Shown here: one piece after another, positions 1 through 64,000 of the stretch
Position numbering within the stretch: the stretch's first letter is position 1
How the letters are laid out: every line of letters starts with the position of its first letter
Assembly: GCA_017472605.1 (NCBI GenBank)
Contig: JAFUPV010000012.1
Location: 470-64,469, forward strand
DNA: 64,000 nucleotides
Direction: 5' to 3'
From: Lachnospiraceae bacterium
GTDB lineage: Bacteria; Bacillota; Clostridia; Lachnospirales; Lachnospiraceae
Notes under the pieces: generated by a model
The model's database searches: none
What the model saw: only the letters and a program-made list of their open reading frames with translations
What the model was told of the DNA's origin: nothing
Made by a program: the position numbers and the translations under genes

Positions 1-839
1 TGCAGCGGATCCTCGCCAAATACAGGTACCCCATTCTTCCAGCTGACCGGAACAAGAACCGGAATCCGTCCGACAGCTCCCCGGTCCTGGAACAGAACTG
101 CATACCAGTCTCCGTCCGGCGTATCCACAATTCCACCCTGAGCAACTCCCTGTCCGCAGTATCCAAGATCATCATCCAGCACATCGCCTCCTGTAAATTC
201 CCCCTCCAGCGAATCCGACCAGAAGCAGGCTTCCACCCGACGCCAGCGATCCCGCAGAGAATGAATGAAAAACAGATAATATCTGCCGTTTCGTTTATAG
301 AAATGGGTTCCTTCATAGCCCAGATAGGAATTTCCTTCATCACTGACAACCATCCGGTGAAGACCTCCCTCCAGCGGTCCGCTCAGATCCGGCCGAAGCT
401 GCGTCACCCAGATTTCCTTATTGCCATAGGCAATATAGACCTGATCGTTGTCAAACAAAAGGGAACAGTCATGGTAAAATCCCTCAATCAGCTGCTTTTT
501 CCATGGACCGCGGATGGAAGGAGATGTATAAAGATAGGTCTTATGTGTATCATTGGCAACAAAACAGACATAGAACAGGCCCTTATGATAGCGCAGACAG
601 GCTGCCCACATGCCCTTTCCATAGCAGTTCTCCTCTCCCTCCAGGCGCTGCCCCGGTGTGCTGTCCAGCCTGTCATAGACATATGCGGCATGCTCCCAGT
701 TCAGCAGATCATAGGATCGGAGAATCTCACATCCCGGCATAAAATGCATGGTAGTCGTCGCCATGTAATAGGTATCATCTACACGGATCACATCCGGATC
801 CGGATAATCCAGATTTGTTAATGGATTTCTTCCAGTCAT
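1..839 (-). CDS. GH43 glycoside hydrolase (beta-xylosidase/arabinofuranosidase-like), 3' end runs off the window edge
   Basis: Not in the ORF track; translated by hand from ATG at 839 with RBS GAAAAGGAG: MTGRNPLTNLDYPDPDVIRVDDTYYM...GMWAACLRY...YHDCSLLFD...GYEGTHFYK...QGGIVDTPDGDWY, typical GH43 five-bladed propeller motifs. Confidence 0.9.
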   Translation of the reverse strand, partial: MTGRNPLTNLDYPDPDVIRVDDTYYMATTTMHFMPGCEILRSYDLLNWEHAAYVYDRLDSTPGQRLEGEENCYGKGMWAACLRYHKGLFYVCFVANDTHKTYLYTSPSIRGPWKKQLIEGFYHDCSLLFDNDQVYIAYGNKEIWVTQLRPDLSGPLEGGLHRMVVSDEGNSYLGYEGTHFYKRNGRYYLFFIHSLRDRWRRVEACFWSDSLEGEFTGGDVLDDDLGYCGQGVAQGGIVDTPDGDWYAVLFQDRGAVGRIPVLVPVSWKNGVPVFGEDPL

Positions 840-929
840 ACGCTTCTCCTTTTCTTCTCATTGCAAAAGAATCCGGCAATGCCGGACTCTCTGCTTATGA
901 TAATTCCTTTTCCAGTTTTCTGTCCGACG

Positions 930-2426
930 TCACGCTCGCTCCCTGACCGTCTCCAGCGGATTCCAGCTTCCTTTCACATAGCAGATCAAAAACAGAACAA
1001 ACAGAAGCAGATTGTGAGCAATCATGCAGGCCCACGCGGAAACCAGTCCCATGGAAAAAAGCTGAGTACAGATGAAGGTTCCCACGATGCGGATTCCCCA
1101 CATGCCGATGATGTTGTATACAAAGGGCTGTCTGGTCTTTCCAACGCCCTGCATCATTCCCTCAATGATAATGGAAAATCCGTAAAACGGCTCCGAAACG
1201 GCAACCATGCAAAGGACAGTCGTTCCAAGAGCGATCACTTCCTCACTGGATGAAAACAGACTGACAAGAGGTTTGGCAAGAATGAACAGCGCACCGCCGG
1301 AAAGAATCATCAACCCGATTTCAATGGGAATAAACATGGATGCCAGATCCTTCATCTGCCTGCGGTTTCCGGCACCATAGGCATTTCCAGCCAGCGTTGC
1401 AGCTGCTGTCTGCATGCCGTATCCGGGAATGTAGAAAGCGGATTCCACGGTATTGGCAATGGTATGAGCAGCTGTAGAAACTTCACCAAGCGAATTGATC
1501 ATGGCAGCAAAGAACACATAGCCAAGGGACGTTCCGAAACGCTGCAGCATGTTGGGAAACGCAACCTGCATGCAGGGGCGAAGGATCGCCGGATCCGGGC
1601 GCAGGCTCTGACCGCGCCAGGACACCATGGGATGGCGCCAGAGAGCAGCCGTGATCAGAATACCGCCCACCGTGTACGCCGCTGCACTGGCGACAGCCGC
1701 ACCGATCACACCCCATCCTGCACCAAACATGGTGAATTCCAGACCAAAAACAGTCAGCTCACGGGTCGGATAAATCAACAGGAAATTCAGGATGATGTTG
1801 ATCACATTGACAAGAATGCCGACCTTCATCGGTGTCCTGGTGTCTCCGGCAGAGCGGAGAACGGTTCCGAAAATCGTGCTGGCAGTACGGGGAAGCATTG
1901 GCAGATACAGGATGAAGAAATACTGGGATGCCAGGCTGCAGATACTCTCATCCACCTGCATCCAGACAGGAATCACACCGCTGAGTGCCAGTGTCAGTAC
2001 GGTAAAGAGGATTCCGGCAACCAGCACAGAAAGCACTGCCTGTGATACCGCCCGTTTCGCCGCCTGCTCATCTCCCGCTCCGCAGGCCTTTGCAATGAAG
2101 GACAGGAAACCGACGCCAATGGCTGAAATCGTACTGCCGATCAGCCAGTTCACCGTTGTGGTTGCTCCGACTGCCGCAGTCGCCTGGGTTCCCAGCGCTC
2201 CGACCATGGCCGTATCAATATACTGAACTGCTGTCTGCATCAGCTGCTCCAGCATCGTCGGCCAGGCAAGACTCAGGATCACCCCAACCATTCCCATATT
2301 TAACTGACTGAATTTTCTTTTGATTTGTGACTGACTCATCATCCACCTCTGATACCTTCGAAATCGAAAGCTGTCCATGCAGCCTTCCCATGGATTCATT
2401 GTATCGTTCCTGTCGGATTCCGTCAA
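930..2426 (-). CDS. MATE family efflux transporter (true start probably a downstream Met)
   Basis: LAWPTMLEQL..DTAMVGALG, RSAGDTRTPM, QGVGKTRQP motifs; about 12 hydrophobic segments. Confidence 0.9.
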   Translation of the reverse strand: MTESDRNDTMNPWEGCMDSFRFRRYQRWMMSQSQIKRKFSQLNMGMVGVILSLAWPTMLEQLMQTAVQYIDTAMVGALGTQATAAVGATTTVNWLIGSTISAIGVGFLSFIAKACGAGDEQAAKRAVSQAVLSVLVAGILFTVLTLALSGVIPVWMQVDESICSLASQYFFILYLPMLPRTASTIFGTVLRSAGDTRTPMKVGILVNVINIILNFLLIYPTRELTVFGLEFTMFGAGWGVIGAAVASAAAYTVGGILITAALWRHPMVSWRGQSLRPDPAILRPCMQVAFPNMLQRFGTSLGYVFFAAMINSLGEVSTAAHTIANTVESAFYIPGYGMQTAAATLAGNAYGAGNRRQMKDLASMFIPIEIGLMILSGGALFILAKPLVSLFSSSEEVIALGTTVLCMVAVSEPFYGFSIIIEGMMQGVGKTRQPFVYNIIGMWGIRIVGTFICTQLFSMGLVSAWACMIAHNLLLFVLFLICYVKGSWNPLETVRERA

Positions 2427-2556
2427 TGGATTTTCTTTTTTATCAGACTGCCCTGCAGTATTCGGACTGTATCACAAAAAGCCATCCGGTGAAAGGTTGA
2501 GCCCTCAAAGGACTGCTCCTCGATAGAAACTGCTCGGTTGCATGAGCTTCCCCGTG

Positions 2557-2612
2557 AAAAAAGGCTGCCGAACGGCACTGCTCATTTCTGAACTGTGCCG
2601 CCATGCAGCCTT
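2557..2612 (-). terminator. Rho-independent terminator of the GH13 gene, with a second hairpin at 2617-2656
   Basis: AAGGCTGC...GCAGCCTT stem with inner CGGCAC/GTGCCG pairing, followed by a T-run on the minus strand; GTAAGACTCTG/CAGAGTCTTAC inverted repeat next to it. Confidence 0.65.
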
Positions 2613-2691
2613 CTGTGTAAGACTCTGTATGACAAGGAGGGAGGGCAGAGTCTTACCTCATCTATAGTTATGGGATAATACGCTTCTGTGA

Positions 2692-4362
2692 TCAGCCGAG
2701 GACTGCAACCTGAAACGGCTGCAGAACCAGACTGCTTCCTTTGAATTCCACCGGAGCATTTGCAAGAAGAATCCGTTCCGGCTCTGCAAAAGCGGACGGG
2801 ATCTCAAGTTCTTTTGCCTCATCCCCAAAATTACCGGCAACCAACACATCCTGCTTCTGCCACCGGCGGAAATATGCCATGATACCCGGTTCTTCTTCCA
2901 GGTAAGGCTCTGTCTTTCCGTAAACAAACGCATCCTCAAAACGGGGATCTCTGCGAAGCCTGCTCAGCGCGCGGTAGAAATTGAGAACGCTGTCCGGATC
3001 GTTTTCCTGTTTCTTCGCATTAATTTCTGTATAGTTGGGATTTACCGGAAGCCACGGTGTTCCGGATGTAAATCCGGCATGGCAGGAATCATCCCACTGA
3101 AACGGTGTTCTTGAATTGTCACGGGAATACTGATTCACTGCCTTCAATGCTTCTTCGGGACTTACCCCGGCCTTCAGGCAGACTTCATATTCCGCCCGGC
3201 TGCTGATATCGTCAATCTCATCGATAGACGCATATTTCATGTTTTCCATGCCCAGCTCCTGCCCCTGATAAACAAAGGGGATTCCCTTCAACAGGAAATA
3301 TTCCGCTGCCAGCAGCTTCTTTCCCATGTCATTCTGACCTGCCTTTGGCAGATAATAGCTGACACCGCGGGGCTCATCATGGTTTTCGATCACATTGGAG
3401 TAAAAACCAACGCCCTCGGATCTTCTCTGACTGCCAAAGCAGCAGCGTTTATAGTCATCCGGTGTCGGAATCCGGTTTTCATGCCAGCCCTTTGTGGATT
3501 TTCCTTCCATTGTCTGGCTGAAATCAAAGATAGAAGAGAAATATCCGTTTTCGCCGATGAAATCATTCAGTTCCTCCGGCTTTTCATTGAACACTTCTCC
3601 CACAGCGAACGCATCGTAAAGCTGGAAGGTCCGGTCTCTCATTTCGTTCAGGAATTCGCCGATTCCACAGGTATGGTTCAGAACTTCGCCCATGTCACAG
3701 AGACCATCCTCCCGGTCAGCCGGATAATCTTTAAACGGGAGCGGCTTTTTGATGTTAATAATCGCATCGACGCGGAAGCCGCCCAGCCCCTTTTCCAGCC
3801 ACCAGTTCATCATTCCGTAGATTTCTTCTCTCAGACGGGAATTTTCCCAGTTCAGATCCGGCTGCTTTTTGTGGAACAGGTGGAAATAGTACCATTCTGT
3901 TCCCGGTACCTGCTCCCACACCGATCCGCCGAAATAGGAACGCCAGTTGCATGGCAGCTTTCCGTTTTCCTTTTTTGCAAAGTAGAAATATTTTCCATAT
4001 TCGCCCTCCGGATCGGCGCAGGCACGCTGAAACCATTCATGCTCATCGGAGCAATGGTTCACAACAAGATCCATGAGAATCTTAATATCCCGTTTTCCTG
4101 CCTCTTCAATCAGCCGCTCCATGTCCTCCATGGTTCCAAACATGGGATCGATCTGAAAATAATCTGCAATATCATAGCCCTGATCCGCACATGGCGAAAC
4201 ATAGACCGGTGAAACCCACAGAATTCCGATTCCCAGCGATTTCAGGTAATCCAGCTTTTCAATAATTCCAGGAATGTCACCAATTCCGTCCCCGTTGGTA
4301 TCCAGAAAACTCTTGGGATAAATCTGATATGCAATTTTGTTATGCCACCATTTTCTTTCCAT
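2692..4362 (-). CDS. GH13 alpha-glucosidase / oligo-1,6-glucosidase
   Basis: WWHNKIAYQIYPKSFLDTNGDGIGD, DLVVNHCS, GFRVDA, GEV, ENHDEPR, YQGQELGM, RDNSRTPFQW. Confidence 0.93.
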   Translation of the reverse strand: MERKWWHNKIAYQIYPKSFLDTNGDGIGDIPGIIEKLDYLKSLGIGILWVSPVYVSPCADQGYDIADYFQIDPMFGTMEDMERLIEEAGKRDIKILMDLVVNHCSDEHEWFQRACADPEGEYGKYFYFAKKENGKLPCNWRSYFGGSVWEQVPGTEWYYFHLFHKKQPDLNWENSRLREEIYGMMNWWLEKGLGGFRVDAIINIKKPLPFKDYPADREDGLCDMGEVLNHTCGIGEFLNEMRDRTFQLYDAFAVGEVFNEKPEELNDFIGENGYFSSIFDFSQTMEGKSTKGWHENRIPTPDDYKRCCFGSQRRSEGVGFYSNVIENHDEPRGVSYYLPKAGQNDMGKKLLAAEYFLLKGIPFVYQGQELGMENMKYASIDEIDDISSRAEYEVCLKAGVSPEEALKAVNQYSRDNSRTPFQWDDSCHAGFTSGTPWLPVNPNYTEINAKKQENDPDSVLNFYRALSRLRRDPRFEDAFVYGKTEPYLEEEPGIMAYFRRWQKQDVLVAGNFGDEAKELEIPSAFAEPERILLANAPVEFKGSSLVLQPFQVAVLG

Positions 4363-4458
4363 CTATACCTCCTGTCCGGCTGCCTGCGCATTCCGGTTTC
4401 GTCACGTTTCTGATTCCTCTTGCGATTCATTTTCTGACTCGTATTCGGATTCGTCTTT

Positions 4459-5988
4459 TTATTTGTCTTCTTTTTTCACCTGTTTCTGCGCCCAGTTCAT
4501 TCTTCCGTAACGCTTTGTCACCGCCAGAATCTCCTGCTGCAATTCTTCGCCAAGCTGCTTTTCGGTCACGCGCCACTTCCAGTTCTTTCCAACGGTGGAG
4601 GGCTGATTAATCCGCGCCTCATTGCCAAGACCAAGATAGTCCTGAATCGGAATGATACACAGATTCGCTTTACTTCTCATGACAAGACTGACAAAGGACT
4701 TGTGCAGATTCTTGATTGGCGTTGTGAAATCGCAGAGATACTCTCTTGCCAGCTTCTGTTCTTCCTTCGTGATGGCCTTATACCAGCCGTTAATGGTTTC
4801 ATTGTCATGGGTTCCGGTATATACGACACAGTTTTCCGGATAGTTGTGAGGCAGGTAGTCAGACGCGCATCCGGTATCTCTGGCGTCAAAAGCGAACTCC
4901 AGCACCTTCATGCCGGGGAATCCGCTGTCCGCGACCAGCTGACGGACAGAGTCAGTCATATAGCCCAGATCCTCCGCGATGACACTGCGTTTTCCAAGTG
5001 CCCATTCCACGCTGCGGAACAGGTCGATTCCCGGACCCTTCTCCCAGTGACCGTTAACTGCTGTTTCTTCTCCATAGGGAATGGAGTAATACTCGTCAAA
5101 CCCGCGGAAATGATCCACACGAACCACATCATAGAGTCGGAAGCAATAAGCCAGACGGGAAATCCACCACTGGAAGCCGGTATTTCTGTGATAGTCCCAG
5201 CGGTACAGCGGGTTTCCCCACAGCTGACCGGTTGCGGAAAATCCATCCGGCGGGCAGCCTGCAACAGCGGTCGGCAGATTGTTCTCATCCAACTGGAACA
5301 GTTCCGGGTGAGCCCAGGTGTCTGCGCTGTCCATGGCAACATAGATCGGGATATCTCCGATGATCTGAATGCCCTGACCGTTTGCATAAGCCTTCAGGCG
5401 GTTCCACTGAGTGAAAAATTTGAACTGCATGAAATACTGAAATTCAATTTCATAGTACAGCTCCTTGTGATAATAATCGATGGCATTCTGCCAGCGGAGG
5501 CGGATATCCTCTGCCCACTGTGTCCACGGAATGCCCCCAAACCGCTCCTTCACCGCCATAAACAGACCATAGTCAGACAGCCACCAGCGGTTTTCCTCCA
5601 TGAACCGGTGGAATTCCGGATTCTCATGAATTCTGCTTCTTTCATAGGCCTTTCGCAGCAGCGGATATCTTGCTGCGTAAATTTTGCTGTAATCCACATC
5701 TGCCTCATTGGTTCCGAAATCCGCCGCATCACACTCTTCTTCTGTCAGCAGACCTTCCTCAATTAATTCTTCCAGACTGATGAAATAGGGATTTCCTGCA
5801 AAGGTTGAAAAGGACTGGTATGGAGAATCTCCATAGCTGGTCGGTCCTAAGGGCAGAATCTGCCAGTAGGACTGACCGGCTTCTTTCAGCCAGTCAACAA
5901 AATCATAGGCGCTCTTTGAGAAACAGCCGATTCCGTACTTTGACGGAAGGCTGGTGATTGACAGTAAAATACCTGCTGCTCGTTTCAT
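4459..5988 (-). CDS. malQ: 4-alpha-glucanotransferase (amylomaltase, GH77)
   Basis: Start moved to MKRAAGILL (5988, purine-rich RBS); WQILPLGPTSYGDSPY, IIGDIPIYV, WGNPLY, RVDHFRG, AEDLG, YTGTHDN, RINQPS. Confidence 0.95.
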   Translation of the reverse strand: MKRAAGILLSITSLPSKYGIGCFSKSAYDFVDWLKEAGQSYWQILPLGPTSYGDSPYQSFSTFAGNPYFISLEELIEEGLLTEEECDAADFGTNEADVDYSKIYAARYPLLRKAYERSRIHENPEFHRFMEENRWWLSDYGLFMAVKERFGGIPWTQWAEDIRLRWQNAIDYYHKELYYEIEFQYFMQFKFFTQWNRLKAYANGQGIQIIGDIPIYVAMDSADTWAHPELFQLDENNLPTAVAGCPPDGFSATGQLWGNPLYRWDYHRNTGFQWWISRLAYCFRLYDVVRVDHFRGFDEYYSIPYGEETAVNGHWEKGPGIDLFRSVEWALGKRSVIAEDLGYMTDSVRQLVADSGFPGMKVLEFAFDARDTGCASDYLPHNYPENCVVYTGTHDNETINGWYKAITKEEQKLAREYLCDFTTPIKNLHKSFVSLVMRSKANLCIIPIQDYLGLGNEARINQPSTVGKNWKWRVTEKQLGEELQQEILAVTKRYGRMNWAQKQVKKEDK

Positions 5989-6170
5989 GGTTCCCTCTCC
6001 CTCTTCTTCCATATTCTTTCTGCTTTTCCTGCTTCGATTTTTCCTGCTTCGATGCATGTCCCTGCGATCCGATGCCGCATCATGCCGCACGCAGTACCGC
6101 ATTCTTCCGTTGCATTACTTCTGCAGCTCTCATGCGATTCGCTGCAGTTCTCCTGCATCAAAGTCGCACG

Positions 6171-6192
6171 TTAATGCAACCGTTTGCATTAA
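6171..6192. promoter_or_regulatory. LacI/CcpA-type operator palindrome TTAATGCAACCGTTTGCATTAA
   Basis: 22-bp near-perfect inverted repeat with central CG, overlapping the expected malQ transcription start. Confidence 0.75.
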
Positions 6193-6220
6193 ATATACAA
6201 CTGTCGCGCAGTTTTTGCAA
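6192..6220 (-). promoter_or_regulatory. Sigma-A promoter for malQ
   Basis: TTGCAA-17bp-TATATT on the minus strand. Confidence 0.55.
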
Positions 6221-6440
6221 CTCCTTTTTTCTTCTTTTTTTCACTTTTGTATGTTTCCACAGATACATCCACCGTCTTTGCCCCTTTTTTTGCTACTTTT
6301 CCCCTGCTTTTTTCTCCTCACCTCTCAGAATCCCACCGTTTTCCACTCATTTTTTTATCTTCCTGGCACTCTCCTCATGAAAATAGAATCTGTATCTGTG
6401 CAACCTTTATGCAACAGTCATTTTTCATTTGCATTTCCGA

Positions 6441-6469
6441 TTGACATTCTCCCCGTTTTCTCTTACAAT
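6441..6469 (+). promoter_or_regulatory. Sigma-A promoter for the LacI gene
   Basis: TTGACA-17bp-TACAAT; operator-like GGAACCCGTTTTCC at 6486-6499; RBS GGAGG before ATG 6523. Confidence 0.75.
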
Positions 6470-6522
6470 AGAATCAGTTTTTACAGGAACCCGTTTTCCC
6501 GTTTCGTTCAGGAGGTATTTAT

Positions 6523-7548
6523 ATGGCAGTTACGATTCGTGATGTTGCAGCGCTGGCTGGTGTTTCCCCTTCCACGGTTTCCAGAACCTGCAAAAACAAT
6601 CCGGCCATCAGTGAAGAAACAAAAGAAAAGGTCCGTATCGCCATGGCAACTCTCGGCTACGAACCCAATTTTCAGGCAAGCAGTCTGGCAACCCAGAATT
6701 CCCGGACCATCGGTGTGGTCCTTCCCGTTTCCGAACGGTTCCAAAACGTGGATTCCTTCTTTCTGGAAACAATCCGCGGCATTAACAAATACTGCAACGG
6801 GCATCAGTATACCACCACTCTGATCACCGGCGATACCGACGAAGAAGCGCTTCAGGTCATCAAGTCCATGGTCCGCAGCGGACAGACCGAAAGCTTCATC
6901 CTTCTTTATTCCAAACAAAAAGACCCCATCACAGATTATCTCTACAATGAAGGTCTTCTCTTTGCGCTGATCGGCAAGGCGTACCAGTCCGCCAATCAGA
7001 CGATTTATGTCGATACGGATAACATTCAGGCCGGACAGGATGCCACCGAGTACCTGTACCAGCTGGGCCACCGCCGGATCGGTTTCATCGGCTATGAACG
7101 AACCCTTCTTTTCTCCTCTGACCGGAAATATGGCTGGCAGCTGGCTCATTTTTCCCATGATCTTCCCCTGGATCCATCCCTTTTCATCGAAATCAAAGGC
7201 ACATCCAAAGATATGCCCGATGAGCTGTACCGACTGCTGAACCTGCCGGACCGCCCGACCGCTTTTGTCGTAACCGATGATTTCCTTGGTGTTTCTCTGG
7301 AACGCGCCTGCCGTCAGTGCGGTCTCACAGTCCCGGACGACGTTTCCATTCTTTCCTTCAACAACTCCCTGTTTGCCCAGATGGCGACACCGCCGCTGAC
7401 TTCCATTGACGTCAATGCGGCCGGACTGGGAACGGAAGCTGCCAGACAGATCATCAATCATCTGGAAAATCCCAATCTGGCAGCTACAAAGATTATTGTT
7501 CCTCACATCCTTGTGGAACAGGAAAGCTGTGGGAAGGCGGAAAGCTGA
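6523..7548 (+). CDS. LacI family transcriptional regulator (MalR-like)
   Basis: VTIRDVAALAGVSPSTVSR helix-turn-helix, LGYEPN, periplasmic-binding-like C-terminus; divergent from malQ. Confidence 0.95.
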   Translation: MAVTIRDVAALAGVSPSTVSRTCKNNPAISEETKEKVRIAMATLGYEPNFQASSLATQNSRTIGVVLPVSERFQNVDSFFLETIRGINKYCNGHQYTTTLITGDTDEEALQVIKSMVRSGQTESFILLYSKQKDPITDYLYNEGLLFALIGKAYQSANQTIYVDTDNIQAGQDATEYLYQLGHRRIGFIGYERTLLFSSDRKYGWQLAHFSHDLPLDPSLFIEIKGTSKDMPDELYRLLNLPDRPTAFVVTDDFLGVSLERACRQCGLTVPDDVSILSFNNSLFAQMATPPLTSIDVNAAGLGTEAARQIINHLENPNLAATKIIVPHILVEQESCGKAES

Positions 7549-7562
7549 TTCATCCGAATCGG

Positions 7563-10112
7563 TCACTCCTGATTCGTCCCATTCTCCTGCAGGCGGAACA
7601 TGACAGTAAGGATTCTTCTGACACATTCCTGCAGTGTCTCTCTGTCCAGACTGCCATCCGCCATTGCCTGCTGAATGCTTTCCACATCTTTCGGGCATCC
7701 CGGCATGATCAGATCATTTCCGGCTGCGGCGCACATCCACGGAATACTCTGTCCCGGTCTGGTTGTGCTCCAGTCCGTCATAATCAGTCCCAAAAATCCC
7801 CACTCCTCTCTTGCCGCCCGGGTGCAGAGATCCCAGCTGTTTGCTGCATGCTGACCATTAATCTGATTATAAGAGGTCATTATCGCCGCAGGCTGTGCTT
7901 CTTTCACTGCAATCTCAAATCCGCGAAGATAAAGTTCACGGAGTGCCCGTTCCGAAAGAACACTGTCCGACCACCTTCTGTTATTCTCCCGATTATTACA
8001 CGCAAAATGCTTGATGGTCGTTCCTCTGCCTGGCACAGACTGCACTCCTCTGGTAATGGCAGCCGCCATTTTGCCGCTCACCAGCGGATCCTCGGAATAA
8101 TATTCAAAATTTCGTCCGCACAGCGGATTTCTGTGGATATTCATGCCCGGAGCCAGCCACAGGGAAATTCCAAACTCCTCCATTTCACGGCCAATCGCCT
8201 GACCAACCGTTTCCAGAAGCGCCTCATCCCAGGTCTGCGCCAGCAATGTACCTACCGGGATCGCTGTACAATACTGATAGTACCGCTTCCTATGTTCCGA
8301 TTCTTCATGGGAAAGGAAGAATCCGCCTTCCAGTGCGCCAAGAATTCCCGGGTTTTTGATTGTTCCGTCTCTGCAGTCCACCTCATAGCTTTTTGCCAGC
8401 CGAAGTCCGGCAGGCCCGTCTGCCATGATCATTCCGTCAATGCCATAGTCCGCTTCCAGAACACTGCTTGTTTCTCCGGCCGAACCCGGCACACGGATTC
8501 CTGCTGCTCCAATGGTCTGGTCATATTCTGCGCTCAACTCACCAACTACCATGGAAATCAACTGGCTGTCACTTAATTTCCGCACCAGTTCTTCTGTTTT
8601 CTTTTCTATCACTTCGATCCGGCTCCCTGCCGTCATTCCGGATCCGCTTTCCCCTTTTTCCTTCCCCGGCACAAAGAAAACCACAGGAAGCTTCTTTTCT
8701 TCTGCCAGCGCATTCCACGTTTGTTCCTGCCTAAGACGTGCCTCCCGATCACAAACAAGTTCCTCCAGCGGCTCTTGGACCGGACATATGTGCCGTACCG
8801 GTTCCAGCAGGGTCTCCCGCTCCACCAAAACCACGCCGGACAGCTCCAGATTTCTGGAAGAATTGCCGACCCAGATTCCATATCTTCCTTTTTCAATCAC
8901 CCAGCCGGACTGTACTTCATCAAACGATGCGATTGCCTTCCCATCAAAAGTGATTGTAAGGTTCTGACTCTCCCCCGGTGCAAGCAGTTTCGTCTTGGCA
9001 AATCCTGCCAGTCTCCGGAATTCTTTCGGCAGCCCGGTCTGAGGACAGGACACATAGACCTGCACCACTTCCCTTCCGCAAAACTGCTCGCCCTTATTTG
9101 TTACCAATACCGTTACTTCCACCCGGTTTTCCCCAGCCATTCCCGCTGTGATTTTTTCCGTTTTTATCGAAAATTCCGTATAGGAAAGGCCGAATCCGAA
9201 GGGATACACAACTTCTTTTTCAAAGCTGTCAAAATACCGGTATCCCACATAAATTCCTTCCTCATAACGTTCTTTCAACGCATCCGGACCGGGTCGGCTG
9301 AAGGTTTCTGCACTGGGATAATCGGCATATTCCCATGCCCAGGTATCCGTCAGCTTCCCGCCTGGTGTTGCCTTTCCCATCACCAGATCCGCCAGCGCAT
9401 GTCCGCCTTCCATCCCTGGCTGCGAAACATAAATCAGAACCTTCAGATTGGGAATCGCCAGAATATCCTTCAGATCAATTGGACCTCCCGTATTCAGAAT
9501 GACCGCTGTGTTCCTGCAATGCTCCGACAGCCGGACCAGCTGTTCTTTCTCTTCCCGGGTCAGATAGTAGTCTCCCTCCTGCGTGAACCGATCCGCACTT
9601 TCCCCAGCTGTTCTGCTGATCACATAGAATCCGGTGTCTGCTCCTTCAAAATCACTGTCTTTCATGGAATCTCCCGGCGGCATGTGAAAACGGTGTCTGT
9701 TGTAAGAATCAAGCAGCCGTTTGCTTTCGCTCCGCTCTGTTTCTTCCATAATAATACTTCGCCAGTCTTCCCGCGCCTTCTGATAGACTGCGGCAAACCG
9801 ATCCAGCCATTCCTGATTGCTCAGTTCCAGACCAGCCTCTGCAAACCCCTGATAAATGCTTACCGATTCCCGCTCGTTCACATCACCGGAACCGCTTCCA
9901 CCCTTAACTGTTTTTACTGCTCCGCCTCCAAAAAGCGCAACACGCGCTCCTTTTTTCAAAGGCAGTACCCCTTCGTTTTTCAGCAGTACAATCCCCTCCG
10001 CTGCCGCTTTCCTTGCCACCTCCCGGTTTTCTATCTCTCTTCTGGATACCGCATTGTCCGGGGTTCCGCTGTATCTTCTCTTTCCCCTGTCTGTTTTCAC
10101 CATTCCGCCCAT
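7563..10112 (-). CDS. GH3 beta-glycosidase with inverted domain order
   Basis: AAAEGIVLLKN and YEEGIYVGYRYF in the N-terminal half; DGPAGLR, PGMNIHRNPLCGRNFEYYSEDP, KHFACNN and IMTDW in the C-terminal half. Confidence 0.92.
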   Translation of the reverse strand: MGGMVKTDRGKRRYSGTPDNAVSRREIENREVARKAAAEGIVLLKNEGVLPLKKGARVALFGGGAVKTVKGGSGSGDVNERESVSIYQGFAEAGLELSNQEWLDRFAAVYQKAREDWRSIIMEETERSESKRLLDSYNRHRFHMPPGDSMKDSDFEGADTGFYVISRTAGESADRFTQEGDYYLTREEKEQLVRLSEHCRNTAVILNTGGPIDLKDILAIPNLKVLIYVSQPGMEGGHALADLVMGKATPGGKLTDTWAWEYADYPSAETFSRPGPDALKERYEEGIYVGYRYFDSFEKEVVYPFGFGLSYTEFSIKTEKITAGMAGENRVEVTVLVTNKGEQFCGREVVQVYVSCPQTGLPKEFRRLAGFAKTKLLAPGESQNLTITFDGKAIASFDEVQSGWVIEKGRYGIWVGNSSRNLELSGVVLVERETLLEPVRHICPVQEPLEELVCDREARLRQEQTWNALAEEKKLPVVFFVPGKEKGESGSGMTAGSRIEVIEKKTEELVRKLSDSQLISMVVGELSAEYDQTIGAAGIRVPGSAGETSSVLEADYGIDGMIMADGPAGLRLAKSYEVDCRDGTIKNPGILGALEGGFFLSHEESEHRKRYYQYCTAIPVGTLLAQTWDEALLETVGQAIGREMEEFGISLWLAPGMNIHRNPLCGRNFEYYSEDPLVSGKMAAAITRGVQSVPGRGTTIKHFACNNRENNRRWSDSVLSERALRELYLRGFEIAVKEAQPAAIMTSYNQINGQHAANSWDLCTRAAREEWGFLGLIMTDWSTTRPGQSIPWMCAAAGNDLIMPGCPKDVESIQQAMADGSLDRETLQECVRRILTVMFRLQENGTNQE

Positions 10113-10168
10113 GGTTCCTCCGTTTCTATGATTCGCTCCCTAAAGTAAATCCATTTCCTTCGTTCCAT

Positions 10169-10312
10169 CACCAGGCACGCGTTCACCCCACTCCGCACCA
10201 GGCATGTTTTCACCTCACTCCGCACCAGGCACGCGTTCGCCGCGCTCCGCACCAGGCATGTTTTCACCTCGTTCCGCACCAGGCTCACTTCCGTTGCTTT
10301 CCGGCACCAGAC
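10169..10312. repeat. 27-bp tandem array, about 5 copies, alternating variants
   Basis: CACCAGGC starts at 10169, 10196, 10223, 10250 and 10277, with a degenerate copy at 10305. Confidence 0.9.
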
Positions 10313-11816
10313 ACACCTCCTCATCCTTCCGCACCAACAGCCGCTCAAACGCCTGCACGCTGATTTCAAAATTCTCATGCCCCTTCACTTCCAGGAACAC
10401 AGGAACATGGTTCAGGATCCGCTGCTGCCAGCACCAGAAAAAGGAAGTGTAATTAATCATCGGTCCAAACCATTCTTCAATGGCGCAATGATTTTTATAT
10501 CCATCCTCAAACGGCACCACCTGGTGGATGTGATATGCCACTGTTTTCTGCCCCATTCTCTCATACCACCTGCTGACCGGGTATTTCTGTGCCAGCAGTC
10601 CATTGTTTCTGGCATGCCCCACATCCAGCACATGTCCCACCCGATTGCTTTCGCCTGCCATCCGATTCAGTTCGTTGATCCACAGAGACACCTCTTCCGG
10701 TATGTAACCAAAACCGCGGTTTCCATCCGCCGCCTCACCCGGATTCATATGCAGATTCTCAATTCCCAGTTTCACACCTGGTCTCACCTTCCGGACTACA
10801 TCAAAATAGAGGGTCAGAATCTCATTCCACCGCGCCCCGCCATATGGAATCCCGGACTTTTTCACGCGGGGCGGATGCATCGTCAGTCCGTCTGCGTTCA
10901 CCAGACAGGCATATTCCAGCGCCTGATACCACTGCTCTTTCCCCACAACTTCTCCGTCCCGGATTCGGATATCCGGCATGTGAACCGACAGATATCCCTT
11001 CGTTTGTTTTCTCCATTCCTCAATGAGCGGCAGAATGGTCCAATCCGGCGTCCAGTCATCGATGCACCTCAGCTCAATGTTGGGAATTCCATGCTCCAGC
11101 GCGTAGGCCACATCTGCCTGATTATCCACACAGGAAATGCCAAAATACCGGCGCACATCCTCCATTGTCTCTCTGGGAACTCCGATCTGACATTCACGGA
11201 GGTCAATTTCCTCTTCGGAAACCGTAAGCCAGGTCAGAGCCGGAAAACTTCCGATGCACTTGTCCGGATCCAGGCATTTCACGCCAATCACCCGGCTGTT
11301 TCCAATCCGTCTGTCCATCCATTGATGGGCATGCCCATGTAAGATTGTAATCGGAACCTGCTCTGCCAGAGCCGTCAGATCGTTCCTGCTTTCCTCCTCC
11401 AGAGATTCCGGATCATGATGCAGAAATACAAGATCACCCGGTTTCACATTTCTGAGCCGTTCTTTCTCCCCGTCCGCAATCCGACCATAGGGGGTATTCA
11501 CACCGATCACCTTTCTCTTCCCAAGGATGAGTTCTCTGTTCTGAAACAGCTGCACCATCGTCTCTGCAGACGCCGGGTCCCTGACATCTGAATTTCCCGC
11601 CGCCTCACAGAGGGAAAAATCACGCAGGATTTCCCGATAGGCTTCATAGCCCTCCAGCTCCCCGCAGGCAGTCACATCACCGGGACAGATCACTGCATCT
11701 GCGCCCTCCTGCCTCATTCGCTGCGCCGCACACCTGAGAAATGCATGCTGAGCGGTGCGATTTCCCTCTGTCAAATGCAGATCACAGATAACGCCAATCC
11801 TGTATTTATCTTTCAT
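10215..11816 (-). CDS. Metallophosphoesterase fused to a sugar-phosphate isomerase/epimerase-like (AP endonuclease 2) TIM barrel
   Basis: N-terminal DLH, GDVT, GNSD, HH and GHAH motifs; C-terminal IENL, LDVGHA, YHIHQ and FLEV metal-ligand pattern. Confidence 0.7.
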   Translation of the reverse strand: MKDKYRIGVICDLHLTEGNRTAQHAFLRCAAQRMRQEGADAVICPGDVTACGELEGYEAYREILRDFSLCEAAGNSDVRDPASAETMVQLFQNRELILGKRKVIGVNTPYGRIADGEKERLRNVKPGDLVFLHHDPESLEEESRNDLTALAEQVPITILHGHAHQWMDRRIGNSRVIGVKCLDPDKCIGSFPALTWLTVSEEEIDLRECQIGVPRETMEDVRRYFGISCVDNQADVAYALEHGIPNIELRCIDDWTPDWTILPLIEEWRKQTKGYLSVHMPDIRIRDGEVVGKEQWYQALEYACLVNADGLTMHPPRVKKSGIPYGGARWNEILTLYFDVVRKVRPGVKLGIENLHMNPGEAADGNRGFGYIPEEVSLWINELNRMAGESNRVGHVLDVGHARNNGLLAQKYPVSRWYERMGQKTVAYHIHQVVPFEDGYKNHCAIEEWFGPMINYTSFFWCWQQRILNHVPVFLEVKGHENFEISVQAFERLLVRKDEEVCLVPESNGSEPGAERGENMPGAERGERVPGAE

Positions 11817-11842
11817 ATCCCGCTTCCTCCCGGTAATCCTTT

Positions 11843-12544
11843 TTATAATTCTTCCACATACCGCACGCCGTCAATTTCCCGCAGCACATCCATCACCACG
11901 GCTCGCCTGCTCTTATCCTTCACTTCAATCGTTGCGATTGCAGTGGGCCCCTCACCCTTAATCCGGCTTTTTGATACCTCAAACATCACCAGCTTCAGTT
12001 CTTCACTGCGCAGCGCATCCCGGAATCCCCGAATGCTCTGGTTTCGCTCAAATTCCAGATACAGGTCATATACCTTTGCATACCTTGGCAGCAAATGATC
12101 CACATAGTTCAGGATTTTAAAGGTAAACAGCGCAAATGCGGTACCTAAAACAACGCCTTCCATGTAGCCGATTCCGGCTGCAAGCCCGAGACAGGCACAG
12201 GTCCACAGACCGGCCGCCGTTGTCAGACCTCTGATCTGATTTTTTCCGGTTACAATGATTGTACCGACTCCAAGAAAGCCCACACCGCTGATCACCTGCG
12301 CACCAAGACGGCCCAGATCCGATTCCGAAGGAAAATGCACGCTCATGTACTGTCCTGTCATCATGACCACCGCGGCGCCCAGGCAAACCAGCACATGCGT
12401 TTTAATGCCGGCTCCTCTTCGTTTGAGTCCTCTGTCAATCCCGACAGCCAGCCCGACAATCATCGCGGCAGACATGCGCAAAACCATTGACAGCAGGCTC
12501 CATTCCCTCGCTGTAACAACCAGCCATTTCCACATCTCATTCAC
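11843..12544 (-). CDS. MgtC/SapB family membrane protein
   Basis: GIDRGLKRRGAGIKTHVLVCLGA, RLGAQVISGVGFLGVGTI, GLTTAAGLW. Confidence 0.92.
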   Translation of the reverse strand: MNEMWKWLVVTAREWSLLSMVLRMSAAMIVGLAVGIDRGLKRRGAGIKTHVLVCLGAAVVMMTGQYMSVHFPSESDLGRLGAQVISGVGFLGVGTIIVTGKNQIRGLTTAAGLWTCACLGLAAGIGYMEGVVLGTAFALFTFKILNYVDHLLPRYAKVYDLYLEFERNQSIRGFRDALRSEELKLVMFEVSKSRIKGEGPTAIATIEVKDKSRRAVVMDVLREIDGVRYVEEL

Positions 12545-14216
12545 TCCATTCTGCTTCTTTTTTTCGGATTACACGTCCCCATCCGTCAAAATCCAGAATC
12601 ACCTCCGCAGTCTCGATGACGCCGCTGCCCCATCTGGAGAAAACGCAGGGGCTATCATATGTCTCATATGGAAATCGAACCGTTTCGCCATTAACCCGCC
12701 GTTCCTTCCGGTTCATCATCAGATTGGAGTAAGTCAGCGTCATGGTATCCGGATCCAGCCGCGGATGGCCGGCTCTTACCATCTCCTGAAACGCCGAAAA
12801 GCTTCCGCTCTCCTCCCGGGTCGAAACAACGCAGACCACCCCATGCTTTCTGCCGCAGCTGCGCACTTCTTTCTCCCGCAGATCCTCGCGTCCATCGCTG
12901 ATTCCCTGGGAAAACCACAGCGCTGCATATACCCTTTTATGGGCTTTCATCCACAGATAGTTTTCTTCCCGTACCACTTCCAGACGGGAAAACGGCACAC
13001 TTGCATGAATGAATCCTTCTTCCGACTCCGGTATGTCATAAGTCGCCATGGCCACATTCCCTTCACTGAAAAACTGTCCACAGCAGCAGAACAGATCTCC
13101 GGTCCAGTATCCATGCTCCTTTCCCTCCGGTCCACAGCTGCCCGGATGGTGGGTGAAGATGCGGATATCCTCCGTCGGCAGAATCGTCAGCTCCCATTCA
13201 TGCTGCTGATGATGGGCATACCAGGCAGCTTCGCTCCCTGCCGGATAGTCATCCTGCCAGGTCACACCGCCGATCATGTAATCCGGCGTGATGTAAGTCC
13301 GTTTGCTGATGCTTCCCGGAACCTGAGGAACCTGTCTGTGAGGGGTCTGGTATGTAATGCTGTGCAGATGCTTGCACTCTCTGTTTTCCCAACGTTCGGG
13401 ACGCGCCCGAAGAACGGCATATACATAGTCAGCCGGTCGGAATGTACTTGCTGCCGGCTCCAGGCAGGCACCACACGTCTCGTCCTCCCCAAAATAGAGC
13501 TGATACAGCAGATACATTCCCTTCAGCCGGAAGGAAAACGCATAGCGTTCATAAATTCTGCCATGAGCGCCGCCGTAAAATCCCTGTCCGGAACAGTCCA
13601 TGATCATATCCAGAAGCATCACATTGGCCGACATTTCCGCATACCGGCTCATTGGTTCATCCGCAAAATCATATAGATTCAGCAGAGCGGCAAACACCTC
13701 CAGTCCATAACCGGTCGAGTCAAACTCCGCCCATCCTCTCTGTGCCCGAAAGCGGATAAATTCCTGCAGAAAATCCCGATCCACAGCCGCCATCTCCGCT
13801 CCCTTCATCTGATATGGTTCAAAAAGCGCATCCGGATATCTGAGCGCATATAAATATCTGGCTTCATGGAACAGAAGCATGTGATTCTCTGATTTATACA
13901 CGCTCTCAAAGTCCCATTTGGTAAAGAATTCGTGGATCAGCTCCATGGTTTGCTTCGGGAGCCTGTCCTCCAGACTGTAGCATGCCCGGATCAGCTTGTG
14001 AGCCACAAAATCCGGTTCCCCCTGTAAAAAACGCCCCTGCCCTTTTGGATGAGGCAGTTCGAACCACTTTGCCGCCCGGTTCAGTCCGGCAATCGCTTCC
14101 TCATCCGTCTGCTCCTTCCACAAAAGCCTGGCAATCGCCTTCTCTCCGTAAGGATCATATCCAATCTCCCCTTCCAGAAGTTCCTTTTTTATCCTCTCAT
14201 ACAGTACCTGATTCAT
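12537..14216 (-). CDS. Uncharacterised 559-aa cytoplasmic protein, possibly lyase-like (helical toroid plus beta-sandwich)
   Basis: Long ORF overlapping both neighbours; helical N-terminal half with SENH, EFDSTGY and GGAHGRIY; beta-rich C-terminal half. Confidence 0.6.
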   Translation of the reverse strand: MNQVLYERIKKELLEGEIGYDPYGEKAIARLLWKEQTDEEAIAGLNRAAKWFELPHPKGQGRFLQGEPDFVAHKLIRACYSLEDRLPKQTMELIHEFFTKWDFESVYKSENHMLLFHEARYLYALRYPDALFEPYQMKGAEMAAVDRDFLQEFIRFRAQRGWAEFDSTGYGLEVFAALLNLYDFADEPMSRYAEMSANVMLLDMIMDCSGQGFYGGAHGRIYERYAFSFRLKGMYLLYQLYFGEDETCGACLEPAASTFRPADYVYAVLRARPERWENRECKHLHSITYQTPHRQVPQVPGSISKRTYITPDYMIGGVTWQDDYPAGSEAAWYAHHQQHEWELTILPTEDIRIFTHHPGSCGPEGKEHGYWTGDLFCCCGQFFSEGNVAMATYDIPESEEGFIHASVPFSRLEVVREENYLWMKAHKRVYAALWFSQGISDGREDLREKEVRSCGRKHGVVCVVSTREESGSFSAFQEMVRAGHPRLDPDTMTLTYSNLMMNRKERRVNGETVRFPYETYDSPCVFSRWGSGVIETAEVILDFDGWGRVIRKKEAEWSE

Positions 14217-16408
14217 TCCGGTTCTCCTTCCAGTTCCTTCCGTAATTCCCAGTACTCCGATCCCGCCGCCAGAATCACTCCAGTTCCATGATCATCATTG
14301 CAGATCGTAGGAATCGAAAAGTAGTACTCCGCTTCCATCGCGCAGCCGGATCCCATGCACACACCATATACATTTCCCCGTTTGTCAATGCTGTGCGTTA
14401 AAAGCCCTTTCCATGCCCTCTCCATCGTGTCAAGAAAATCCCTCTCCAGCCATCCATACCGGACACCTCTTGCAAACGCCAGCAAAAACATGCCTGTACA
14501 GGACGTTTCCAGATAGGAACCTTCCTCTGTCCGGTTCAGTACCTGATGCCACAGCCCGCTCTCATCCTGCAGTTCCCGGATTCTGTGGGCCATCTCATAA
14601 AACAGCTGTTTCTCCTTTGACACATCCACATGACCTTCCCCATACATCAGAAATTCAGACAGGGTCCACATGACCCAGCCGTTTCCCCTTCCCCACGGAA
14701 CCCGATTTGCCCGTTCCTCATGAGAAAAATAGATATGAGAAAACAAATGCTCGTCTTCCATGTACAGACGTTTCCGAAATCCGCAAATCTGCTGTGCCGC
14801 TTTTTGAAACCACGTGCTGTCCTTCGTCAGTCTGCCCATGCGGACAAGAAATGGACAGCTCATGTACAGGTCATCTGCCCACATGGTATCCACACGGTAA
14901 TAGGTTCCGTCCGCAAGCCGGGGAATGGTTTCCTCCGCCTGATACCGGATCCGATCGATCAGGGGAAGCAGATTTCTGTCATTGGAATCCAGATAGGCAT
15001 CGATCAGATTCATTCCCATGGTTCCGATGTTGTCCAGAACATTCATCTGCGCAGTCCTTGGCATAAAGGCGGGCATTACATGGGTTCTGATGTCGTATTG
15101 GATATAGTCAAACCAGGCGGCAAGCATGCTCATGTTTTCGCAGAACAGGCGCTGCCTTTCCCTGTCCCCGAAGCAGGCTGCCGCGTCCCGGATTCCATAG
15201 AAACCGACCATCAGCGCATAAAACCACTGGCCGAAAAATACGCTGTCCAGATAAGCGCGAAGCTCACTGCCGTCGCAGAAGCGCCAGTACACCGGCTCTC
15301 CCTTTGCATTGACAAACACCTTCGAGAAATCCCATTCATATTCCGGGCCATGACACTGGGTTCCGCAGAAGGGGCCGGCAAAGATGGCTTTATCGCCTGT
15401 TTTCCGGCCGGACTGCAGGAACGGAAGAACCAGGTTGGCCGTATCAAGGGACAGATACCAGTCATCGCCCCTTCGCCTGCACCGAATCAGCACCCGGTCC
15501 CCTTTTTCCAGATACGGCTCCGAATCTTTCTGCACCATCCCGTTCACCCAGATCTCCTCTGCCGTGCCGCAAAAAGAAAGACGATGCGCCCTGGCTGCCT
15601 CCGAGTAGACGTAGCACACATCTCCCTCCTGACACAAGTTCCGGAAATCAAAGGTCTCTCCCCGAGGAAACGTTTCTCCCTGAGGAAGCGTCTCTCCCGG
15701 AGGAAATGTCTCTCCCGAAAGAAGCAACGGCGGCCATGCGTAGGAAATGGCAGCCCATCCGTCATCGGTCCCCTTCCATTCATCCGCATGAAACAGCTGA
15801 CTCAGCGCAATTCCTTCTTCCCCTGCTCTCTCCTCCATCGGGAGAACCGCTCTTGCCCAAAACAGATAATCATTGGCCCACATGCCCGGATATCGCTTTA
15901 CCGACAGAAGCACTTCAAACGCAAATGGCTCCTCTGCTCTCTTCTCGCACAGGATCCGCACCGGATTCTCCTTCTCCGTTTTTACCCGGATCGGCAGATG
16001 AACCGGCTCCTCCAGGCGTTGATCCCATTCGTTCCCGCCGTTTTTCTCCCCCTGCCTTTCCTCCATTTTCTCATGGCTTCTTCCATCATAAATCAGCTGT
16101 TTTTCATACCAGACACAGACATTTCCCGATACATTCAGATAGATTTCTTCCTCCTGCAGACAGCGGATGCAAAAATCCGCAATCACAGAATCTCCCTCCT
16201 TCGCTTCCGGATACATCGCATCCAGATCCACCCGAAGACTCCCCAGCGCGCGCACATACCGGACAAAGGGGCATGGCTGAAACGGCCGGTAATGTACATC
16301 GGTTTTCGGTCTTGTCTGCAATGCGCGATCCATGATGGTGCGGATCACCTGCGCGGTTCCCTGGTCCTGTAAAATCATTTCCTGTCCATGGATTATTGTT
16401 TCATTCAT
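14213..16408 (-). CDS. GH105/GH88-type unsaturated glycuronyl hydrolase with an N-terminal extension of about 385 aa
   Basis: C-terminal MWADDLYM, HLFSH, WGRGNGW, GLWHQVL, YLETSCTGMF and DDHGTG motifs. Confidence 0.85.
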   Translation of the reverse strand: MNETIIHGQEMILQDQGTAQVIRTIMDRALQTRPKTDVHYRPFQPCPFVRYVRALGSLRVDLDAMYPEAKEGDSVIADFCIRCLQEEEIYLNVSGNVCVWYEKQLIYDGRSHEKMEERQGEKNGGNEWDQRLEEPVHLPIRVKTEKENPVRILCEKRAEEPFAFEVLLSVKRYPGMWANDYLFWARAVLPMEERAGEEGIALSQLFHADEWKGTDDGWAAISYAWPPLLLSGETFPPGETLPQGETFPRGETFDFRNLCQEGDVCYVYSEAARAHRLSFCGTAEEIWVNGMVQKDSEPYLEKGDRVLIRCRRRGDDWYLSLDTANLVLPFLQSGRKTGDKAIFAGPFCGTQCHGPEYEWDFSKVFVNAKGEPVYWRFCDGSELRAYLDSVFFGQWFYALMVGFYGIRDAAACFGDRERQRLFCENMSMLAAWFDYIQYDIRTHVMPAFMPRTAQMNVLDNIGTMGMNLIDAYLDSNDRNLLPLIDRIRYQAEETIPRLADGTYYRVDTMWADDLYMSCPFLVRMGRLTKDSTWFQKAAQQICGFRKRLYMEDEHLFSHIYFSHEERANRVPWGRGNGWVMWTLSEFLMYGEGHVDVSKEKQLFYEMAHRIRELQDESGLWHQVLNRTEEGSYLETSCTGMFLLAFARGVRYGWLERDFLDTMERAWKGLLTHSIDKRGNVYGVCMGSGCAMEAEYYFSIPTICNDDHGTGVILAAGSEYWELRKELEGEPE
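15654..15725. repeat. 4 x 18-bp in-frame tandem repeat (GETxPx) inside the GH105 gene
   Basis: gtctctccccgaggaaac / gtttctccctgaggaagc / gtctctcccggaggaaat / gtctctcccgaaagaagc. Confidence 0.9.
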
Positions 16409-16499
16409 CGTTCTGCTCTCCTGCTTTCGCCGAATCTCTCGTTATCGCGGCGCTCGTCTGATGAGTGCGCAAGCGCCCTCGCCTGACTCGCTGCTCGCG

Positions 16500-16542
16500 T
16501 AAATCTGACCGAACGTGTCACCGGCACGTTCGCCTGGATGTA
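16500..16542 (+). repeat. REP-like palindromic element, copy 1
   Basis: TAAATCTGACCGAACGTGTCACCGGCACGTTCGCCTGGATGTA; stem CGAACGTG/CACGTTCG; 38/43 identical to the reverse complement of 28470-28512. Confidence 0.8.
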
Positions 16543-16556
16543 TAAATAACGGAAAA

Positions 16557-16577
16557 GGGCGGTGAAAGACACCGCCC
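16557..16577 (-). terminator. Rho-independent terminator after the SBP gene
   Basis: GGGCGGTG-TCTTT-CACCGCCC followed by TTTT on the minus strand. Confidence 0.7.
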
Positions 16578-16595
16578 CCGCCCTGGTTCTGTTTC

Positions 16596-18179
16596 TTATC
16601 GATTTTCAGCGATCCACTCGTCGATCTGCTTCTGATAGTCATCAATGACATCCTGCACACCTGCGTCTTCCAGCTTCTTCATGAACTCCTCATAGCAGGC
16701 TTCCCAGCCGTCAACGCCCATAACGCCGGTTGTCAGCGTGTTCTTATACTCGTCCGCAACTGCCGCCACCTGACTGATCTGGGTCGCAATGTTTGCGGTG
16801 GAAGGCGCAAAGCCGATGAGAGAAGAGGAAACCGTATCCGGTGATTCGTTCAGTTCCTTCGCAAGCTCATACTGTCCGTCCAGAACCGCCTGATTCTTAT
16901 ACGCATAGAAGCTGTTTCCGATGATCCACTTCATTGCCGCATAGGAAGTGTCCTCACCGCCCTGGCTTCCCGCATACTCAAGCGTCTCGATTCGATCCGG
17001 ATCCTCCGCATCCTTGACATAATGCTCGCCTTCCAGACCAAACACAACGGTGTTGTAAATTTCTTTTCCAATCTCCGTACCCGTTGTCAGCAGCTCGATA
17101 AACTTCGCCGCTTCCTCCGGATGCTCACAGGTGGAGGAAATGCCGTTTCCGCCTGCCGCCCACTTGTACTGAATGTAATCGTACTGCTGTACAGGAATCG
17201 CAACCACGTCAAAGCCGTAGGATTCACTGTAAATCTCAGAAACATGCTCCGGCGTACCGATCTGCTCCTTCACGCAGAATACGGTAGAAATCTCGTCCAT
17301 CATGTGGCCATATGCGTAGTTCTGAAGATCTGTGCTGACGCCGTCCGGTGAGAAAATGCCCTTGTCATACCAGTCCGCATAAATTGCCCATTTCTCTTTG
17401 AACTCGTCATTCATGTACAGGTAGGAAACCTCATCGGTGCCGTCCTTTACCATAAATCCCTTGCCAAGCGCGTCATATGGCGTTTCAAAAGCATAGCCAA
17501 GCGTGCCGCCGACCTCACTGATGCTCAGGGTACTTGCATATTTCGTGTCACCCTCGCCGGCGCGGACAGCCATTACATATTCCTCCAGGCAGGCAGCCTT
17601 CTCGGTAATCGTCAGATCCCAGTTTGTCAGCGTCTCATACATCTCATCATAGTTTCCATACTTGTCCATATATTCCTTCGGGAACAGAATGTATGCACTG
17701 TTGAATGCATTCTGATAGTTGGGAACCATGTAGGTCTCTCCGTCAACCATACCCATCTTCCACAGCCACTCCGGCAATTCTGCCCTCAACTCATCGGAAA
17801 TATACGCATCCATCGGCATGAAGCTTCCATCCTCCACATGCTCCGCAAAGGAAGACAGGTTCACGCTGTTTAAGATGTCGATCTGCGCCTTGCTCGCCTG
17901 TGCCAGCAGCACCTGCTGATTATATTCCGATGAAACAAAGCAGTTAAAGTTTACCGATACATGTTCCATGCCGGGAACGGTTTTCAGCAGCTCATTGACC
18001 TTTGCTTCCACCGCGTCCGTATCCTCCTGCTGTCCGCAGCCTCTGTAATACCATTCCAGCAGAACCGGCTCCTTCTCCTCTCCGTCCTCTGCCGCAGCAG
18101 CCGGGCCTGCTCCCGCTCCAATCATCAGACCCATTGACAGCAGCACTGCCATTGATAATGCTCTTCTTACCTTTCTCAT
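16596..18179 (-). CDS. Carbohydrate ABC transporter solute-binding protein
   Basis: Start MRKVRR with RBS GGAGG; signal peptide; acidic SBP body with FGLEGEHY and KLEDAGVQDVIDDYQKQ C-terminus; follows two permease genes. Confidence 0.88.
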   Translation of the reverse strand: MRKVRRALSMAVLLSMGLMIGAGAGPAAAAEDGEEKEPVLLEWYYRGCGQQEDTDAVEAKVNELLKTVPGMEHVSVNFNCFVSSEYNQQVLLAQASKAQIDILNSVNLSSFAEHVEDGSFMPMDAYISDELRAELPEWLWKMGMVDGETYMVPNYQNAFNSAYILFPKEYMDKYGNYDEMYETLTNWDLTITEKAACLEEYVMAVRAGEGDTKYASTLSISEVGGTLGYAFETPYDALGKGFMVKDGTDEVSYLYMNDEFKEKWAIYADWYDKGIFSPDGVSTDLQNYAYGHMMDEISTVFCVKEQIGTPEHVSEIYSESYGFDVVAIPVQQYDYIQYKWAAGGNGISSTCEHPEEAAKFIELLTTGTEIGKEIYNTVVFGLEGEHYVKDAEDPDRIETLEYAGSQGGEDTSYAAMKWIIGNSFYAYKNQAVLDGQYELAKELNESPDTVSSSLIGFAPSTANIATQISQVAAVADEYKNTLTTGVMGVDGWEACYEEFMKKLEDAGVQDVIDDYQKQIDEWIAENR

Positions 18180-18208
18180 CTGAAAACCTCCATGATTTTT
18201 ATTTATTG

Positions 18209-19087
18209 TCATCCCTTCACGCCTCCCAGTGTCATACCTTTGGTAAAATACTTCTGGAAGAAGGGAAATGCAACCAGTACCGGTCCGGCTGCGATGATAG
18301 CCATCGCAAAGCGCAGCGTTTCCGTCGGAACCACCGCGTCGCCAACATAGGAACCCATTTCCGTTGCCTGTTTCAGGTATTCCACTTCCCGGATCAGCCG
18401 CTGCAGCAGATACTGCAGGGAGTACAGATCCGGATCGCGGATATACAGCATCGATGTCATCCAGTCATTCCACTTTGTCACCAGAAACAGGAATGCAACG
18501 GATGCAATTCCTGGCTTTGCCAGCGGAACGACTATTTTAAAGCAGATATACAGTTCCTTTGCGCCGTCGATTTTTGCCGCCTCGATCAGCTCATCCGGAA
18601 TGCTCTGATAATTGGTCCGGATGATCATGACGTTGTACGCAGATACCAGTCCGGGAAGAATATACACCAGAATCTTGTCATCCAGATGAAGAACACTGGT
18701 CAGCAGGATGTAGGTTGGCACCATTCCGCCGGAAAACAGCATGGTAAAATAGACAAAAAAGTTCAGCTGCTTCTTCCAGATGAAATTCGGCCTGGACATG
18801 GGATAGGCCAGCATTGCCATGACAACGGTTGAAAGCAGCGTAGCCGCCAGTGTAAAGAAAATGGTGACTCCATAGGCACGGATAATCTTCATCGGATTGC
18901 GCAGCGCCAGTTCATATGCCGCCGTGCTGAACACCTTCGGTATCAGACGGTAGCCGCTCTGGATCAGTGTCGTTTCATCGGTGAAGGAAACGGAAATGAC
19001 CATCAGCAGCGGAAGGACATACATGACTGTTATCAGGATAAAAACAATGTGCAGACAGATCTGCCCCAGATTTTTTTTCTTCTTCAT
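18209..19087 (-). CDS. Carbohydrate ABC transporter permease
   Basis: EAA motif ELIEAAKIDGA, FSGGMVPTY, WNDW. Confidence 0.93.
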   Translation of the reverse strand: MKKKKNLGQICLHIVFILITVMYVLPLLMVISVSFTDETTLIQSGYRLIPKVFSTAAYELALRNPMKIIRAYGVTIFFTLAATLLSTVVMAMLAYPMSRPNFIWKKQLNFFVYFTMLFSGGMVPTYILLTSVLHLDDKILVYILPGLVSAYNVMIIRTNYQSIPDELIEAAKIDGAKELYICFKIVVPLAKPGIASVAFLFLVTKWNDWMTSMLYIRDPDLYSLQYLLQRLIREVEYLKQATEMGSYVGDAVVPTETLRFAMAIIAAGPVLVAFPFFQKYFTKGMTLGGVKG

Positions 19088-19098
19088 AGCCACTCCTC

Positions 19099-20031
19099 TT
19101 AAAACAGACAATTTTCCGGACTGATCTTTTTCACAACTGCATTGGCCAGCACAACGGTCAGAAATCCGGCTGCTGACTGGAACAGTCCGATGGCTGCGCC
19201 TCTTGCCAGATCTCCTGCCTGGAGCGCGCGATAGGTATAGGTATTAATGATATCCGTTACCGGATACAGGACTCCGGTGTTCTTCGGAACCTGGTAAAAC
19301 AGACCGAAATCTCCGGTAAACAGCTTGCCGATGGACAGGATGTTCTGAATGATTATAATGGGGAGCAGATGGGGAAGCATGACATGCCAGATCTGTTTGA
19401 TCTTATTTGCTCCATCCAGTCTGGCTGCCTCCAGCAGCCCCTCGTCCAGACTCATCAGGGAGGAATAGTAGATGACGCTGGTCACTCCCACATGGCCCCA
19501 TATGTATACAATCGTCAGGATCAGCGGCCATACACCAATCTGTGTATACCAGTCTGTCCTGCCTTTCCCAAGCGCCTCCAGCATCTGGTTCAGCAGGCCA
19601 TATCTGGAATGCAGGAAAACTTCTGCCAGAAATGCGACAACGACTGCCGAAAGAAAACGCGGAAACAGAATCACCGTGTTATACAGTTTCAGTGCTTTTG
19701 CATTTTTCAGGCTGTAAAACATCAGTGCCAGCGTTACCGCCGTTATGGTTCCCAGAATCATCCAGCTGAAATTATACAGGATTGTGTTCCGGATTGTCCG
19801 AACCGCATCTGCGGATGAGAAGAAGAACTTAAAATTGTCCAGACCGTTCCACGCGCTTCCCCAGATTCCCTTCAGCGGTTTATAGTTTTTAAATGCAATG
19901 ACAATGCCAAACATTGGTGCATAGTTGAAAATAAGGAGCAGCACAATTCCCGGAACTGCCAGCATTCCCATGCTGATGCTTTCGCGAACTGCTTTTTTCG
20001 ATGACTTTCCTCTCCTTCGTATCCCTTTCAC
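19099..20031 (-). CDS. Carbohydrate ABC transporter permease
   Basis: GTG start with RBS AAGGAGG; WNGLDNF, LLEAARLDGA. Confidence 0.93.
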   Translation of the reverse strand: MKGIRRRGKSSKKAVRESISMGMLAVPGIVLLLIFNYAPMFGIVIAFKNYKPLKGIWGSAWNGLDNFKFFFSSADAVRTIRNTILYNFSWMILGTITAVTLALMFYSLKNAKALKLYNTVILFPRFLSAVVVAFLAEVFLHSRYGLLNQMLEALGKGRTDWYTQIGVWPLILTIVYIWGHVGVTSVIYYSSLMSLDEGLLEAARLDGANKIKQIWHVMLPHLLPIIIIQNILSIGKLFTGDFGLFYQVPKNTGVLYPVTDIINTYTYRALQAGDLARGAAIGLFQSAAGFLTVVLANAVVKKISPENCLF

Positions 20032-20066
20032 GTCATTTGTTCCTCCTTGCCGCCTGTTGTGCTTTT

Positions 20067-20095
20067 ATTATGGCTTCCGTTTCCTCCTTTTTCAA
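20067..20095 (-). promoter_or_regulatory. Sigma-A promoter for the ABC operon
   Basis: TTGAAA-17bp-CATAAT on the minus strand. Confidence 0.5.
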
Positions 20096-20257
20096 TCCTC
20101 GTTTCATGCTTTTCTCCTCGTTTCGTACCAACCTCCGGAAATTGGTCTCCGGCGATTGAATTTTCGCTGATTTTCCGCTATGATTTACTTACCTTAACAG
20201 ACAAAGTGCGTTCCTCTTTGTCCTGTGCAAATATGTACTGTTTACCGGAGGTTTCTC

Positions 20258-21511
20258 ATGTATCAGCTCATGATCGTGGATGATGAGATCATGTCTCAGG
20301 AAATCATCTCAAACTATATCAAAAGCAATCTTCCCGCCTATCAGATCACCCATGTCTGCAGCAACGGCGCGGATGCACTTGCCTGCTTTCGCCAGAAACC
20401 GGTTGATCTCGTGCTGGTTGATATCCGCATGCCCGTCATGGATGGAATCGCTTTCATTGAAGAACTGAACCGGCTGACTTCCGACTGCATTCCCATAATC
20501 ATCAGCGGCTACGCGGAATTTGAATATGCCCAGTCGGCAATGAAGCTTGGCGTGAATCACTATCTGCTGAAGCCCCTTGATTTTCTCGAACTGGAGCGCA
20601 GTCTTTCGGCCGCCGCCCATTCCCTGAATTCCAGGAGGCAGCTTCTTGCCTCGCTAAACGTTGCCGAAGACAATCAGGAGATTTTTTTCACGCAGCTCCT
20701 TTTGGGCTCGTATCAGACAAAGGACCAGGCCCTCATCCAGTTTTCCTCTCTGCGTTTCCCCTTTTCCTATGACGCCTGCAGCGGAATCTGTCTGCAGATC
20801 CGGTTTCATTCGCTGGAGCCGGAACGTCTGGAACTGGATCCGCTCTATATGGGAATTAAAAATCTGCTTCATCTGCTCTTTTCCGCCCGATATCTGGTGC
20901 TCCTTTCTGCCAGAAACAGCACCTGCAGATACCTTCTCATCACCGATCATCTTGCGGACAGCCGGTTTGAGGAACTGCGCCTTCAGGCGCTCCAGCTGTT
21001 GGGTATTGAGATCACAGTAGAGCCTCTTCTCTCGTTTTCTTCGCTGGAGGAGCTGCGTACGAAAAAACCGGATTTTCTTCTTTTGGATTCCCGGCCGGCG
21101 AATCCTCCCTTCTCATTGCCCGGGGAACCGGTTCCATTTCTTTCCGTTCTGGACGAACCGGGACAAAAAAGCACAGCAGAAGCCATTCAGTCAAGCATTG
21201 AACAGGCGATTGTCTATATGAAGGAACACTTTGCGGAGGATTTAACGCGGGAAGCGGTGGCGGAAAAGGTGTACATGTCAGGTGCGCACTTCAGCCGGTG
21301 CTTTAAGCTTGTCATGCGGACTTCCTACAAAGATTATCTGACAGAAATCCGCATGCAGAAGGCCATCGAGCTGCTGAAAACCAATTGCCGGATCCAGGAC
21401 ATTGCCAGACAGGTGGGCTATCCGAACCCCAACCGTTTTAACATCAACTTCCGGCAATACACATCCTATACACCATCGGAATACCGCAGGCAGGTTCTGA
21501 AGCTGATCTGA
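20258..21511 (+). CDS. Response regulator with C-terminal AraC domain (YesN-like)
   Basis: MIVDDE, VDIRMPVMDG, YLLKP; AraC HTH SGAHFSRCFK...VGYPNPNRF; start moved to MYQL (RBS GGAGG). Confidence 0.93.
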   Translation: MYQLMIVDDEIMSQEIISNYIKSNLPAYQITHVCSNGADALACFRQKPVDLVLVDIRMPVMDGIAFIEELNRLTSDCIPIIISGYAEFEYAQSAMKLGVNHYLLKPLDFLELERSLSAAAHSLNSRRQLLASLNVAEDNQEIFFTQLLLGSYQTKDQALIQFSSLRFPFSYDACSGICLQIRFHSLEPERLELDPLYMGIKNLLHLLFSARYLVLLSARNSTCRYLLITDHLADSRFEELRLQALQLLGIEITVEPLLSFSSLEELRTKKPDFLLLDSRPANPPFSLPGEPVPFLSVLDEPGQKSTAEAIQSSIEQAIVYMKEHFAEDLTREAVAEKVYMSGAHFSRCFKLVMRTSYKDYLTEIRMQKAIELLKTNCRIQDIARQVGYPNPNRFNINFRQYTSYTPSEYRRQVLKLI

Positions 21512-21623
21512 AACGTTCTGCCCCTTTCCGGCCGGTCCCGCCTGAAGTCTGTACCGCCGAACGTCTTTCCCACCGGATTTTCTGCTTTCTCTCCCGTTCC
21601 GATTTCAATCAGGAGGTATCTGT

Positions 21624-23357
21624 ATGAACCAGATCAAAAAACTGGTATCGAATTCGTTTGTAAAAAAGTGGTTTTTTACCCTTCTGCTTTTCGTAACCAT
21701 TCTGTTTATCTGCTTCATGGTATACACAAGAATTCATTCCGTGCGTCAGCTGCAGGTGGAATTTACTTCCTACAGCGAACTGCAGACAGAACGGATTTCC
21801 GAGCATCTGGATGACAGCATCCAAAGCTGCAGGAGGGTGGGCGCACTGCTGTCACTGGACGAGATGATCAACATCTATCTGTTTCGGGAGAACGCGGTCT
21901 CCGTCTTTCCGGATCTCTACACACAGATCCGCTCCCAGCTGACCGCCTATACGCAGGGGCTTCCCGTGATCGACTCCATCTATCTGTACCCTGCTTCCCA
22001 AAAAGAAATCTTCCTGTCCGATTATTCCGTTCCGGTTCCGTCCGGCAGCTTTTCCGATACCAACTGGATTTCCGCGCTGGATGGGCTGGACGATATGACT
22101 TACATATACCGGAAGAAAAACAACCGGTATCCCTACCTTGCCACCCTGCTCATACCGATTCAGCAGTCCGGCCAGAAGGCTCACATTGTCCTGAACATGA
22201 ACCTGTACCAGCTTTCCATTCTGGAAGACAAGAACGACAACTCGTTCCAGAATATCTATATTGTGTCGGAGGAAGGCGATATTCTTTACCGCACCTTCCA
22301 GCAGAATATGCCGGAAGACAGAAGCGCTGTCCCGAACCTGCACCATTTCGATGGAACTGCCGACTATCTGAGCTATTACGCCGATACCGACTCGCCTTAC
22401 ATTTACGTCCAGCAGCATTCATCCAAATTTCCATGGTACTACATCACCATCACGACTCCTCAGAGCTTCCGGGTTCCGTCCTATGACTTCTTTGGTGAGC
22501 TGCTGTCGTTTCTCCCGTGGCTTCTGGTTCTGGCAATCATTCTTATCATCTGTCTGGTGCTGATGTTCACCCATCCGCTGCGCACCATCTCCACGTTTCT
22601 GGATGCGCCCATCAAGCAAATGCCGGACAATATTTCCGAACCTGAGGTGCAGAAAATCATCCGGCAGTTTATTAATTATGTTCATACCAACCAGTCCCTT
22701 TCCGATGAACTGAACCATCAGATGGAGCTGCAGAACAATGCGACCTACTGTGCGCTGCAGGCGCAGATCAATCCACATTTTCTGTTTAATACACTGAATA
22801 TGATTCGCAACATGGAAATCGAAAGCCTTGGCTATCACCATGAAGTGCCAAACACAACTCTGACGCTGTCCCGACTGCTTCAGTACGCCATCAGTTCCAC
22901 CGAACTGGTTCCCCTGAAGACGGAATTCTATTACATGGATCTTTACCTGACCATCCTGAATCAGCGTTACCGGCAGGCTCTGCAGTTTGAGATTCAGACG
23001 GACTCCCATTCCGATGACCTGCTGATGCCGAAAATGATCCTGCAGCCGCTGGTGGAAAACGCAGTCTTCCATGGCTGCGCGCCGGCGCTGGATACCTGCA
23101 ACCGGATTATGATCACTGCCCGGAACGCGGACAGCACCTGCACCATAACGATCCGTGACAACGGAATCGGCATTGCGCCGGACGCACTGAACGAGCTTCG
23201 TCAGTCACTGACAAACATGAATGAAATCCCCAGCAATTCCATTGGCCTGCAGAACGTAGCGTTCCGCATGTATCTGACCTATGGAAAGGAGTTTCATCTC
23301 ACCATCGACAGCACAGTTGGAGAAGGAACCTGCATCACACTTTCCTTCCCGGCCTGA
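21624..23357 (+). CDS. Sensor histidine kinase (YesM/LytS-like)
   Basis: Two transmembrane segments; LQAQINPHFLFNTL, LQPLVENAVFHG, DNGIG, IGLQNV. Confidence 0.93.
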   Translation: MNQIKKLVSNSFVKKWFFTLLLFVTILFICFMVYTRIHSVRQLQVEFTSYSELQTERISEHLDDSIQSCRRVGALLSLDEMINIYLFRENAVSVFPDLYTQIRSQLTAYTQGLPVIDSIYLYPASQKEIFLSDYSVPVPSGSFSDTNWISALDGLDDMTYIYRKKNNRYPYLATLLIPIQQSGQKAHIVLNMNLYQLSILEDKNDNSFQNIYIVSEEGDILYRTFQQNMPEDRSAVPNLHHFDGTADYLSYYADTDSPYIYVQQHSSKFPWYYITITTPQSFRVPSYDFFGELLSFLPWLLVLAIILIICLVLMFTHPLRTISTFLDAPIKQMPDNISEPEVQKIIRQFINYVHTNQSLSDELNHQMELQNNATYCALQAQINPHFLFNTLNMIRNMEIESLGYHHEVPNTTLTLSRLLQYAISSTELVPLKTEFYYMDLYLTILNQRYRQALQFEIQTDSHSDDLLMPKMILQPLVENAVFHGCAPALDTCNRIMITARNADSTCTITIRDNGIGIAPDALNELRQSLTNMNEIPSNSIGLQNVAFRMYLTYGKEFHLTIDSTVGEGTCITLSFPA

Positions 23358-23472
23358 ACTGCGGTACATGTTTCTGCACAGACCGCTTCCGGTCACTGGT
23401 ACTGAAATCATTGAAGCGGCGCACCAGCCCGGGTTCCAGACGGTGCACCGCTCAGAAAGAGAGGATATTATT

Positions 23473-24186
23473 ATGAATTTCATTATGGATCTTCACACCC
23501 ATTCCGTCGCCTGCGGCCACGCCTACAGCACCTTTTTTGAAAATGTATGCGCCGCTTACGAAAAAGGACTTGCTGTTTACGGCTTCAGCGAACATGCTCC
23601 GGCCCTGCTGAAAGGAACGGAACCGGCTTTTTTCGCAAATCTGAAGATACTTCCCGGCGAATACAAAGGGATGCGGATTTTAAAGGGATGCGAAGTGAAC
23701 ATCATTGATCTGGAAGGTCATTTTGATCTGAATGAGAAACTCCTTGGTTCCCTGGATTATGTGATTGCCAGTCTCCACATTGACTGTCTGAAACCAGGTA
23801 CGGCCAAAGAGAATACGGACTGTCTGATCCGCGTCATGGATCATTCCTTTGTCCGGATCATCGCCCATCCGGATGATTCCCAGTTTCCGCTGGAATATGA
23901 ACGGCTGGTGGCTGCCGCGAAGGAAAAGAAGGTGCTTCTGGAAGTGAACGAAAGCTCGTTAAAACCGACCTCTTCCCGGAAGGGAGGCCGGGAGCATGTG
24001 CTTACCTATCTGGAACTCTGCAAGTGCCATCGTGTCCCTGTTATTCTCAACACAGACGCGCACTATGCGCCGCTGATCGGGGATTTTACCAATGGACGGC
24101 GGGTTTTGGAAGAGGTGGATTTTCCGGAAGAGCTGGTGGTAAATACCAGCGTTGAGATGCTTCGGCGGTATTTGCCGGTGGTGTAA
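23473..24186 (+). CDS. PHP domain phosphatase (YcdX-like)
   Basis: DLHTHS..CGHAYST, FSEH, GCEVN, IASLH, IAHPDD, NTDAH. Confidence 0.9.
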   Translation: MNFIMDLHTHSVACGHAYSTFFENVCAAYEKGLAVYGFSEHAPALLKGTEPAFFANLKILPGEYKGMRILKGCEVNIIDLEGHFDLNEKLLGSLDYVIASLHIDCLKPGTAKENTDCLIRVMDHSFVRIIAHPDDSQFPLEYERLVAAAKEKKVLLEVNESSLKPTSSRKGGREHVLTYLELCKCHRVPVILNTDAHYAPLIGDFTNGRRVLEEVDFPEELVVNTSVEMLRRYLPVV

Positions 24187-24198
24187 GCAGCGCTCCAT

Positions 24199-25080
24199 TT
24201 ATTCCTTTTTCTCCTCCCGGTCATACAGATAAAGATATAAATCCTCCAATGTCGGCACGGCCTCTTTCCACTCCTCCCCGGGTTCCCGGTCACTCAGCAC
24301 CTTCAGGCGCACGCGGTCACCTTCCCGTGTCACCTGGCTGACCGGATACTTTTGGGAGATTTCCTCCCAGTTTTCATAGGGAACCCACACATAAAACATG
24401 TTTCCCTGCAGAGCGTCTGTGCAAAGCTTCTGCAGATTTCCGGACATGCAGATTTCCCCTTCCCGAAGGAATACCACCTCTTTTGCAATCATTTCTATGT
24501 CCGTCACAATGTGAGTTGCTATGATCACAATTTTGTTGAAAGCCACCTGAGAGATCAGATTGCGGATCCGCACCCGTTCTTTGGGATCCAGTCCCGCTGT
24601 CGGTTCGTCCAGAATCAGTACCGCCGGATCACCAAGCACTGCCTGTGCGATCAGCGCCCGCTGCCGCATTCCGCCGGAGAAACCGCCAAGGCGTTTCTGA
24701 CGGACATCCGCCAGATTTACCATCGGAAGGATCCGGTCAATCTGCCGCTTTGTCTCTGCTTTCGTCAGCCCCTTTAACGCTGCCATGTAATACAGAAACC
24801 GTTCCAGCGTCATGGCAGGGTAGAGCTGCTGCTGCTGCGGGACAAAGCCAATTTTTTCCCGGTAGCGCTCCGCAAGCGTGCGGATGTCTGTCCCGTTAAA
24901 GGAAACCGAGCCGCTGTCTGCGCTCAGATTGTCTGTCAGAATGTTCATCAGTGTCGATTTTCCGGCTCCGTTTGGGCCAAGAAGACCATAGACGCCGTCG
25001 GTAAATGTGTACTGAAACAATTTCAGTGCCTGCTTCTTTCCATAGGATTTTGATAATCCTTCGATACGCAACTCATTCAT
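24199..25080 (-). CDS. ABC transporter ATP-binding protein (export/multidrug type)
   Basis: GPNGAGKST, FSGGMRQR, LDEPTAGLD. Confidence 0.95.
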   Translation of the reverse strand: MNELRIEGLSKSYGKKQALKLFQYTFTDGVYGLLGPNGAGKSTLMNILTDNLSADSGSVSFNGTDIRTLAERYREKIGFVPQQQQLYPAMTLERFLYYMAALKGLTKAETKRQIDRILPMVNLADVRQKRLGGFSGGMRQRALIAQAVLGDPAVLILDEPTAGLDPKERVRIRNLISQVAFNKIVIIATHIVTDIEMIAKEVVFLREGEICMSGNLQKLCTDALQGNMFYVWVPYENWEEISQKYPVSQVTREGDRVRLKVLSDREPGEEWKEAVPTLEDLYLYLYDREEKKE

Positions 25081-25230
25081 ATACGTCCATCCCCTCTATT
25101 GATCGGTTGTCTCCGGTTTTAATCCTGACCGCAGCAACCCATTTTGATGTCTTTTCATTCCAATGCCTTCTCCTTTTGACGCCTTCGCATTCTGATATCT
25201 TCCCTTTATAATACTTCCGCAAATCTCACG

Positions 25231-25275
25231 CACCGATTCAGGCATTACCAACTCTGGCATTACCGATTCCGGCAT
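25231..25275. repeat. 3 x 15-bp tandem repeat at the permease stop codon
   Basis: caccgattcaggcat / taccaactctggcat / taccgattccggcat. Confidence 0.85.
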
Positions 25276-27086
25276 TACAGCAGCCATGTGAAACCTTTTG
25301 CCATCCCAAGCGCAGCCAGTTCGATCACAGCCAGCTGAATGATCTGCTGCCCAAGCAGATACATGCCAAGGCTGATCCAGCCGGGTACCCGGTCAAGAAT
25401 GGAAAGAGACGCCGCACTGGCTGACAGGCCGTTTAATCCGTATGTCTGAATCACCCGCATGTAAAACGGCACGAACAGGAACAGAAAAATCATCAGTCCG
25501 GCAGTCAGGATCCATACCCGTTTCTTTTTCCGAATCTGCCGCCAGCCTGCCTTTGTGGCACAGATCAGCCGCTTCTGTCCATATCGGTATTCCATGCCCC
25601 AGACTGTTCCCATGGATACCAGCAGAAACAGCACTGCGATACCCGCCATCAAACCATAGTATCCGGCATTTGTCTGCCAGATCAGTCGGCCATAGCCTTT
25701 TTCATAAAGAATCTGCCCATTGGGAAGTTCCTTCAGACGGTCCGCCCTGGACCGGATGATCTGGTACGCATTATAAATTTCAAAATTCTGGCTTCCCGCT
25801 GCCATCAAAAGCGCTTCTTCCTGCATCTTCGCCACAATCTGCTCCAGCCGCTCACCCTCCTCCTGCAGCCACACGTCCTTCTCCTCGTCCCATGTTCCCT
25901 GCAGGCGCTGGCAATACTGCCACTGATAGTATTCCTGCTCCGTCGAATAGAGAGGATACTTCTTCTCATAAATTTTCCCGGCAGCTGCCGCCAGCAGCAC
26001 CAGAAGAATCAGCCATCCTCCCATGACCAGCAGCTTATAACCTTCATGAAGCAGATGACTGGTATGCCGGATCCATCCAAACCTCAGAACACGTCCTGTC
26101 CTCTTTCCCGCTTCCATGACCATTCCATGCCCAAACAGATTCAGCGGAAGAAAAACTGCAAGAAGAATTCCGTGCCCGATGCCCATAACCCATATCATGT
26201 TTACCGGATGGCCGAAGCAGTTCAGATTGTGGAATTCCGTAAAAAAGTCCGCGCAGCCAAGGAAATACCAGAGATTTAAGTATTTCAGAGACACCAGCCA
26301 GGACTGCCGGTCAATCCCGTGATAACAGCAGAACCCGCTCAGAAGAACAATCAGCCAGATCCATGCCGCCCATCCCGTTTTCCTGCACCACAGGGTACAT
26401 CCGCAGCAGACAGCGGTTAACGTCACACATGCCGCGCTGCGAAACAGATACCAGACCAGCAGAAACGTCCCCATGCTCCATTTCTGTATGCTGGAAGGAA
26501 AGGCGCTCTGGAGCGTCCTTCCCATGCTCCCCAGGCCGACGGCGGCTTCCATGACAAGGACTCTCGCCGTGGTAAGAACGAGTATTCCGCCAACAGACAG
26601 AAGCAGCAGCGCAGCAAGCTTTGCCCGTCCAAGAAATCCGCGCCCTTTCTTCATCGTTCGGTTCAGCAGATACTGACCTTTTCTCCGCTCTTCCAGCATT
26701 CCCCAGTAACAGAGCATAACAATCCAGACAACAACCAGCACATCGGTTTCATCCGTATCCACGGCAAGCCGTATCCCATCCGCCGGTTCTTCTGAGATAA
26801 CCGTTCCTCTCATCCCATCATAGATTTCCCCGCTCTGTTTTGCATTCCTGTAAACAAAGCTGTTCCTGTCCGCAAAAATGGCAATGGACGTGGAATTCCT
26901 GCTGTGAGTCACCAGAGAATCAATATATTCTTCGTATTCCTGCTGCGTCAGAATTGTCGGTTCCTGAATCTCCCTCGCCTGCCCGAAAGAAATCCCGATT
27001 TCCAAAAGCAGCAGGCACAGAAACAACAGCACAAACCGCGTCTGACAGCAGATTCGTTCCATTTCATATCGTATCAGCCGAAGCAT
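25275..27086 (-). CDS. Multi-pass membrane protein, probable ABC exporter permease with internal duplication
   Basis: Two blocks of hydrophobic helices with EERRKG..LNRTMKKGR and EYRYG..LICATKAGW ABC-2-like motifs; upstream of the ATPase gene. Confidence 0.75.
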   Translation of the reverse strand: MLRLIRYEMERICCQTRFVLLFLCLLLLEIGISFGQAREIQEPTILTQQEYEEYIDSLVTHSRNSTSIAIFADRNSFVYRNAKQSGEIYDGMRGTVISEEPADGIRLAVDTDETDVLVVVWIVMLCYWGMLEERRKGQYLLNRTMKKGRGFLGRAKLAALLLLSVGGILVLTTARVLVMEAAVGLGSMGRTLQSAFPSSIQKWSMGTFLLVWYLFRSAACVTLTAVCCGCTLWCRKTGWAAWIWLIVLLSGFCCYHGIDRQSWLVSLKYLNLWYFLGCADFFTEFHNLNCFGHPVNMIWVMGIGHGILLAVFLPLNLFGHGMVMEAGKRTGRVLRFGWIRHTSHLLHEGYKLLVMGGWLILLVLLAAAAGKIYEKKYPLYSTEQEYYQWQYCQRLQGTWDEEKDVWLQEEGERLEQIVAKMQEEALLMAAGSQNFEIYNAYQIIRSRADRLKELPNGQILYEKGYGRLIWQTNAGYYGLMAGIAVLFLLVSMGTVWGMEYRYGQKRLICATKAGWRQIRKKKRVWILTAGLMIFLFLFVPFYMRVIQTYGLNGLSASAASLSILDRVPGWISLGMYLLGQQIIQLAVIELAALGMAKGFTWLL

Positions 27087-27146
27087 CGTCCCATCCTCCT
27101 GTTACTTATACAGTTCCATGTACCGCAGATCCATGGATCAGTCCAG

Positions 27147-28385
27147 TCACGGTTCCTCCTCTGCCCACACAGCATTGTGCCAGATCACTTTCTTATCAGC
27201 CAGTTCCTCTACTTCCAGATACATGGTATCTTTATATGGCTCCGGATCAATGGAAAAATAAATCTTTCCATCATAATATCCCTGATAGCTGTGCCTTTCT
27301 CCGGTTTTCTCATCCACGGGCAATTCCGCTTTCACCACAAGCGCTCCTGTATTCCGGTCAATCAGACGCAGCCAGTCTTCCTCATCCATCATCATCGCAT
27401 AATCATCAATCAGCTGAAACGCCCAGATGTCTTTGCAGTCGGAACTCTCCCATTCCCACAGAACCTTTTCTTCCCCATTTTTTGCCCAAATCAGCCGGTT
27501 TTCCCAATCCAGAAGGAGAACTCCAAGTTCCGGATCAAATCCGACCGCTCCACAGGTTTCATAGAATGACGTTTCCGTCTCATAAACAGGCTTTAAATCG
27601 TTTTCTTTCGGATCATAGCAGATATATTGACGTGAAACTGTCACACTCTGCTTCAATGCCTCTGTCTCTTCCGATGTCAGACCAGACCCGCTAAACAAGG
27701 ACGACAAATCCTGGCTGAACGCGTTTTTCTCGAAATAAACGCAGCCATCCAGAGCCGTCAAATAAGAATATCCTCCATGGAAGCTTCCTTTTGTTGTATC
27801 CAATATTTCTGTCTCCAGCGTATCCAGATTCAGAGCCGCCAAAATCCCATAGCTGTCCATTGTCATCACATATTCACCAGGTGTCGTTTCCTCATAATAA
27901 GTATCAACATAGTACAGCATGTTATCAATCAGGCACAGATCCGACATGTAATTTCCCGGTATGCAGTCTGTCAATTCTTTCTTTCCGCTTCCATCAACGG
28001 ATGCCTTCCAGACGGAATGAGCATTCATCCCTTCCCCCTGTCCGATCAGATACAGTGCCCCCTGATAAAAGAACGCTTTCTCGCCTCCAATCGGCAGCAG
28101 GGACGCGCTGCAGCTGCTGCCGGTATGGGCACAGCCTTCTGTCGCGCACAGAAAAACCTCCTGCCCCGTTGCGAAATCAATGTATTTCAGAAATGGGGAA
28201 CCATTTTGAATGTAATGCTTCAGAATTCCGTTATCGGTAATGCTTGCCCATCCGGTCGTCCCTGTTGTTCCAAAAAATGCTCTCGTTGTTTCCGCCACTT
28301 CCGTCTTTTTGGAACATGCGCTGATACTCAGCATTCCTGCCAGCAGGATTATCTGAAATAGAATTTTCTTTTTCTGTTTTCTCAT
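27147..28385 (-). CDS. Lipoprotein, probable beta-propeller, with a Cys/His cluster
   Basis: Start MRKQKKK; lipobox ISAC; LCATEGCAHTGSSCSA; repeated WKASVDG / LAALNLDT beta-blade-like segments. Confidence 0.7.
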   Translation of the reverse strand: MRKQKKKILFQIILLAGMLSISACSKKTEVAETTRAFFGTTGTTGWASITDNGILKHYIQNGSPFLKYIDFATGQEVFLCATEGCAHTGSSCSASLLPIGGEKAFFYQGALYLIGQGEGMNAHSVWKASVDGSGKKELTDCIPGNYMSDLCLIDNMLYYVDTYYEETTPGEYVMTMDSYGILAALNLDTLETEILDTTKGSFHGGYSYLTALDGCVYFEKNAFSQDLSSLFSGSGLTSEETEALKQSVTVSRQYICYDPKENDLKPVYETETSFYETCGAVGFDPELGVLLLDWENRLIWAKNGEEKVLWEWESSDCKDIWAFQLIDDYAMMMDEEDWLRLIDRNTGALVVKAELPVDEKTGERHSYQGYYDGKIYFSIDPEPYKDTMYLEVEELADKKVIWHNAVWAEEEP

Positions 28386-28430
28386 AGATATCACCCTCTT
28401 TTCCCTGATCTGTGAATCCCGGCAACAAAA

Positions 28431-28456
28431 CGGCTGCGGAATCATTTCCGCAGCCG
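28431..28456 (-). terminator. Hairpin terminator
   Basis: CGGCTGCGGAA/TTCCGCAGCCG stem flanked by AACAAAA and TTTTGTT. Confidence 0.7.
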
Positions 28457-28469
28457 CTCTTTTTGTTCA

Positions 28470-28512
28470 TACATCCGGGCGAACGTGCCTGTGACACGTC
28501 CGGTTGGATTTA
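28470..28512 (-). repeat. REP-like palindromic element, copy 2 (its TAA is the stop codon of the upstream gene)
   Basis: Minus strand TAAATCCAACCGGACGTGTCACAGGCACGTTCGCCCGGATGTA; 38/43 identical to 16500-16542. Confidence 0.8.
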
Positions 28513-30150
28513 TTCTGCCAGCTGACGGTTCATTTCCTCCAAAACAGCTTCCAGTCCTGCCTCCAGCAATTTCTCATGCAGCTCTTCCAGCAGCACTTCC
28601 GTTTCCGCGCCATACATCCCCCAGAATACAGGCGCATAGGAATCGTAAAGTTCCATGCAGGCATCATATTCCTTCTGTACCGCAGAAAGATCAATCGCGG
28701 ATTCGTCCACAAGCGGCATTGACACATATGCATTTGCCTGCAGCTGTGCCTCATAGCACGTTTCGTAAAACGGGATGGAAAGCTCCGCCAGCGCGCGGCA
28801 GGAGGTTCCTAAGCCAAGTCCCATGATGCCGCCTTTTCGGGTGTGATGCACAAGAAACGGTTCTTCTTTCGACGTATCATCGACGTAATAACTCCATCCC
28901 TCGATTCCGGAATATACCAGATTCCGAAATTCCATATCGGAATAAAGCAGATCCAGAAACTGCAGACATTCTTCCGGATACTGTGTTTCTGCGTCCACGC
29001 CAATTCCCATTTTTGCCAGGTTGATGCAGGTTTCGACGTTCAGGATGTTCGGCCATGCAAGGTATGCCGTGCCATATGGATCGGAATTCACGTATCCCCA
29101 TGTGAGACGGTATGCTTCATTGGGGACGAACACTGCCATACAATAAGCTGCCGTATCCGCGGTGGTCCGCAATTCCGGAGTTTTTATGATTCCTGTTTTT
29201 GACTGGCAGGAACTGATCAGAGTCTCCCCATAACCCAGCACGCCTGCTTCCCTGTATTGTCCCAGACACAGATACCAGTTTTTCAGCGTTTCATCTTCGA
29301 GAAAATCAACGACACGCAATGTCCCATCTTCCATTTGGCTGACAGCCCAATACGGTGCGAATTCCTGATAACCTGCAATCTCAAAAAATCCTTCATAAAA
29401 CGAATTTCCCACTTCCATACGCACCGGAATCACACCATTCTGTTTCAGCTGCTCATTTTCAGCCAGAATGGAAAGATCACTGACCGTATTTGTCCACGCA
29501 ATCGGGTAAACATCGCTCAGTTCTTTGTTGTAGTAGATTACATAGGGATTTGAAATCTCAAAACATGCAGGAATTGCATAAATCCCGCCGTCCGCACCTT
29601 TTAATGCTTCTATGCTGACTTCTGCCACCCAGTTATCTTCTGACCGCGTGTAATATGCGTTCAGGGCATCCAGCAGATGTCTTCCCGTTTCCGACTCCAG
29701 ATAGGGGGACAAATTCAGCAGATATCCATTTTCCAGACAATAGGCCTGCAGTTCGGAACTGGTTGTAAAAAAGATGTCCGCAGCCATTCCTTCTTCTTTT
29801 CTGGTTTTATATATCTCAACCGGTGTCAGGAAATCGCCGCTGAAGGATTCCTGATAACCCAGCTCAATTGCAAATTGATATCCGTTTTCTTTCAGATACT
29901 GATTGATCGCATTGATATGCTCCGGATAGCTCACAATGGTGTCATCGATTATTGTAAGAACAATGCCCTCCGGGGCTTTTTCTTCCGCATCGACCTCCGC
30001 CGTACATTCAAACTCCATGTACACAATGTTAGGACTTGCTTCGCCAAAGGTGATTTCTCCTTCTTCTGCGGTTTCGGCAACCGCATTTATACAATTCAAA
30101 AGCAATAGTGCAGACAGAAAAAAGCCAGTGTGTTCCCAGAATCCTTTCAT
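28510..30150 (-). CDS. Secreted solute-binding-protein-like protein
   Basis: Signal peptide; ADIFF, LLNLSPYLESE, DGGIYAIP, YPEECLQFLDLLY, LLEAGLEAVLEEMNRQL resemble family-1 SBPs. Confidence 0.65.
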   Translation of the reverse strand: MKGFWEHTGFFLSALLLLNCINAVAETAEEGEITFGEASPNIVYMEFECTAEVDAEEKAPEGIVLTIIDDTIVSYPEHINAINQYLKENGYQFAIELGYQESFSGDFLTPVEIYKTRKEEGMAADIFFTTSSELQAYCLENGYLLNLSPYLESETGRHLLDALNAYYTRSEDNWVAEVSIEALKGADGGIYAIPACFEISNPYVIYYNKELSDVYPIAWTNTVSDLSILAENEQLKQNGVIPVRMEVGNSFYEGFFEIAGYQEFAPYWAVSQMEDGTLRVVDFLEDETLKNWYLCLGQYREAGVLGYGETLISSCQSKTGIIKTPELRTTADTAAYCMAVFVPNEAYRLTWGYVNSDPYGTAYLAWPNILNVETCINLAKMGIGVDAETQYPEECLQFLDLLYSDMEFRNLVYSGIEGWSYYVDDTSKEEPFLVHHTRKGGIMGLGLGTSCRALAELSIPFYETCYEAQLQANAYVSMPLVDESAIDLSAVQKEYDACMELYDSYAPVFWGMYGAETEVLLEELHEKLLEAGLEAVLEEMNRQLAE

Positions 30151-30302
30151 TCGCTCGCCTCCTTTTTCTCAGCATATCATTTCCAACAGGTAAAAGCAAG
30201 AAACTTTTTATTTCTGCAAAAGTCCCCTGCTTACCCATTGTTTATATCGCTCATCCGACATATTTAATTATTCTGAGATTCCGTTTTCTGTTAGAACTGA
30301 TC

Positions 30303-30692
30303 TTAACGATAACGAATCAACGTAAATACCTTCTGATTTCCGCTTGTAGCATCTGTATGTGTATTTGCCACTGAGTATACAAATCCAGTAGCAGAATAAA
30401 CAACACTTGCACTATTACTTCCACCATTACTGCCTCCACCTGCGCCAGAACCATTCTCATCATATGAGTTTGAAATAGTGGAAACAACAGAACCACTTTT
30501 TGCTGTCACTGCTGTTACAACAGGATATACGCCAGCATTTGAATTAATTGAACATGTCGCAGTAATTCCATAACTTGTCGTTGTATATGACGATCCATAT
30601 ACTGTTCCACTGTCTACTACTGCCGCATTTGCAGAAACAGCTACTCCCAATAGTGTCGCCATGGCAACCATTGCAATTTTTATTCGTTTTAT
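30303..30692 (-). CDS. Small secreted Gly/Ser-rich protein ending RYR (paralog 1); probable ATA start at 30692, otherwise ATG at 30671
   Basis: RBS GAAGGGAG 7 nt before ATA AAA CGA ATA AAA; signal peptide ending ANA; homologous to 35075-35470. Confidence 0.7.
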   Translation of the reverse strand: MKRIKIAMVAMATLLGVAVSANAAVVDSGTVYGSSYTTTSYGITATCSINSNAGVYPVVTAVTAKSGSVVSTISNSYDENGSGAGGGSNGGSNSASVVYSATGFVYSVANTHTDATSGNQKVFTLIRYR

Positions 30693-30708
30693 AATATTTC
30701 TCCCTTCA

Positions 30709-31146
30709 TTACCATGAAAAATCTACTACTCCCGTTGACCAATTCGGTGTCCAGTATCCACTAACCACATAGTCTACTAAAGTACTTCCTGTATTTCCCC
30801 GTAAAGCAACATTTCCTTCATGCATCTCACTATAGTACACTAGCTGACACAGATATGGAACTTCTTCTCCTGGTACGATATAATTATATGTTATCTGAGT
30901 CCCATCGGAAGCTACAACCAGCATATTTGTCGGACGGTTTAAAACTGATTGATATGTAATCTTTGCCTGAGCGCAAGAGTACTCAGGATATTTATAAACA
31001 TAGGTACTCATTCCGGCCTGATCTACACTTTTCAACTGAAATCCATAGCCATTCTTTTCATAAATTACATCAGCTGCAAAAACTGTACATGTACCCACTA
31101 AGCATAATACAATCAGTATCATGGATATATACTTTTTCATTAGCAA
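30709..31146 (-). CDS. Small secreted hypothetical protein
   Basis: MKKYISMILIVLCL...VFA signal peptide; C-terminal LRGNTG...VSGYWTPN; RBS GGAGG. Confidence 0.7.
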   Translation of the reverse strand: MLMKKYISMILIVLCLVGTCTVFAADVIYEKNGYGFQLKSVDQAGMSTYVYKYPEYSCAQAKITYQSVLNRPTNMLVVASDGTQITYNYIVPGEEVPYLCQLVYYSEMHEGNVALRGNTGSTLVDYVVSGYWTPNWSTGVVDFSW

Positions 31147-31258
31147 TTACCTCCGTTCGTTTTTATTTATATACCTGCCCAACGATTTTTGACACGCTGT
31201 TATCCCCCCCTTTCTGTGTCAGGCCCGCTTCAACAGGAAACATTTCGAAACCAGTCTT

Positions 31259-31903
31259 TTATTCAAGCATCTCTACAATCTTTCCCTTATCCATTCTGTA
31301 CACAACATCACACAGCAAATCAATATCTTCTTTCGTATGACTGGCAATTATTATCAGTTTCCCTTCTTCTTTCAGACGCAGCAGCAACTGACGGATTTCT
31401 TCAACCCCTTCATTATCCAGTCCGTTCATCGGTTCATCCAGTAATAGAATCTGCGGGTCTTCCATGATCGCCTGTGCGATTCCAAGTCTCTGACGCATTC
31501 CAAGAGAATACGCGCCCACCCTCTTTTTACTGAATGGATCCAGTCCAACAAGCCGGATTGTTTCACGTATCTTCTGATCTGAAATCTTCCCATTAATCAT
31601 CCCAAGCATTTTCAGATTCCGGAATCCCGAATACTCCGGTAAAAAGCCAGGGTTCTCAATGATCAAGCCAACATTCTCCGGTACATCCTGCCCCTCTTTT
31701 AGCACTTTTCCATTGATTGCAATTTCACCTGATGTTGGACGGACAAATCCACAGATATGCTTCATTAATAACGATTTCCCACAACCGTTTCTTCCTACCA
31801 GACCATAAATTTTTCCAGCTTCCATCACTATGTTAATGTCCTTTAATACAATCGCTTCTCCAAACTGCTTATTCAGATTTCTGATTTCAATTTTTCCCGA
31901 CAT
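31259..31903 (-). CDS. ABC transporter ATP-binding protein
   Basis: GRNGCGKS, YSLGMRQR, LDEPMNGLD. Confidence 0.95.
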   Translation of the reverse strand: MSGKIEIRNLNKQFGEAIVLKDINIVMEAGKIYGLVGRNGCGKSLLMKHICGFVRPTSGEIAINGKVLKEGQDVPENVGLIIENPGFLPEYSGFRNLKMLGMINGKISDQKIRETIRLVGLDPFSKKRVGAYSLGMRQRLGIAQAIMEDPQILLLDEPMNGLDNEGVEEIRQLLLRLKEEGKLIIIASHTKEDIDLLCDVVYRMDKGKIVEMLE

Positions 31904-31915
31904 GGACCGTCCCCC

Positions 31916-32794
31916 CTACTGTTCAGAAAATAAATCCATACGCTTCACTTTTCGCCCAATAATTCCTCCCAGAATCAGCATCATGGCAGTACCAGTTATC
32001 ACTACATATGAGCCAGTTAATAAACCGCGTCCGGACAAATACTGCAGATTTTCCATACTGGTCCAGCTGACAGGTGAAAAAATCATATACCAGTTCGTCT
32101 TTTCTGATGTCAGATTATACAGAACCGGATCAATTAAAACCAGAAAAACTGCAGCTGCAATACCAATCCATCTTTTTTTTGAGTACAGATTAATCGCATA
32201 GATCAGAAATCCCAAGATAATCAATATCATCCATGCACTGCCATAGCTGTACAGCACAGCAATCCAATAATTGACCTGATTAACAACATGAACCGGACAC
32301 TGTATTCCGTTCAGGGCTTCAAAGCGATTAATACTGCCTCCTGCAATTGCCCCAATCAGACTTCCCCATCCATGGGTTAAAGAAATTGTTGGTGCAAGAT
32401 AAATACACGTAACAGTCGTAGTCCACAATAAATAAATCAAAGAAGCAAGAATAATGTAGAGACATTCCCCTTTATACCAGTTTTTTCTTCCTGACCGAAT
32501 TACCAGATATGGTTTTTGTTTATCAATAAACGGTGCATTGGAAAGCAGTGCGATTCCGCCAAAAAACAGGATTACTTTGGGCAGTCCATTGCTGTTCATG
32601 GCATCCCCCATCAGTAATGGAAAGATTGTAATTGGCGTAGTAAGTTCATTCTCCAAAGCAAATTTGGATACCGGTAATGTATATCTTCCAAGAACTACCG
32701 CAATCACTGTCAAAATTGTCCAGATTCGGTAATTTCTCTTCCACTCATTCAATCCTTCCGTTGCTACCATCCAGATTTTTTTACAGATTCCCAT
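31916..32794 (-). CDS. Probable ABC exporter permease
   Basis: About 6 transmembrane segments; YLVIRSGRKNW; adjacent to the ATPase gene. Confidence 0.7.
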   Translation of the reverse strand: MGICKKIWMVATEGLNEWKRNYRIWTILTVIAVVLGRYTLPVSKFALENELTTPITIFPLLMGDAMNSNGLPKVILFFGGIALLSNAPFIDKQKPYLVIRSGRKNWYKGECLYIILASLIYLLWTTTVTCIYLAPTISLTHGWGSLIGAIAGGSINRFEALNGIQCPVHVVNQVNYWIAVLYSYGSAWMILIILGFLIYAINLYSKKRWIGIAAAVFLVLIDPVLYNLTSEKTNWYMIFSPVSWTSMENLQYLSGRGLLTGSYVVITGTAMMLILGGIIGRKVKRMDLFSEQ

Positions 32795-33590
32795 TCTTCT
32801 TTCTCCTGTTCATCGCCCACAGACATCCGGCTGCAGTTACCATTTGCGCTGCAATCAATATTCCATTACTATATATGAAATTGGGCCAGAAATCATTTGT
32901 CCCCAATACAATCCAGCAGGAGCTGATCGACCAGAAATCCAGAGACATCGGTAAGATACCGGTAAATGCATATAGGATATAGAACAATATATATGGAATT
33001 GCAATTGCTACATAGCGGCTTGGTGCAAAAATTGAAACAAAGATACCAATATTACTGAGAAACACAATTGCCAAACCAAATTGAAATCCAGTCAGCACAC
33101 CATAGAGCCATGGAAACGGTCCCTTTTCAATGACAGAATAAAAACCAGTCCAGCTCCCATTCCACCCTGCTCCCCCTCTTAGCGGGAAATATGGTGAAAT
33201 AATTGCCAAAAACAGCAGAAATCCGCTAATCGTAACGAAAAGAATCGCGATTGCGTTTGCTATCAGTTTTGAAACTACATAGGATTCAACAGATACTCCA
33301 CGTCCAAGAATCTGCTTTTGAAACGAATACTGTAAATCATCGCTGATACCAAACGTATAGATACCAGACAACATAACTACCATAACTGCTTTAAACCGAT
33401 CAAAATACAGCACCTCCATCAATTTTGATGGTCCGCTTACATAGGGATCAAGATTATATTTCATGCATGCAAGAATACTATCATGAATGCATCCACACAT
33501 CAGAATGGGAACCAGCACCAGAATCAACCAAATCCTTTTTGCCGCGAAACAGCGGTAAAGATCCATCTTAATCATTCCCCAACATTTCAA
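32781..33590 (-). CDS. Probable ABC exporter permease
   Basis: About 6 transmembrane segments; ILGRGVSVESYVVSK; overlaps the next permease gene. Confidence 0.7.
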   Translation of the reverse strand: MKCWGMIKMDLYRCFAAKRIWLILVLVPILMCGCIHDSILACMKYNLDPYVSGPSKLMEVLYFDRFKAVMVVMLSGIYTFGISDDLQYSFQKQILGRGVSVESYVVSKLIANAIAILFVTISGFLLFLAIISPYFPLRGGAGWNGSWTGFYSVIEKGPFPWLYGVLTGFQFGLAIVFLSNIGIFVSIFAPSRYVAIAIPYILFYILYAFTGILPMSLDFWSISSCWIVLGTNDFWPNFIYSNGILIAAQMVTAAGCLWAMNRRKKNGNL

Positions 33591-33629
33591 CCGCGCTCTC
33601 CTCCCTATCTGTTCATTTCCCTTTATCGA

Positions 33630-34733
33630 TCAGTACATACGAAACGTATTGATATCTCCGCTTATCGCATCCAAAAGCATATATCCATCTGCTTCCGCCT
33701 CTCCCCGCAGCCGGTTCGGAAACTCACCGGCATACAGATCAATTGTCGACTCCTTATCTGTAAAACTGAGTTTCCAACAGGGAAGTAATTGTGATGTACC
33801 TTCGATCATATTCTGCTGCTTCGTATTTTCTGTATAAACAAGTTCTATCTCTGTGATTTTCATTTGATCCGGTACCAGCTGATAGATCTCAAATGCCAGT
33901 TCTTTCCACTTTTCTTCCGCTTCTTCACTGGATATCAAGTCCACCATTTCCTCTGAAATAACCTGATATCTCACTGGCGCTTCCAACGAAATCAGTCCTC
34001 TTGCTGGTGAATAAATTATCGAAAGAATTCCATCTTCGATCAAAGAACGATATGCCAGACCTTCAATTTCTTCATATTCATAGAGAAATAGAAATGCAAA
34101 ATCTTCCTGATCCCATTCTCCCGCCGCACTGTCCGTCATATCTTTTCCAGGAGCAGGTGTTCCAAAATACATCCAGGATGCAGATCCAAATTCATCATCA
34201 ATCAAATACGTTCTTACATTTCCGTACGGAAATTCCAATTCCTCCGCAATCTGATCACATACTTCTCTACATTCCTCATATGATTCATATTCTTTCGCAC
34301 TCTCCGGCATCGCCATTTCCAGGAAATCAGGCTGATATTTGCGATACACATTAAGAGGAGTCATTGCCATATGATATGGGTCTGCCAATTCTGTGTTAAT
34401 AACAGAAAACGAACTGCAATCACCATATACCGACAATTTTAAATCTCCGCTGCTATACCAGGCAGACATTTCGTCCATGTCTTCTGCATATTCTTCACCA
34501 AGGAACAGTTGAACAATCTGTTCCAGATCATAACAGGAAAACGACACGTTTAGTAAACGATACTCCGTCAATTGTGTCGTATCAATCTCTTCTTCTGTTT
34601 CATCCACTTCCGATTCTTTTTCGTAGTCGATCACATCCCCGGTCTCTTCAGACACATTTATTTCGTTTGAATATGTATTTTTTGCGTTAACTGCTGCAAC
34701 AATCATCATAAGAAAATATACGATCTTCCTCAT
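33630..34733 (-). CDS. Acidic secreted hypothetical protein
   Basis: Start MRKIVYF with RBS GGAGG; N-terminal hydrophobic segment; C-terminal IELVY...LLPCWKL...LDAISG. Confidence 0.65.
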   Translation of the reverse strand: MRKIVYFLMMIVAAVNAKNTYSNEINVSEETGDVIDYEKESEVDETEEEIDTTQLTEYRLLNVSFSCYDLEQIVQLFLGEEYAEDMDEMSAWYSSGDLKLSVYGDCSSFSVINTELADPYHMAMTPLNVYRKYQPDFLEMAMPESAKEYESYEECREVCDQIAEELEFPYGNVRTYLIDDEFGSASWMYFGTPAPGKDMTDSAAGEWDQEDFAFLFLYEYEEIEGLAYRSLIEDGILSIIYSPARGLISLEAPVRYQVISEEMVDLISSEEAEEKWKELAFEIYQLVPDQMKITEIELVYTENTKQQNMIEGTSQLLPCWKLSFTDKESTIDLYAGEFPNRLRGEAEADGYMLLDAISGDINTFRMY

Positions 34734-34749
34734 TCTGTTCCTCCGATTC

Positions 34750-35023
34750 TTATTCATTATCAAGTTGCCTGTTCATCTCTTCCAATACACGGTTCAGTCC
34801 TGCTCCCAGCAGCTTTTCATGCAATTCATTCAATTTACTTTCCGTCTCTTCGGCATAAATTCCCCAAAACACCGGTGAATATTCCTCATACTATATATGG
34901 GGATGCGTTTTGCTCCCTTGGATCATTCGTTTCTTCCATAAACTCTCCTGCATCTGCAGTACTCCCACTAATACTCCATACACATCCGCCCAGTAATCCC
35001 AACAATAAAAGTCGCTTTCCCAT
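34750..35023 (-). pseudogene. Internally deleted paralog of the 28510-30150 SBP-like gene
   Basis: RBS plus MGKRLLL...NASPYIV* (compare EASPNIV) joined out of frame to YEEYSPVFWGIYAEETESKLNELHEKLLGAGLNRVLEEMNRQLDNE* (compare YDSYAPVFWGMYGAETEVLLEELHEKLLEAGLEAVLEEMNRQLAE). Confidence 0.85.
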
Positions 35024-35074
35024 AGTTTCTATCCTTTTCCTTCCCTATCGTCAAGAATATTTCTCTTCTTTCAC

Positions 35075-35470
35075 CTAACGATACCTGGCTAATGTATAGG
35101 ATTTCTGCAAATTATTTGTTGCATTGCTGTGTACATTTTTCACCATATATGCACTAGTGCTGGGAACGTAAGATATATTGATACTATTATTTCCTCCACC
35201 ACTGTTTCCACCAATTCCTGATCCAGCTTCATTATAGGCTGTTGATACAGCATATACCACGCAACCACTCTTACTGGTAGTTACTGTTATCGGTGCATTT
35301 AATGGATATGTCAATCCATCACCAAACGCACAATATGCGGTAATACCATATCCGGTCGTTGTATATTGCAATCCATAAAATGTTCCACTATCAACGGTTT
35401 CTGCACTTACCGAACACAGATTTCCAAGTAAAAGTATTATTGCCAGTAATAATGTCATTTTCTTCTTCAT
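35075..35470 (-). CDS. Small secreted Gly/Ser-rich protein ending RYR (paralog 2)
   Basis: MKKKMTLLL...VSA signal peptide; about 45% identical by eye to 30303-30692. Confidence 0.8.
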   Translation of the reverse strand: MKKKMTLLLAIILLLGNLCSVSAETVDSGTFYGLQYTTTGYGITAYCAFGDGLTYPLNAPITVTTSKSGCVVYAVSTAYNEAGSGIGGNSGGGNNSINISYVPSTSAYMVKNVHSNATNNLQKSYTLARYR

Positions 35471-35587
35471 AAAACCTTCTTTCTATCTCAGCAAGTATCC
35501 AGTTAGTCTCACCTTTTCCTATTTCTCCCGCCTAACAATCACATCACTTTCCTAAAATAGTATCCGTACTTAAATCACTCTATCGTT

Positions 35588-35655
35588 ATTATATTGCAAA
35601 TATTCTTTTTTTGTCAATAATTCTTTTTGACTTTTTCACAATCTTCTGATATAGT
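35588..35655. promoter_or_regulatory. Back-to-back sigma-A promoters
   Basis: Minus strand TTGACA(35617-35612)-18bp-TATAAT(35593-35588); plus strand TTGACT(35627-35632)-17bp-TATAGT(35650-35655). Confidence 0.7.
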
Positions 35656-35711
35656 AATATCGTATTACATGTATAATTTTTTTACAAAATCAATGAAAGG
35701 ACTGTTATTCC

Positions 35712-36107
35712 ATGGCAATCCACCTACAACAAAAAGAACTGGACATTCTATCCCTTCTGGTTCATGCATCAAAACCAATGGCAATTTCTGAAATTGTTGC
35801 CACCGATCCTTCTTACACAACGAACATCGTTCAGCCAATCATCCGAAAGTTCTGTGAGATGAATCTGGTCGAGGTTGCAGATATCGTCTACAACAAAAAG
35901 GCGCTTACGCGAACCTTCCGTCCAACTGCCTCAGCAAATGCGATTCTTGAAGAACTCTTTCTGAAAGAATATCGTTCCTTCCGTCAGCTCTTTTCTGACA
36001 ATACACTGCTGGCTTCCATGGTTCAATCTGAACTGGACTCCACACAGGATGCAGCAGAAATTCAAAGATTAGAACAGATTTTGGAAACGTTCAAGAAAAA
36101 TCTATAA
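35712..36107 (+). CDS. BlaI/MecI/CopY family repressor
   Basis: KELDILSLLV...PMAISEI...TTNIVQPIIRK winged helix; 131 aa; directly upstream of an M56 peptidase gene. Confidence 0.8.
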   Translation: MAIHLQQKELDILSLLVHASKPMAISEIVATDPSYTTNIVQPIIRKFCEMNLVEVADIVYNKKALTRTFRPTASANAILEELFLKEYRSFRQLFSDNTLLASMVQSELDSTQDAAEIQRLEQILETFKKNL

Positions 36108-36128
36108 GTAAGAACGGAGGAATGTTCA

Positions 36129-37289
36129 TTGAGTTACTCGTTTGAAACAGTCGTAATGGCTGTTTTGTTTTCCAATGTTCTGTTTTTCATTACATATTTA
36201 TTATTTCGGAGTAAAAAGATGCTGCTTCTTGTCGGCTACCGCACCCTGGCAGTTACAACAATTCTTTCCCTGATTCGTTTGCTGTTCCCGATAGAGCTTC
36301 CTTTTACCACAACCATTCTGTATTCCTGCCCGCCTTCAAAAGCGGTTGTTTTTCTTCAGCACAGATGGAACCTGTTTTCCTTCCTTCACGTTTCCATCTT
36401 CGATTTACTCCTCATTGTCTGGGTGATTGGAATCATTCGCGGTTCTTCTGTTTATTTCATGCAATACAGAAAAATCAGCGCATTCATTTTATTACATGGT
36501 AAAGAAGGAGCAAATCAGGAACGATATTCGGCAATCCTGAATTCTGTATGTACTTCTCTGGCTGCGAAAAACAGATTCCAGGTAATGGAAATTGCCGGAC
36601 TTTCAACCCCGATGATTTTTTCCGTTTTCAAACCAACCATTTTGCTGCCTGCGAATCATACCTACACGGATCAGGAACTTTTTTTCATTTTTCAACATGA
36701 AATTTCCCATTCCGTTCACGGTGACCTGCTCGTCAAATTCTTTTTACAGATATTAACCATTGTTTACTGGTGGAATCCACTGTCTGCTTCCATAAAAGCA
36801 CATATGAACCGGATTCTTGAATTGAATATTGACGCAGTTGTTACACACAACGACCGGCAGGCAATTGCAGACTACCTTTCCTGCTTATTGGCGATCAAAA
36901 AGCAGGCTGTCAATTCCAAACCTACTCCATTTCTTTCTTCAATTGGACTCTCCATCGCAGAAATAGAAGGAAGTGAGCTGGAGACCCGGTTTCAGGTACT
37001 GGCGAATCAAACTCCACAGCGGAAATCCGTTTCCTCTGGTATTATCGGTGTCAGCATCCTGTTTTTTCTTATCTCCTATCTGTTCATATGGGAACCCTCT
37101 CAGCCGCCCTCATTGTTTGAGCCGGAATCTTCCTATTTCCAAATGACAGAAGAAAATTCCTATGTAATTCAAAATCCCAACGGAACCTATGACTTTTACT
37201 GGAATGGGCAACTGATTGAAACCGTCGATTCCTTACAGTATTATGATGAATCCATACCAATTTATCAAAGCAAGGAGGATGTCCCATGA
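36129..37289 (+). CDS. M56 family (BlaR1-like) membrane metallopeptidase without a penicillin-binding domain
   Basis: TTG start with RBS GGAGG; RLLFPIELP, KPTILLP, HEISH (HExxH) then HGDLLVK, VYWWNPL; short C-terminal extracellular tail. Confidence 0.88.
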   Translation: MSYSFETVVMAVLFSNVLFFITYLLFRSKKMLLLVGYRTLAVTTILSLIRLLFPIELPFTTTILYSCPPSKAVVFLQHRWNLFSFLHVSIFDLLLIVWVIGIIRGSSVYFMQYRKISAFILLHGKEGANQERYSAILNSVCTSLAAKNRFQVMEIAGLSTPMIFSVFKPTILLPANHTYTDQELFFIFQHEISHSVHGDLLVKFFLQILTIVYWWNPLSASIKAHMNRILELNIDAVVTHNDRQAIADYLSCLLAIKKQAVNSKPTPFLSSIGLSIAEIEGSELETRFQVLANQTPQRKSVSSGIIGVSILFFLISYLFIWEPSQPPSLFEPESSYFQMTEENSYVIQNPNGTYDFYWNGQLIETVDSLQYYDESIPIYQSKEDVP

Positions 37290-37555
37290 CACGCAAACAA
37301 CTTTTTCGCCTCACACTCTCTGCACTCTGCTGCAGCATGTTTCTTTCCCTTCCGGCAACTGCCTCACCCATTTCCGACTATCAGGAAAGCGCTTATGCTA
37401 CTGCATGCACTGCCGTTGATACCTCCGCAGTTCCATATGCCGATGGACTCCAATGGTATTACAAAATTGAAAATGGAAAAATGTATAAGCGATTATATAA
37501 CACGTCCACTGGAAATTGGGTTGGGGACTGGATTTATGTAACGGATGTCGAGTAG
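37286..37555 (+). CDS. Small secreted protein (89 aa) coupled to the M56 gene
   Basis: ATGA overlap with the M56 stop; RBS AAGGAGG; signal peptide ending ATA; C-terminal WYYKIENGKMYKRLYNTSTGNWVGDW. Confidence 0.8.
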   Translation: MTRKQLFRLTLSALCCSMFLSLPATASPISDYQESAYATACTAVDTSAVPYADGLQWYYKIENGKMYKRLYNTSTGNWVGDWIYVTDVE

Positions 37556-37657
37556 CAGACTGCATGGAACAGAAACACAAGAACAGATCCTTTATCATAT
37601 CAGCAGAGCGAAACAATATGTGAAAATGGACACGAATCAAACGGAAATGACCACAAT

Positions 37658-37704
37658 AAAAGAGAGACTTGTATCCGTGTGAACGGAATTGCAAGTCTCT
37701 CTTT
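37658..37704. terminator. Probable bidirectional terminator between convergent genes
   Basis: AAAGAGAGACTTG ... CAAGTCTCTCTTT inverted repeat. Confidence 0.65.
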
Positions 37705-37822
37705 CCTATCCTTCTGATGTATTCTTTCTATTTTACAGCAGTCCATGCTGCAGGCAGTCAAACGGACGATTCGCCCATCTGACTGCTGTGCAGACTCCAA
37801 GAAAACAAATAACTTTACACGG

Positions 37823-38362
37823 CTACCTGGATTCCCTGTTTACCTCAATCTTTATGTTCTCTGCAAGGAATTCGATTTGTGATTGGGCAGTTTGCTCGAC
37901 TTCAATCTGAAATACAACGAAAATCGGCTTTTCATAGTCATTCATACCTACCCACAAACAAGAATCCGATGTTACCTGTGCCGGATATATATAATCCTTT
38001 CCATATTGGTATGTTCCATCCGACTGCTGGATATAAGTCTGAACATTGAAAGCTGTCAGAAGATAGTCTGTTGGATACTTTGCCGTAATCCTACAGGTTT
38101 CATCCGGCATTACAATCATTGATGCCGTAACACACAACATACTCTTCGATTGAAACTGATAGCAAATAATCGGATTCTCATTCATTTCTTTAATTCCGTT
38201 CTTATATGAATTGCTAACTTCTTCACTCAATTGTACGGTACACCCTGACAGAAATACAAATAGCACAAATAGCCATCGTTTCACAGACTTCAATTCAATA
38301 AATACCACCCTTTCATGCCTTCGAAATATATCTACAAAATTATATTTTCCGGAATTCCACAA
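37823..38362 (-). CDS. Hypothetical lipoprotein (true start possibly GTG at 38284)
   Basis: VKRWLFVLFVFLSGC lipobox. Confidence 0.6.
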   Translation of the reverse strand: MWNSGKYNFVDIFRRHERVVFIELKSVKRWLFVLFVFLSGCTVQLSEEVSNSYKNGIKEMNENPIICYQFQSKSMLCVTASMIVMPDETCRITAKYPTDYLLTAFNVQTYIQQSDGTYQYGKDYIYPAQVTSDSCLWVGMNDYEKPIFVVFQIEVEQTAQSQIEFLAENIKIEVNRESR

Positions 38363-38421
38363 AGATTCATGGCCTTACTCTAAATAAATAGCAAATATCA
38401 TTCCGAATCACCCATATTACA

Positions 38422-39258
38422 TTATGAAAATCCAGGAGCTTGCAATTTTAAACCAATAAATGTACCATTTGCCCAAGTGCCAGCCGAATCATATTCACCA
38501 TCCACAATTGTAACCTGTCCCGCTCCTCCTAATGTGCCGTCTCCTAATTCAACTCCAAACGATACTTCTAGTTCTATTAGTTGATGATAATATGTGGCTA
38601 TTATTGGTACACTTATCTCGACACCTTCTGTGAATGCACCTGCTTTCGGAATTAACTGTATCATCGAGGAAACGGAGATATTTTTGTACAAATTTTTAGA
38701 GATTGGTGCTGTATAACCAACTCCTCCCTCGGTTACATACGCTGGATATTCATTATTGTAATATTCTATATACTCCGTTGTTCCATCATATAATTGCGCA
38801 AGCCCTGTAGCACTTACATAAAAATAATTAAGCGAAAACAAATCACTATCCCAATTAACTGTTACAGCATCAGTCAATCTATTAATTGGCATTTCTATCC
38901 AACGTCCATATGGTTCTACATCCAGTGCAGTCATATTACCATCTGCGTCTTCCTCGCAGAAAACTCCTATCTCCCAAAAAAACATACTATCATCAATCGT
39001 TCCTGTCGGTATTGATCTCTGATTTGCATTCTGTTTCACACGAACATTGTCAACAAACTTTACATTTTTCCCAACTAACTGTTCATACACTTGCTCGATT
39101 GTCTTCGTATCGCGAATCTCTAAATATTCATCTGTACATCCAATTGATTTTAAATATTGCACCTTTTCCTCATAAGAAACCGACTCTTCGGCAAAACAGT
39201 TATTTGCACATCCAATGAGCAGACATAACATCAAAATTCTCAAAATACATTTTTTCAT
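38422..39258 (-). CDS. Secreted hypothetical protein
   Basis: MKKCILRIL...CFA signal peptide; RBS and consensus promoter upstream. Confidence 0.7.
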   Translation of the reverse strand: MKKCILRILMLCLLIGCANNCFAEESVSYEEKVQYLKSIGCTDEYLEIRDTKTIEQVYEQLVGKNVKFVDNVRVKQNANQRSIPTGTIDDSMFFWEIGVFCEEDADGNMTALDVEPYGRWIEMPINRLTDAVTVNWDSDLFSLNYFYVSATGLAQLYDGTTEYIEYYNNEYPAYVTEGGVGYTAPISKNLYKNISVSSMIQLIPKAGAFTEGVEISVPIIATYYHQLIELEVSFGVELGDGTLGGAGQVTIVDGEYDSAGTWANGTFIGLKLQAPGFS

Positions 39259-39368
39259 ATAACACTCATTCCTTTCTTTATTCTATTGCTTATCCTGTAT
39301 TCAATCCCTATAATTCTATCTCACCATATCATTACACTTCCTTTCTTACGAATTCATCGCTCAACGAT

Positions 39369-39397
39369 ATTATAATCATAATGTCTTATCTTGTCAA
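39369..39397 (-). promoter_or_regulatory. Consensus sigma-A promoter
   Basis: TTGACA-17bp-TATAAT on the minus strand upstream of 39258. Confidence 0.8.
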
Positions 39398-39606
39398 TAA
39401 TATATTGTATCAGAGGGAAATATGAAGTAAAACATTTACTCAGAGAGATCCTGAAAATTGGTTAGCTAAATATAGTCAAGCTTTTCTATCCATGCAACAG
39501 AAAAAAGGATTAAAATATCATTGATTATTGATACTTTAATCCTCTTTCTTCTTATACTTTACTTAATACCATTGACTCAACCGGAATGTTCATTCTTTCA
39601 ATGCTT

Positions 39607-42426
39607 TCACGCCTCTACTGCAACACTCCGACCATCAGAATACCGAACCGTCCACACACCCGATCCCAGCTCCGCGCTCCACAGACCATCGCGGTTCTTC
39701 ATCATCACCACGTCTCCCTGCGGATTCGCTGCCTTTTCTTCCAGTGTCAGCGTTGCCGTCGTGTTGGCCGGAACCTGCACGGTCAGGGTAATCTGGCCAT
39801 CCTTCGCCTCCCAGCGGGTTGCTACTCTGCCGTAAACGCTGTCAGAGCTTCCTTCTGCGTAGTCCAGATTGCCGCCCGTCTTCGGCGCGATTACGCAGTG
39901 GCGAAAGCCCGGTCTTCTCTCATCTACTTCCAGTCCGGCAACGACCCGGTAGAGCCACTCGCCGATGGCGCCATATGCATAGTGGTTGAAGGAGTTCATG
40001 TCGGCGCTCCACATGGTTCCGTCCGGCTTCAGTCCGTCCCAGTGCTCCCAGACCGTTGTGGCTCCCATCTTCACCTGGTACAGCCAGGAGGGGAAGTCCT
40101 CCTTCAGGAGCAGATCATAGGCCTCGTCCACGCAGCCGTTCTGGCTCAGTGCGTGGCAGAAGTACGGAGTTCCCACAAAGCCGGTCACCAGATGACCGTT
40201 TTCCTTTTCCAGAAGACGCTTTAAGCCTTCCACGGTACCGGGGATACCGCCGGTTGGAAGCAGGTTGAAATACAGCGCCACGATGTGGGCGGTCTGTGTC
40301 TGTACCTTCATCACATAGTTCTCGTCCAGGAAGGTGGCAATGAATTTGTTTACAATATCGTAGTAAAGCTGTTGGTACTCCGCCGCCAGTCCCGTCTTGC
40401 CCAGCGCTTCACAGGTCTTGACAAACAGGCCGGTGGAATAGGCATAGTAAGCGGTGCAGGTCAGATCGTTGGGCGTTGCGCCAAAGTAGCTTCCCTCTTC
40501 CGCATCCAGCGCAACCCAGTCGCCGAACTGGAGCTTGTAGTTCCAGATGTTGTCAACGGCATGGGCTCTCATGAAGTCGATCCACTTCTTCATGCTGTCA
40601 AACTGCTGCTCCAGGATCCGGCGGTCACCGTAGGTCAGATACAGCATCCACGGATTCACCACGGCAACGTCTGCCCATGCGGCAGCGGAATGGGTTCCCT
40701 GACCAAGCAGCCAGTCGGTGATCACATGGAACGGCATGGTATCCGGTACCATGTGGGGAACGCCGCCTTCTTCTGTCTGATCACAGGCAACGTCCTTCAG
40801 CCACTTGCTGAAGAATGGATATACGTTGCGCAGGTAGCAGGAGGTGCGGCAGAAAATCTGTGCGTCGCCGGTCCAGCCCATGCGCTCGTCACGCTGCGGA
40901 CAGTCGGTTGGAATGTCCAGGAAATTGTCGCGAAGGCTCCAGCCGATGTTGTGATGGAGCTGATTCACCAGCGGATTGGAACAGGAGAAATGACCGGTCT
41001 CTTCCATCTCGGAATGAACCACGCAGGCAACAAAGTCCTCTGCCTTCGGCTCGCCCGGCCAGGTTTCCAGCTTTGCGTAACGGAAGCCCTGGAAGGAAAA
41101 CTGTTCCTGATAGGTCACCGGCTCGCTGTCCTTGCAGATGTAGCGGATTTCCGCTTTTGCACCGCGCAGGTTGTCCAGATAGACATTTCCTGCCGCATCC
41201 AGGGTTTCGAAGCAGCGGATATGAGCCAGCTCGCCTTCCTTTCCGCGAACCGTAAAGCGAACCCATCCGGTCAGGTTCTGACCGAAATCCAGCACCAGAT
41301 CACCCTGCGGCGTGGTAAAGAGACGCTGCGCCGGGATTTCCCCGTTGATTTTCACACTGCAGCCCGGCTGTGCCGCCAGAACTTCCTTTTTATAGGGAAC
41401 GATTTCCACGCCATGCCATGCCGTCGTCTCCGGGTAATAGGCAGCAGCCGCCTCGCGCTGCGCTTCCTTCTGCTCATCCGTCAGCGGATCCGTAAGCGGG
41501 TCATAGGCCAGCGCGGCAAGTTCCTCATTTGTCAGGCGACGGAAACTTTCGTCCATCACCGGGACAAATTCCGGCTCACACCAGTCATCCTGCTCCAGAC
41601 GGGCATCATAGCGTTCTCCGTCATAGATCTCCGAGAAGGTAACCGGAGAATTGCAGCCGATCCAGCTTTCATCGGAGACAACAGTCTGAACGCTTCCGTC
41701 CGTGTAGCGGATTACCAGCTGCAGCAGCAGCGCCGTCTGATCTCCATAGTTGTTTCTCTCATGGACAAATCCCATCATTCCCTTGAACCAGCCTGCTCCA
41801 AGATGGGCTCCCACTGCATTTTTGCCCTGCTTCAGCTGAGCGGTCACGTCGCAGGTCTGATAGCAGAGATGCTTATGGTAGGAGGTCCAGCCCGGTGCCA
41901 TCTGGTCGTCGCCCACCGGCTCGCCGTTGAGATACAGGTGGTACAGGCCAAGAGCCGTTGAACAGATGTAAGCTTCTTTGACCTCTTTCTCCACTGAAAA
42001 CGTTTTGCGCACATAAGTACCCTTGGAATTGGTCTTATCCGCTTTCGTCTCCGCGGAAATGAAGTCCGCCTCCCATTCGTTCTGCAGAAGCGCGGTCACG
42101 AAGGACGCCGGTTCACTCCACGGACTCTCCGCTTCCAGACCATCCGCAAAGCTTCCTGTCACCCACACCTTTGCCCTTACATAGTACCTGGTGCAGGAGC
42201 ACAGCTCCACTCCTCTCACATCCACATGAGCAGACTCATCGCTCTCTGTTTTTCCGCTGTCATAGATCAGTTCGCAAAAACCGGCATCTGTGCCAATCTG
42301 CAGCTGGTACGCCTGCTGCATCACACAGGTTCCGTCACTTTCCATCACCCAGCCGAACTGCGGCATGGCATCCACGCCAACCGGATGATCCAGATAGTCC
42401 ATCCGAAGCCTACTGATTGTTACCAT
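39607..42426 (-). CDS. GH78 alpha-L-rhamnosidase family
   Basis: APGWTSY, LDFGQNLTG, FQGFRY, PTDCPQRDERMGWTGD, TTVWEHW, SFNHYAYG. Confidence 0.93.
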   Translation of the reverse strand: MVTISRLRMDYLDHPVGVDAMPQFGWVMESDGTCVMQQAYQLQIGTDAGFCELIYDSGKTESDESAHVDVRGVELCSCTRYYVRAKVWVTGSFADGLEAESPWSEPASFVTALLQNEWEADFISAETKADKTNSKGTYVRKTFSVEKEVKEAYICSTALGLYHLYLNGEPVGDDQMAPGWTSYHKHLCYQTCDVTAQLKQGKNAVGAHLGAGWFKGMMGFVHERNNYGDQTALLLQLVIRYTDGSVQTVVSDESWIGCNSPVTFSEIYDGERYDARLEQDDWCEPEFVPVMDESFRRLTNEELAALAYDPLTDPLTDEQKEAQREAAAAYYPETTAWHGVEIVPYKKEVLAAQPGCSVKINGEIPAQRLFTTPQGDLVLDFGQNLTGWVRFTVRGKEGELAHIRCFETLDAAGNVYLDNLRGAKAEIRYICKDSEPVTYQEQFSFQGFRYAKLETWPGEPKAEDFVACVVHSEMEETGHFSCSNPLVNQLHHNIGWSLRDNFLDIPTDCPQRDERMGWTGDAQIFCRTSCYLRNVYPFFSKWLKDVACDQTEEGGVPHMVPDTMPFHVITDWLLGQGTHSAAAWADVAVVNPWMLYLTYGDRRILEQQFDSMKKWIDFMRAHAVDNIWNYKLQFGDWVALDAEEGSYFGATPNDLTCTAYYAYSTGLFVKTCEALGKTGLAAEYQQLYYDIVNKFIATFLDENYVMKVQTQTAHIVALYFNLLPTGGIPGTVEGLKRLLEKENGHLVTGFVGTPYFCHALSQNGCVDEAYDLLLKEDFPSWLYQVKMGATTVWEHWDGLKPDGTMWSADMNSFNHYAYGAIGEWLYRVVAGLEVDERRPGFRHCVIAPKTGGNLDYAEGSSDSVYGRVATRWEAKDGQITLTVQVPANTTATLTLEEKAANPQGDVVMMKNRDGLWSAELGSGVWTVRYSDGRSVAVEA

Positions 42427-42601
42427 AGTCTCTCCTCCATTCTGCCCTGCCATTTTCCGGCAGATTACTTCTGCTTTTATTCTGTCTCTTCATTTCTGCC
42501 TTTTTGTTTCTGTCTTCCCGCCGCTGACAGTTCCTGCCTCACTGCCTGCATTCCAGTACCTGTTTCTCCGTCAGCCTGGCGTATCACGTCAAAACCTTCT
42601 G

Positions 42602-42904
42602 CTACAGGCGGATTCCCTCCTGCGCCACAAACCCGAACCACAGAAATTTCTTCAGACGGAACCGGATTGTCTCATCATATTCCAGGCGGTATGGCGGAAG
42701 AAGAACTTCTCCCATCTCCGTCTCCCAGGACCGGAAATGCTTCTTATTCTTAAAAAATTCTGCCTGCTTTCGGTCCGAAAAGTGGACATAGAGCTCGGTC
42801 ACTTCAAAATCCGAGTTGTTGCTGGTCACAACCTCAACGGTAATAGCCGTCTTGTTTTTCCGGCGCATGTAGTCCTGCAGGGCAGGTTCGTAAGTAAACT
42901 TCAT
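42602..42904 (-). CDS. Hypothetical 100-aa protein
   Basis: ATG start with RBS; natural-looking composition; sits in operon orientation. Confidence 0.6.
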   Translation of the reverse strand: MKFTYEPALQDYMRRKNKTAITVEVVTSNNSDFEVTELYVHFSDRKQAEFFKNKKHFRSWETEMGEVLLPPYRLEYDETIRFRLKKFLWFGFVAQEGIRL

Positions 42905-43080
42905 CGATATGTTCCCCTGTTATTTCCTTCTGATTTCGAACAAATGCGTTTCGCTGCAATCGTTTCAGGGCATGCAGACCACTCTGCATGCCCCGCTCTT
43001 TCAGTATATCAGGAAGGTCTTGATCCTGCAAGGTTTTCTCGAATCACCTTTTTGTGCATGTTCGATACCGTCTCCGCGTA

Positions 43081-45114
43081 TTATGAAAACTGCACCACTG
43101 CAACCCCATACGGCTCCAGACAGATCTCTCCATCCACGTCCGTGGCGCCAATCAGCTCCTTGCCGGCTTTCACCGTCACCGTTTTCTTCTCATCGGTATG
43201 GTTCAGCCAGAAGCCGAAACGCTCTTCTCCATTGGTTCTGACATGGTACTCCACGCCTTCCGGCTGGGGACTGCACGCCACGCCTGCTTCCTCCAGACAC
43301 TGCGCATAGATCCGCTCCATGCCCTTCTGGTCCATGCGGGCTGCCACATACCACGCCTCTCCGGCGCCGTTCTTCTTTCTTGTCACCACCGGTGTGTTCC
43401 GGTAGAAGTCATCCTGATAGGTCGCCACAACCTCGGCTGCTTCGTCCTCCACGCGAATGATCTCGCAGTAATCCACGATCTCGTAAACGCTTCCGTCGCC
43501 AAATACCGCATGGTTGCGGTCAGACGGGTAAAGGGTATCAATCTCCTCGCTGAACAGGCCAAACAGACTTTTTAGTCCGTCGCCGGGGAATCCGCCCAGG
43601 AAGTTGAGGGTATTTTCGTTGACATAGCCAGACAGATAGGTCATCACCAGCTTTCCGCCCGCTTCCACATATGCTTTCAGACGATCCGCCATACCGGGTT
43701 TAAGCAGGTACAGCATCGGCGCGACAACCAGCGCGTAGCGGGACAGATCTTCATCCACCGCCACCACATCAGTCTCCACGCCAAGGCGCAGCAGACTCTC
43801 ATACTGGGCGCAGCAGGTCATCTCATATTTCTTCTTATCCTTGCTCAGGCCCGGCAGGTTATCGATTGCCCAGCGGTTGCTCCAGTCAAAGAGAACCGCC
43901 GCTTTTGCCTCGATGCGGCTTCCGGTCACCGGCTCCAGCTTCTTTAATACAGTTCCCACATCCGCCACATCACGGAATACCCTTGTATCACTGCGGCCAA
44001 GATGGTCAATCACTGCGCCGTGATACTGCTCGAAGGACCCTCTTCCCTTGCGCCACTGGAAATACTGAACGGTATCGGAACCGCAGGCAATCGCCTGAAC
44101 GCTGCTCAGCCGGTGAACGCCCGGGCGTCTCAGCTTGTTGAATGGATGCCAGTTTACCAGGCTGGGCGTGCTTTCCATCAGCATGAACGGCTGATCCCGT
44201 TTCAGGTTTCGGATGATGGCATGGTCAAAGCTGTTGAGACCGGCTACTGCTGACATTGGCTCATAGTCGTTGTGATAAACCGGATAGCTGTCCCAGCAGA
44301 CCACATCCAGTTCCTTCGCCAGACGGTGATAGTCCAGACCTGGGTACAGATGCATGAAGTTGGTAGTCACCGGCACATCCGGGGTGATTTCCTTCAGAAT
44401 CTCCCGCTCGAAGGTGATGTACTGAGCCATGTTCCAGGTGGTGAACTCCTTCCAGGACAGGTTCAGTCCCATGATGCTGCCCTCGCCCTGGGCCATGGGC
44501 GCGTCGATCTGGTCAAAATCGTTGAAGGTATGGCTCCAGAATGCGGTCCACCATTCCGCGTTCAGTTTCTGAATATCATTGTTGAACTTCTCTTTCAGAT
44601 ACCCTCTGAATTTCTCCTGACAAAGCGGGCAGTAACACTCACCGCCCAGCTCGTTGTTGATGTGCCAGAGAATCAGGCCCGGGTGATCCTTGACACGCTG
44701 TGCCAGCCTGCGGATCAGAATTCCGGCTTTCTCCTGAAATTTCGGGGATGTTATGCAGTGATTATGGCGCAGGCCATGCATGTTGCGGACTCCCGCTTTG
44801 CTGACACGCATTGCCTCCGGATAGGCTTTGTCCAGCCAGGCCGGACGCGCGCCGGTCGGCGTTGCCAGAATGGTGTAAATGCCGTTTTTATACAGCTCGT
44901 CCATGATCTGGACAAGCCAGTCAAAATGAAATTCACCTTCAACCGGTTCGTAGGCAGACCAGGCGAAAACGCCAAGAGTCGCGCTGTTGACACCGGCTTC
45001 CTTCATCAGGCGGATGTCCTCTGCCAGAATGTCCGGGCGGTCCAGCCACTGATCCGGGTTGTAATCGCCGCCGTGGATCATTCCCTTTACCTGCGGAAAT
45101 AAAATCTTCTTCAT
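43081..45114 (-). CDS. GH42 beta-galactosidase
   Basis: HGGDYNPDQW, WHINNE, FMLMESTP, QYFQWR..RGSFEQYHG; start moved to MKKILF (RBS AGGAG). Confidence 0.93.
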   Translation of the reverse strand: MKKILFPQVKGMIHGGDYNPDQWLDRPDILAEDIRLMKEAGVNSATLGVFAWSAYEPVEGEFHFDWLVQIMDELYKNGIYTILATPTGARPAWLDKAYPEAMRVSKAGVRNMHGLRHNHCITSPKFQEKAGILIRRLAQRVKDHPGLILWHINNELGGECYCPLCQEKFRGYLKEKFNNDIQKLNAEWWTAFWSHTFNDFDQIDAPMAQGEGSIMGLNLSWKEFTTWNMAQYITFEREILKEITPDVPVTTNFMHLYPGLDYHRLAKELDVVCWDSYPVYHNDYEPMSAVAGLNSFDHAIIRNLKRDQPFMLMESTPSLVNWHPFNKLRRPGVHRLSSVQAIACGSDTVQYFQWRKGRGSFEQYHGAVIDHLGRSDTRVFRDVADVGTVLKKLEPVTGSRIEAKAAVLFDWSNRWAIDNLPGLSKDKKKYEMTCCAQYESLLRLGVETDVVAVDEDLSRYALVVAPMLYLLKPGMADRLKAYVEAGGKLVMTYLSGYVNENTLNFLGGFPGDGLKSLFGLFSEEIDTLYPSDRNHAVFGDGSVYEIVDYCEIIRVEDEAAEVVATYQDDFYRNTPVVTRKKNGAGEAWYVAARMDQKGMERIYAQCLEEAGVACSPQPEGVEYHVRTNGEERFGFWLNHTDEKKTVTVKAGKELIGATDVDGEICLEPYGVAVVQFS

Positions 45115-45154
45115 AAAAATCTCCTGCTGTGTATTCTTATCGTTTTTCACTGCC

Positions 45155-45226
45155 GCAATGATTACTGTCTCTCCTGCCGTAATCATTTCAGTTTCCGCTG
45201 CAGCAATCATTTCGGTCTTCACTGCC
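45155..45226. repeat. 3 x 24-bp degenerate tandem repeat between the GH42 genes
   Basis: gcaatgattactgtctctcctgcc / gtaatcatttcagtttccgctgca / gcaatcatttcggtcttcactgcc. Confidence 0.75.
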
Positions 45227-45276
45227 TCAACGCTTTCTGTTTTCCTTCGGCAATGCGCCGCCTTTTCTTCTCATGT

Positions 45277-47289
45277 TCACGCATTCAGCTTCAGAACAAA
45301 CACATCGCGCCCTGCGATTGTCTTTCTGCCGCTCATTGTCTCACCGGTCAGATAGCTGGTCAGGCTGTCTCCTCCAAAGTCAACCCACGCCTCGTTCGGA
45401 TTATGGTTGATCACAAAGATGGTGGTTCCCTTCTCGTTGACACGTCTGGTCACTTCCACGCCTTCTGCTGCCTCATAAACCGGCTCCAGACCGCAGTCAT
45501 CGCAGACCTGCTTCATGAAATCTGCCAGGAAGTCGTCGTCCGGTTCGGTTCCGATGTAATATGCGGTTCCCTTTCCAAAGGAGTTCTTTGTCAGGCAGGG
45601 CATTCCCGCGTAGAAATCACTCTCATAGGAAGCCAGAACCTTCGCCTCTCTCGCATGAAGCAGATCACAGAGGAAGGTGCACTGGTAGGAGTCTGCCGGC
45701 AGCGGCATCTCTCCGTTCATCACCATCCGGTTGCTCTCATCCGGACGAAGGGCATCCACCTCTTCCACCCAGATTCCCAGAACCTCTTTCAGCTTGCCCG
45801 GATATTCACCAAATACACAACGGTCGTTCTCGTCCACAAGACCGGACATGACCGTTGTAACCAGTGTTCCTCCCTGACGGACAAACTCGGTCAGACGCTC
45901 TGCCACGCCCTCCTTTGTCATGTACAGCATCGGAGCCACGATCAGGTCATAGCCCTCAAATGAGAAAGACGGATTCAGCACATCAATGGGGATGTTTCTG
46001 CGGTGGAATGCATGATAATAGCGGGAGAAGGTCTTCAGGTAATCCATGTCCTTATTTGGTCCGCTGGTCAGCTCCAGAGACCACCAGTTGTTCCAGTCAA
46101 AGAGCATGCCCACCTTTGCCGGTGTCCGCGCCTCAAGGAACGCATCTCCGATTTTCTCCAGCTCATGACCAAGAATCTCTGACTCGCGGAAAACTCTGGT
46201 GTTCTCATGGCCGGCGTGGGTGATGATGGCGCCGTGGAATTTCTCCTGACCGGCGATGGACTGACGCATCTGGAAGAACAGACAGGTATCCGCGCCGTGA
46301 GCCATTGCCTGGTAGCTGAGCAGACGAACCTCGCCCGGACGCTTCAGCTTGTTATAAGGCTGCCAGTTCTGCTGATTCGGTGACTGCTCGGTCAGAACAT
46401 AGGACTGTCCGCCCTTTAAGCCGCGCATGATGTCATGCTTCATTGCGACAAAATAAGCCGGATCGTGGGGCCACGGATAGTTGTCCCAGCCTACAACATC
46501 CAGATGCTTCGTCATCTCGAACTGATCCAGCTTCTTGATGTAGCCGGACATGTTTGTCTGAATCGGGATTTCCGGATTATATTTCTTTAACACATCATAT
46601 TCATTCTGGAAGCACTCTGCGGTGGAATCGGTGATGAAACGCATGTAGTCCAGCTGGATGGCCGGGTTGAAGCGGTAGTCGTCGTTGAGCTCGCTGGGCA
46701 CGGTCACTTCCTCAAAGCTGGTCACGATTCTTCCCCAGAAGGTGGTGTGCCAGCGGTTATTCAGCTCCTGAACGGAACCATAGCGTTTGCGCAGCCACAG
46801 GCGGAACTTGGCCTGACAGGTGGGGCAATAGCAGTAGGTTCCATATTCGTTGGCAACATGCCACATGGCCAGCGCCGGATGGTGGGCATAGCGCTTCGCG
46901 AATTCTTCCGCAATGGCAGCTGCCCGCTCTCTGTATTTCAGACTGTTGACACAGAAGAAGACACGCATGCCGTGGGTGCGCTTTCTTCCCTGAATGTCCA
47001 CCGGCAGCACCTCCGGATAGCGGGTGGAAAGCCATGCAGGCTGAGCGGTGGTCGGGGTTGCCAGACACACATAGATGCCGTTTGCCCAGATCTGATCGAT
47101 GATCTTATCCAGCCATTCAAAATCATAAACGCCCTCGTCCGGCTCCAGTTTGGACCAGGAGAATACCGGAAGGGTCAGCAGGTTGATGCCTGCCTTCTTA
47201 AACATGCGCATGTCTTCCGCAATGGTCGCCTCATCCCACTGATCGGGATTGTAATCGCCGCCGTAATAAATTCTGTCCGCTTTTTTCAT
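45277..47289 (-). CDS. GH42 beta-galactosidase
   Basis: YGGDYNPDQW, WHVANE, LTEQSP, FFQMRQS..GQEKFHG. Confidence 0.94.
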   Translation of the reverse strand: MKKADRIYYGGDYNPDQWDEATIAEDMRMFKKAGINLLTLPVFSWSKLEPDEGVYDFEWLDKIIDQIWANGIYVCLATPTTAQPAWLSTRYPEVLPVDIQGRKRTHGMRVFFCVNSLKYRERAAAIAEEFAKRYAHHPALAMWHVANEYGTYCYCPTCQAKFRLWLRKRYGSVQELNNRWHTTFWGRIVTSFEEVTVPSELNDDYRFNPAIQLDYMRFITDSTAECFQNEYDVLKKYNPEIPIQTNMSGYIKKLDQFEMTKHLDVVGWDNYPWPHDPAYFVAMKHDIMRGLKGGQSYVLTEQSPNQQNWQPYNKLKRPGEVRLLSYQAMAHGADTCLFFQMRQSIAGQEKFHGAIITHAGHENTRVFRESEILGHELEKIGDAFLEARTPAKVGMLFDWNNWWSLELTSGPNKDMDYLKTFSRYYHAFHRRNIPIDVLNPSFSFEGYDLIVAPMLYMTKEGVAERLTEFVRQGGTLVTTVMSGLVDENDRCVFGEYPGKLKEVLGIWVEEVDALRPDESNRMVMNGEMPLPADSYQCTFLCDLLHAREAKVLASYESDFYAGMPCLTKNSFGKGTAYYIGTEPDDDFLADFMKQVCDDCGLEPVYEAAEGVEVTRRVNEKGTTIFVINHNPNEAWVDFGGDSLTSYLTGETMSGRKTIAGRDVFVLKLNA

Positions 47290-47403
47290 GTTGTTTGCTC
47301 TCCTTTATTATCAGAAGCATGTGCAATGACTCGATTTCATCCACGCGCCTTTGCACATGCCGCATTTCTTTTCTGTTTTTCCTGCTTCCTGACGCCTCAC
47401 ATC

Positions 47404-50142
47404 TCAGGACACCTCAAAGCACTTTAATACCGGCTTCGCCAGCAGTCCGGTTCCGTAAATCTGCAGATGGGTTGACGCGCCGTCCTTCCGCTTCCACACA
47501 AGCGTCGTCGACCACTCGATTCGCAGCTGATTTTCTCCGTCTCTCAGCGCATTTGTTACTTCTACCCGTCCCGGAAATCCGGCAATGTATCCAAGATCCA
47601 TGCCATTGACAAACACCTGCGCCACATCGCCGCCGTCCGGAATCGTCAGCCAGTAACGGCAGCCCTCTTCCTTCTTCACTGCAAAGCTGCTGTCATAGCG
47701 ATAGAATCCGGAGAAGGTGGGATCAAAGCGGGGACCGTTCATGTTGGGCAGCTCCCCGGAAGCCTTCAGAGCGGTATATGGTTCAAATTCGCCATAGTGA
47801 AGTTCATCGGCCCGGCTTACCTGCCAGTCCAGATCCAGAACCAATTCCGATTTCAGAACAGGGGCTCTCTGCACCGTTCCTCTTCTGCCGGCCGTTTTTT
47901 CCGCGTTTGCCGCAGCAGATCCCAGGCCTTCTGCACCACGCGCAGCTTCCGCACTCCGTCTTTCTTCGCTGCCCGCATCGGACGTTTCGCTGCTCTTCTC
48001 ACCCACTTCTTCCCCGCATCCGTTCTCCAGCACGCAGAAGCAGGCTTCTCCCGGTTCCAGAGAAAGAGGCAGGCAGTTTCCTTCCATTGCCATGGTCTCT
48101 TCCGTTTCCTTCCACGGATCGTACCAGGTCACGGTCTGCCAGATTCCATGATTGATCTGTACCGTTGTCTGGATCCGCTTCGTCAGGTTCTCATTGAAGA
48201 ACATGTAAACAACGCCGTCTTCCTGCTCCTGGCCCAGGAAACGGAGTCCCGGCTCTGCTGTATTGCAGGCGATCTGTGTCTTTGTGTCCCAGCCGATCTG
48301 TTCCGCCAGACGATCCAGCTTCACCATGCGGACTGCTTTCGCAAATCCGTCCGGCAGCGGTTCCAGACAGGTATCGCTGACCGGAAGACCGTCCACCGCA
48401 TAGACCTTCAGTCCCGCTTTCGCCGCTTCGATCACAAATTCCGCCACCGAACGCTTCAGACATTCCGCATAGGGCAGAACAAGACAGCCGTAGCGCATCT
48501 GATTAATCACCAGACAGCCGTCCTCCACCGACGCACTGCCGGCATCGCCCATCACCAGCACATCCGCCGGAATCACATCACAGTCGATCTGCGCTTCCAT
48601 CAGTTTGCGCATGGGCTTCTGGAACAGCTGCATCTTTTTGCCGCTCCACTCTGCCTCCGCGTGATACAGCACCGCCGCGTCACAAAGCGGCTGACCGCCG
48701 CTCAGAAGATGGCAGGCGCGCTGCATGTATTTCATCAGCTGGGCAAAGGCTCCAAACTGGGGATTGTTTCCTCTCGCATAGAAATGGGGCGGACAGTCAC
48801 GGTCCGGATAGGTCATGGAAAAGGCATGGGGTGTGAAGATGTTGATACCCCGCACCAGCATGTGATTGGTCAGCCACTTCATGAAGGTGACGCCTTCTGC
48901 CCAACCATAGTTGCCAAAAATCTCACAGAGGGCGCGGTTTTTCTTTTTGGAATCGATGTGTGCCGCGGAGCTTCCCAGCTTTGCAAGGCCGAAATGGAAA
49001 AACTCTCCGTCACTGTCTCCGGCGATCCACTGATGGACCCGGCCGGTAAATCCGGGGACAATCTGGTGATGCACCACATCAATGCCGGCCATGTGCTGAC
49101 CCTTCATTTCTTTGAAATAGTGGCCGATGCTGCTGGCCAGTCTTGCGTGGGCGTTGTCGTCCTCGATGATGTGACCGATATATTCCACGCCGTGCTCCTG
49201 GCACCAGCCCCCCACCTGAGCGGAAAAGCAGGTATAGACCAGATCGGTCAGATGCTCCATGTATTGGCTGCGCACCCGCCCTGTCTTCTCGCCCATTCCG
49301 TACCAGAGCGCCGGAAGATTTCTTACAAAGTCCGACTTCCATTCGCCTCGAAGAAGCGTTTCCAGCTGACTGCTCCACGGCAGGCGGACGTCCCGTTTTC
49401 CCAGTCCGGCGTCAAAGGGATAGCCATTGATGTTTCCCAGCTCCGGCTCGTCGGAGAAGAATCCGGCAATCACGTTGCCAAAATATTTTTCATAGCGCTC
49501 GTAGTGCTTTTCATAGACCTCATCGATCAGAACACGGACCGAGCGGCTGTCAATCAGATTCATGTAATGGTCTCTGCCGCCGCCCTTCTGAGTGGTGAAC
49601 AGAATGAACAGACGGTAGGCTCCGGCGGGCAGATCAAAGAAAACAAATCCGTCTTTGTAGTTTGCCGTCAGATCAATGATCCCTTCTCCGCTGACATCCA
49701 GCGTCTCCGTATCCGGCTTGGGACATGCCAGGATTCCCAGCAGTTTTCCGTCCGGCATCAGAAACGGCTCTACCAGAACCGCACTGTTTCTGCAGGGACC
49801 CATGATATCCATGTGGCGTTCCGCCAGATAGACCTTCTTTAACTCCGGCTGACGCTCAAAACCGCCGTTGGCATAGCCGGTAGGGAATTTCTTATCATCC
49901 AGGATCCAGATTTTCATTCCCCGCCGTTCCAGCTCCGGCAGCAGAAAGTCCATGGCTCTCCACCACTGGGGACCGCAGTAATCCGGATGCGGCCTGGATT
50001 CCAGACAGATCTCGCGGATCCCGCATTCTTCAATTTTGTCAAGTTCGTCGGAGAGGGTCTGATTATCCTCTCCCTTCATCCAGAGGAACGGCAGAATATA
50101 GCTGCCGCATGCTCCTTTGCGTAAATCATCCAGTCGTTTCAT
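47404..50142 (-). CDS. GH106-like (alpha-L-rhamnosidase-type) glycoside hydrolase
   Basis: LESRPHP, WILDDKKFPTG, GFFSDEP, IGHIIED, ALCEIFG, RGINIFTPHAF; C-terminal beta-sandwich. Confidence 0.7.
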   Translation of the reverse strand: MKRLDDLRKGACGSYILPFLWMKGEDNQTLSDELDKIEECGIREICLESRPHPDYCGPQWWRAMDFLLPELERRGMKIWILDDKKFPTGYANGGFERQPELKKVYLAERHMDIMGPCRNSAVLVEPFLMPDGKLLGILACPKPDTETLDVSGEGIIDLTANYKDGFVFFDLPAGAYRLFILFTTQKGGGRDHYMNLIDSRSVRVLIDEVYEKHYERYEKYFGNVIAGFFSDEPELGNINGYPFDAGLGKRDVRLPWSSQLETLLRGEWKSDFVRNLPALWYGMGEKTGRVRSQYMEHLTDLVYTCFSAQVGGWCQEHGVEYIGHIIEDDNAHARLASSIGHYFKEMKGQHMAGIDVVHHQIVPGFTGRVHQWIAGDSDGEFFHFGLAKLGSSAAHIDSKKKNRALCEIFGNYGWAEGVTFMKWLTNHMLVRGINIFTPHAFSMTYPDRDCPPHFYARGNNPQFGAFAQLMKYMQRACHLLSGGQPLCDAAVLYHAEAEWSGKKMQLFQKPMRKLMEAQIDCDVIPADVLVMGDAGSASVEDGCLVINQMRYGCLVLPYAECLKRSVAEFVIEAAKAGLKVYAVDGLPVSDTCLEPLPDGFAKAVRMVKLDRLAEQIGWDTKTQIACNTAEPGLRFLGQEQEDGVVYMFFNENLTKRIQTTVQINHGIWQTVTWYDPWKETEETMAMEGNCLPLSLEPGEACFCVLENGCGEEVGEKSSETSDAGSEERRSAEAARGAEGLGSAAANAEKTAGRRGTVQRAPVLKSELVLDLDWQVSRADELHYGEFEPYTALKASGELPNMNGPRFDPTFSGFYRYDSSFAVKKEEGCRYWLTIPDGGDVAQVFVNGMDLGYIAGFPGRVEVTNALRDGENQLRIEWSTTLVWKRKDGASTHLQIYGTGLLAKPVLKCFEVS

Positions 50143-50297
50143 CCCAACCTCCACATCCTTTTTCCGCAATCACATATCCCCATAATCGGGAATCCGCTCA
50201 GAAAGAAACGGCCTGCCATCCCGATTCTCCATTCTGTCTCTATGGTAACAGATTTTTATTCATTCCGAAATGGAATAAGTTATCCAGTTCTATTATT

Positions 50298-53012
50298 TTA
50301 TTTCACAGGTACAAAAAATTCATAGGTACCGCTTCCAACGGTCTCACAATAGCTTCCGTCCTCGCTGCGCAGTACCGCCGTGGTGTTGGGCGGGATTACA
50401 GCAATAACCCGTGCATGATCGCCTTCCCGCTTCCAGTTCACAGCCATTTTTCCATAGGGGTGCATGGTTTCTGCGCTGCAGAAGTCAATTCCTTCCGCAA
50501 TATGCGGACAAATGGTAATCTCCTGGAATCTGCGGTGGGTACGGATGCTTCCGATTCCGCCAAGACCGGCATAAAACCATTCATCCAGGCTTCCCAGCAT
50601 CAGATGGTTCTGGGATCCATGAGGTTTACCGGGCTCCGGTCCGTCCCAGTCTTCTGTCAGTGTCGTTGCACCGTTCACCACCTGATAGCCATAGCCCGGT
50701 GTCTCTGTGATATTTGTCATCAGATTCAGCAGATCGGACATGCCGTGTTCCATGAGGGCTGCCACCAGATAGGGATGTCCCACATCACCCGGTGTGATGG
50801 CATAATTGCGCTTCACTACGTCATTTTTCAGTTGCTGGATTGCCTTTGCCTGATAGTCTTCTGGTACCAGCCCGGCCATCAGACTCATGGACTGGCATGC
50901 CTGGCTTCCGTTGGCATAGCGGCCGGTCTGGTTGTCCAGAAACTGCATGTTATACTCTTCGTAAACGAACTGACGCTGCTTCTCCCAGTATGCCGCATCT
51001 TCTGTAAGTCCAAGAAGAGCAGCCGTCTCTTTCATGACGGTCAGGTCGATGTAATAGATGGTGGTTGCGGTCACAGGAATCGGCGTGTTCTGGGAATTGG
51101 GCGGACAGGGGCCGATGTCCAGCCAGTCGCCAAGCCCATGGTGCAGAACTCCATGCCAGGTCCGGGAGGTCAGGTAGTCCACATAGTTCTTCATGGTTGG
51201 ATACCACTTTTTCAGCACGCGTGTGTTTCCATATTTACAGTATAAATGCCATGGGTTCAGGACGCATGCACTTCCCCATTCCGGAGAATCCAGGAAGCCT
51301 TCATGCCACTGTTCAAATCCGGTCACATATTCCGGACAGATATCGGCAACCAGACCGGTCTCTCTCTGGGAATCTGCCATGTCCTGCTCAATCTTCTCAT
51401 AGAGATTGGACAGATCCCAGTTGCACAGCATCGCCGGACCGATCAGGTGCGTCTCCTCCATCCAGGGCAGCTTCTCACGCTGAGGACAGTCGGTAAAATA
51501 GCTCTTAATGTTGGACAGCATCGCCTGACGGATCAGCGCGTGAATCTGATTGAACAGCTCATTGGAGCAGGTGAAATGGCCGGTCTCCTCCATGTCCGGA
51601 TAAATGAACTCGCCGGTCAGCTGCTCCAGAATGGGAACCGCGGCGCAGTTATCTGCGCTGCCGCCTGTTGCAAATGTGCTTCCTGTCCCTGCACTGCCGC
51701 CTGCTGCAAGCGTGCTTCCTGTCCCTGCACTGCTGCCTGCTGCATGCACGCTTCCTTCTGCAAGCTCTCCTGCCGCTGCGCCTTCCACCCGCACATACCG
51801 GAATCCTGTGTAGGTGAAATCCGGCGCAAATTCCTGAACTTCCTGTTCATTGCAGAGATAATTCCACTCGCATCCGTTTCGTGTGATCTGCTGATTGATG
51901 TTTCCGTCATCCGCCAGAAGCTCTGCCGGTTTCATGGTGATCTTCGCTCCTGCCATTTTTCCGTTTGTTCGGATGCGGATCCGGATGCGGCCGGAGAAGT
52001 TCTTTCCCAGATCATAGATGAACACGCCCGGCTCCAGCTCCTTCACGGAAACCGGCTCATAGCGTTCCATCACGCGAAGAGGCGGAATCGCAGCCGCCCG
52101 CAGCACAATCTCCGGTGCTTCTGCGGTGGATACCGGCTGCCAGCTCTCATCCTCCGCAAAGTCCGCTTCTGATGTCACTGCCACCGGAATTCGTCCGTCA
52201 TAATCCTCGCCGCCATACACACAGCAGAACTGAATCGGGCTCGACCCCTGCTTCCAGCTTTCATCGGTACCGATCCGCACGCTGCTTCCGTCTTCAAAGG
52301 TCACACGAAGCTGTGCCAGAAGCTTTCTCTTTCCGAAGCTGCGCGGCCAGTACACATAGCGTCCGCCCGGCACGTTGTACATGCCGTCACCGATCTTCAC
52401 ACTGATTCCATTGTCCCCTTCCTTCACCAGTCCGGTTACATCATAGCAGGAATACATGGCACTCTTCCGGTAATCCGTCCAGCCCGGCTCCAGCACAGCA
52501 TCGGTCACTGCCTGCCCATTGATCCAGCACTCATGCTGGCCAAGGCCGCAGGCATAGAGCTTCGCTGCCTTTACCTTCCTGTCCAGCGCAAATGATTTTC
52601 GCATCAGATGGTACGTTCCGTCTTCCGCCTCCGTGATCCATTTTGCCTTCCAGTCCTCTTTGGAATAAAAGGCCGTTTCAAACCAGTCAACGCTGCTGGA
52701 TACGGCTTCTTCCTGATTCTCCGCAAGCACATCCACCTTCCACAGATACCGGGAATCGGATTCCAGAGCAGCGCCCTCATAGGGAACCATGTTCATCGTT
52801 CTGCTCATGACCATTCCGGAATCCCATACCGGTGCAGAGACAGGTTCCTCAAAGCCCCATGCTCCCGATTCTGTTTTCCACACCCGGATCCGATACCCTG
52901 CCTGATACCAGTTTCTCTCCTCCGTTTCCACTCGCCAGGAAAACACCGGCGCCTCCACATCCACACCAATTGGATTTCTCATATTTTCTACCCGCAGCTG
53001 CACAATTTTCAT
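50298..53012 (-). CDS. GH78 alpha-L-rhamnosidase family
   Basis: LEPGWTDY, YDLGKNFSG, YTGFRY, TDCPQREKLPW, TTLTEDW, SQNHLMLG. Confidence 0.9.
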   Translation of the reverse strand: MKIVQLRVENMRNPIGVDVEAPVFSWRVETEERNWYQAGYRIRVWKTESGAWGFEEPVSAPVWDSGMVMSRTMNMVPYEGAALESDSRYLWKVDVLAENQEEAVSSSVDWFETAFYSKEDWKAKWITEAEDGTYHLMRKSFALDRKVKAAKLYACGLGQHECWINGQAVTDAVLEPGWTDYRKSAMYSCYDVTGLVKEGDNGISVKIGDGMYNVPGGRYVYWPRSFGKRKLLAQLRVTFEDGSSVRIGTDESWKQGSSPIQFCCVYGGEDYDGRIPVAVTSEADFAEDESWQPVSTAEAPEIVLRAAAIPPLRVMERYEPVSVKELEPGVFIYDLGKNFSGRIRIRIRTNGKMAGAKITMKPAELLADDGNINQQITRNGCEWNYLCNEQEVQEFAPDFTYTGFRYVRVEGAAAGELAEGSVHAAGSSAGTGSTLAAGGSAGTGSTFATGGSADNCAAVPILEQLTGEFIYPDMEETGHFTCSNELFNQIHALIRQAMLSNIKSYFTDCPQREKLPWMEETHLIGPAMLCNWDLSNLYEKIEQDMADSQRETGLVADICPEYVTGFEQWHEGFLDSPEWGSACVLNPWHLYCKYGNTRVLKKWYPTMKNYVDYLTSRTWHGVLHHGLGDWLDIGPCPPNSQNTPIPVTATTIYYIDLTVMKETAALLGLTEDAAYWEKQRQFVYEEYNMQFLDNQTGRYANGSQACQSMSLMAGLVPEDYQAKAIQQLKNDVVKRNYAITPGDVGHPYLVAALMEHGMSDLLNLMTNITETPGYGYQVVNGATTLTEDWDGPEPGKPHGSQNHLMLGSLDEWFYAGLGGIGSIRTHRRFQEITICPHIAEGIDFCSAETMHPYGKMAVNWKREGDHARVIAVIPPNTTAVLRSEDGSYCETVGSGTYEFFVPVK
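51655..51762. repeat. 3 x 36-bp in-frame repeat encoding a Gly/Ser/Ala/Thr linker
   Basis: gcactgccgcctgctgcaagcgtgcttcctgtccct units; protein AAGSSAGTGSTL / AAGGSAGTGSTF / ATGGSA. Confidence 0.9.
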
Positions 53013-53183
53013 CTGGATTTCCTCCTTACCTTTCGATCTCGCAATCTCGCATGCGCGTCATACAACAATTCATCTGCTGACTGCAAATGAACTCTTGTAC
53101 ACTGCGCAGGCTTCTCCCGCTCCCGCAGCGCCCGCCAGAGAGCATACAGGCATCCCGCACGGCTCACTGACTGCGTAACATAA

Positions 53184-53212
53184 AGGGGAGCAGAACCACC
53201 GTCTGCTCCCCT
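53184..53212. terminator. Hairpin after the SBP gene
   Basis: AGGGGAGCAGA/TCTGCTCCCCT inverted repeat. Confidence 0.6.
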
Positions 53213-53294
53213 CTGCATCACTCCTTCAGAAAAGGAGCTTTTTCTTAAATTTCATTTGCTTCGTTCAAATTCCGAATCAATCATCCAATCGAAA

Positions 53295-55007
53295 TTACTC
53301 AACTACGGAATTCTCGTTCAGCATAGCGATGGTCTCGTCGAAATCTTCGTCGGTCTGAGACTTAACTGCTGCAACATATGCTTCCCAAGCTGCATCATCT
53401 TCAACATCCAGTTCGCCGGTGATGAACTTCAGAGCTTCGCCTCTTGCATAACCTTCACATACGGAGGTCAGGTTAGACTTAGCGGTAGACTGATCGGAAT
53501 CAAGGTTGGTAACTGCAGGTCTGTCGAACGGAGATACGGAATCAACACCGCCAAGACGGTCGGACTCGATCCAGTACTTTCCATCATAGTAGCCATCGTC
53601 TGCGCTCCACCACGGCTCGGTTGTTGCGGAAACCTGTACCAGTGCGGAGAAGTTCTGCGGAACGAACGGGATACCGGTACGGCATACGCAGGATGCAGCG
53701 GTACCATAGAGAGCACTCTCAGTTGCCGGGCTGTCAGCGTTCAGGATGGAATCAACGAAGGTCAGAGTTCCGTCTTCGTTTGTCTCATAGGTAACGCCCT
53801 CAACACCCCAGTTGATCAGAGTGGTCATCTCATCGGAGTACTGATAGTCGATCATAGCAACCAGATATTCCGGATACTCAACGTCAGCATCGATAATGAT
53901 ACCCATCTGCGGGTTCAGAGACTTGCCAGGAAGCTTGGAGCCCCACTTCCACGGTGTTCCATAGGTGTCATCCTTCGGCAGGTATGCAAGACCCCACTCA
54001 ATGCCGGAATCTTCCGCAGCAGCGGTTGTCCAGCTCTGAGCGGAACCGGACCACAGGGTCGGGCAGATCAGAGCCTTACCGGTGGAAGCCTTCTCGTTTG
54101 CAGCGTTTCCGTCAGCAGTTCCGAACTCCGGATCAATGTATTCAGCCTCATACAGGCCGTTCAGGTACTTCAGCATCTCACGGAAGTTGTCCTCGATCGG
54201 TCCGAATGCCCACTCGGTTCCGTTCCAGTACAGAGTATCCCATGTGTGGAAGATACCAACGAATCCACGGTAGAACGCATAGTCCTTGGTGGAGTTCATG
54301 AGAACGTAGTCAGCGTCAACAGCGTCAGCATCGATCAGAGCCTTCAGGTCTGCACACAGCTGGGTGAACTCATCCAGAGTGGTAGCCGGAGTCAGATCGT
54401 TGTTCTTCAGAACGTCGAAACGATATGCGAATGCGGTGAAGGACTGAGCGCCCATGATGTCATCTGCATTGTTGATCGCATCGATGAAGTAGTACATGGA
54501 ACCATCCGGATTCTTTGCAACAGCCTCTCCGTTCGGATGACCGTCTACATAATCCCAGTAGTACTTAATGTAATCCTGATAATCAGCGATGTTCAGAACA
54601 ACCTCGTCCTCGCCGTACTCATTAACCGCTTCCTTGTAGGAATAGGTATTGATATCAGCGATATCATCAGCTGCCAGAAGGATCAGCTCGTTGGATCTGT
54701 AGTCAGCCCATGCGGTACGGTTGAAGGTAACCTCGATGTCAACACCAAGATAGTGCTCCATTGCCTGCTCCCAAAGGGTCTGAACCATGGTTCCGTCGGA
54801 AGACTGGTTGAAGTCTGCGATGTTCGCTTCGATCTTCAGAACGCCGCCCTCGATCTCAGGAAGCTCAAAACCGTTGTCAGCTGCGGTTGCCCATGTGCTG
54901 AAATCAACCTCCGGTACCTCGATATCCTGAGGAGTGGTAGCAAATGCGGACATTCCGCTCATTACCATTGTTCCGGCAAGGATACCAGCAAATAATCTTT
55001 TCTTCAT
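53295..55007 (-). CDS. Carbohydrate ABC transporter solute-binding protein
   Basis: Start MKKRLF with RBS GGAGG; signal peptide; NWGVEGVTY; follows two permease genes. Confidence 0.88.
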   Translation of the reverse strand: MKKRLFAGILAGTMVMSGMSAFATTPQDIEVPEVDFSTWATAADNGFELPEIEGGVLKIEANIADFNQSSDGTMVQTLWEQAMEHYLGVDIEVTFNRTAWADYRSNELILLAADDIADINTYSYKEAVNEYGEDEVVLNIADYQDYIKYYWDYVDGHPNGEAVAKNPDGSMYYFIDAINNADDIMGAQSFTAFAYRFDVLKNNDLTPATTLDEFTQLCADLKALIDADAVDADYVLMNSTKDYAFYRGFVGIFHTWDTLYWNGTEWAFGPIEDNFREMLKYLNGLYEAEYIDPEFGTADGNAANEKASTGKALICPTLWSGSAQSWTTAAAEDSGIEWGLAYLPKDDTYGTPWKWGSKLPGKSLNPQMGIIIDADVEYPEYLVAMIDYQYSDEMTTLINWGVEGVTYETNEDGTLTFVDSILNADSPATESALYGTAASCVCRTGIPFVPQNFSALVQVSATTEPWWSADDGYYDGKYWIESDRLGGVDSVSPFDRPAVTNLDSDQSTAKSNLTSVCEGYARGEALKFITGELDVEDDAAWEAYVAAVKSQTDEDFDETIAMLNENSVVE

Positions 55008-55132
55008 ATAGTTTCCTCCTTCTGCCGTTTTGCGGCAAATTATTTTTATTTTCTTACAGCTGCCGCCGATGCGGCAGAATAAAAACAAAGTTACAGATTT
55101 GCGGGCGTTTCTTTGCCCAAAATCAGATGGGA

Positions 55133-56032
55133 TTAACCCTTGACCGCACCTACCTGAACACCCTGTGCGAAATATTTCTGCAGGAACGGGTAGATGACCA
55201 TAACCGGCAGCGCGGTTGCAACTACGCAGGCGTACTGAACGTTCAACGGGTTCAAATCACCGTTGCTGAGCATTTCCGTTGCAGTGACCATGTCACTGGT
55301 ACCGGCGGTGAAGATGATCTTTCTCAGAACCATCTGAATCGGATACTTGGCCTCATCGTTAATATAGAGAAGAGCGCTGTAGTAGCTGTTCCACTGACCA
55401 ACGATTGCAAAGAGTCCGAAGCTTGCGTACAATGCCTTGGAAAGCGGCACATAGATCCGCAGAAGAATCTGGAACTCACCGGCTCCGTCAATTCTCGCCG
55501 CCTCACGCAGTTCATGGGAAATTCCGTTGTAGAACGCGCGGTATACGAATACATTATATGCGGACAGACAGCCCGGCAGAATCAGTGACCACCAGGAATT
55601 CATCAGATCCAGGTCACGGATCAGCAGATAGCCCGGTACGATACCGCCGCTGAAGAACATGGTGATCAGCAGCATGATGGAGAGGAACTTTTTCAGGACA
55701 AAATCCGGAACCATCATAACATAGGCCATCAGAGAGGTCATGGACAGATTGCAGATCATGAATCCGATACAGATGATAATCGTGTTCAGATAGGAACGCC
55801 AGATTCCGGCTTCCTGGAACAGAATCTCATAGCCCTTCACATTGAATTCTTTCGGGAACCAGCTTACCTGACCGGTTGTGATCTTTGAGTTACTGGATAA
55901 TGAGATTGCAATTACATTCAGAAACGGGTAGATGAAAATAATGGACATAATCACGAAAAACAGAACCAGAAGGATGTCCACGAAACGGTTTCCGATGTAA
56001 ATCTTATTTTTTACCTGATTTTTCTTAGCCAT
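55133..56032 (-). CDS. Carbohydrate ABC transporter permease
   Basis: FSGGIVPGY, ELREAARIDGA, WNSYY. Confidence 0.93.
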   Translation of the reverse strand: MAKKNQVKNKIYIGNRFVDILLVLFFVIMSIIFIYPFLNVIAISLSSNSKITTGQVSWFPKEFNVKGYEILFQEAGIWRSYLNTIIICIGFMICNLSMTSLMAYVMMVPDFVLKKFLSIMLLITMFFSGGIVPGYLLIRDLDLMNSWWSLILPGCLSAYNVFVYRAFYNGISHELREAARIDGAGEFQILLRIYVPLSKALYASFGLFAIVGQWNSYYSALLYINDEAKYPIQMVLRKIIFTAGTSDMVTATEMLSNGDLNPLNVQYACVVATALPVMVIYPFLQKYFAQGVQVGAVKG

Positions 56033-56045
56033 TTCTCATTCCTCC

Positions 56046-57002
56046 TTACCACAGACTGTTTTCCGGAGCCATCCTGCGGACTACCATGTTGGTACACCAC
56101 ACGAAGATGAAGCTGACAACTGACTGGAACAGGTTAATTGCTGTGGAATAGCTGAATTCCGCTTTGCTGATACCCTGATAGTGAATGAAGGTTGCAAGAA
56201 CATGAAGCTCGTTCTTATTGGTATCATTCTGCATCAGAAGAATCTTCTGGAAGTCAACACTCAGCACGTTACCGGCATTCATGATCAGCAGCGTGGTTGT
56301 TGTCGGCATAATTGCCGGCCATGCGATGTGACGGATCTTCTGGAGACGGTTTGCGCCATCCAGATTCGCTACGTCATAAAGCGAGGTATCCACATTGGAC
56401 AGGGCTGACAGATAGATGATGGAGCCCCAGCCGACACCCTGCCAGAGTGCAGAGCCGATGTACTCCCACATGAAGTACTTTGTTCCGCTGTTCATGTCCA
56501 CACGTGCCATTCCGAGGAACTCACGGATGTCGTTAAACAGACCGCCGAGGGAACTGAACTTGTTCAGCATGGTACATACAACCACAACAGAGATGAAGTG
56601 GGGAATGTAGGATGCTGTCTGAGCGACACGTTTGAAGCGCTTTGCCTTTAACTCATTGAGCATCAGCGCAAAAATAATCGGAGCCGGATAGGTAAACAGC
56701 AGCGTCAGTGTACCAACTTTAAAGGTGTTGATGATGATCTGCTGACAGTTCACATTTTTGAAGAAACGGATGAATTCCTTAAAGATCGGATCATTCCACT
56801 CACTTCCCAGAATGCCGCGCTTCGGTTTATAATCCTTAAACGCGATCAGGATACCATAAATCGGAACGTATTGGAAGATGATCAGAAGTGCGACCGGCGC
56901 TGCAGCCATCAGAACAAGCGCTTTCTGTCTCCAGAGTTTCTTCCAGAAACGCTGCTGGCTGACGATCAGACCGGAGGCTTTGTTATTTCCCTTTTTTTCC
57001 AT
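56046..57002 (-). CDS. Carbohydrate ABC transporter permease
   Basis: LYDVANLDGA, WGSIIYLSAL. Confidence 0.93.
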   Translation of the reverse strand: MEKKGNNKASGLIVSQQRFWKKLWRQKALVLMAAAPVALLIIFQYVPIYGILIAFKDYKPKRGILGSEWNDPIFKEFIRFFKNVNCQQIIINTFKVGTLTLLFTYPAPIIFALMLNELKAKRFKRVAQTASYIPHFISVVVVCTMLNKFSSLGGLFNDIREFLGMARVDMNSGTKYFMWEYIGSALWQGVGWGSIIYLSALSNVDTSLYDVANLDGANRLQKIRHIAWPAIMPTTTTLLIMNAGNVLSVDFQKILLMQNDTNKNELHVLATFIHYQGISKAEFSYSTAINLFQSVVSFIFVWCTNMVVRRMAPENSLW

Positions 57003-57135
57003 ATGTACCTCCCTGCAATTTTATTCCCGAGGGAAACAATCGATTTGTGCTTTCTGTCCTGTTTCCAAACCGTCAGACAGCACCGGTAGATTGCTCACTG
57101 TAACAAGTATAGGTCATTGTGTACATTTTTTACAT

Positions 57136-57168
57136 GGAATTTTTCCAGTCTTTTATGGAAATTTTCGC
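57136..57168. promoter_or_regulatory. Direct repeat with 21-bp spacing, candidate AraC/YesN activator site
   Basis: ATGGAATTTTTCC and ATGGAAATTTTCG; next to a weak -35 (TGTAAA) 17 bp from TATACT on the minus strand. Confidence 0.5.
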
Positions 57169-57299
57169 ATACTCTTCCCATCTTCCAACTTCAATTGTAC
57201 TTTTTCCATATTTTTTGTAAATCCTTCCATAACCCAGTTTGGCACTTTTATGGTAGAATGTACCTTAATATAAGGTACCTTACTCAGTCAGGAGGCGCT

Positions 57300-59117
57300 A
57301 TGAAAAAAAGACTCTTACCGTTACAGCAGCAGCTTCTCTTTTTACTTTGCATGTTTGTCGTTTTCATTTTTTCCATTATCATCTGGAGCGTCAATGACTA
57401 CATGACCATCCAGCGCGAAAGCATGGACAGCTATCTTGAACTCTATTCCAGTCACATGGCGCAGACTGCCCGCCAGTCCTATACTTCCTACGAAAACATC
57501 GCCTACAGTGTCGCCTACAATACGCTGGTTCAGGATTACATTCAGGAAGAGGACTCCGCCAGGCGCTATGATTCCTACAAAAAAGTCTATAATCTTCTGA
57601 ACAATACAGCGAAGCTGAATTCAAATCTGACAGATATCGCCGTGATCAGCAATGACGGAAACTCCATCTCGCTGACTGCCTCACCGGACCTCTACAGCGG
57701 ATATAAAGAAACGCTTTCTGCGCCCAGCTATGCCTTTCAGTCCATGGGCACGCTGACAATCCGGGATTCTGTCTGCCACATTCTGTCCATGCCTGTCCAC
57801 CAGCTGAACACGACCGGTCAGCACCGCTATCTGGGCACTGTCTTTCTTGCAATAAACAGCCAGCGGCTTTTCAGCAGCGATCTGACCCCGGAGCAGGGAA
57901 CCATGCCGGAAGTTCTTCTGATTGATGAGTATGGCCAGCTGATCCACGGCAACGAGGCGCTGTTTGCCGAACTCCCTCAGGATATCACCAGCACCTCAAA
58001 AGCAGTAAAGATCGACCGGAAAACCTACATGGCGCGCATGTACACCATATCCGAGGCAGGCAGCCGTCTTTACATCCTCTATGACAGTTCCCTGTATACC
58101 GGTGCATCCTTTGAGGTTACCCTGCGCATGTCCATCGGCATCGGCGCAGCAATGCTTCTGATTCTTCTGACGTTTATCATTGTCTGCTTCCCTGTTTCCC
58201 ATTCCCTGCGTCAGCTGACCCATGTCATGCGGGATATCACAGACGGCGAGCAGAAAACAATCCGGGAAGGCGTTGACCTGACCAATGTCCGCTTCGGCTG
58301 CTCCGAAATCCGCGACATCTACAGCGCATTTAATGACATGCTCCAGGAAATCAACCACCTGAACCATACGATTTTCAACACCTACACCCAGATGTATGAG
58401 CTGGAGATGAATAACCGCCAGACGGAGATTGACTTCCTGCGAAGCCAGATCAATCCCCATTTCCTCTACAATACACTGACAACAATCTGCGGCATGTCCG
58501 CCTCCGGTATGAACAGTCAGATCATTGACGTGACCAATGCCCTCTCGCGGATCTTCCGCTACAGCATTCAGGGCGGCGATATGGTGTCACTCTCGGAAGA
58601 GCTTGATATCATCCGCTCCTATCTGATGATTCAGTCCTATCGCTTTGAAGACCGTTTCGGCGTGGAGTACAGCATCAGCAATGAAGCGCTCCCCTGCCAG
58701 ATCCCCAAGATGATCATCCAGCCGCTGGTAGAAAACGCCATCGTCCATGGACTGGAGCCAAGTCTTAAGCGCGGAAAAATCATTATCAGCGCCTCTCTCA
58801 GCGCGGACAGAGACTATCTGACGATTTCTGTCATGGACACCGGTGTGGGCATGTCTGCCGAAAAGCTGCAGCTGCTTCGCGACACCGTTCTCAGCACAGA
58901 CCGTTACAAGCGCGGCAATGCAAAGGAAAATCTGCAGGCGCTTGACGCCAAGAGCCATGACAGCATTGGAATTCTGAACGTAAACAGCCGGATTGTTCTT
59001 TATTACGGCGAAGAATACACGCTGAAGCTGGACTCCTGGGCGGGAGCCGGAACGAACATTCAGATCCGAATTCCCTGCAAAAGACCGCTTTATCAGCAAT
59101 CAATTCGCCAGGAATGA
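57300..59117 (+). CDS. Sensor histidine kinase (YesM/LytS-like)
   Basis: Start MKKRLL with RBS GGAGG; LRSQINPHFLYNTL, IQPLVENAIVHG, DTGVG. Confidence 0.93.
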   Translation: MKKRLLPLQQQLLFLLCMFVVFIFSIIIWSVNDYMTIQRESMDSYLELYSSHMAQTARQSYTSYENIAYSVAYNTLVQDYIQEEDSARRYDSYKKVYNLLNNTAKLNSNLTDIAVISNDGNSISLTASPDLYSGYKETLSAPSYAFQSMGTLTIRDSVCHILSMPVHQLNTTGQHRYLGTVFLAINSQRLFSSDLTPEQGTMPEVLLIDEYGQLIHGNEALFAELPQDITSTSKAVKIDRKTYMARMYTISEAGSRLYILYDSSLYTGASFEVTLRMSIGIGAAMLLILLTFIIVCFPVSHSLRQLTHVMRDITDGEQKTIREGVDLTNVRFGCSEIRDIYSAFNDMLQEINHLNHTIFNTYTQMYELEMNNRQTEIDFLRSQINPHFLYNTLTTICGMSASGMNSQIIDVTNALSRIFRYSIQGGDMVSLSEELDIIRSYLMIQSYRFEDRFGVEYSISNEALPCQIPKMIIQPLVENAIVHGLEPSLKRGKIIISASLSADRDYLTISVMDTGVGMSAEKLQLLRDTVLSTDRYKRGNAKENLQALDAKSHDSIGILNVNSRIVLYYGEEYTLKLDSWAGAGTNIQIRIPCKRPLYQQSIRQE

Positions 59118-59145
59118 ATTCACCAGCAATCAATTCACCAGCAAT
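59101..59145. repeat. 3 x 15-bp tandem repeat spanning the kinase stop codon
   Basis: caattcgccaggaat / gaattcaccagcaat / caattcaccagcaat. Confidence 0.85.
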
Positions 59146-59161
59146 GAAAGGAGTTTGTCCC

Positions 59162-59935
59162 ATGTATCGGGCAATTATAATCGATGATGAAAAATGGGTG
59201 GTAAAAAGTCTGATCGCCACCCTGAAAGATATGGAGCATTTCCGAATTGAGGCCGAACTCTATGACGGTCTTTCCGCCATGCGCTATCTCAAAGAAAACC
59301 AGCCGGATCTTGCGTTTGTGGATGTACGTCTCCCCGGAATGGGAGGCCTGGAGATCCTGCAGGAGGCAAATTCCCTTGGGCTGAAAACCCTGTTTATCGT
59401 GATCAGCGGTCACGCCGAGTTTGCCTATGCCCAGAAAGCCATGCTCCACAATGCCATCGGCTACTGTCTCAAACCCTTTTCCCACAGCGAGCTTTCCGAT
59501 GCTGTGGAAAAGGCGCGGCAGCTTCTGGAAAAACGCAGACAGGCTGAGCCTTCTGTTTCCGCTTCGGATTCTTCTGCTGATTCCGGTCCAGCCGCTGTTA
59601 CGAAAAACAAGGCAGTGAACATGATGCTGGACTACATTCAGGGCCATTACATGGAGGATATCTCCATCCAGACGCTGGCCGACCTTTGTTCCATCAACCC
59701 CAACTATGCCGGGCAGCTGTTCAAGCAGAAGATGGACCAGACTTTTAACAGCTATCTGACCAACATGAGAATCCGGGAAGCGATCCGGCTGCTGACTGCC
59801 ACGGACATGCCCGTTGCTCTTGTCGCCGCTTCGGTCGGATATCAGGATTATTTCTACTTTGCCAAGGTGTTCAAAAAGATCACCGGTGCCACACCAAGCA
59901 GCTATCGGCAGGAAGAGGAACCGTTTTCCGGCTGA
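59162..59935 (+). CDS. Response regulator with AraC domain (YesN-like)
   Basis: IIIDDE, VDVRLPGMGG, YCLKP; NPNYAGQLFK...VGYQDYFYF. Confidence 0.93.
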   Translation: MYRAIIIDDEKWVVKSLIATLKDMEHFRIEAELYDGLSAMRYLKENQPDLAFVDVRLPGMGGLEILQEANSLGLKTLFIVISGHAEFAYAQKAMLHNAIGYCLKPFSHSELSDAVEKARQLLEKRRQAEPSVSASDSSADSGPAAVTKNKAVNMMLDYIQGHYMEDISIQTLADLCSINPNYAGQLFKQKMDQTFNSYLTNMRIREAIRLLTATDMPVALVAASVGYQDYFYFAKVFKKITGATPSSYRQEEEPFSG

Positions 59936-59954
59936 TATGCAGAAAGGAGTCACA

Positions 59955-61619
59955 ATGAAACATGTTTTGCCCCCAAACGCCGGACGCGGCAGCTTCCTTC
60001 GCCCGATAAAAGGATCCGCACTGCTTCTGTCCGCGGTACTGCTTCTTGGCGGATGTGCGGACCAGGTCAGTCAGCCGTCTTCGGACGCCGCTTCGGAACA
60101 GGAAACCATTGAGATCAGCATCGGATACTGGAATATCGACCGGATGGCTGATGTACAGAAGGATGCCATGCGTGACTATGTGGAAGAACGGTTTGCAATT
60201 TCCATCTCCCCGGTGTCTGTGGACTGGACGAACTACAAGGACTATTACCAGATGCTCAGTGCCACAAACAGTCTTCCCGACGTGTTCGCCACGCTGACCA
60301 TTTCCTCCAACGATGCCAATGACTCAGCCTACTATGAAAATCTGATTGAATCCGGAAGCATTCAGCCGCTGCCGGACGATCTTTCCGCCTATCCCAATCT
60401 GGAGCGGATGATGGAACAAATGGAATATACCCGCTACGAGGACGGTCATTTCTATGCGATTCCCCGCGTGTCTTTCATCGACCCGACTCTTGCATGTACC
60501 GATGCCGCATTGATCGTGCGCCGGGACTGGATGGAGAATCTTGGTCTGGACGATCCGCAGAATCTGGACGAGTTTATTGAACTGATTGCCGCCTTTGCCA
60601 ACGATGATCCGGACGGCAACGGAATTGACGACACCATCGGCTATAACGTAAATGCGCAGAATGCTCTGGGCAAGTGGGTTATGCTTGGCATTGCCCCGGA
60701 ATGCAACACCTACTCCTGGATTGAGCGGGACGGGCTCTACATCCCATCCTGGTACAGCGAGGATTTTTATGATGTTGTCTGCGCCTACCGGACCATGTAT
60801 GAGACAGGCGGTCTGGACCCTGATTTCTACATAAAAAATCCCAATGAGGTGATTGAGGATTTTGCTTCCGGACGCCTTGGCGCCATTGAGTTTAAATCAG
60901 CGCCGTCCTCCTGCCAGCAGATTGAGGAGCAGTGGAATCTTTACAACACGGAGCCGTTTGAGGAGTGTGTCGACATCCTACCCATTTTCGCCGCACCGGA
61001 CGGGACAACCTACTGCAATTCCAGCACGCCGTTCTGGTCGGAATCCTTTATCTCTGCCGATGTGGATGAAGAGAAAATGCACCGCATTCTTTCACTTTTT
61101 GACTACCTGCTTTCCGATGAAGGAAATGTCATGAGCAAATATGGTCTGGAGGATGTGGATTACCGTGTGGACAAAGACGGAACCTATACCTGCCTTCTGG
61201 ATACGGAAAATACGTCTCTGCTGGATCTTCTGGAGAAGAAATATCCGTCCATTACCCTGTTTGGCGGCCTTGCCACCTGGGGCGGTTCCGATACCGACTT
61301 TGAGCTGAATGAGATGAATTTTGCCCGTTACGGAAAGCATTGTGTCGTTCTTGGCAACAAGGACGTTACATGGAACCGCGCCAACGCGACGCCGGTTGAA
61401 CGCCCCTATGATTTTCTGATTTTCCCCAAGGAATCCTCGGAGCTGTTCAGCACAGCCAATGCCTTTTCTGAATTTGTGAAATGCATCATCGGTGATGGGG
61501 ATCCGGAAACGATGTGGAAGGAAGCAATTCAGAATCTGAAGGATCAGGGACTGGATAACTATATCCAGAGGCAGAATGATGCCTATCTTGCCTCCCTGGG
61601 AAACGACCGTGAGAACTGA
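59955..61619 (+). CDS. Solute-binding lipoprotein with no adjacent permease
   Basis: RBS AAGGAG; lipobox LGGC; LIVRRDWMENLGL, AFANDDPDGNG. Confidence 0.85.
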   Translation: MKHVLPPNAGRGSFLRPIKGSALLLSAVLLLGGCADQVSQPSSDAASEQETIEISIGYWNIDRMADVQKDAMRDYVEERFAISISPVSVDWTNYKDYYQMLSATNSLPDVFATLTISSNDANDSAYYENLIESGSIQPLPDDLSAYPNLERMMEQMEYTRYEDGHFYAIPRVSFIDPTLACTDAALIVRRDWMENLGLDDPQNLDEFIELIAAFANDDPDGNGIDDTIGYNVNAQNALGKWVMLGIAPECNTYSWIERDGLYIPSWYSEDFYDVVCAYRTMYETGGLDPDFYIKNPNEVIEDFASGRLGAIEFKSAPSSCQQIEEQWNLYNTEPFEECVDILPIFAAPDGTTYCNSSTPFWSESFISADVDEEKMHRILSLFDYLLSDEGNVMSKYGLEDVDYRVDKDGTYTCLLDTENTSLLDLLEKKYPSITLFGGLATWGGSDTDFELNEMNFARYGKHCVVLGNKDVTWNRANATPVERPYDFLIFPKESSELFSTANAFSEFVKCIIGDGDPETMWKEAIQNLKDQGLDNYIQRQNDAYLASLGNDREN

Positions 61620-61620
61620 C

Positions 61621-61660
61621 TCTGACCAAACATGTCACTGGCGCATTTGTCTGAGTGTAT
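61621..61660 (+). repeat. REP-like palindromic element, degenerate copy 3
   Basis: TCTGACCAAACATGTCACTGGCGCATTTGTCTGAGTGTAT; 31/40 identical to 16504-16543, all nine differences are transitions. Confidence 0.65.
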
Positions 61661-61703
61661 TTAATGAAAAGAAACACGCTGCGCGATTGAAAGGAGATAT
61701 ACC

Positions 61704-63095
61704 ATGCATGGAATTACACTCTTATCCGCTCCCGCCGACTGGGAAATTATCCAGCAGGAAAACGGCTTTGGAACGGCTACTTTAAAAGGAAGCTTTCAGG
61801 TTCATCCGGCGGCGATTAACGTCGGTGTGGAGAAGGTTACACCGCTCTATCGTGTGATGAACGAACAGGACAACACGGCTGTGATTCCCTGGACACCGCT
61901 GAAGTTCCAGGCGAATCCGGATTTTACCGGTACATTTGAGGACACGATTTCCATTCCTGCCGGCGGTCTCTACCGGATTGATACCAGCCTGGAAACAAAA
62001 AGTACGGTGCCAAACCTGACATGGCTTTACCGCGGCGACTGTGTGCTTCATCTGGGCGTAGGAAATGTTTTCCTCATCGCCGGACAGTCCAACTCCGCCG
62101 GCTATGGACGGGATTATGCCATGGATCCGCCCCATCTCTGCGTTCATCTGTTCCGTAACCGCAGCCGCTGGGACCTTGCCTGCCATCCCATGAATGAGAG
62201 CAGCTTTGCCGGTTCTCTTCCCAACGAGGAAATGGGAGTTCCGGGCGTTTCTCCTTACCTTTCCTTCGGCAAGAACTTCTATGAATTTTCCCATTGCCCG
62301 GTCGGCCTCGTCCAGGTCTCTCTCGGCGGCTCGCCCATGTCCCGGTGGCATCCCAGAACCGGCGACCTTTATGCGAACATGATCGATAAGATCCGTCTGA
62401 CCGGAGGAAAATATGCCGGTGTTCTCTGGTATCAGGGCTGTTCGGACTGCAGTAAGGACGCTGCTGCCTCTTATCTGGAACATTTTTCAGAAATGGTTTC
62501 TGCGCTGCGAAAGGAACTGGGTTATGACATTCCGTTCTTTACGTTCCAGCTGAACCGTTTTCTTGACTGCAAAGATGATGTGTACTGGGGACAGGTCCGG
62601 GAAGCGCAGCGCGTTGCCGCCATGACGATTCCGGGCGTGTCCATCCTTCCTACGATTAATAATGCCATGTCTGACGGAATCCATAACAGTGCACACGCCA
62701 ATGTGATGCTTGGTGAAAAACTGGCCCGCCAGGCTGCCCACTATCTGCTTGGAACGGCTCCCTTTGAAGCGCCGTCCATCGCATCCGCCGTACTTGAGGA
62801 AGACGGCCGTGTCTGCCTCACCTTTGACAACATGGCGCTTGGCTTTGTCTATTCCTCCGGAAGTCCGGATGGAAACGGCTTCACACTGGAGGATGAAACC
62901 GGCGTGATCCCGTTTACTGCTTTCCAGGCTGCCCGGGAAGATAAGAACCGGATCTACCTGACGCCGCAGCGCGCACCGGGTGTCGGCGCAGTCATTTCCT
63001 TTGCGTGGGAGGCGGATCCGGTCCGGTTCCCGGTGACGGATGAAGTGACCTTCCTTCCGCCGCTTTCCTTTTACCGGTATCCGGTTACTCAGTAA
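61704..63095 (+). CDS. SASA-domain (sialate O-acetylesterase / CE6-like) carbohydrate esterase
   Basis: FLIAGQSN, GGSPM, LWYQGCSD and DGIH SGNH motifs. Confidence 0.85.
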   Translation: MHGITLLSAPADWEIIQQENGFGTATLKGSFQVHPAAINVGVEKVTPLYRVMNEQDNTAVIPWTPLKFQANPDFTGTFEDTISIPAGGLYRIDTSLETKSTVPNLTWLYRGDCVLHLGVGNVFLIAGQSNSAGYGRDYAMDPPHLCVHLFRNRSRWDLACHPMNESSFAGSLPNEEMGVPGVSPYLSFGKNFYEFSHCPVGLVQVSLGGSPMSRWHPRTGDLYANMIDKIRLTGGKYAGVLWYQGCSDCSKDAAASYLEHFSEMVSALRKELGYDIPFFTFQLNRFLDCKDDVYWGQVREAQRVAAMTIPGVSILPTINNAMSDGIHNSAHANVMLGEKLARQAAHYLLGTAPFEAPSIASAVLEEDGRVCLTFDNMALGFVYSSGSPDGNGFTLEDETGVIPFTAFQAAREDKNRIYLTPQRAPGVGAVISFAWEADPVRFPVTDEVTFLPPLSFYRYPVTQ

Positions 63096-63215
63096 TTTGC
63101 TTTGCAGCAAACCGGCTTCGCAGCAGACTGCGTTTTCCGGCAATTGATTTTTATGTAACTGCATTTTCTGTACAACAGGTATAAACCCGATTCTTAGCTA
63201 TATGGAGGTATTGTT

Positions 63216-64000
63216 ATGAGTGAAGAAGCGAATCAGAAAATTTCCCCCGACTGGTCATCCGTGAAGCAGGAGGTTCCCGAGTGGTTCCGTGACGCCAAGT
63301 TCGGTATGTTTTTCCACTGGGGTCCCTACAGTGTTCCCGCCTGCCAGAACGAATGGTATTCCCGAAACATGTACTGCCGCGGCCTCGCCCAGAATAAGTG
63401 GCATGAGGAGCACTATGGAAAACTCCACGATTTCGGTTATAAGGATTTTATCCCGATGATGAAGGGTGAAGGCTTTGATCCGGAGGAATGGGCCGATCTG
63501 GTAGTCCGCTCCGGTGCCAAATATGCCGGTCCCGTTACCGAGCATTCCGACAATTTCTCGCTCTGGGACAGTCAGGTAAACCCGATCAACAGTGTAAACT
63601 GCGGCCCTCACCGCGACGTCTATGGGGAATGCGCAAAGGCGTTCCGTGACCGCGGAATCAAACTGCTGGCTACCTTCCATCACCAGTGGCTGTGGGGCTG
63701 GTTCATGTCCACAGACAATGAAGCGGATGTCTATGATCCTGCCAATGAGATTTACTACGGCCCGGCGCTCCCGCTGGAGACCAACCGCTACATCCCCTAC
63801 CGCTACCCGGATGAGAAGTTCAACAATACCTGGCGCGATAAGGTAACGGAGGTCATTGACAAGTATAGTCCGGATGCTGTCTATTTTGACAGCCGCACCT
63901 GCATCATCGATGAAAAGCACCGCTTCCAGGTTGCCGATTACTATTACAATCAGACCGGTCACAGGGATGGAATCATTACCTATAAGCAGGAGGATTTCCC
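63216..64000 (+). CDS. GH29 alpha-L-fucosidase, 3' end runs off the window edge
   Basis: Not in the ORF track; translated by hand: RBS GGAGG, WFRDAKFGMFFHWGPYSVPA, EWYSRNMY, SGAKY...EHSDNF, PDAVYFD. Confidence 0.92.
   Translation, partial: MSEEANQKISPDWSSVKQEVPEWFRDAKFGMFFHWGPYSVPACQNEWYSRNMYCRGLAQNKWHEEHYGKLHDFGYKDFIPMMKGEGFDPEEWADLVVRSGAKYAGPVTEHSDNFSLWDSQVNPINSVNCGPHRDVYGECAKAFRDRGIKLLATFHHQWLWGWFMSTDNEADVYDPANEIYYGPALPLETNRYIPYRYPDEKFNNTWRDKVTEVIDKYSPDAVYFDSRTCIIDEKHRFQVADYYYNQTGHRDGIITYKQEDF

Follow-up and report, generated by a model that had tools for sequence, protein, structure and literature searches.

The lactococcin 972 locus comprises the pre-bacteriocin LclA, the seven-TM immunity protein LclB and an ABC transporter (PMC11161930, PMC8538875). 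The LanI + LanFEG self-immunity systems of lantibiotic producers, such as NisI/NisFEG, pair a surface lipoprotein with an ABC-2 exporter, and in BlaI-BlaR1 and MecI-MecR1 signal transduction the gene of an M56 HExxH zinc-protease membrane protein directly follows that of a small, mainly helical protein. The B. subtilis LnrJK-LnrLMN is a two-component-linked ABC-2 system for antimicrobial resistance. The gene cluster presented here, found between 24.2 and 39.3 kb of the window (the whole stretch of 64,000 nucleotides analysed), has not been previously described and is carried by a rare gut Clostridia bacterium. Its best reading is that of two ABC-2-type exporter operons of the self-protection or resistance kind, each headed by a cassette of a small secreted protein (RYR) and an SBP-like lipoprotein. 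The genes listed in the original prediction were all present, and, as was stated there, the cluster could not be matched to a characterised system: for its components no decisive match came from Pfam, NCBIfam, PADLOC, PHROGs or Rfam or from sequence/profile searches of the PDB, and the Pfam, NCBIfam and further searches gave no likeness to a known bacteriocin, toxin or immunity protein.

The first operon, module A, has the order RYR, DUF3502 SBP-like lipoprotein, Cx4CxHx4C lipoprotein, fused permease and ATPase:

24199..25080, minus strand: ABC ATPase of module A, DrrA/GldA-like, 293 aa, PF00005 at 2.6e-32
25275..27086, minus strand: fused two-half membrane permease of module A, 603 aa, about 9-10 hydrophobic segments by hydropathy
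27147..28385, minus strand: lipoprotein of module A, 412 aa from the MRKQKKK start (ORF up to 28445), lipobox ISAC
28510..30150, minus strand: SBP-like protein of module A, DUF3502 type, 546 aa, in an operon without importer permeases
30303..30692, minus strand: RYR-A, small secreted protein gene, mature form about 106 aa, ancestral start codon ATA
30709..31140, minus strand: orphan secreted protein between the two modules, 143 aa, signal peptide MKKYISMILIVLCLVGTCTVFA

The ATPase has a C-terminal extension of about 70 aa and reaches none of the NCBIfam curated cut-offs; with the ATPases of three other metagenomic loci (L019-L021), in which the module A gene order is kept, it shares 59-68% identity, and with those of a wider three-gene core family 46-54%. 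The permease, with no Pfam or NCBIfam match, shares 36% identity with the 607-614-aa permeases of L019-L021 and 23-28% with relatives of 661-795 aa, one of which has a weak ABC2_membrane_4 match. The lipoprotein, with DUF5050/BamB-type matches that are weak only, is possibly beta-propeller-like, and the C80, C85, H87 and C92 of its Cx4CxHx4C motif are invariant in an alignment of 12 family members; a lipoprotein with this motif adjoins the ATPase and the permease in every related locus with upstream sequence present. The SBP-like protein matched PF12010 at 4.5e-9, above the cut-off, and SBP_bac_8 at 0.011, below it, and its homologues P0034-P0036 (35-39% identity) sit in the same operon type. 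The DUF3502 C-terminal domain, the weak SBP fold signal and the lipoprotein-type N-terminus liken it to the LplA/YesO-type SBPs, from which it differs in that its operon encodes an exporter and no BPD_transp_1 permeases, and in belonging to a small separate clade, whose next relative, an ordinary importer SBP, is 25% identical.

In the three related lineages the SBP-like gene is followed by the Cx4CxHx4C lipoprotein(s), a 607-614-aa permease and the ATPase, and is directly preceded in 3/3 by a distant RYR homologue or its remnant; the accessory proteins share 26-39% identity, the neighbouring genes are non-glycan and BlaI/M56 is absent. The lipoprotein-ATPase-permease core occurs more widely in Lachnospiraceae and is adjoined by two-component systems of the OmpR-type or LytTR/AgrC-type in 5/5 related loci with upstream genes read. 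The position of these relatives directly downstream of OmpR-type or LytTR-type systems, together with the ABC-2/DrrA class of the module A ATPase, resembles the Bce-type and LnrJK-LnrLMN systems; however, an FtsX-type permease is absent here, a conserved Cx4CxHx4C lipoprotein lies within the core, and the operon of the window has no two-component system.

The second operon, module B, lies in tandem with module A:

31259..31903, minus strand: ABC ATPase of module B, 214 aa, PF00005 at 6.1e-33
31916..32794, minus strand: permease of module B, 292 aa, weak WxPxxD_TM match
32781..33590, minus strand: ABC-2 permease of module B, 269 aa, PF12679 ABC2_membrane_2 at 27.7 bits vs the cut-off of 27.2
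33630..34733, minus strand: acidic extracellular protein of module B, 367 aa from the MRKIVYF start (ORF up to 34763)
34750..35023, minus strand: deletion remnant of a second SBP-like gene (module B), read directly from the sequence
35075..35470, minus strand: RYR-B, intact small secreted protein, 131 aa

Many human-gut contigs also carry the module B core, with ATPases 67% identical to that of module B in the window. The 292-aa and 269-aa permeases share 31% and 27% identity with the 295-aa and 272-aa permeases of L023-L041, and the acidic extracellular protein, with no family match in Pfam or NCBIfam, shares 20-25% with the 381-aa lipoprotein placed there between the two permeases (weak YycI match, 3e-6, below the cut-off). 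One ATPase with two permeases of about 250-290 aa is also the composition of LanFEG, and of the NCBIfam models the lantibiotic-protection ATPase TIGR03740 matched the module B ATPase best, at 187.9 bits vs a cut-off of 309.75; the lanthipeptide precursor and modification genes are, however, absent here, the accessory proteins are unrelated to LanI, and the presumed ligand is an 11-kDa protein. Membership of the lactococcin-972 and LanFEG families was tried and rejected at the curated thresholds.

The original prediction of two related modules has to be divided, since the RYR genes are paralogous and an SBP-like gene was shared, whereas the exporters and extracellular proteins differ. The ATPases of modules A and B are 32% identical, which is a generic level, and BLASTP and HHalign found no similarity between their extracellular proteins or permeases, so neither module as a whole is a copy of the other; the two exporters are different ABC-2 systems with separate evolutionary histories. 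The nearest curated families of both ATPases include the lantibiotic-protection, PSM-export and DrrA types. In both exporter families the majority of members occur without any RYR or SBP-like gene, and, therefore, the exporters do not need them.

RYR-B has a mature form of 108 aa (11.3 kDa, pI 8.0) rich in Thr, Gly, Ser, Tyr and Asn, with the signal peptide ending at SVSA|E. RYR-A is its paralogue (48% identity, E 7e-20) and aligns with it by tblastn from codon 1, at 30692, where a GGGAG Shine-Dalgarno sequence precedes ATT/ATA; the first in-frame ATG is at 30671, and a start there would give a signal peptide without a charged N-region. The mature RYR proteins are hydrophilic and neutral to acidic (pI 5.2-8.0), contain a Gly/Ser/Asn-rich loop and gave no usable structure model (pLDDT 39). 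The RYR-B profile search of 1.84 billion representative proteins retrieved RYR-B, its paralogue and two repeat proteins, with no credible homologue beyond the two copies of the window; the latter two matches, which are probably compositional, fall on repeats of giant surface-type proteins that have Fn3-like domains. The RYR-type gene diverges fastest in the module A loci, being barely detectable between lineages in which the SBP-like protein keeps 35-39%, the permease 36% and the ATPase 59-68% identity, and it decays independently, being cut down to a 40-aa remnant in L020 and having an ATA start in the window; such fast divergence and independent decay would be expected where a toxin gene stands next to immunity genes that are kept. 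The SBP-like gene of module B was lost by deletion, as had been predicted: the remnant consists of two ORFs in different frames, one N-terminal (45 aa) and one C-terminal (40 aa). By tblastn the latter piece matches the end of the 546-aa protein at 72% identity over 43 aa, and a weak DUF3502 flag is attached to the gene calls.

The order of a gene for a small Sec-type, unmodified, hydrophilic protein, then a large multi-pass membrane protein and an ABC ATPase on the same strand, with modification enzymes absent, a sporadic distribution and individual genes lost, bears out the likeness to lactococcin 972 in general layout that had been proposed. The family membership, however, fails every family-specific marker: the lactococcin-972, 7-TM immunity and cognate ATPase models were unmatched at curated thresholds, mature RYR has about 108 aa vs 66 aa for Lcn972, and the cluster adds the SBP-like and Cx4CxHx4C lipoproteins, a second exporter and the M56 unit.

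Both arrays run, as the original prediction stated, away from a divergent regulator/M56/small-gene unit:

35588..35617, minus strand: sigma-70 promoter TTGACA-18-TATAAT, perfect consensus (12/12), 117 nt upstream of RYR-B
35627..35655, plus strand: divergent promoter-like site TTGACT-17-TATAGT with a TG extension (10/12), of the regulator/M56 unit
35654..35668, no strand: inverted repeat GTAATAtcgTATTAC, candidate operator, overlapping the -10 box of the plus-strand promoter
35712..36107, plus strand: putative repressor, 'BlaI-like' by position only, 131 aa, ending 21 bp upstream of the M56 gene
36129..37289, plus strand: M56 (BlaR1-type) membrane metalloprotease, 386 aa, PF05569 at 83.6 bits vs the cut-off of 31
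37286..37555, plus strand: small secreted protein, 89 aa, read from the sequence
37660..37703, no strand: hairpin with a 12-bp stem between the convergent units, read from the sequence and missed by a simple terminator scan

The two promoters stand back to back. Promoter-like sites are not enriched in the region (30 found vs 34 expected), so only the exact match and the position of the RYR-B promoter count. The inverted repeat GTAATAtcgTATTAC, followed by the palindrome TACATGTA, may act as an operator. The label 'blaI' is unsupported by sequence or structure, the 131-aa protein having failed the curated threshold: there was no PF03965 (Penicillinase_R) match even at E<=10 (the control L049 BlaI scores 3e-21), no PDB match and no Foldseek hit with the AF2 model (pLDDT 62), and its colinear alignment with the L049 BlaI, at 23% identity, falls short of significance. 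The M56 protein carries an HEISH motif and lacks a penicillin-binding sensor domain; its extracellular tail is short (about 65 aa by hydropathy), and the generic BlaR1 model matches the protease part only. The resemblance to BlaI-BlaR1 and MecI-MecR1 lies in the protease directly downstream of a BlaI-size, mainly helical protein, in the divergence from a regulated-looking operon and in the palindrome over the -10 box; the differences, besides the missing sensor domain and the failed BlaI model, are the length (386 aa vs 585 aa) and the co-translated 89-aa secreted protein, the gene of which is translationally coupled to that of M56 (ATGA overlap, Shine-Dalgarno sequence AAGGAGGA) and has no family match. 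The hairpin is likely, from its sequence, a bidirectional terminator. In one lineage (L049-L051) a canonical BlaI-M56 pair does lie directly upstream of a B-type exporter; such an arrangement is carried on a relaxase-bearing element. These regulatory contexts, two-component and BlaI-M56, are typical of antimicrobial sensing and bacteriocin control.

A compositionally foreign AT-rich block, with a sharp GC change at its right edge near 39.55 kb, occupies 30.2-39.55 kb, where GC falls from about 0.50-0.56 to 0.37-0.42 and GC3 is 0.20-0.44 (0.195 in the RYR-A gene) vs 0.57-0.68 in the flanking genes. The predicted AT-rich tract of 30.2 to 39.6 kb is thereby substantiated; however, GC3 is host-like to intermediate at 24.2-30.15 kb, i.e., in module A 3' of the RYR-A gene, so the odd block measures about 9.4 kb and not 15 kb. 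Pfam and NCBIfam detected no carbohydrate-active enzyme, modification enzyme or mobility gene at 24.2-39.3 kb, as anticipated, and no tRNA was found there. The same-strand genes are closely spaced behind a single strong promoter, and no convincing terminator was predicted along the 11-kb minus-strand array. Co-occurrence elsewhere holds for the module cores, i.e., the module A order in three loci and the module B core in many gut contigs; the complete 15-kb arrangement was found in one organism only, and the sequence of the region is present in only five DNA metagenome runs.

We give a probability of roughly 0.35 to the reading in which the secreted protein is bacteriocin-like and the cell protects itself from it by surface binding and by the exporters, under the control of M56. 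RYR would be an antagonistic effector (11 kDa, Sec-secreted, beta-rich), which the SBP-like lipoprotein, derived from sugar-importer binding proteins, would bind at the producer surface, the accessory lipoproteins and ABC-2 exporters holding it off its envelope target in a protection step modelled on LanI + LanFEG or on the proposed lactococcin 972 membrane protein and ABC transporter. Expression would proceed from the perfect consensus promoter, back to back with that of the putative repressor, M56 and small secreted protein, and an extracellular cue would lead to the M56-dependent removal of the repressor. The cassette may have been duplicated and then reciprocally decayed, RYR-A losing its ATG and module B its SBP-like gene; the RYR gene is thus left in good form only in module B and the SBP-like gene only in module A, which suggests that the two modules now function as a single unit. 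The observations counted for the best reading are the RYR paralogy, the SBP-like remnant, the near-orphan RYR family, the foreign AT-rich block, the RYR-type gene or its remnant beside the SBP-like gene in the window and three lineages, the fast divergence and decay of that gene, the ATPase affinities, the regulatory contexts, the perfect RYR-B promoter and the array with no convincing terminator predicted. Those counted against it are the neutral to acidic, hydrophilic nature of RYR, unlike most membrane-active peptides, the lack of likeness to known bacteriocins, toxins or immunity proteins and of a usable RYR model, the exporter relatives mostly without RYR/SBP-like genes, a repressor assignment unsupported by sequence or fold, and BlaI/M56 missing from the three related module A loci.

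The main rival, somewhat doubtful in itself, is that of inducible envelope-stress or antimicrobial resistance exporters, both ABC-2 systems expelling or shielding against an external membrane- or wall-active agent sensed by M56, with RYR and the SBP-like protein as capture or sensing accessories and not toxins. The Lachnospiraceae cores with two-component systems and without RYR or SBP-like genes, the B-type exporter directly behind BlaI-M56 on an element with a relaxase, the resistance and immunity classes of the ATPases, the non-cationic RYR and its gene being dispensable in L020 and weakened in module A agree with it; the tight RYR/SBP-like pairing and fast RYR divergence, however, better suit a ligand or effector, the threshold is met for no known resistance family, and we know of no precedent for a small, abundantly secreted protein heading a resistance operon. 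That RYR is a beta-rich Thr/Ser/Gly/Tyr/Asn surface or amyloid-like subunit, chaperoned or anchored by the SBP-like protein and lipoproteins, with the ABC systems as mechanotransducers or exporters of a partner molecule, is rather improbable: its composition and Gly/Ser/Asn-rich loop, the matches to giant Fn3-like proteins and the further orphan lipoproteins and secreted proteins of the AT-rich block fit, but those matches are probably compositional, Pfam and NCBIfam revealed neither a sortase signal or cell-wall anchor nor a known assembly factor, and the permeases have no FtsX/MacB-type match, ABC-2 being their sole detectable affinity.

It is quite improbable that unrelated secreted-protein and transporter genes were merely gathered in a variable AT-rich spot, as the single-organism occurrence of the whole arrangement, the separate histories of the exporters and BlaI/M56 not being conserved beside the module A relatives might imply, for the five-gene synteny with accessory proteins at 26-39% identity in three other loci, the duplication of the RYR/SBP-like cassette as a pair and the close same-strand genes behind one strong promoter argue otherwise. 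Least probable of all is a carbohydrate-binding role of the SBP-like protein in the service of the flanking glycan-utilisation loci; its DUF3502 class is used by sugar importers and the cluster has a GH88/importer locus on one side and a GH78 rhamnosidase on the other, but its operon lacks importer permeases and carbohydrate-active enzymes, the L019-L021 operons have non-glycan neighbours and the nearest importer SBP shares only 25% identity with its exporter-associated clade.

Other orphan secreted genes share the block. The 143-aa protein between the modules, with no family match, belongs to a 90% cluster of n=4, the contigs examined being all from this organism, and to the right of the hairpin lie:

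37823..38362, minus strand: probable lipoprotein, lipobox LSGC, start codon uncertain, no family match
38422..39258, minus strand: lipoprotein, 278 aa, lipobox LIGC, no family match
39369..39397, minus strand: second perfect consensus sigma-70 promoter (12/12), upstream of the 278-aa lipoprotein gene

Built of parts of known kinds, the cluster is an undescribed variant headed by a secreted protein that is nearly an orphan. It is bordered on the left by a glycan locus, comprising GH88, an LplABC-type importer and a histidine-kinase/AraC-type regulator pair, and on the right by a GH78 rhamnosidase, and it contains eleven same-strand genes and one gene remnant, followed by two further units. RYR-A and RYR-B are the two small secreted proteins heading the modules A and B, and, as had been predicted, the modules run away from the M56 protease unit. 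Along the minus strand from 35.5 to 24.2 kb, and then on the right-hand side, the features are:

35075-35470, minus strand: RYR-B (131 aa), first gene of module B
next in module B, minus strand: remnant of a gene for a protein like a solute-binding protein (SBP-like)
next, minus strand: acidic extracellular protein (367/377 aa)
next, minus strand: two permeases (269 and 292 aa)
next, minus strand: ABC ATPase (214 aa)
30709-31140, minus strand: orphan secreted protein (143 aa)
30303-30692, minus strand: RYR-A, first gene of module A
next in module A, minus strand: SBP-like lipoprotein with a DUF3502 domain (546 aa)
27147-28385, minus strand: lipoprotein with a Cx4CxHx4C motif (412/432 aa)
next, minus strand: permease (603 aa)
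next, minus strand: ABC ATPase (293 aa)
divergent from RYR-B, plus strand: 131-aa protein, then M56 protease (386 aa)
37286-37555, plus strand: 89-aa secreted protein
37823-39397, converging on the M56 unit from a second promoter: two lipoproteins (278 and about 179 aa)

Between 30.2 and 39.55 kb the GC content is 0.37-0.42, compared with about 0.50-0.56 outside, and the right edge of this stretch is sharp. GC3 is 0.57-0.68 in the flanking genes, 0.61 in the ATPase and permease of module A, 0.49-0.51 in its lipoprotein and SBP-like genes, and 0.20-0.44 in every gene from RYR-A through the 278-aa lipoprotein gene. Therefore, the compositionally foreign block is about 9.4 kb long and begins at RYR-A; of the accessory region of about 15 kb originally proposed, AT-rich from 30.2 to 39.6 kb, the AT-rich stretch is confirmed, but the foreign composition does not extend over the 15 kb. 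The window sequence was found in five gut-metagenome runs of two studies, the other contigs being 99.9-100% identical to it, and the AT-rich block is present in all five; in X5, a run of low depth, one contig spans the right junction. In agreement with the original prediction, no modification enzyme of the LanB/C/M type or any other kind was detected at 24.2-39.3 kb by Pfam and NCBIfam, and neither tRNA nor integrase nor other mobility genes were found in the region by the same collections and a tRNA scan. The Rfam and tRNA scans of the region were both empty, and PADLOC and PHROGs, applied to ten proteins each, gave zero matches and thus no component of a defence or phage family.

RYR-A and RYR-B are clear paralogues (48% identity, E 7e-20). 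A second SBP-like gene formerly stood behind RYR-B, and its deletion, which had been suspected in one of the modules, has left a 45-aa N-terminal ORF with a signal peptide and, in another frame, a C-terminal piece in which 43 aa align at 72% identity with the end of the SBP-like protein of 546 aa. The ATPases of modules A and B are 32% identical, a usual level for ABC ATPases, and the extracellular proteins and permeases of the two modules showed no similarity in BLASTP and profile-profile comparison; by HHalign, the extracellular protein of module B was compared with the lipoprotein family of module A, and the permeases of module B with the permease family of module A. Since only the RYR and SBP-like genes are homologous between the modules, the duplicated unit is a two-gene cassette placed before two different exporters; the modules previously described as related are so in this cassette, but not as whole duplicates. 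RYR-A aligns with RYR-B from codon 1, where ATA stands at the position of ATG behind a good Shine-Dalgarno sequence, and a start at the first in-frame ATG yields a signal peptide without a charged N-region. As a result of this reciprocal decay, module B is left with the one intact RYR gene and module A with the one intact SBP-like gene. The sole variant seen in the RYR genes is a C for T at 30662 in a contig of run X3, by which the second in-frame Met codon of RYR-A becomes GTG. The orphan 143-aa secreted protein gene between the modules lies 16 bp upstream of the RYR-A reading frame, and its 90% cluster has 4 members.

The mature RYR proteins are of about 106-108 aa and 10.6-11.3 kDa, with pI 6.8-8.0, and are rich in Thr, Gly, Ser, Tyr and Asn, with a Gly/Ser/Asn loop; an all-beta fold is predicted at low confidence, the AF2 model from a two-sequence alignment (pLDDT 39) being unusable. 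Among 1.84 billion representative proteins, the RYR profile retrieved, besides the two window copies, just two giant repeat proteins, one of them with Fn3 domains, and these matches are probably compositional. The word-indexed search with RYR-B returned RYR-B itself and nothing else, and no match was obtained in Pfam/NCBIfam (E<=0.1), the PDB profile search, PADLOC or PHROGs. A weak, colinear homologue is the 149-aa small secreted protein (pI 5.2) of L019, one of three metagenomic loci with the module A gene order (L019-L021), which shares with the RYR proteins the motifs Y..Y..T..G.T..C, SG and NGSG..GG and one invariant His.

The SBP-like protein has just three close relatives (35-39% identity) in the 5.8-billion-cluster collection, all three in the same operon type, as the following gene orders demonstrate:

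L019: 149-aa secreted protein, SBP-like protein (554), lipoprotein (413), lipoprotein (398), permease (607), ATPase (286)
L021: as L019, with the small gene truncated at the contig end
L020: SBP-like protein (554), lipoprotein (396), LRR protein, permease (614), ATPase

In L020, a 40-aa C-terminal remnant upstream of the SBP-like gene is all that remains of the small gene, which is the fastest-evolving and most often degraded member of the five-part operon. At 25% identity, the next SBP relative belongs to an ordinary importer that has BPD_transp_1 permeases, and the JGI metagenome scan with the SBP-like alignment as a query revealed no relatives. The recurrence of the module A gene set in these loci, together with the only close SBP relatives, indicates therefore that the five-part operon is real, rare and unnamed, and a conserved operon type is thereby defined: small secreted protein, SBP-like lipoprotein, Cx4CxHx4C lipoprotein, fused ABC-2 permease and ATPase.

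The 603-aa permease, unmatched in Pfam and NCBIfam, has distant relatives of 661-795 aa that are preceded, wherever upstream sequence is present, by a lipoprotein and an ATPase 46-54% identical to that of the window (metagenome contigs and 9 of 10 GTDB Lachnospiraceae/Acetatifactor loci, the remaining one, L009, ending at the permease gene). Upstream of this core, two-component systems were found of the OmpR type in two loci (L006, L007) and of the LytTR/AgrC type in three (L105, L017, L018). In L105 (2-8432) and L018 (5295-11851) the core follows genes for a 584-aa AgrC-like kinase and a LytTR regulator. The L105 core also adjoins a tyrosine-recombinase fragment, which suggests that the core is mobile. 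The Cx4CxHx4C motif near the N-terminus is invariant in the lipoprotein family (the window, L006, L007, L011, L013-L016, L018-L020), and this sequence feature suggests that these extracellular proteins bind metal or form disulfides; the family shows weak matches to DUF5050 and BamB-type beta-propellers. PDB sequence and profile searches with the SBP-like, lipoprotein and permease families gave nothing significant.

The module B core also recurs elsewhere. Many human-gut contigs encode an ATPase with 67% identity to that of module B, in the order permease 272, lipoprotein 381, permease 295 and ATPase 213, with 27%, about 21% and 31% identity of the first three to the window proteins; upstream of them an HTH-TPR regulator and a 519-aa secreted protein are encoded, and the RYR gene is absent. 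The 381-aa lipoproteins show a weak YycI match under the cut-off, the plasmid tblastn with the module B extracellular protein found no match, and HHalign of its family with the M56 ectodomain of L049 found no similarity. In L049-L051, a canonical BlaI (PF03965, 3e-21) is followed by an M56 protein of 728 aa, then by two permeases and an ATPase that has 58% identity to that of module B, with a relaxase gene next, and the position of BlaI-M56 upstream of a B-type exporter gives independent support for the M56-type control of this exporter class. The 728-aa protein has a large ectodomain with weak DUF6034 and FTP matches, and the L049 cluster (3773-10327, also in L050 and L051) looks, from its gene content, like a mobile BlaI/M56-controlled ABC-2 exporter of human-gut metagenomes.

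In the window itself, the M56 gene is well supported (PF05569, 83.6 bits at a cut-off of 31; HEISH motif; four N-terminal TM segments), with about 65 extracellular residues after the last TM segment and no penicillin-binding sensor domain; the generic BlaR1 model matched the protease part alone (65 bits against the cut-off of 400). The 131-aa protein had been called blaI, a label that neither sequence nor structure supports: PF03965 (Penicillinase_R) gave no match even at E<=10 (control BlaI 3e-21), the PDB sequence search and Foldseek of the AF2 single-sequence model (pLDDT 62) against PDB gave none, and the colinear 23% identity to true BlaI is non-significant. From its position and size, we infer a putative repressor. 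At the promoter of its gene, the -10 box is overlapped by an inverted repeat, GTAATAtcgTATTAC. Exact TTGACA/TATAAT promoters precede both RYR-B and the gene of the 278-aa lipoprotein; taken as a class, sites resembling promoters show no enrichment in the region. An operator common to both perfect promoters was rejected, as they share 9-mers alone, explicable by chance. These observations offer a concrete link between M56/BlaR1-type sensors without penicillin-binding domains and ABC-2 exporters.

Bacteriocin self-immunity, with LanI/LanFEG or the lactococcin 972 locus, served as the comparison model (PMC11161930, PMC8538875). The likeness to lactococcin 972 holds for the layout, with a small secreted protein before an ABC exporter, but not for the family markers: the precursor family (Pfam Lactococcin_972/TIGR01653) matched neither RYR protein, the integral membrane protein TIGR01654 (about 7 TM) did not match the 603-aa permease, and the cognate ATPase TIGR03608 scored 111 and 106 bits at a cut-off of 254.85, far below the top match. 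The curated thresholds were missed in the family tests save for the M56 domain, which passed, and the ATPase/permease feature of LanFEG, with a mixed result: the best match of the module B ATPase, TIGR03740, reached 187.9 bits against 309.75, one module B permease was narrowly above the ABC2_membrane_2 cut-off (27.7 against 27.2), the other had no ABC-2 match, and linked lanthipeptide precursor or modification genes are absent at 24.2-39.3 kb. The window unit shares the Peptidase M56 domain and HExxH with BlaI/BlaR1 (MecI/MecR1) but lacks the transpeptidase-like sensor domain and the Penicillinase_R match. The DUF3502 domain is common to SBP-dependent ABC importers, whereas the membrane proteins of the operon are exporter-type or unclassified, importer permeases being confined to the separate left glycan locus. 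As to Bce-type modules, their FtsX-domain permease is unmatched and the operon has no two-component system of its own, although such systems accompany distant module A relatives; the nearby kinase/AraC-type pair adjoins the left-hand glycan locus and is similar to the one at importer locus L102. Thus, the cluster may act like those families, not being a member of them, and the initial failure to assign it to a characterised system stands, no component set being recognised by Pfam, NCBIfam, PADLOC, PHROGs, Rfam or PDB; literature searches on DUF5050, DUF3502 and BlaR1 with ABC transporter and bacteriocin turned up nothing relevant.

The small secreted protein gene comes first, followed by surface lipoproteins and ABC-2 exporters, whose relatives are under two-component or BlaI-M56 control, and this layout is that of both bacteriocin self-immunity and inducible antimicrobial resistance. 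We favour, at a probability of roughly one in three, the reading of RYR as a toxin and of the rest as self-protection, because RYR and the SBP-like gene are strictly linked and were duplicated together, the small gene is the fastest to evolve and has been lost independently with the other genes kept, and no resistance operon starting with an abundantly secreted protein is known to us. Inducible antimicrobial resistance is itself a tentative reading and stands close behind, since both exporter families occur mostly without RYR and RYR is not cationic. Surface assembly is unlikely beside these two; a chance gene assemblage, to be set against the recurrence in L019-L021, is a little more doubtful, and a role linked to the adjoining glycan loci is the least probable.

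The toxin reading may be carried further, with correspondingly greater hesitation: RYR would possibly be a new toxin family of gut Lachnospiraceae, its members unmodified proteins secreted through Sec, with the immunity formed by a DUF3502 sugar-importer SBP repurposed as a surface receptor or decoy, the Cx4CxHx4C lipoprotein and the fused ABC-2 exporter. If true, this toxin/immunity architecture would be one so far undescribed, and RYR proteins, as antagonistic effectors, would contribute a new protein family to the interbacterial weapons of gut Clostridia, themselves poorly charted, and reveal a solute-binding protein recruited to an exporter-based protection system.

Several minor observations concern the right-hand part of the region. 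The orphan lipoprotein genes at 37823-39397 (lipoboxes LIGC in the 278-aa and LSGC in the about 179-aa product, neither with family matches) form their own unit within the AT-rich block, preceded by the second exact TTGACA-17-TATAAT promoter. The spacer of this promoter (39375-39397) and the promoter region of L019 at about 1120-1150 both contain TTGACA..ATAAGACAT, which may be chance in AT-rich DNA. Between the convergent units, at 37660-37703, there is a hairpin with a 12-bp stem (AAGAGAGACTTG...CAAGTCTCTCTT), absent from the list of a simple terminator scan. The 89-aa secreted protein gene overlaps the M56 stop codon by ATGA, has a strong Shine-Dalgarno sequence and is translationally coupled to the M56 gene; the C-terminal half of its product is aromatic-rich (WYYKIENGKMY...GNWVGDWIYV), reminiscent of cell-wall-binding repeats, and the protein could be a co-sensor.

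Follow-up and report, generated by a model that had tools for sequence, protein, structure and literature searches.

Two paralogous Sec-exported proteins of a rare family and a binding protein–ABC exporter operon in a Lachnospiraceae genome: a possible secreted antagonist with self-protection

In this work we have analysed two small paralogous proteins, here called A and B, encoded in a 64,000-nucleotide stretch of DNA from a Lachnospiraceae bacterium (the window). Both belong to a very rare, undescribed family of Sec-exported proteins of about 106-108 residues which are predicted to be all-beta. The small gene stands at the head of a conserved operon, next to a gene for an atypical solute-binding-protein-like (SBP-like) lipoprotein and in company with an ABC ATPase of exporter class. 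The best reading, which we hold only tentatively, is that the small protein is an antagonist secreted through Sec, with a cognate binder and an ABC system to protect the producer; that it is a harmless partner of the SBP-like protein has almost the same probability. According to the antagonist reading, the small protein would leave the cell by the Sec pathway as a free, unmodified, bacteriocin-like effector, the SBP-like lipoprotein would bind it outside the cytoplasm, and the lipoproteins together with the ABC-2 type exporter would hold it away from the producer's own envelope. LanI and LanFEG of lantibiotic producers follow the same logic, as does the pair of membrane protein and ABC ATPase in lactococcin-972 loci. 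The positions of all features are collected in Table 1.

Table 1. Features of the window around paralogs A and B
Feature	Position	Strand	Remarks
ABC ATPase, 293 aa	24199..25080	-	DrrA/GldA (ABC-2 exporter) class; last operon gene; Pfam ABC_tran
Polytopic membrane protein, 603 aa	25275..27086	-	36-37% identical to L007 607-aa and L008 614-aa proteins
Lipoprotein, 432 aa	27147..28445	-	operon member; conserved C..EGC.H...SC motif
Divergent LplA/DUF3502-type SBP-like gene, 546 aa	28510..30150	-	immediate downstream neighbour of A; conserved
Long RNA stem-loop without U-tract	30184..30240	-	between A and the SBP-like gene
Paralog A	30303..30695	-	~129-130-aa precursor, 106-aa mature protein; start codon uncertain
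Second exporter block	30709..34763	-	between B and A; unrelated to the operon of A
Secreted protein, 145 aa	30709-31146	-	second exporter block
ABC ATPase, 214 aa	31259-31903	-	second exporter block; ABC_tran match
Membrane protein, 292 aa	31916-32794	-	second exporter block
ABC-2 permease, 269 aa	32781-33590	-	second exporter block
Acidic secreted protein, 377 aa	33630-34763	-	second exporter block
SBP-like C-terminal remnant, 43 codons	34762..34890	-	pseudogene; same subfamily as 28510-30150; out of frame with the upstream mini-ORF
Mini-ORF, 45 codons	34886..35023	-	lipoprotein signal (LLGGC), read from sequence
Paralog B	35075..35470	-	131-aa precursor, 23-aa Sec signal peptide, 108-aa mature protein
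Putative sigma-70 type promoter, TTGACA-18-TATAAT	35588..35617	-	~115 nt upstream of B; perfect, 12/12 consensus match
Divergent pair	35712..37289	+	131-aa putative winged-helix repressor (35712-36107) and M56 peptidase (36129-37289)

A rare family of small exported proteins

Both reading frames reported by the first-pass annotation were found where it had placed them, intact, on the minus strand and each with a signal peptide, and all four of its motif strings occur in both proteins. Their identity, judged by eye to be about 45%, came to 48% across 117 residues (E 2e-21, BLASTP with compositional adjustment). Since the mature regions score 258 against 44 +/- 8 in 2000 composition-preserving shuffles (z 26.6), this similarity is not explained by richness in Gly, Ser and Thr. 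At the DNA level it is seen over a 78-nt stretch of 74% identity. The signal peptides are canonical for Sec, with A-x-A type cleavage sites (MKKKMTLLLAIILLLGNLCSVSA/ETV in B and ...KRIKIAMVAMATLLGVAVSANA/AVV in A, the slash marking the cut). The mature proteins hold 8-13 Tyr and are rich in Ser, Thr and Asn; that of B, rich also in Gly and Tyr, is all-beta by prediction. Both AlphaFold models contain strands but are unusable, with a pLDDT below 40 (39.8 and 38.5). Both mature proteins are near neutral rather than cationic, a point against the antagonist reading.

The start of A is unusual. Two candidate codons, ATA at 30692 and ATT at 30695, lie 7 and 4 nt past a strong GAAGGGAG Shine-Dalgarno sequence. 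The first ATG, at 30671, would give a 16-residue signal peptide without a charged n-region, and the TTG start taken by the gene caller (P0002, 115 aa) shortens the signal peptide still more. The start region shows no indel across four independent metagenome assemblies, which is why we consider the odd start to be real. A could be poorly translated owing to its non-canonical start, and this too would count against an antagonist. The ATG of B is preceded at 5 nt by the Shine-Dalgarno sequence AGAAGG, and B is present in four metagenome assemblies with a single change, N116D.

The first-pass annotation did not recognise the family, nor did we find it among the known families of Pfam, NCBIfam, PHROG or the PDB. 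A search for its breadth, which that annotation had proposed, was made with HMMER over the whole of a set of 1.84 billion representative proteins and returned one further relative only. The family amounts to 3 clusters among ~15 billion proteins, no member occurs in 185,579 GTDB species genomes, and the window sequence was found in one gut-metagenome study. The YjbE model (PF11106) was rejected: it reached 17.6 bits against a cutoff of 27.9, with B only and over residues 3-45, that is, the signal peptide and first strands. We recovered four intact members and two fragments. A-x-A signal peptides are evident in all four full-length members, mature length ranges from 106 to 125 aa, and a Gly-rich loop and a V-x-N-x-H motif recur throughout the family, within a conservation that spans the entire mature protein. 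The RYR ending noted earlier for A and B is confined to these two proteins, the C-termini of other members being FYRVL, DYTV or RHV.

Could such proteins be subunits of a surface fibre, an amyloid or an adhesin that assembles outside the cell? Their low charge, their wealth of Ser, Thr, Gly, Asn and Tyr and their predicted beta strands would suit this, as would the position of B behind a consensus promoter. We nevertheless regard it as quite improbable: the proteins have no internal repeats and no sortase or cell-wall anchoring motif, nucleator or assembly genes are absent from the loci, Pfam gave no similarity to TasA, curli (CsgA) or chaplins, and what is conserved beside the small gene is a binding protein with an ABC exporter rather than an assembly system.

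The operon headed by the small gene

Wherever the contig extends far enough, the same order of 5-6 genes was observed: the small protein, the SBP-like protein, one to three lipoproteins, a membrane protein of ~605 aa and an ABC ATPase of the DrrA/GldA class. Paralog A heads such an operon at 24199-30692. The small gene lies directly upstream of one and the same SBP subfamily for A in the window and in the loci L001/L010, L007 and L009, while L008 has a small-gene stub at this place and B only an SBP remnant. The earlier statement that both paralogs are directly upstream of an SBP-like slot thus holds for A, 152 nt upstream of the SBP-like gene at 28510-30150, and fails for B, whose 377-aa neighbour is not SBP-like (hhalign probability 0.3), though a 43-residue SBP remnant intervenes. 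The small gene and the SBP gene stand 2 nt apart in L001 and 23 nt apart in L007, which suggests translational coupling.

The 546-aa SBP-like protein matches DUF3502 (4.5e-9), with no more than weak matches to SBP_bac models. It shares 30-39% identity with its counterparts in L001, L007 and L008, and is a remote relative of the canonical 538-aa SBP encoded at 16596-18212 (hhalign 96%, 380 columns). The 432-aa lipoprotein, with weak DUF5050/propeller hints, has homologs in L007 (26% identity, E 1e-26) and L008 (34%, E 9e-71). By hydropathy the 603-aa protein has about 10 transmembrane helices in two halves, with a large loop after the first helix of each; it matched nothing in Pfam or NCBIfam and is presumed to be the permease of the ABC exporter. 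The top NCBIfam matches of the 293-aa ATPase are GldA, DrrA and PQQ-ABC, and it is 59-68% identical to the ATPases of L007 and L008. Lipoprotein, membrane protein and ATPase are thus homologous among the window, L007 and L008, and L009 has the same gene set, almost identical to that of L007. None of the four operons has an importer-type permease (BPD_transp_1), and the conserved operon contains no processing protease, double-glycine transporter or assembly genes. The operons of L007 and L008 have no internal sensor or regulator and no CAZyme neighbours; the nearest regulator-like gene of L007, of AsnC type, is two genes past the operon. The whole operon, and not just the small gene, is rare and uncharacterised.

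The existence of the family and its conserved place upstream of one SBP subfamily support the antagonist reading, and so does an exporter class (DrrA/GldA, lantibiotic-protection) without importer-type permeases. A different function might be expected from the ancestry of the SBP, which is remotely related to carbohydrate-type LplA/DUF3502 binding proteins: the small protein would be a stand-alone beta-sandwich resembling a carbohydrate-binding module, which captures a poly- or oligosaccharide and hands it on to the LplA-type binding protein. The 8-13 Tyr and the richness in Ser, Thr and Asn are found in many sugar-binding sandwiches, and glycoside hydrolase genes flank both the window island and L001. 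This adjacency says little in the window, because the region is crowded with glycan-utilisation genes. The lack of importer permeases beside an exporter-class transporter, the operons of L007 and L008 without CAZyme neighbours and the lack of any CBM match in Pfam make glycan capture improbable.

Signals around the genes would agree with strong expression. B would be the first cistron behind the putative promoter, as judged by consensus match, and the stem-loop downstream of A (-42.8 kcal/mol, z -4.1 vs shuffles) is possibly an attenuator or an mRNA-stabilising structure. From the sequence, a promoter like that of B and a hairpin without a U-tract like that of A make up a layout typical for abundantly made first-gene products, and we count it in favour of an antagonist.

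Exchange, loss and the surroundings of paralog B

The close strains L007 and L009 differ most in the first two genes of the operon. dS and dN peak at 0.136 and 0.034 in the small gene and at 0.135 and 0.025 in the SBP gene. For the membrane protein, the ATPase and the flanking gene they drop to 0.016-0.03 (dS) and 0-0.005 (dN). These peaks indicate that the pair is a co-varying, recombining cassette. At the same time, dN/dS of 0.19-0.25 indicates purifying selection on both, and thus real genes. That the small gene stays under 1 in this ratio and does not clearly exceed the SBP gene, on 11 substitutions only, speaks against an antagonist; the co-variation itself speaks for one, and the two genes jointly might form an exchangeable specificity cassette. 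In L008 the genes of the SBP, lipoprotein and membrane protein are intact and the ATPase frame continues up to the edge of the contig, but the small gene is reduced to its last 42 codons, starting exactly at the Gly-rich loop. The same pattern, 'immunity without toxin', has been described in pneumococci at lactococcin-972-like loci (PMC11796350), and in this way the stub supports the antagonist reading, with the reservation that this 'orphan operon' argument is based on one locus.

A and B lie within a 9.4-kb island of foreign composition, with a GC of 0.40 vs 0.50-0.56 and a GC3 of 0.19-0.27 in A and B vs ~0.6 in host genes. Foreign composition and extreme patchiness are further support for an antagonist: the island may have brought two divergent effector genes into this genome, of which A directly heads the resident SBP-lipoprotein-ABC operon, whereas B would be driven from its consensus promoter with its own SBP deleted and a second ABC-2 exporter next to it. 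By blastx the pseudogene remnant downstream of B shares 72% identity with the C-terminal end of the 546-aa SBP (E 1e-8); with the L001 SBP it shares 60% (E 2e-13). It is plausible that the mini-ORF is the N-terminal remnant of the same deleted gene; hhalign aligned its lipobox at the family lipobox position with a non-significant probability of 1.9%. The ABC-2 exporter block that follows shares with the other loci only generic ATPase similarity. Its permease is barely above the gathering cutoff of Pfam (ABC2_membrane_2, 27.7 vs 27.2 bits), and the best NCBIfam match of its ATPase is the lantibiotic-protection subfamily, at 188 bits and so under the 310-bit cutoff. The loss of the adjacent SBP gene at B fits poorly with an SBP that acts as essential antidote, a difficulty which would disappear if the 546-aa SBP or the second exporter were cross-protecting.

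Could the small protein be the precursor of a signal instead? SBP-like lipoproteins can serve as pheromone receptors, as PrgZ/TraC do in enterococci. Divergent from B are a membrane peptidase of the BlaR1-type M56 class (Peptidase_M56 1.9e-23, blaR1_generic 3.8e-18), which lacks a penicillin-binding sensor domain, and a repressor candidate without HMM match which is BlaI-like by position and size only. A released fragment, for example the ~38 residues C-terminal to the Gly-rich loop at which the L008 stub begins, might be sensed by the SBP-like protein or by this BlaR1-like neighbour. We think this very improbable, in view of a conservation that covers the whole mature protein and not one segment, an operon without processing protease or double-glycine transporter, and the L007 and L008 operons without internal sensor or regulator.

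A harmless partnership with the SBP is a more serious alternative, in our view only a little less probable than the antagonist. The small protein would serve the SBP-like lipoprotein in a structural or regulatory way, for example as a cap, as a subunit that presents a ligand or as a tethered cargo. Both would belong to an ABC-2-driven machine of the envelope, with the ATPase energising work outside the cytoplasm as it does in mechanotransducing ABC systems. This would explain the strict adjacency of the two genes, with its suggested translational coupling in L001 and L007, their co-variation and the purifying selection on both, as well as the fact that the entire operon is rare and uncharacterised. 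It does not explain an apparently intact L008 operon with a mere stub, nor why B, deprived of its own SBP, has stayed intact downstream of a consensus promoter, and duplication, divergence and foreign composition are not expected of a housekeeping subunit.

The first-pass annotation had named a bacteriocin, a signal and a fibre/amyloid subunit as candidates. The bacteriocin-like one fits the context best, as judged by a first gene accompanied by ABC-2 exporters, a swappable cassette, the L008 stub and an island of foreign composition; the signal and the fibre drew no positive support. Gene context is not direct evidence of antimicrobial activity. A broader proposal, which we offer as unlikely in its full form, is a new polymorphic effector-binder cassette: an SBP fold would have been recruited to recognise a secreted protein, as antidote or receptor, and would pass it to an ABC-2 type exporter assisted by accessory lipoproteins, and strains would swap the cassette through recombination at the operon's 5' end. 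To our knowledge no SBP-fold immunity protein has been described so far, which counts against the antagonist reading. If the antagonist reading is true, uncultured gut Clostridia have a family of Sec-dependent protein bacteriocins with no sequence link to known ones, and self-protection would be a role not known for the solute-binding-protein fold. Even if the small protein is non-toxic, the operon is an undescribed envelope system and would be another case of binding proteins paired with exporters, not importers. As only a handful of loci turn up in ~15 billion proteins, the family probably carries little ecological weight, and its value is mainly mechanistic.

Comparison with known systems

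Small secreted proteins of the YxeA/DUF1093 type are co-transcribed with peptide-sensing ABC transporters in Bacillus. They too are beta-rich and share an operon with an ABC transporter of envelope-defence type, but there is no sequence match, the small gene is last there and first here, and the transporter there is of the BceAB/FtsX type. A double-glycine class II bacteriocin was rejected, as the proteins begin with Sec signal peptides, have their Gly-rich stretch in the interior and are encoded in loci that contain no C39 ABC transporter.

Lantibiotic self-protection by LanI and LanFEG is similar in that an extracytoplasmic lipoprotein, possibly a product binder, and an ABC-2 type exporter are found downstream of the structural gene, and in the best NCBIfam match of the island ATPase. 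Unlike in lantibiotic modules, there is no LanB/C/M, no leader peptide and no Cys/Ser/Thr ring pattern here, and no lanthipeptide precursor or modification enzyme was found among the ORFs from 24 to 40 kb. The lipoproteins are SBP-fold or propeller-like without LanI similarity, and membership in LanFEG was rejected (TIGR03740: 188 bits for the island ATPase and 142 for the operon ATPase vs a cutoff of 310).

In lactococcin-972-type loci the gene of a Sec-secreted beta-sandwich bacteriocin precedes those of a large membrane protein and an ABC ATPase, which are thought to give immunity (PMC4055356, PMC11796350). This precedent supports the antagonist reading. The loci of Lactococcus lactis pBL1 and the streptococcins of S. 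pneumoniae resemble ours in a small Sec-secreted first-gene product, presumably unmodified and predicted to be beta-rich in our case, followed by a polytopic membrane protein and an ABC ATPase. As in L008, the downstream genes persist in some strains that lack a functional bacteriocin gene. Lcn972 is a small unmodified beta-sandwich with a Sec signal peptide; in our four full-length members the signal peptides are evident, and strands are predicted in models whose pLDDT, below 40, is too low to read a fold from them. The differences are that the mature protein has 66 aa there and is ~60% longer here, and that an SBP-like protein and one to three lipoproteins stand between small gene and transporter here. 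A direct relationship was rejected: none of the six members matches the Lactococcin_972 models (PF09683 in Pfam, TIGR01653 in NCBIfam), and hhalign of the family profile against the Lcn972 sequence (identical to PDB 2LGN) gave a probability of 0.1%. The same holds for the three-gene operon (TIGR01654 membrane protein, TIGR03608 ATPase), since there are 5-6 genes here, the 603-aa protein matches no NCBIfam model and the operon ATPase reaches 111 bits on TIGR03608 (cutoff 255) and more on GldA/DrrA. A sequence relation to any known bacteriocin is absent in Pfam, NCBIfam and the PDB and, for lactococcin 972, by hhalign, which counts against an antagonist.

The SBP-like partner itself leads to the LplA/DUF3502 importers (LplABC, with YesMN-type regulation), of which the window holds a canonical copy with BPD_transp_1 permeases at 16596-20031. 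It is a remote homolog of their binding protein and retains the C-terminal DUF3502 segment, but this atypical subfamily barely scores on the SBP_bac_1/8 models and is never adjacent to MalF/G-type permeases; its neighbours are always an exporter-class ABC transporter and a small secreted protein.

Two related small secreted proteins

In this analysis the two small Gly-rich proteins, A and B, were found to be a genuine paralogous pair within a new and very rare family, whose operon context is both conserved and unusual. The first-pass annotation had estimated their identity by eye at about 45%; BLASTP gives 48% across 117 residues (E 2e-21), the local alignment score lies 26.6 SD above the mean of 2000 composition-keeping shuffles, and all the motif strings listed in that annotation are present in both proteins, which confirms the paralogy. 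In the mature proteins Ser, Thr, Gly, Asn and Tyr make up 56-59% of the residues, with 8-11 tyrosines, a roughly balanced charge and 1-2 cysteines. The full-length and mature AlphaFold models are all-beta and of low confidence (pLDDT 39.8 and 38.5).

Coordinates of features in the window
Feature	Coordinates	Strand	Details
Canonical carbohydrate uptake set	16596-23357		LplA-type SBP with DUF3502, two BPD_transp_1 permeases, YesN-like AraC response regulator, YesM-like histidine kinase
Canonical LplA-type binding protein	16596-18212
Copy of the conserved operon	24199-30692		A at its head
SBP-like gene	28510-30150		546 aa
Stem-loop	30184-30240		Between A and SBP gene; stable (z -4.1), no U-tract
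Low-GC island	about 30200-39600		GC 0.32-0.45 (0.50-0.60 outside)
A	30303 to about 30692	-	129-130 aa; Sec signal peptide, A-x-A type site between ANA and AVV; mature 106 residues
Variant in A signal peptide	30662		M11V in one public gut-metagenome run
First ATG of A	30671
ATA of A	30692		7 nt after Shine-Dalgarno
ATT of A	30695		4 nt after Shine-Dalgarno
Shine-Dalgarno of A	30700-30707		GAAGGGAG, strong
Start of open frame of A	30722
145-aa secreted protein	30709-31146		Signal peptide, no family match; C-terminus DFSW
SBP fragment and mini-ORF	34762-35023		43 and 45 codons
B	35075-35470	-	131 aa; Sec signal peptide, A-x-A type site between VSA and ETV; mature 108 residues
Variant in B	35125		N116 in window, D116 in 4/4 public gut-metagenome runs
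Promoter of B	35588-35621		12/12 sigma-70 consensus
131-aa protein, BlaR1-type M56 peptidase and 89-aa secreted protein	35712-37555		Peptidase of 386 aa; no penicillin-binding sensor domain
89-aa secreted protein	37286-37555		Overlaps end of BlaR1-type gene
179-aa secreted protein	37823-38362		Signal peptide, no family match
278-aa secreted protein	38422-39258		Signal peptide, no family match
Second consensus promoter	39369-39401	-	12/12 sigma-70 consensus; upstream of 278-aa gene
Inverted repeat (19 nt) with T-run	39502-39547		Directly after rhamnosidase stop codon

The beginning of A is odd, as no ATG or GTG is found where a normal signal peptide would start, and the first ATG would give a signal peptide without a charged n-region. 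The same sequence is present here in four independent metagenome assemblies, which rules out an assembly error; either a rare start codon is used or A is translated poorly.

How widespread is the family? It had not been recognised in the first-pass annotation, and our Pfam, NCBIfam, PHROG and PDB sequence searches with the small protein likewise gave no matching family. The sole sub-threshold match, YjbE (17.6 bits), was restricted to the signal peptide and first strands of B. In word-indexed protein searches, B alone retrieved nothing but itself from 5.8 billion clusters and a 3-sequence profile retrieved family members only. Scanned exhaustively with HMMER, 1.84 billion representatives yielded A, B, one true relative (P0005, 130 aa, 33% identical to B in an end-to-end alignment) and two repeat proteins, P0003 and P0004, which were discarded as spurious on inspection. 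No relative was found by pattern scans of JGI metagenomes and of 185,579 GTDB species genomes or by tblastn against plasmids and phages, and neither the window nor any fetched locus holds an additional copy of the small gene. Further members were reached through the neighbouring gene for a divergent solute-binding-protein-like (SBP-like) protein and not by small-protein searches: a 150-aa protein in contig L007, a close relative represented by its C-terminal 67 codons at the cut end of contig L009, and a C-terminal stub of 42 codons in contig L008. The evidence on the family comes from only four or five independent loci. Among the four full-length mature regions every pairwise similarity beats all 2000 shuffles (z 7.4-14.3). 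Common to the family are the signal peptide, an N-terminal hairpin region T-x-Y-x-x-x-Y-x-x-T-x-x-G-(I/M)-T, a (V/I)-T...S-x-x-(V/L)-S...S-Y segment, a Gly/Ser/Asn-rich loop containing one invariant Gly, a V-x-N-x-H motif with invariant His, and an aromatic residue close to the C-terminus; cysteines are not conserved. The RYR end pointed out in the first-pass annotation is common to A and B but private to that pair, the other members ending in FYRVL, DYTV or RHV.

The conserved operon and its binding-protein-like partner

A gap of 2 nt separates the P0005 gene from a downstream gene whose product, a lipoprotein of 530 aa, has a DUF3502 segment. Over its entire length this lipoprotein shows 30% identity to the 546-aa SBP-like protein whose gene follows A after 152 nt. 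In the protein collection, a profile of these two found only three further relatives, P0007-P0009 (35-39% identical), whose contigs share one common operon with the window. It opens with the small gene (missing from the called genes in L008 and cut off in L009), followed by the SBP-like gene (about 550 aa), one to three genes for lipoproteins or secreted proteins (264-432 aa), one for a membrane protein (603-614 aa, 35-37% identity between loci) and, last, one for an ABC ATPase (286-293 aa, 59-68% identity) with its best match among GldA/DrrA exporter classes. What the data establish is a secreted protein linked genetically to an extracytoplasmic SBP-like protein and to an ABC system of the exporter class.

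The SBP-like protein of the window is a remote relative of the canonical LplA-type binding protein (hhalign 96%, 24% identity); Pfam SBP models barely score on the SBP-like protein, and importer permeases never stand alongside. At its N-terminus the lipobox is atypical, LLNC in place of the LAGC, IAGC or TVGC of its relatives, and there is a possible signal-peptidase-I site between AVA and E; the protein may be secreted instead of lipid-anchored. A canonical carbohydrate uptake set adjoins this atypical operon, and GH88, GH78 and GH42 genes lie near it. The two halves of the 603-aa membrane protein together contain about ten hydrophobic segments, the first in each half being followed by a loop of ~75-105 residues; the protein matches no family. 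When the small protein, lipoprotein, membrane protein and SBP were searched as profiles against the PDB, the only matches were at chance level.

The operon as a whole is no commoner than the small protein. A pattern scan of the 185,579 GTDB species genomes with the 603-aa membrane protein found no relative, and JGI metagenomes yielded only a second sampling of the locus in contig L001, which encodes P0005. Matches from a GTDB scan with the SBP were distant LplA-type relatives in ordinary LplABC-type loci (e.g. L002) and were discarded as unrelated context.

The low-GC island and the surroundings of B

A and B lie in a low-GC island that starts immediately beyond the terminator of a rhamnosidase gene; an inverted repeat with a T-run at this high-GC edge looks like that intrinsic terminator. 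GC3 is 0.185 in A, 0.265 in B, 0.38-0.44 in the other island genes with hits, 0.49-0.51 in the SBP and lipoprotein genes and 0.56-0.68 in the membrane protein, ATPase and host genes, and it rises sharply between A (0.18) and the opening part of the SBP gene (0.43). No integrase, tRNA gene or flanking repeats were found at the island, and tRNA genes are absent from the whole window. Four samples of a single gut-metagenome study contain the island sequence, as does, in part, one further run, and no RNA run contains it. The host is an uncultured gut Clostridia/Eubacteriales bacterium, whose GH42 gene has at best 73% identity to any species-representative genome. Among the further secreted proteins of the island, the 145-aa and 278-aa ones have genes of very low GC3 (0.27-0.30), as in A and B.

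The first-pass annotation had placed both proteins directly upstream of an SBP-like slot, which holds for A but not for B, whose next gene is not SBP-like (hhalign 0.3%). However, the interval between B and that gene contains a fragment of 43 codons that matches the C-terminus of the 546-aa SBP at 72% identity (E 1e-8) and the C-termini from the other loci at 51-60%. B therefore formerly had an SBP gene of its own, from the same rare subfamily, about 450 codons of which have since been deleted internally. Ahead of the fragment, in a different frame, is a mini-ORF of 45 codons that carries a lipoprotein signal and may be the N-terminal remnant of the deleted gene, its match being not significant. 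Downstream of B follow genes for an acidic secreted protein of 377 aa, an ABC-2 permease, another membrane protein, an ABC ATPase (best match, below cutoff, to the lantibiotic-protection subfamily) and the 145-aa secreted protein, with A 15 nt later; no minus-strand terminator was found from B to the ATPase at 24199.

About 115 nt upstream of B, and like it on the minus strand, is a perfect TTGACA-18-TATAAT promoter. It has an extended context, ATTATTGACAA..A.AAG and TATAATA.CG.T, in common with the second consensus promoter; the two may be co-regulated or of common origin. The B leader has no significant structure (z 0.36), and Rfam gave no match in the window. The BlaR1-type peptidase gene is preceded by one for a 131-aa winged-helix-like protein with no HMM match. 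Adjacency is the sole basis for a putative regulatory link of B to this divergent repressor-like/BlaR1-like pair; a search for a BlaI-type operator palindrome between B and the regulator genes found no inverted repeat.

Variation between loci and candidate functions

L007 and L009 come from close strains, in which the 5' end of the operon is 4-8 times as diverged as its 3' end and flank. Together with the GC3 step between A and the SBP gene in the window, this excess points to allelic exchange of a cassette of small gene and SBP. Both genes have dN/dS of 0.19-0.25 (from only 11 substitutions in the small gene), indicating purifying selection.

Divergence between L007 and L009
Gene	dS	dN
S11 peptidase (flank)	0.031	0
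ATPase	0.027	0.0015
607-aa membrane protein	0.016	0.005
398-aa lipoprotein	0.062	0.011
413-aa lipoprotein	0.085	0.011
SBP	0.135	0.025
Small gene (67 codons available)	0.136	0.034

L008 has intact genes for the SBP, lipoprotein and membrane protein, and its ATPase gene stays open as far as the contig end; the small gene is reduced to its stub, which lacks a signal peptide and whose ribosome-binding site is poor. The truncation in L009 is an assembly end and not biology, since this Logan contig opens (1-25) with the Illumina adapter GTTCAGACGTGTGCTCTTCCGATCT. The small gene and the SBP-like gene vary together, and each can be lost separately, the former in L008 and the latter beside B.

What, then, is the role of the small protein? 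We rank first, tentatively, a secreted antagonistic effector accompanied by a cognate binder and ABC self-protection. It fits the position of the structural gene at the head of the operon, the exporter class of the ATPase, the cassette-like variation, the operon outlasting the small gene, duplication with divergence, foreign composition and extreme patchiness. The main rival, likewise tentative and only slightly less likely, is that the small protein is non-toxic and works with the SBP-like protein in an ABC-2-driven envelope machine: it would explain the tight coupling and co-variation just as well, but the independent losses and duplications less well. For capture of glycans by the small protein we found little specific support and consider it improbable; the fibre or amyloid subunit of the first-pass annotation has equally little that speaks for it in particular and is quite improbable, and a signal precursor, also lacking much specific support, is very improbable. 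What probability remains belongs to something else.

Of the candidates named in the first-pass annotation, the bacteriocin-like one is, by context, the best available as a putative function. The small protein does not belong to the lactococcin 972 family: aligning its profile with Lcn972 gives 0.1%, the models of that family do not match and the operon differs. The lactococcin-972-type loci are nevertheless a working precedent for an effector: in them a gene for a Sec-secreted beta-sandwich bacteriocin precedes those for a large membrane protein and an ABC ATPase, while the rest of the locus persists in some strains from which the functional bacteriocin is absent (PMC4055356, PMC11796350).

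Follow-up and report, generated by a model that had tools for sequence, protein, structure and literature searches.

How does a BlaR1-type membrane protease receive a signal when it has no domain able to bind a beta-lactam? Only about 6% of the M56 'BlaR' proteins can bind one: approximately 94% of some 15,000 M56 proteins are without a transpeptidase domain, the commonest architecture being M56 followed by a short undefined C-terminal region, and what these proteins take as input is a question raised in 2026 for CenIR (PMC13492132). The 64-kb stretch of DNA analysed here (the window) holds such a protein within a three-gene unit on the plus strand at 35712-37555, which encodes a BlaI-like repressor, an M56 protease and a small exported protein (the mini). 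The three open reading frames lie where a sequence-only reading had placed them; that reading went on to propose that the mini is the ligand or inhibitor of the protease in an autoinducing or anti-sensor circuit. Our analysis presents the mini as a concrete candidate for the input side of one large M56 subfamily.

The first gene of the unit is the following.

35712..36107, plus strand: divergent BlaI/MecI-family winged-helix repressor, 131 aa (homologues match PF03965; a profile finds BlaI 1sd4 and MecI)

Searched against the Pfam and NCBIfam models, the 131-aa protein itself gave no match even at E 10. By phmmer it connects to homologues at 1e-16 to 1e-31, and 13 of 18 repressor homologues adjoining M56 genes at other loci match PF03965 (Penicillinase_R). 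A profile built from the homologues found, as best matches among solved structures, Staphylococcus aureus BlaI (1sd4, E 4.9e-5, full length) and MecI. The alignment covers residues 7-126 of 1sd4 and extends to MecI 1sd6 and 1okr, so that both the winged helix and the C-terminal helical dimerisation/cleavage domain are represented. Because the homologues match PF03965 and their profile finds BlaI and MecI, sequence comparison assigns the product, at family level only, to a divergent BlaI-family repressor. Its gene is separated from the M56 gene by 21 nt in the window, and this pairing is kept at most loci. In S. aureus BlaI the scissile bond is Asn-Phe (N101-F102), within the C-terminal domain. 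This bond is absent from the aligned region, which reads ...LLASMVQSELDS..., and the cleavage site of the window protein, if it has one, would differ from that of S. aureus.

The second gene encodes the protease, with these features.

36129..37289, plus strand: M56 (BlaR1-type) membrane zinc protease without penicillin-binding domain, 386 aa, TTG start (Pfam, homologues, AlphaFold)
36696..36710, plus strand: HEISH zinc-binding motif, H190, E191 and H194 (sequence and homologues)
37023..37082, plus strand: fourth transmembrane helix (TM4), residues 299-318 (AlphaFold helices)
37098..37286, plus strand: predicted outside tail, residues 324-386, with a disordered linker (328-336) and then a three-stranded beta-meander (344-366)

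Pfam Peptidase_M56 (PF05569) matched residues 88-262 at 1.9e-23, and H190-E191-x-x-H194 is invariant across 66 M56 homologues. No transpeptidase or penicillin-binding protein (PBP) domain was found in the protein, which stops 63 residues past TM4, in agreement with the original description of an M56 protein devoid of a beta-lactam sensor. The NCBIfam BlaR1 model was matched only over positions 104-305 of 585, with 65 bits against a cut-off of 400, and the protein is therefore not a BlaR1/MecR1 equivalog. The AlphaFold model (pLDDT 80.8) contains four transmembrane helices (5-27, 29-52, 90-123 and 299-318), and its top Foldseek matches are the S. aureus BlaR1 cryo-EM structures 8exs, 8exq and 8exp. 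The TTG start at 36129 is supported by a GGAGG 9 nt upstream and by an N-terminal TM1 that is kept in homologues, and on this sequence evidence we favour it over the gene callers' ATG, which gives a 356-aa form.

The predicted topology puts the protease domain in the cytoplasm and the C-terminal tail outside the cell, as judged from the position of TM4 and the analogy with BlaR1; the basic RSKK loop between TM1 and TM2 agrees with this. The tail carries the family motif N.Y.I...DGTYD.Y....ETVDSL..Y...I.IY, and since residues 344-366 are predicted to form three beta-strands (pLDDT about 85) it would be more than a loose end. Of the 63 tail residues 7 are Tyr. That such a tail stands in place of the sensor domain is not special to this protein, given the approximately 94% of M56 proteins without a transpeptidase domain (PMC13492132).

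The third gene is translationally coupled to the second.

37272..37278, plus strand: Shine-Dalgarno sequence AAGGAGG of the mini, within the 3' end of the M56 gene
37286..37555, plus strand: exported mini-protein, 89 aa, with a signal peptide (about residues 1-26), a variable linker and a conserved C-terminal domain
37439..37552, plus strand: conserved C-terminal domain, residues 52-89, a predicted three-stranded antiparallel beta-meander (strands 55-62, 65-72 and 77-87)

The ATG of the mini (37286) overlaps the M56 TGA (37287-37289) as ATGA. The N terminus has the layout of a signal peptide, with K/R, a hydrophobic 12-mer and then PATA/SP, and the same layout was found in 142 of 147 mini relatives. 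The last 37 residues include 3 W, 5 Y and 3 K, and the secreted protein with a Trp/Tyr/Lys-rich C terminus that had been read from the sequence thus proved to be as described. The open reading frame has 15 close homologues and a profile search extended these to 726 clusters at 50% identity, so that by sequence the mini is real and far beyond chance. Family members, nearly all of 70-95 aa, each combine a signal peptide, a variable linker and 33-38 conserved C-terminal residues. They occur in Lachnospiraceae, Erysipelotrichaceae, Tissierella and Sedimentibacter. Examples of culturable carriers are Lachnospiraceae bacterium COE1, Clostridium fessum, Thomasclavelia spiroformis and Lacrimispora saccharolytica. 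Neither Pfam (searched to E 10) nor NCBIfam holds a model for them, and they constitute an undescribed protein family.

The 33-38-aa domain is predicted to fold with pLDDT 94-97, and Y67, R69, L70, N72, W78, G80 and W82 are nearly invariant. Its mean column identity is 62-73% across genera, compared with 28% for the M56 tail. In most relatives a Pro-x-(Ala/Ser)-Asp motif precedes the domain; processing at this point, which had been suggested as a second cleavage at 'AVPY/A', is unsupported. No PDB entry matched the mini model in Foldseek at E <= 0.001. The domain resembles the WW domain in its length (about 35 aa), its antiparallel meander of three strands, the spacing of 22 residues between two Trp and a G-K-x-Y...N...T..W pattern, and the WW prototype was the sole PDB sequence touched by the mini profile (E 0.38, not significant). 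It differs in having no Pro after the second Trp, and the M56 tail has no conserved Pro-rich partner motif. We rejected a WW-like domain that binds a Pro-rich motif after TM4, 'PP' being present in 10 of 66 tails and Pro being absent from 19 of 66. Likewise rejected were a duplicated module comprising the tail and mini meanders (hhalign probability 0.1) and a choline-binding or cell-wall repeat (PF01473; no Pfam match at E 10). At E 0.01 the HMM of the mini domain gave no match to a Choline_bind_1 protein with 8 repeats at one locus (L111).

Is the mini linked to M56 elsewhere? The repressor-M56-mini unit is found again in considerably more than a hundred gut Clostridia and related bacteria, and an M56 gene adjoins 117 of the 127 distinct mini genes from genomes and metagenomes. 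An M56 gene lies within 400-500 bp of 87 of 96 distinct minis in species-representative genomes and of 30 of 31 in metagenomes; this is the check by which the sequence-only reading had proposed that it might be refuted. Among the 96 genome minis, 83 are directly downstream of M56 and 4 more are adjacent in another order or strand. Coupling is frequent, since the two genes overlap in 59 of 82 pairs, and in 17 they are 0-30 nt apart. The linkage resists rearrangement: the trio is kept in the orders blaI-mini-M56 and mini-blaI-M56 and in convergent layouts, and across loci only blaI, M56 and mini are conserved while the other neighbours change. At some loci M56 is followed by a terminator and the mini is preceded by a promoter of its own, so that the M56:mini ratio could be tuned, as would fit a regulatory partner. 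Tandem duplicated trios at one locus (L023) carry near-identical minis. Because the three-gene unit recurs so widely, we regard the mini as a strong candidate for the outside partner still missing from sensor-less M56.

The association is not strict in the other direction. Of 76 M56 proteins sharing the tail motif, 23 (approximately 30%) have no adjacent mini, and neither do the closest relatives of the window's M56; the tail can therefore presumably work alone. The mini as partner of M56 gains from the linkage and from the fusion described below, while the tail is not mini-specific. In an Acetatifactor clade the cassette lies among surface-glycan genes such as DegT and Polysacc_synt_2. The neighbours of one orphan mini (L105) are genes for a radical-SAM enzyme and ABC exporters.

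In one metagenome-assembled genome (MAG; L200), a single open reading frame runs from M56 through the tail and a linker of 25 aa into the mini domain, and the signal peptide has been lost. The mini domain would therefore lie outside the cell, in cis with the tail, which argues that it works on the outer face together with M56. The fusion is one among roughly 190 M56 loci, and searches of other genomes and metagenomes recovered only the same MAG contig. A second candidate, P0146, was rejected as a relic of TM4, half a tail and the mini domain; it lies on an internal stretch of a 7.4-kb contig that has no M56 body or BlaI. A homologous trio (L039) is transcribed in vivo as one RNA of about 2 kb in mouse-gut metatranscriptomes, where single contigs span blaI, M56 and mini, with flanks near zero, in 4 independent runs. 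The window sequence itself was found in DNA gut metagenomes only, and the L014 locus in no RNA run.

The regulatory elements around the unit are listed below.

35588..35617, minus strand: putative sigma-70-type promoter, TTGACA-18-TATAAT, 12/12 consensus match
35627..35655, plus strand: putative sigma-70-type promoter of the blaI-M56-mini operon, TTGACT-17-TATAGT, TG-extended, consensus match
35666..35673, strand not applicable: perfect palindrome TACATGTA, candidate BlaI-type operator with TACA/TGTA half-sites, just 3' of the -10 box
37659..37704, plus strand: hairpin, likely operon terminator, dG -28.7 kcal/mol, z -5.8, about 100 nt after the mini stop
31259..35470, minus strand: divergent operon, candidate target of the BlaI-like protein from the divergent-promoter layout only

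The two promoters stand back to back, a layout that resembles the blaZ / blaR1-blaI divergon. The one on the minus strand faces the divergent operon, whose first gene (35470..35075) encodes a secreted 131-aa Gly/Ser-rich protein; this is followed by genes for a 377-aa exported protein, two ABC-2-type membrane proteins and an ABC ATPase. TACATGTA is the sole close match to TATTACATGTATA within the 64-kb window. A shared TACA/TGTA operator was not found 5' of the homologues' blaI genes, and because the palindrome is not kept there its designation as an operator is tentative. Some clades appear to have instead a GACTT-N9-11-AAGTC inverted repeat in the promoter spacer. The terminator call is equally tentative because the U-tract is weak, and the hairpin possibly also serves the convergent gene. 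None of the window's flanking genes, including the divergent operon, recurs at the other loci as a conserved neighbour or target.

Taken together, we give about even chances that the locus is a three-component BlaI/BlaR regulated-proteolysis switch with the mini acting at the outer face of M56. The BlaI-like repressor would shut its own promoter and probably also the divergent promoter behind it. The M56 zinc site would be cytoplasmic, with only the short L2 loop and the 63-aa tail with its beta-meander exposed outside. The mini, exported by Sec and freed of its signal peptide, would dock its beta-meander, on a flexible linker of about 25 aa, to the outer face of M56 (tail and/or L2 loop), and occupancy of this site would set protease activity towards the repressor, whether by activation or by inhibition, and presumably lead to repressor cleavage. 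Occupancy may reflect the amount of mini made, its retention in the envelope, its titration by an envelope component or its destruction. As the mini is encoded within the same autoregulated unit, it would close a feedback loop. A precedent is BlaR1, whose outside sensor domain signals via contacts with the outside L2 loop.

This model is supported by the tight linkage, the 59 overlaps in 82 pairs, the fusion, the loci where the mini has its own promoter, the L039 RNA, the confident fold prediction for the mini domain and the BlaR1-like M56 model with its tail outside. Against it stand the single fusion, confined to one MAG, and the 23 of 76 same-tail M56 proteins without a mini. Furthermore, the mini is far more conserved than the tail, which would be odd if the tail were its only partner; this gap hints at a conserved envelope ligand or the L2 loop as partner. 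We are somewhat more reserved about the wider proposal that the mini is a self-made extracellular ligand or co-receptor gating the sensor-less M56. The fate of the secreted domain, whether M56 binds it, an envelope component titrates it, or it is lost or degraded, would be converted by the cell into cleavage of a BlaI-type repressor, and this would be a general input mechanism for a sizeable part of the orphan BlaIR systems in gut Firmicutes.

The mini could instead be a BlaI-repressed output that acts on the envelope, while the M56 tail would detect an envelope cue unrelated to it. The same model has been proposed for CDR_0474 of Clostridioides difficile and its regulator CenIR, where CenIR depletion de-represses a small exported protein, encoded 215 bp downstream, 500-fold (PMC13492132). 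Thus the best experimental precedent has the downstream exported protein as the main repressed target, which weighs against the three-component model and the earlier idea of the mini as ligand. Several loci that give the mini its own promoter past an M56 terminator, or place it convergently, would suit an output, as would the same-tail M56 proteins (30%) without a mini, the extreme conservation of the mini domain, which suggests a conserved non-M56 target, and the Acetatifactor cassette amid surface-glycan genes. On the other hand, a free effector would hardly be expected to occur tethered to M56, as the domain is in the fusion, and a gene that tracks M56 through every rearrangement while other neighbours change is unexpected of an output gene. 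The majority layout moreover couples translation of the mini to that of M56 in an autoregulated operon, and the mini is therefore made whenever the sensor is made. We consider the output explanation less likely than the three-component model, and the foremost of the alternatives.

The overlap with the receptor 3' end, the signal peptide, the variable pro-region and the conserved C terminus give the mini the look of a Phr-type pro-peptide in an apparently autoregulated operon, as though it were a diffusible population-level autoinducer that activates M56 above a threshold, BlaI cleavage then boosting its own operon. Its active part would, however, be a folded domain of 33-38 aa, which varies hardly at all between families and orders and is far more conserved than typical pheromones. 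Pheromones usually split into specificity groups, and such conservation would entail massive cross-talk in the gut. The fusion would render the domain non-diffusible, and the tandem trios carry near-identical minis. The autoinducing circuit first proposed is thus improbable. Still more remote is a Sec-dependent bacteriocin-like peptide with BlaI/M56 as its regulator or immunity device: the mini is small, exported and Trp/Tyr/Lys-rich, ABC-2 transporter genes and paralogous small secreted proteins lie nearby in the window and the orphan mini is near radical-SAM and ABC exporter genes, but no conserved transporter or immunity gene accompanies the mini, its sequence is conserved far past the bacteriocin norm, it lacks both Cys pairs and a leader of any known bacteriocin class, and an M56-mini fusion exists.

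If the mini gates the protease, as the three-component model would have it, this would be a new design of signalling input, in which a secreted reporter domain is read by a protease/repressor switch, and would also give access to the control of genes in abundant gut commensals. As an output, the mini would be a widespread small protein that acts on the envelope and is controlled by BlaIR. Under either reading the family merits a name.

How does the locus compare with known systems? With BlaR1/BlaI and MecR1/MecI (S. aureus, Bacillus licheniformis) it shares a BlaI-family repressor beside a four-TM M56 protein with an intact HExxH, and with the bla locus divergent promoters. It differs in the 63-aa tail with a small beta-meander instead of a C-terminal penicillin-binding sensor domain resembling class D beta-lactamases, in its repressor-first order, in the extra exported third component, in the Asn-Phe cleavage site of S. 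aureus BlaI, which the repressor has not kept, and in having no beta-lactamase or PBP2a gene nearby in the window. The closest precedent is CenIR with CDR_0474 of C. difficile (Kurtz et al., J Bacteriol 2026, PMC13492132), which likewise comprises a BlaI-like repressor, an M56 protein without transpeptidase domain and a small signal-peptide protein directly downstream, and for which no inducing condition could be found. There, cdr_0474 lies 215 bp downstream under its own regulation, whereas most minis overlap the M56 stop, and CenR ends in a long tail (residues 334-460), most of which is unstructured. CDR_0474 (136 aa) is restricted to C. difficile, with no BLAST relatives outside it (PMC13492132), in contrast to the widespread mini family with its 726 clusters; no relationship between the two is apparent, and the mini matches listed (best 80 of 111) include no C. 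difficile locus. The sensor-less BlaIR systems of Mycobacterium tuberculosis and M. abscessus and the PvmSR system of Pseudomonas aeruginosa (preprint 10.64898/2026.08.03.742534) also have an M56 protein without beta-lactam sensor and serve non-resistance functions; they differ in that none of the accounts examined reports a conserved exported third partner.

Outside the BlaIR systems, the arrangement recalls Rap-Phr, with a small signal-peptide open reading frame overlapping or abutting a receptor gene. In Bacillus the small gene overlaps the 3' end of the receptor gene, and its product is exported by Sec and has its conserved part at the C terminus; Phr signals are highly variable peptides of 5-6 aa that are re-imported to a cytoplasmic receptor. 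The conserved part of the mini is, by contrast, a folded domain of 33-38 aa that would act outside on a membrane protease, and pheromone-like diversification of a short mature peptide was not seen, given the conservation of this domain across genera. MecR2, the anti-repressor of the mecR1-mecI-mecR2 operon, is a cytoplasmic ROK-like protein that acts on MecI. Like MecR2, the mini would be a third gene product of a BlaIR-type operon that modulates the switch, but it is exported and unrelated. The BlaIR chassis is thus already known, and what may, with evenly balanced odds, be new here is a three-part variant of BlaIR signalling with an exported mini-protein.

The region at 35712-37555 carries three ORFs on one strand (+), as the sequence-only reading had stated. 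This trio and the two sigma-70-type promoters upstream of it are as follows:

35712-36107, + strand: gene 1, BlaI-like repressor, 131 aa
36129-37289, + strand: gene 2, M56 protease, 386 aa, TTG start
37286-37555, + strand: gene 3, mini-protein (mini), 89 aa; its ATG overlaps the M56 TGA, with AAGGAGG ahead
Upstream of the trio, leftward promoter: TTGACA-18-TATAAT, 12/12 consensus match
Upstream of the trio, back-to-back with the former, rightward promoter: TTGACT-17-TATAGT

A perfect palindrome, TACATGTA, lies downstream of the rightward -10 box, and a strong hairpin (37659-37704; dG -28.7, z -5.8) is found about 100 nt past the final stop of the trio. The positions of the promoter and the hairpin predict a transcription unit of about 2.05 kb. 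The sequence TATCGT(T)ATTA occurs at 35580-35603 and 35657-35680, one copy beside each divergent -10 box in identical orientation; the two copies may represent a further operator element or be due to chance.

No Pfam or NCBIfam model matched the gene 1 product at E values up to 10. It is nevertheless similar (phmmer, 1e-16 to 1e-31) to small proteins whose genes precede M56 at other loci. Of 18 such proteins, 13 match PF03965, and the best solved structures for the profile of this group were S. aureus BlaI (1sd4, full length) and MecI. By homology, then, it is a divergent BlaI-family repressor; the Asn-Phe cleavage site of staphylococcal BlaI is not conserved.

The gene 2 product is an M56 peptidase (PF05569, 1.9e-23), and its HEISH motif and further family residues are invariant across 66 homologues. 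Gene callers start it at a later ATG (36219), giving a 356-aa form. The TTG at 36129 is the better start: it has GGAGG in front, and the 30 additional residues form the conserved TM1. With the truncated call, the protein would be short of a TM helix and its predicted topology would be flipped. In the AlphaFold model (pLDDT 80.8), TM helices span residues 5-27, 29-52, 90-123, and 299-318, with short strands in an outside loop (61-89); TM3 and TM4 bracket the protease domain. Beyond TM4, the outside C-terminal region (the tail) consists of a disordered linker (328-336) followed by strands at 344-348, 354-358, and 361-366. The top Foldseek matches were cryo-EM structures of S. aureus BlaR1 (E 1e-5, probability 1.0), and comparison with NCBIfam found no penicillin-binding domain in the protein.

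The N terminus of the mini is arranged like a Sec signal peptide, as in 142 of 147 relatives; a lipobox-like motif was seen in only 7 of 148 family proteins. A word-indexed search recovered 15 homologues of 81 to 125 aa, in which the N-terminal half is variable and the C-terminal block nearly invariant, W.YKIENGKMYKRLYN.ST..W(V/I)GDWIYV. Searching 1.84 billion representatives with a profile of this block gave 726 clusters at E <= 1e-3 and 155 at E <= 1e-10; among 150 clusters listed, nearly all proteins were 60 to 95 aa long with the domain at the extreme C terminus. The family is covered by no Pfam or NCBIfam model. AlphaFold, run with 148 sequences, predicted a three-stranded antiparallel meander for residues 55-87 (pLDDT 94-97), preceded by a disordered part, and Foldseek returned nothing significant for this model. 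The sole PDB sequence touched by the profile was the WW prototype, at a nonsignificant E of 0.38, so that "WW-like" is here a description and not a classification.

We then asked, as the sequence-only reading had proposed, how often the mini accompanies M56 genes elsewhere. The contigs of six mini homologues all carry Penicillinase_R -> M56 -> mini, and one shows repressor-mini-M56. Two scans of contigs, with one genome per species, yielded 105 loci, most of them from Lachnospiraceae (Acetatifactor and others) and the remainder from Erysipelotrichaceae (Allobaculum, Floccifex, Thomasclavelia, Longicatena), Lacrimispora, Clostridium fessum, Sedimentibacter, and Tissierella. An M56 gene lay within 400 bp of 87 of 96 distinct mini genes; 5 of the other 9 were at contig ends. 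The mini followed M56 on the same strand in 83 of these 87 cases, preceded it in 2, and was on the opposite strand in 2. Among 82 ordered pairs, the mini start overlapped the M56 stop in 59 and lay 0 to 30 nt from it in 17. In JGI/ENA metagenomes, 30 of 31 distinct minis were M56 adjacent. The linkage is real, strong, and resistant to rearrangement; no other gene of the window recurs at the homologous loci examined.

Several loci (L018, L023, L054, L073/L160, and L090) carry tandem or neighboring duplicated M56 cassettes, L023 having two complete trios. At L018 and L073 a second repressor-M56 pair or second M56 has no mini of its own, and one mini might therefore serve two sensors. The trio of the Acetatifactor clade (L001/L002/L009, L004, L026, L028, and L024) sits between DegT-type aminotransferase and Polysacc_synt_2/epimerase genes or close to genes for GT2, NTP-transferase, and GHMP-kinase proteins, a surface-glycan biosynthesis setting that may hint at an envelope-related regulon. 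An orphan mini gene in Lacrimispora sp. AGF001 (L105 3348-3614) is flanked by genes for a radical-SAM enzyme and two ABC exporters; this context is typical of modified-peptide clusters but may be a coincidence.

Conversely, 76 of 80 proteins from an M56-seeded scan had the same tail motif, N.Y.I...DGTYD.Y....ETVDSL..Y...I.IY, and a mini was adjacent for 53 of these 76 and absent for 23. The nearest relatives of the window M56 (41% identity; P0181 type, on hundreds of human-gut contigs) also have the tail, with ABC transporter genes on both sides and no neighboring repressor or mini. Because of these tail-bearing proteins without a mini, we conclude that the tail belongs to a wider M56 subfamily, which the mini accompanies often but not always. 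P0181 itself (L117/L118 5001-6155; GCA_027494395.1, human gut) is a very common orphan M56, on >500 contigs. On each side it has a set of genes for an ABC ATPase and a 794-aa protein, the two sets being near duplicates, with a 401-aa protein gene in one and a 439-aa protein gene in the other.

By analogy with the bla divergon, the regulated target in the window would likely be the divergent operon 35470..31259. Its head, 35075-35470 (-), and 30303-30671 (-) encode paralogous secreted Gly/Ser-rich proteins (~125 aa, 48% identity, both ending in ...TL.RYR) that have no match in Pfam or NCBIfam; next to the latter, 30709-31146 encodes a secreted protein of 145 aa. Further downstream in the operon, the stretch 31259-33590 (-) specifies a 214-aa ABC ATPase, a multi-TM protein of 292 aa, and a 269-aa permease of the ABC-2 type. 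At other loci, the nearest M56 relatives (L092, L117/L118) likewise adjoin ABC-2-type transporters, with ~795-aa membrane proteins, but only the ATPase is homologous. Between the 377-aa and 131-aa genes lies a 40-aa ORF, 34750-34872 (-), that is probably the relic of a gene; it is similar to the C-terminal DUF3502 part of solute-binding proteins (for example, 28510-30150) and has a weak DUF3502 match in the L119 gene list.

The window itself was seen in DNA gut metagenomes only. For the L039 trio (Lachnospiraceae bacterium COE1), four independent mouse-gut metatranscriptome assemblies had contigs running from 1684-1728 to 3626-3747, covering the repressor, M56, and mini genes, with nil or low depth in the flanks. 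This fits one tricistronic RNA in vivo, bearing in mind that little weight can be placed on contig depth and that DNA carry-over is possible. In another clade, M56 and the mini are set apart: a terminator-like hairpin comes after M56, and the mini has its own near-consensus promoter, at these positions:

L001, 5846-6000
L005, 1588-1705
L008, 1713-1864
L014, 4780-4946
L015, 4804-4946

Coupled and uncoupled layouts therefore both exist. Several blaI promoters of this clade and the L005 mini promoter contain, in their spacer, an inverted repeat, GAC(N)T-N9-11-AAGTC, a possible operator.

At one locus the two proteins are joined. L200 (uncultured Ruminococcus MAG, CAMMBV010000008.1) 2378-3703 is a single clean ORF comprising M56 body, TM4, tail, a 25-aa Ser/Thr-rich linker, and mini domain (...AADWKYISVGNRLHRRLYDHTRHRWISGWIPC), with a BlaI-like gene just upstream. 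No hydrophobic signal-like segment separates the parts; the signal peptide is lost, and since a read-through artifact would have retained it, this looks like a true fusion. Its predicted topology places the mini domain outside the cell, tethered to the tail. L200 was the sole fusion among ~190 M56 loci, and a search for it in further genomes and metagenomes did not find it again. P0146 (L202 877-1173) was considered as a second case and rejected as a relic: its 98-aa ORF holds TM4, half of the M56 tail, and the mini domain, the M56 body and BlaI are absent nearby, and its neighbors are GDPD and epimerase genes. If expressed, it would yield a membrane-anchored mini domain.

What could the mini do? 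The sequence-only reading proposed it as a ligand or inhibitor of the sensor-less M56, in an autoinducing or anti-sensor circuit, and this interpretation is supported in part. We favor, at about an even chance, a role as outside partner of M56, since the mini tracks M56 instead of any target gene, in most cases has its translation coupled to that of M56, is exported to the side of the membrane that bears the tail and the short outside (L2) loop, and can be fused to the tail. A population-level autoinducer, in contrast, is improbable given the conservation of the domain and the L200 fusion, and a bacteriocin is barely credible. The mini domain is conserved far above the tail, and it may thus also bind an invariant partner; candidates include an envelope component and the L2 loop, itself conserved. 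The mini could then serve M56 as a "secreted reporter," and the protease would be set by how this reporter is distributed between envelope and sensor.

The main rival reading, that the mini is instead an output effector, is less likely but plausible, and it is supported by the closest precedent for the trio, C. difficile CenIR with cdr_0474. In CenIR, a BlaI-like protein is paired with an M56 protein that lacks a transpeptidase domain (Kurtz et al., J Bacteriol 2026, PMC13492132). The strongest CenI target, cdr_0474 (500-fold), lies 215 bp downstream and encodes an exported 136-aa protein without relatives; the inducing signal was not found (PMC13492132). A small exported protein downstream is thus a target there, which favors the output reading. 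A sensor-less M56 is also ordinary: only ~6% of ~15,000 M56 proteins have a transpeptidase domain, the commonest architecture being M56 plus an undefined C-terminal region (PMC13492132). We found no paper on the mini family or on a comparable three-gene unit. Overall, the trio is a new three-part form of the known BlaI/M56 signaling, built around an undescribed and widespread family of mini-proteins.
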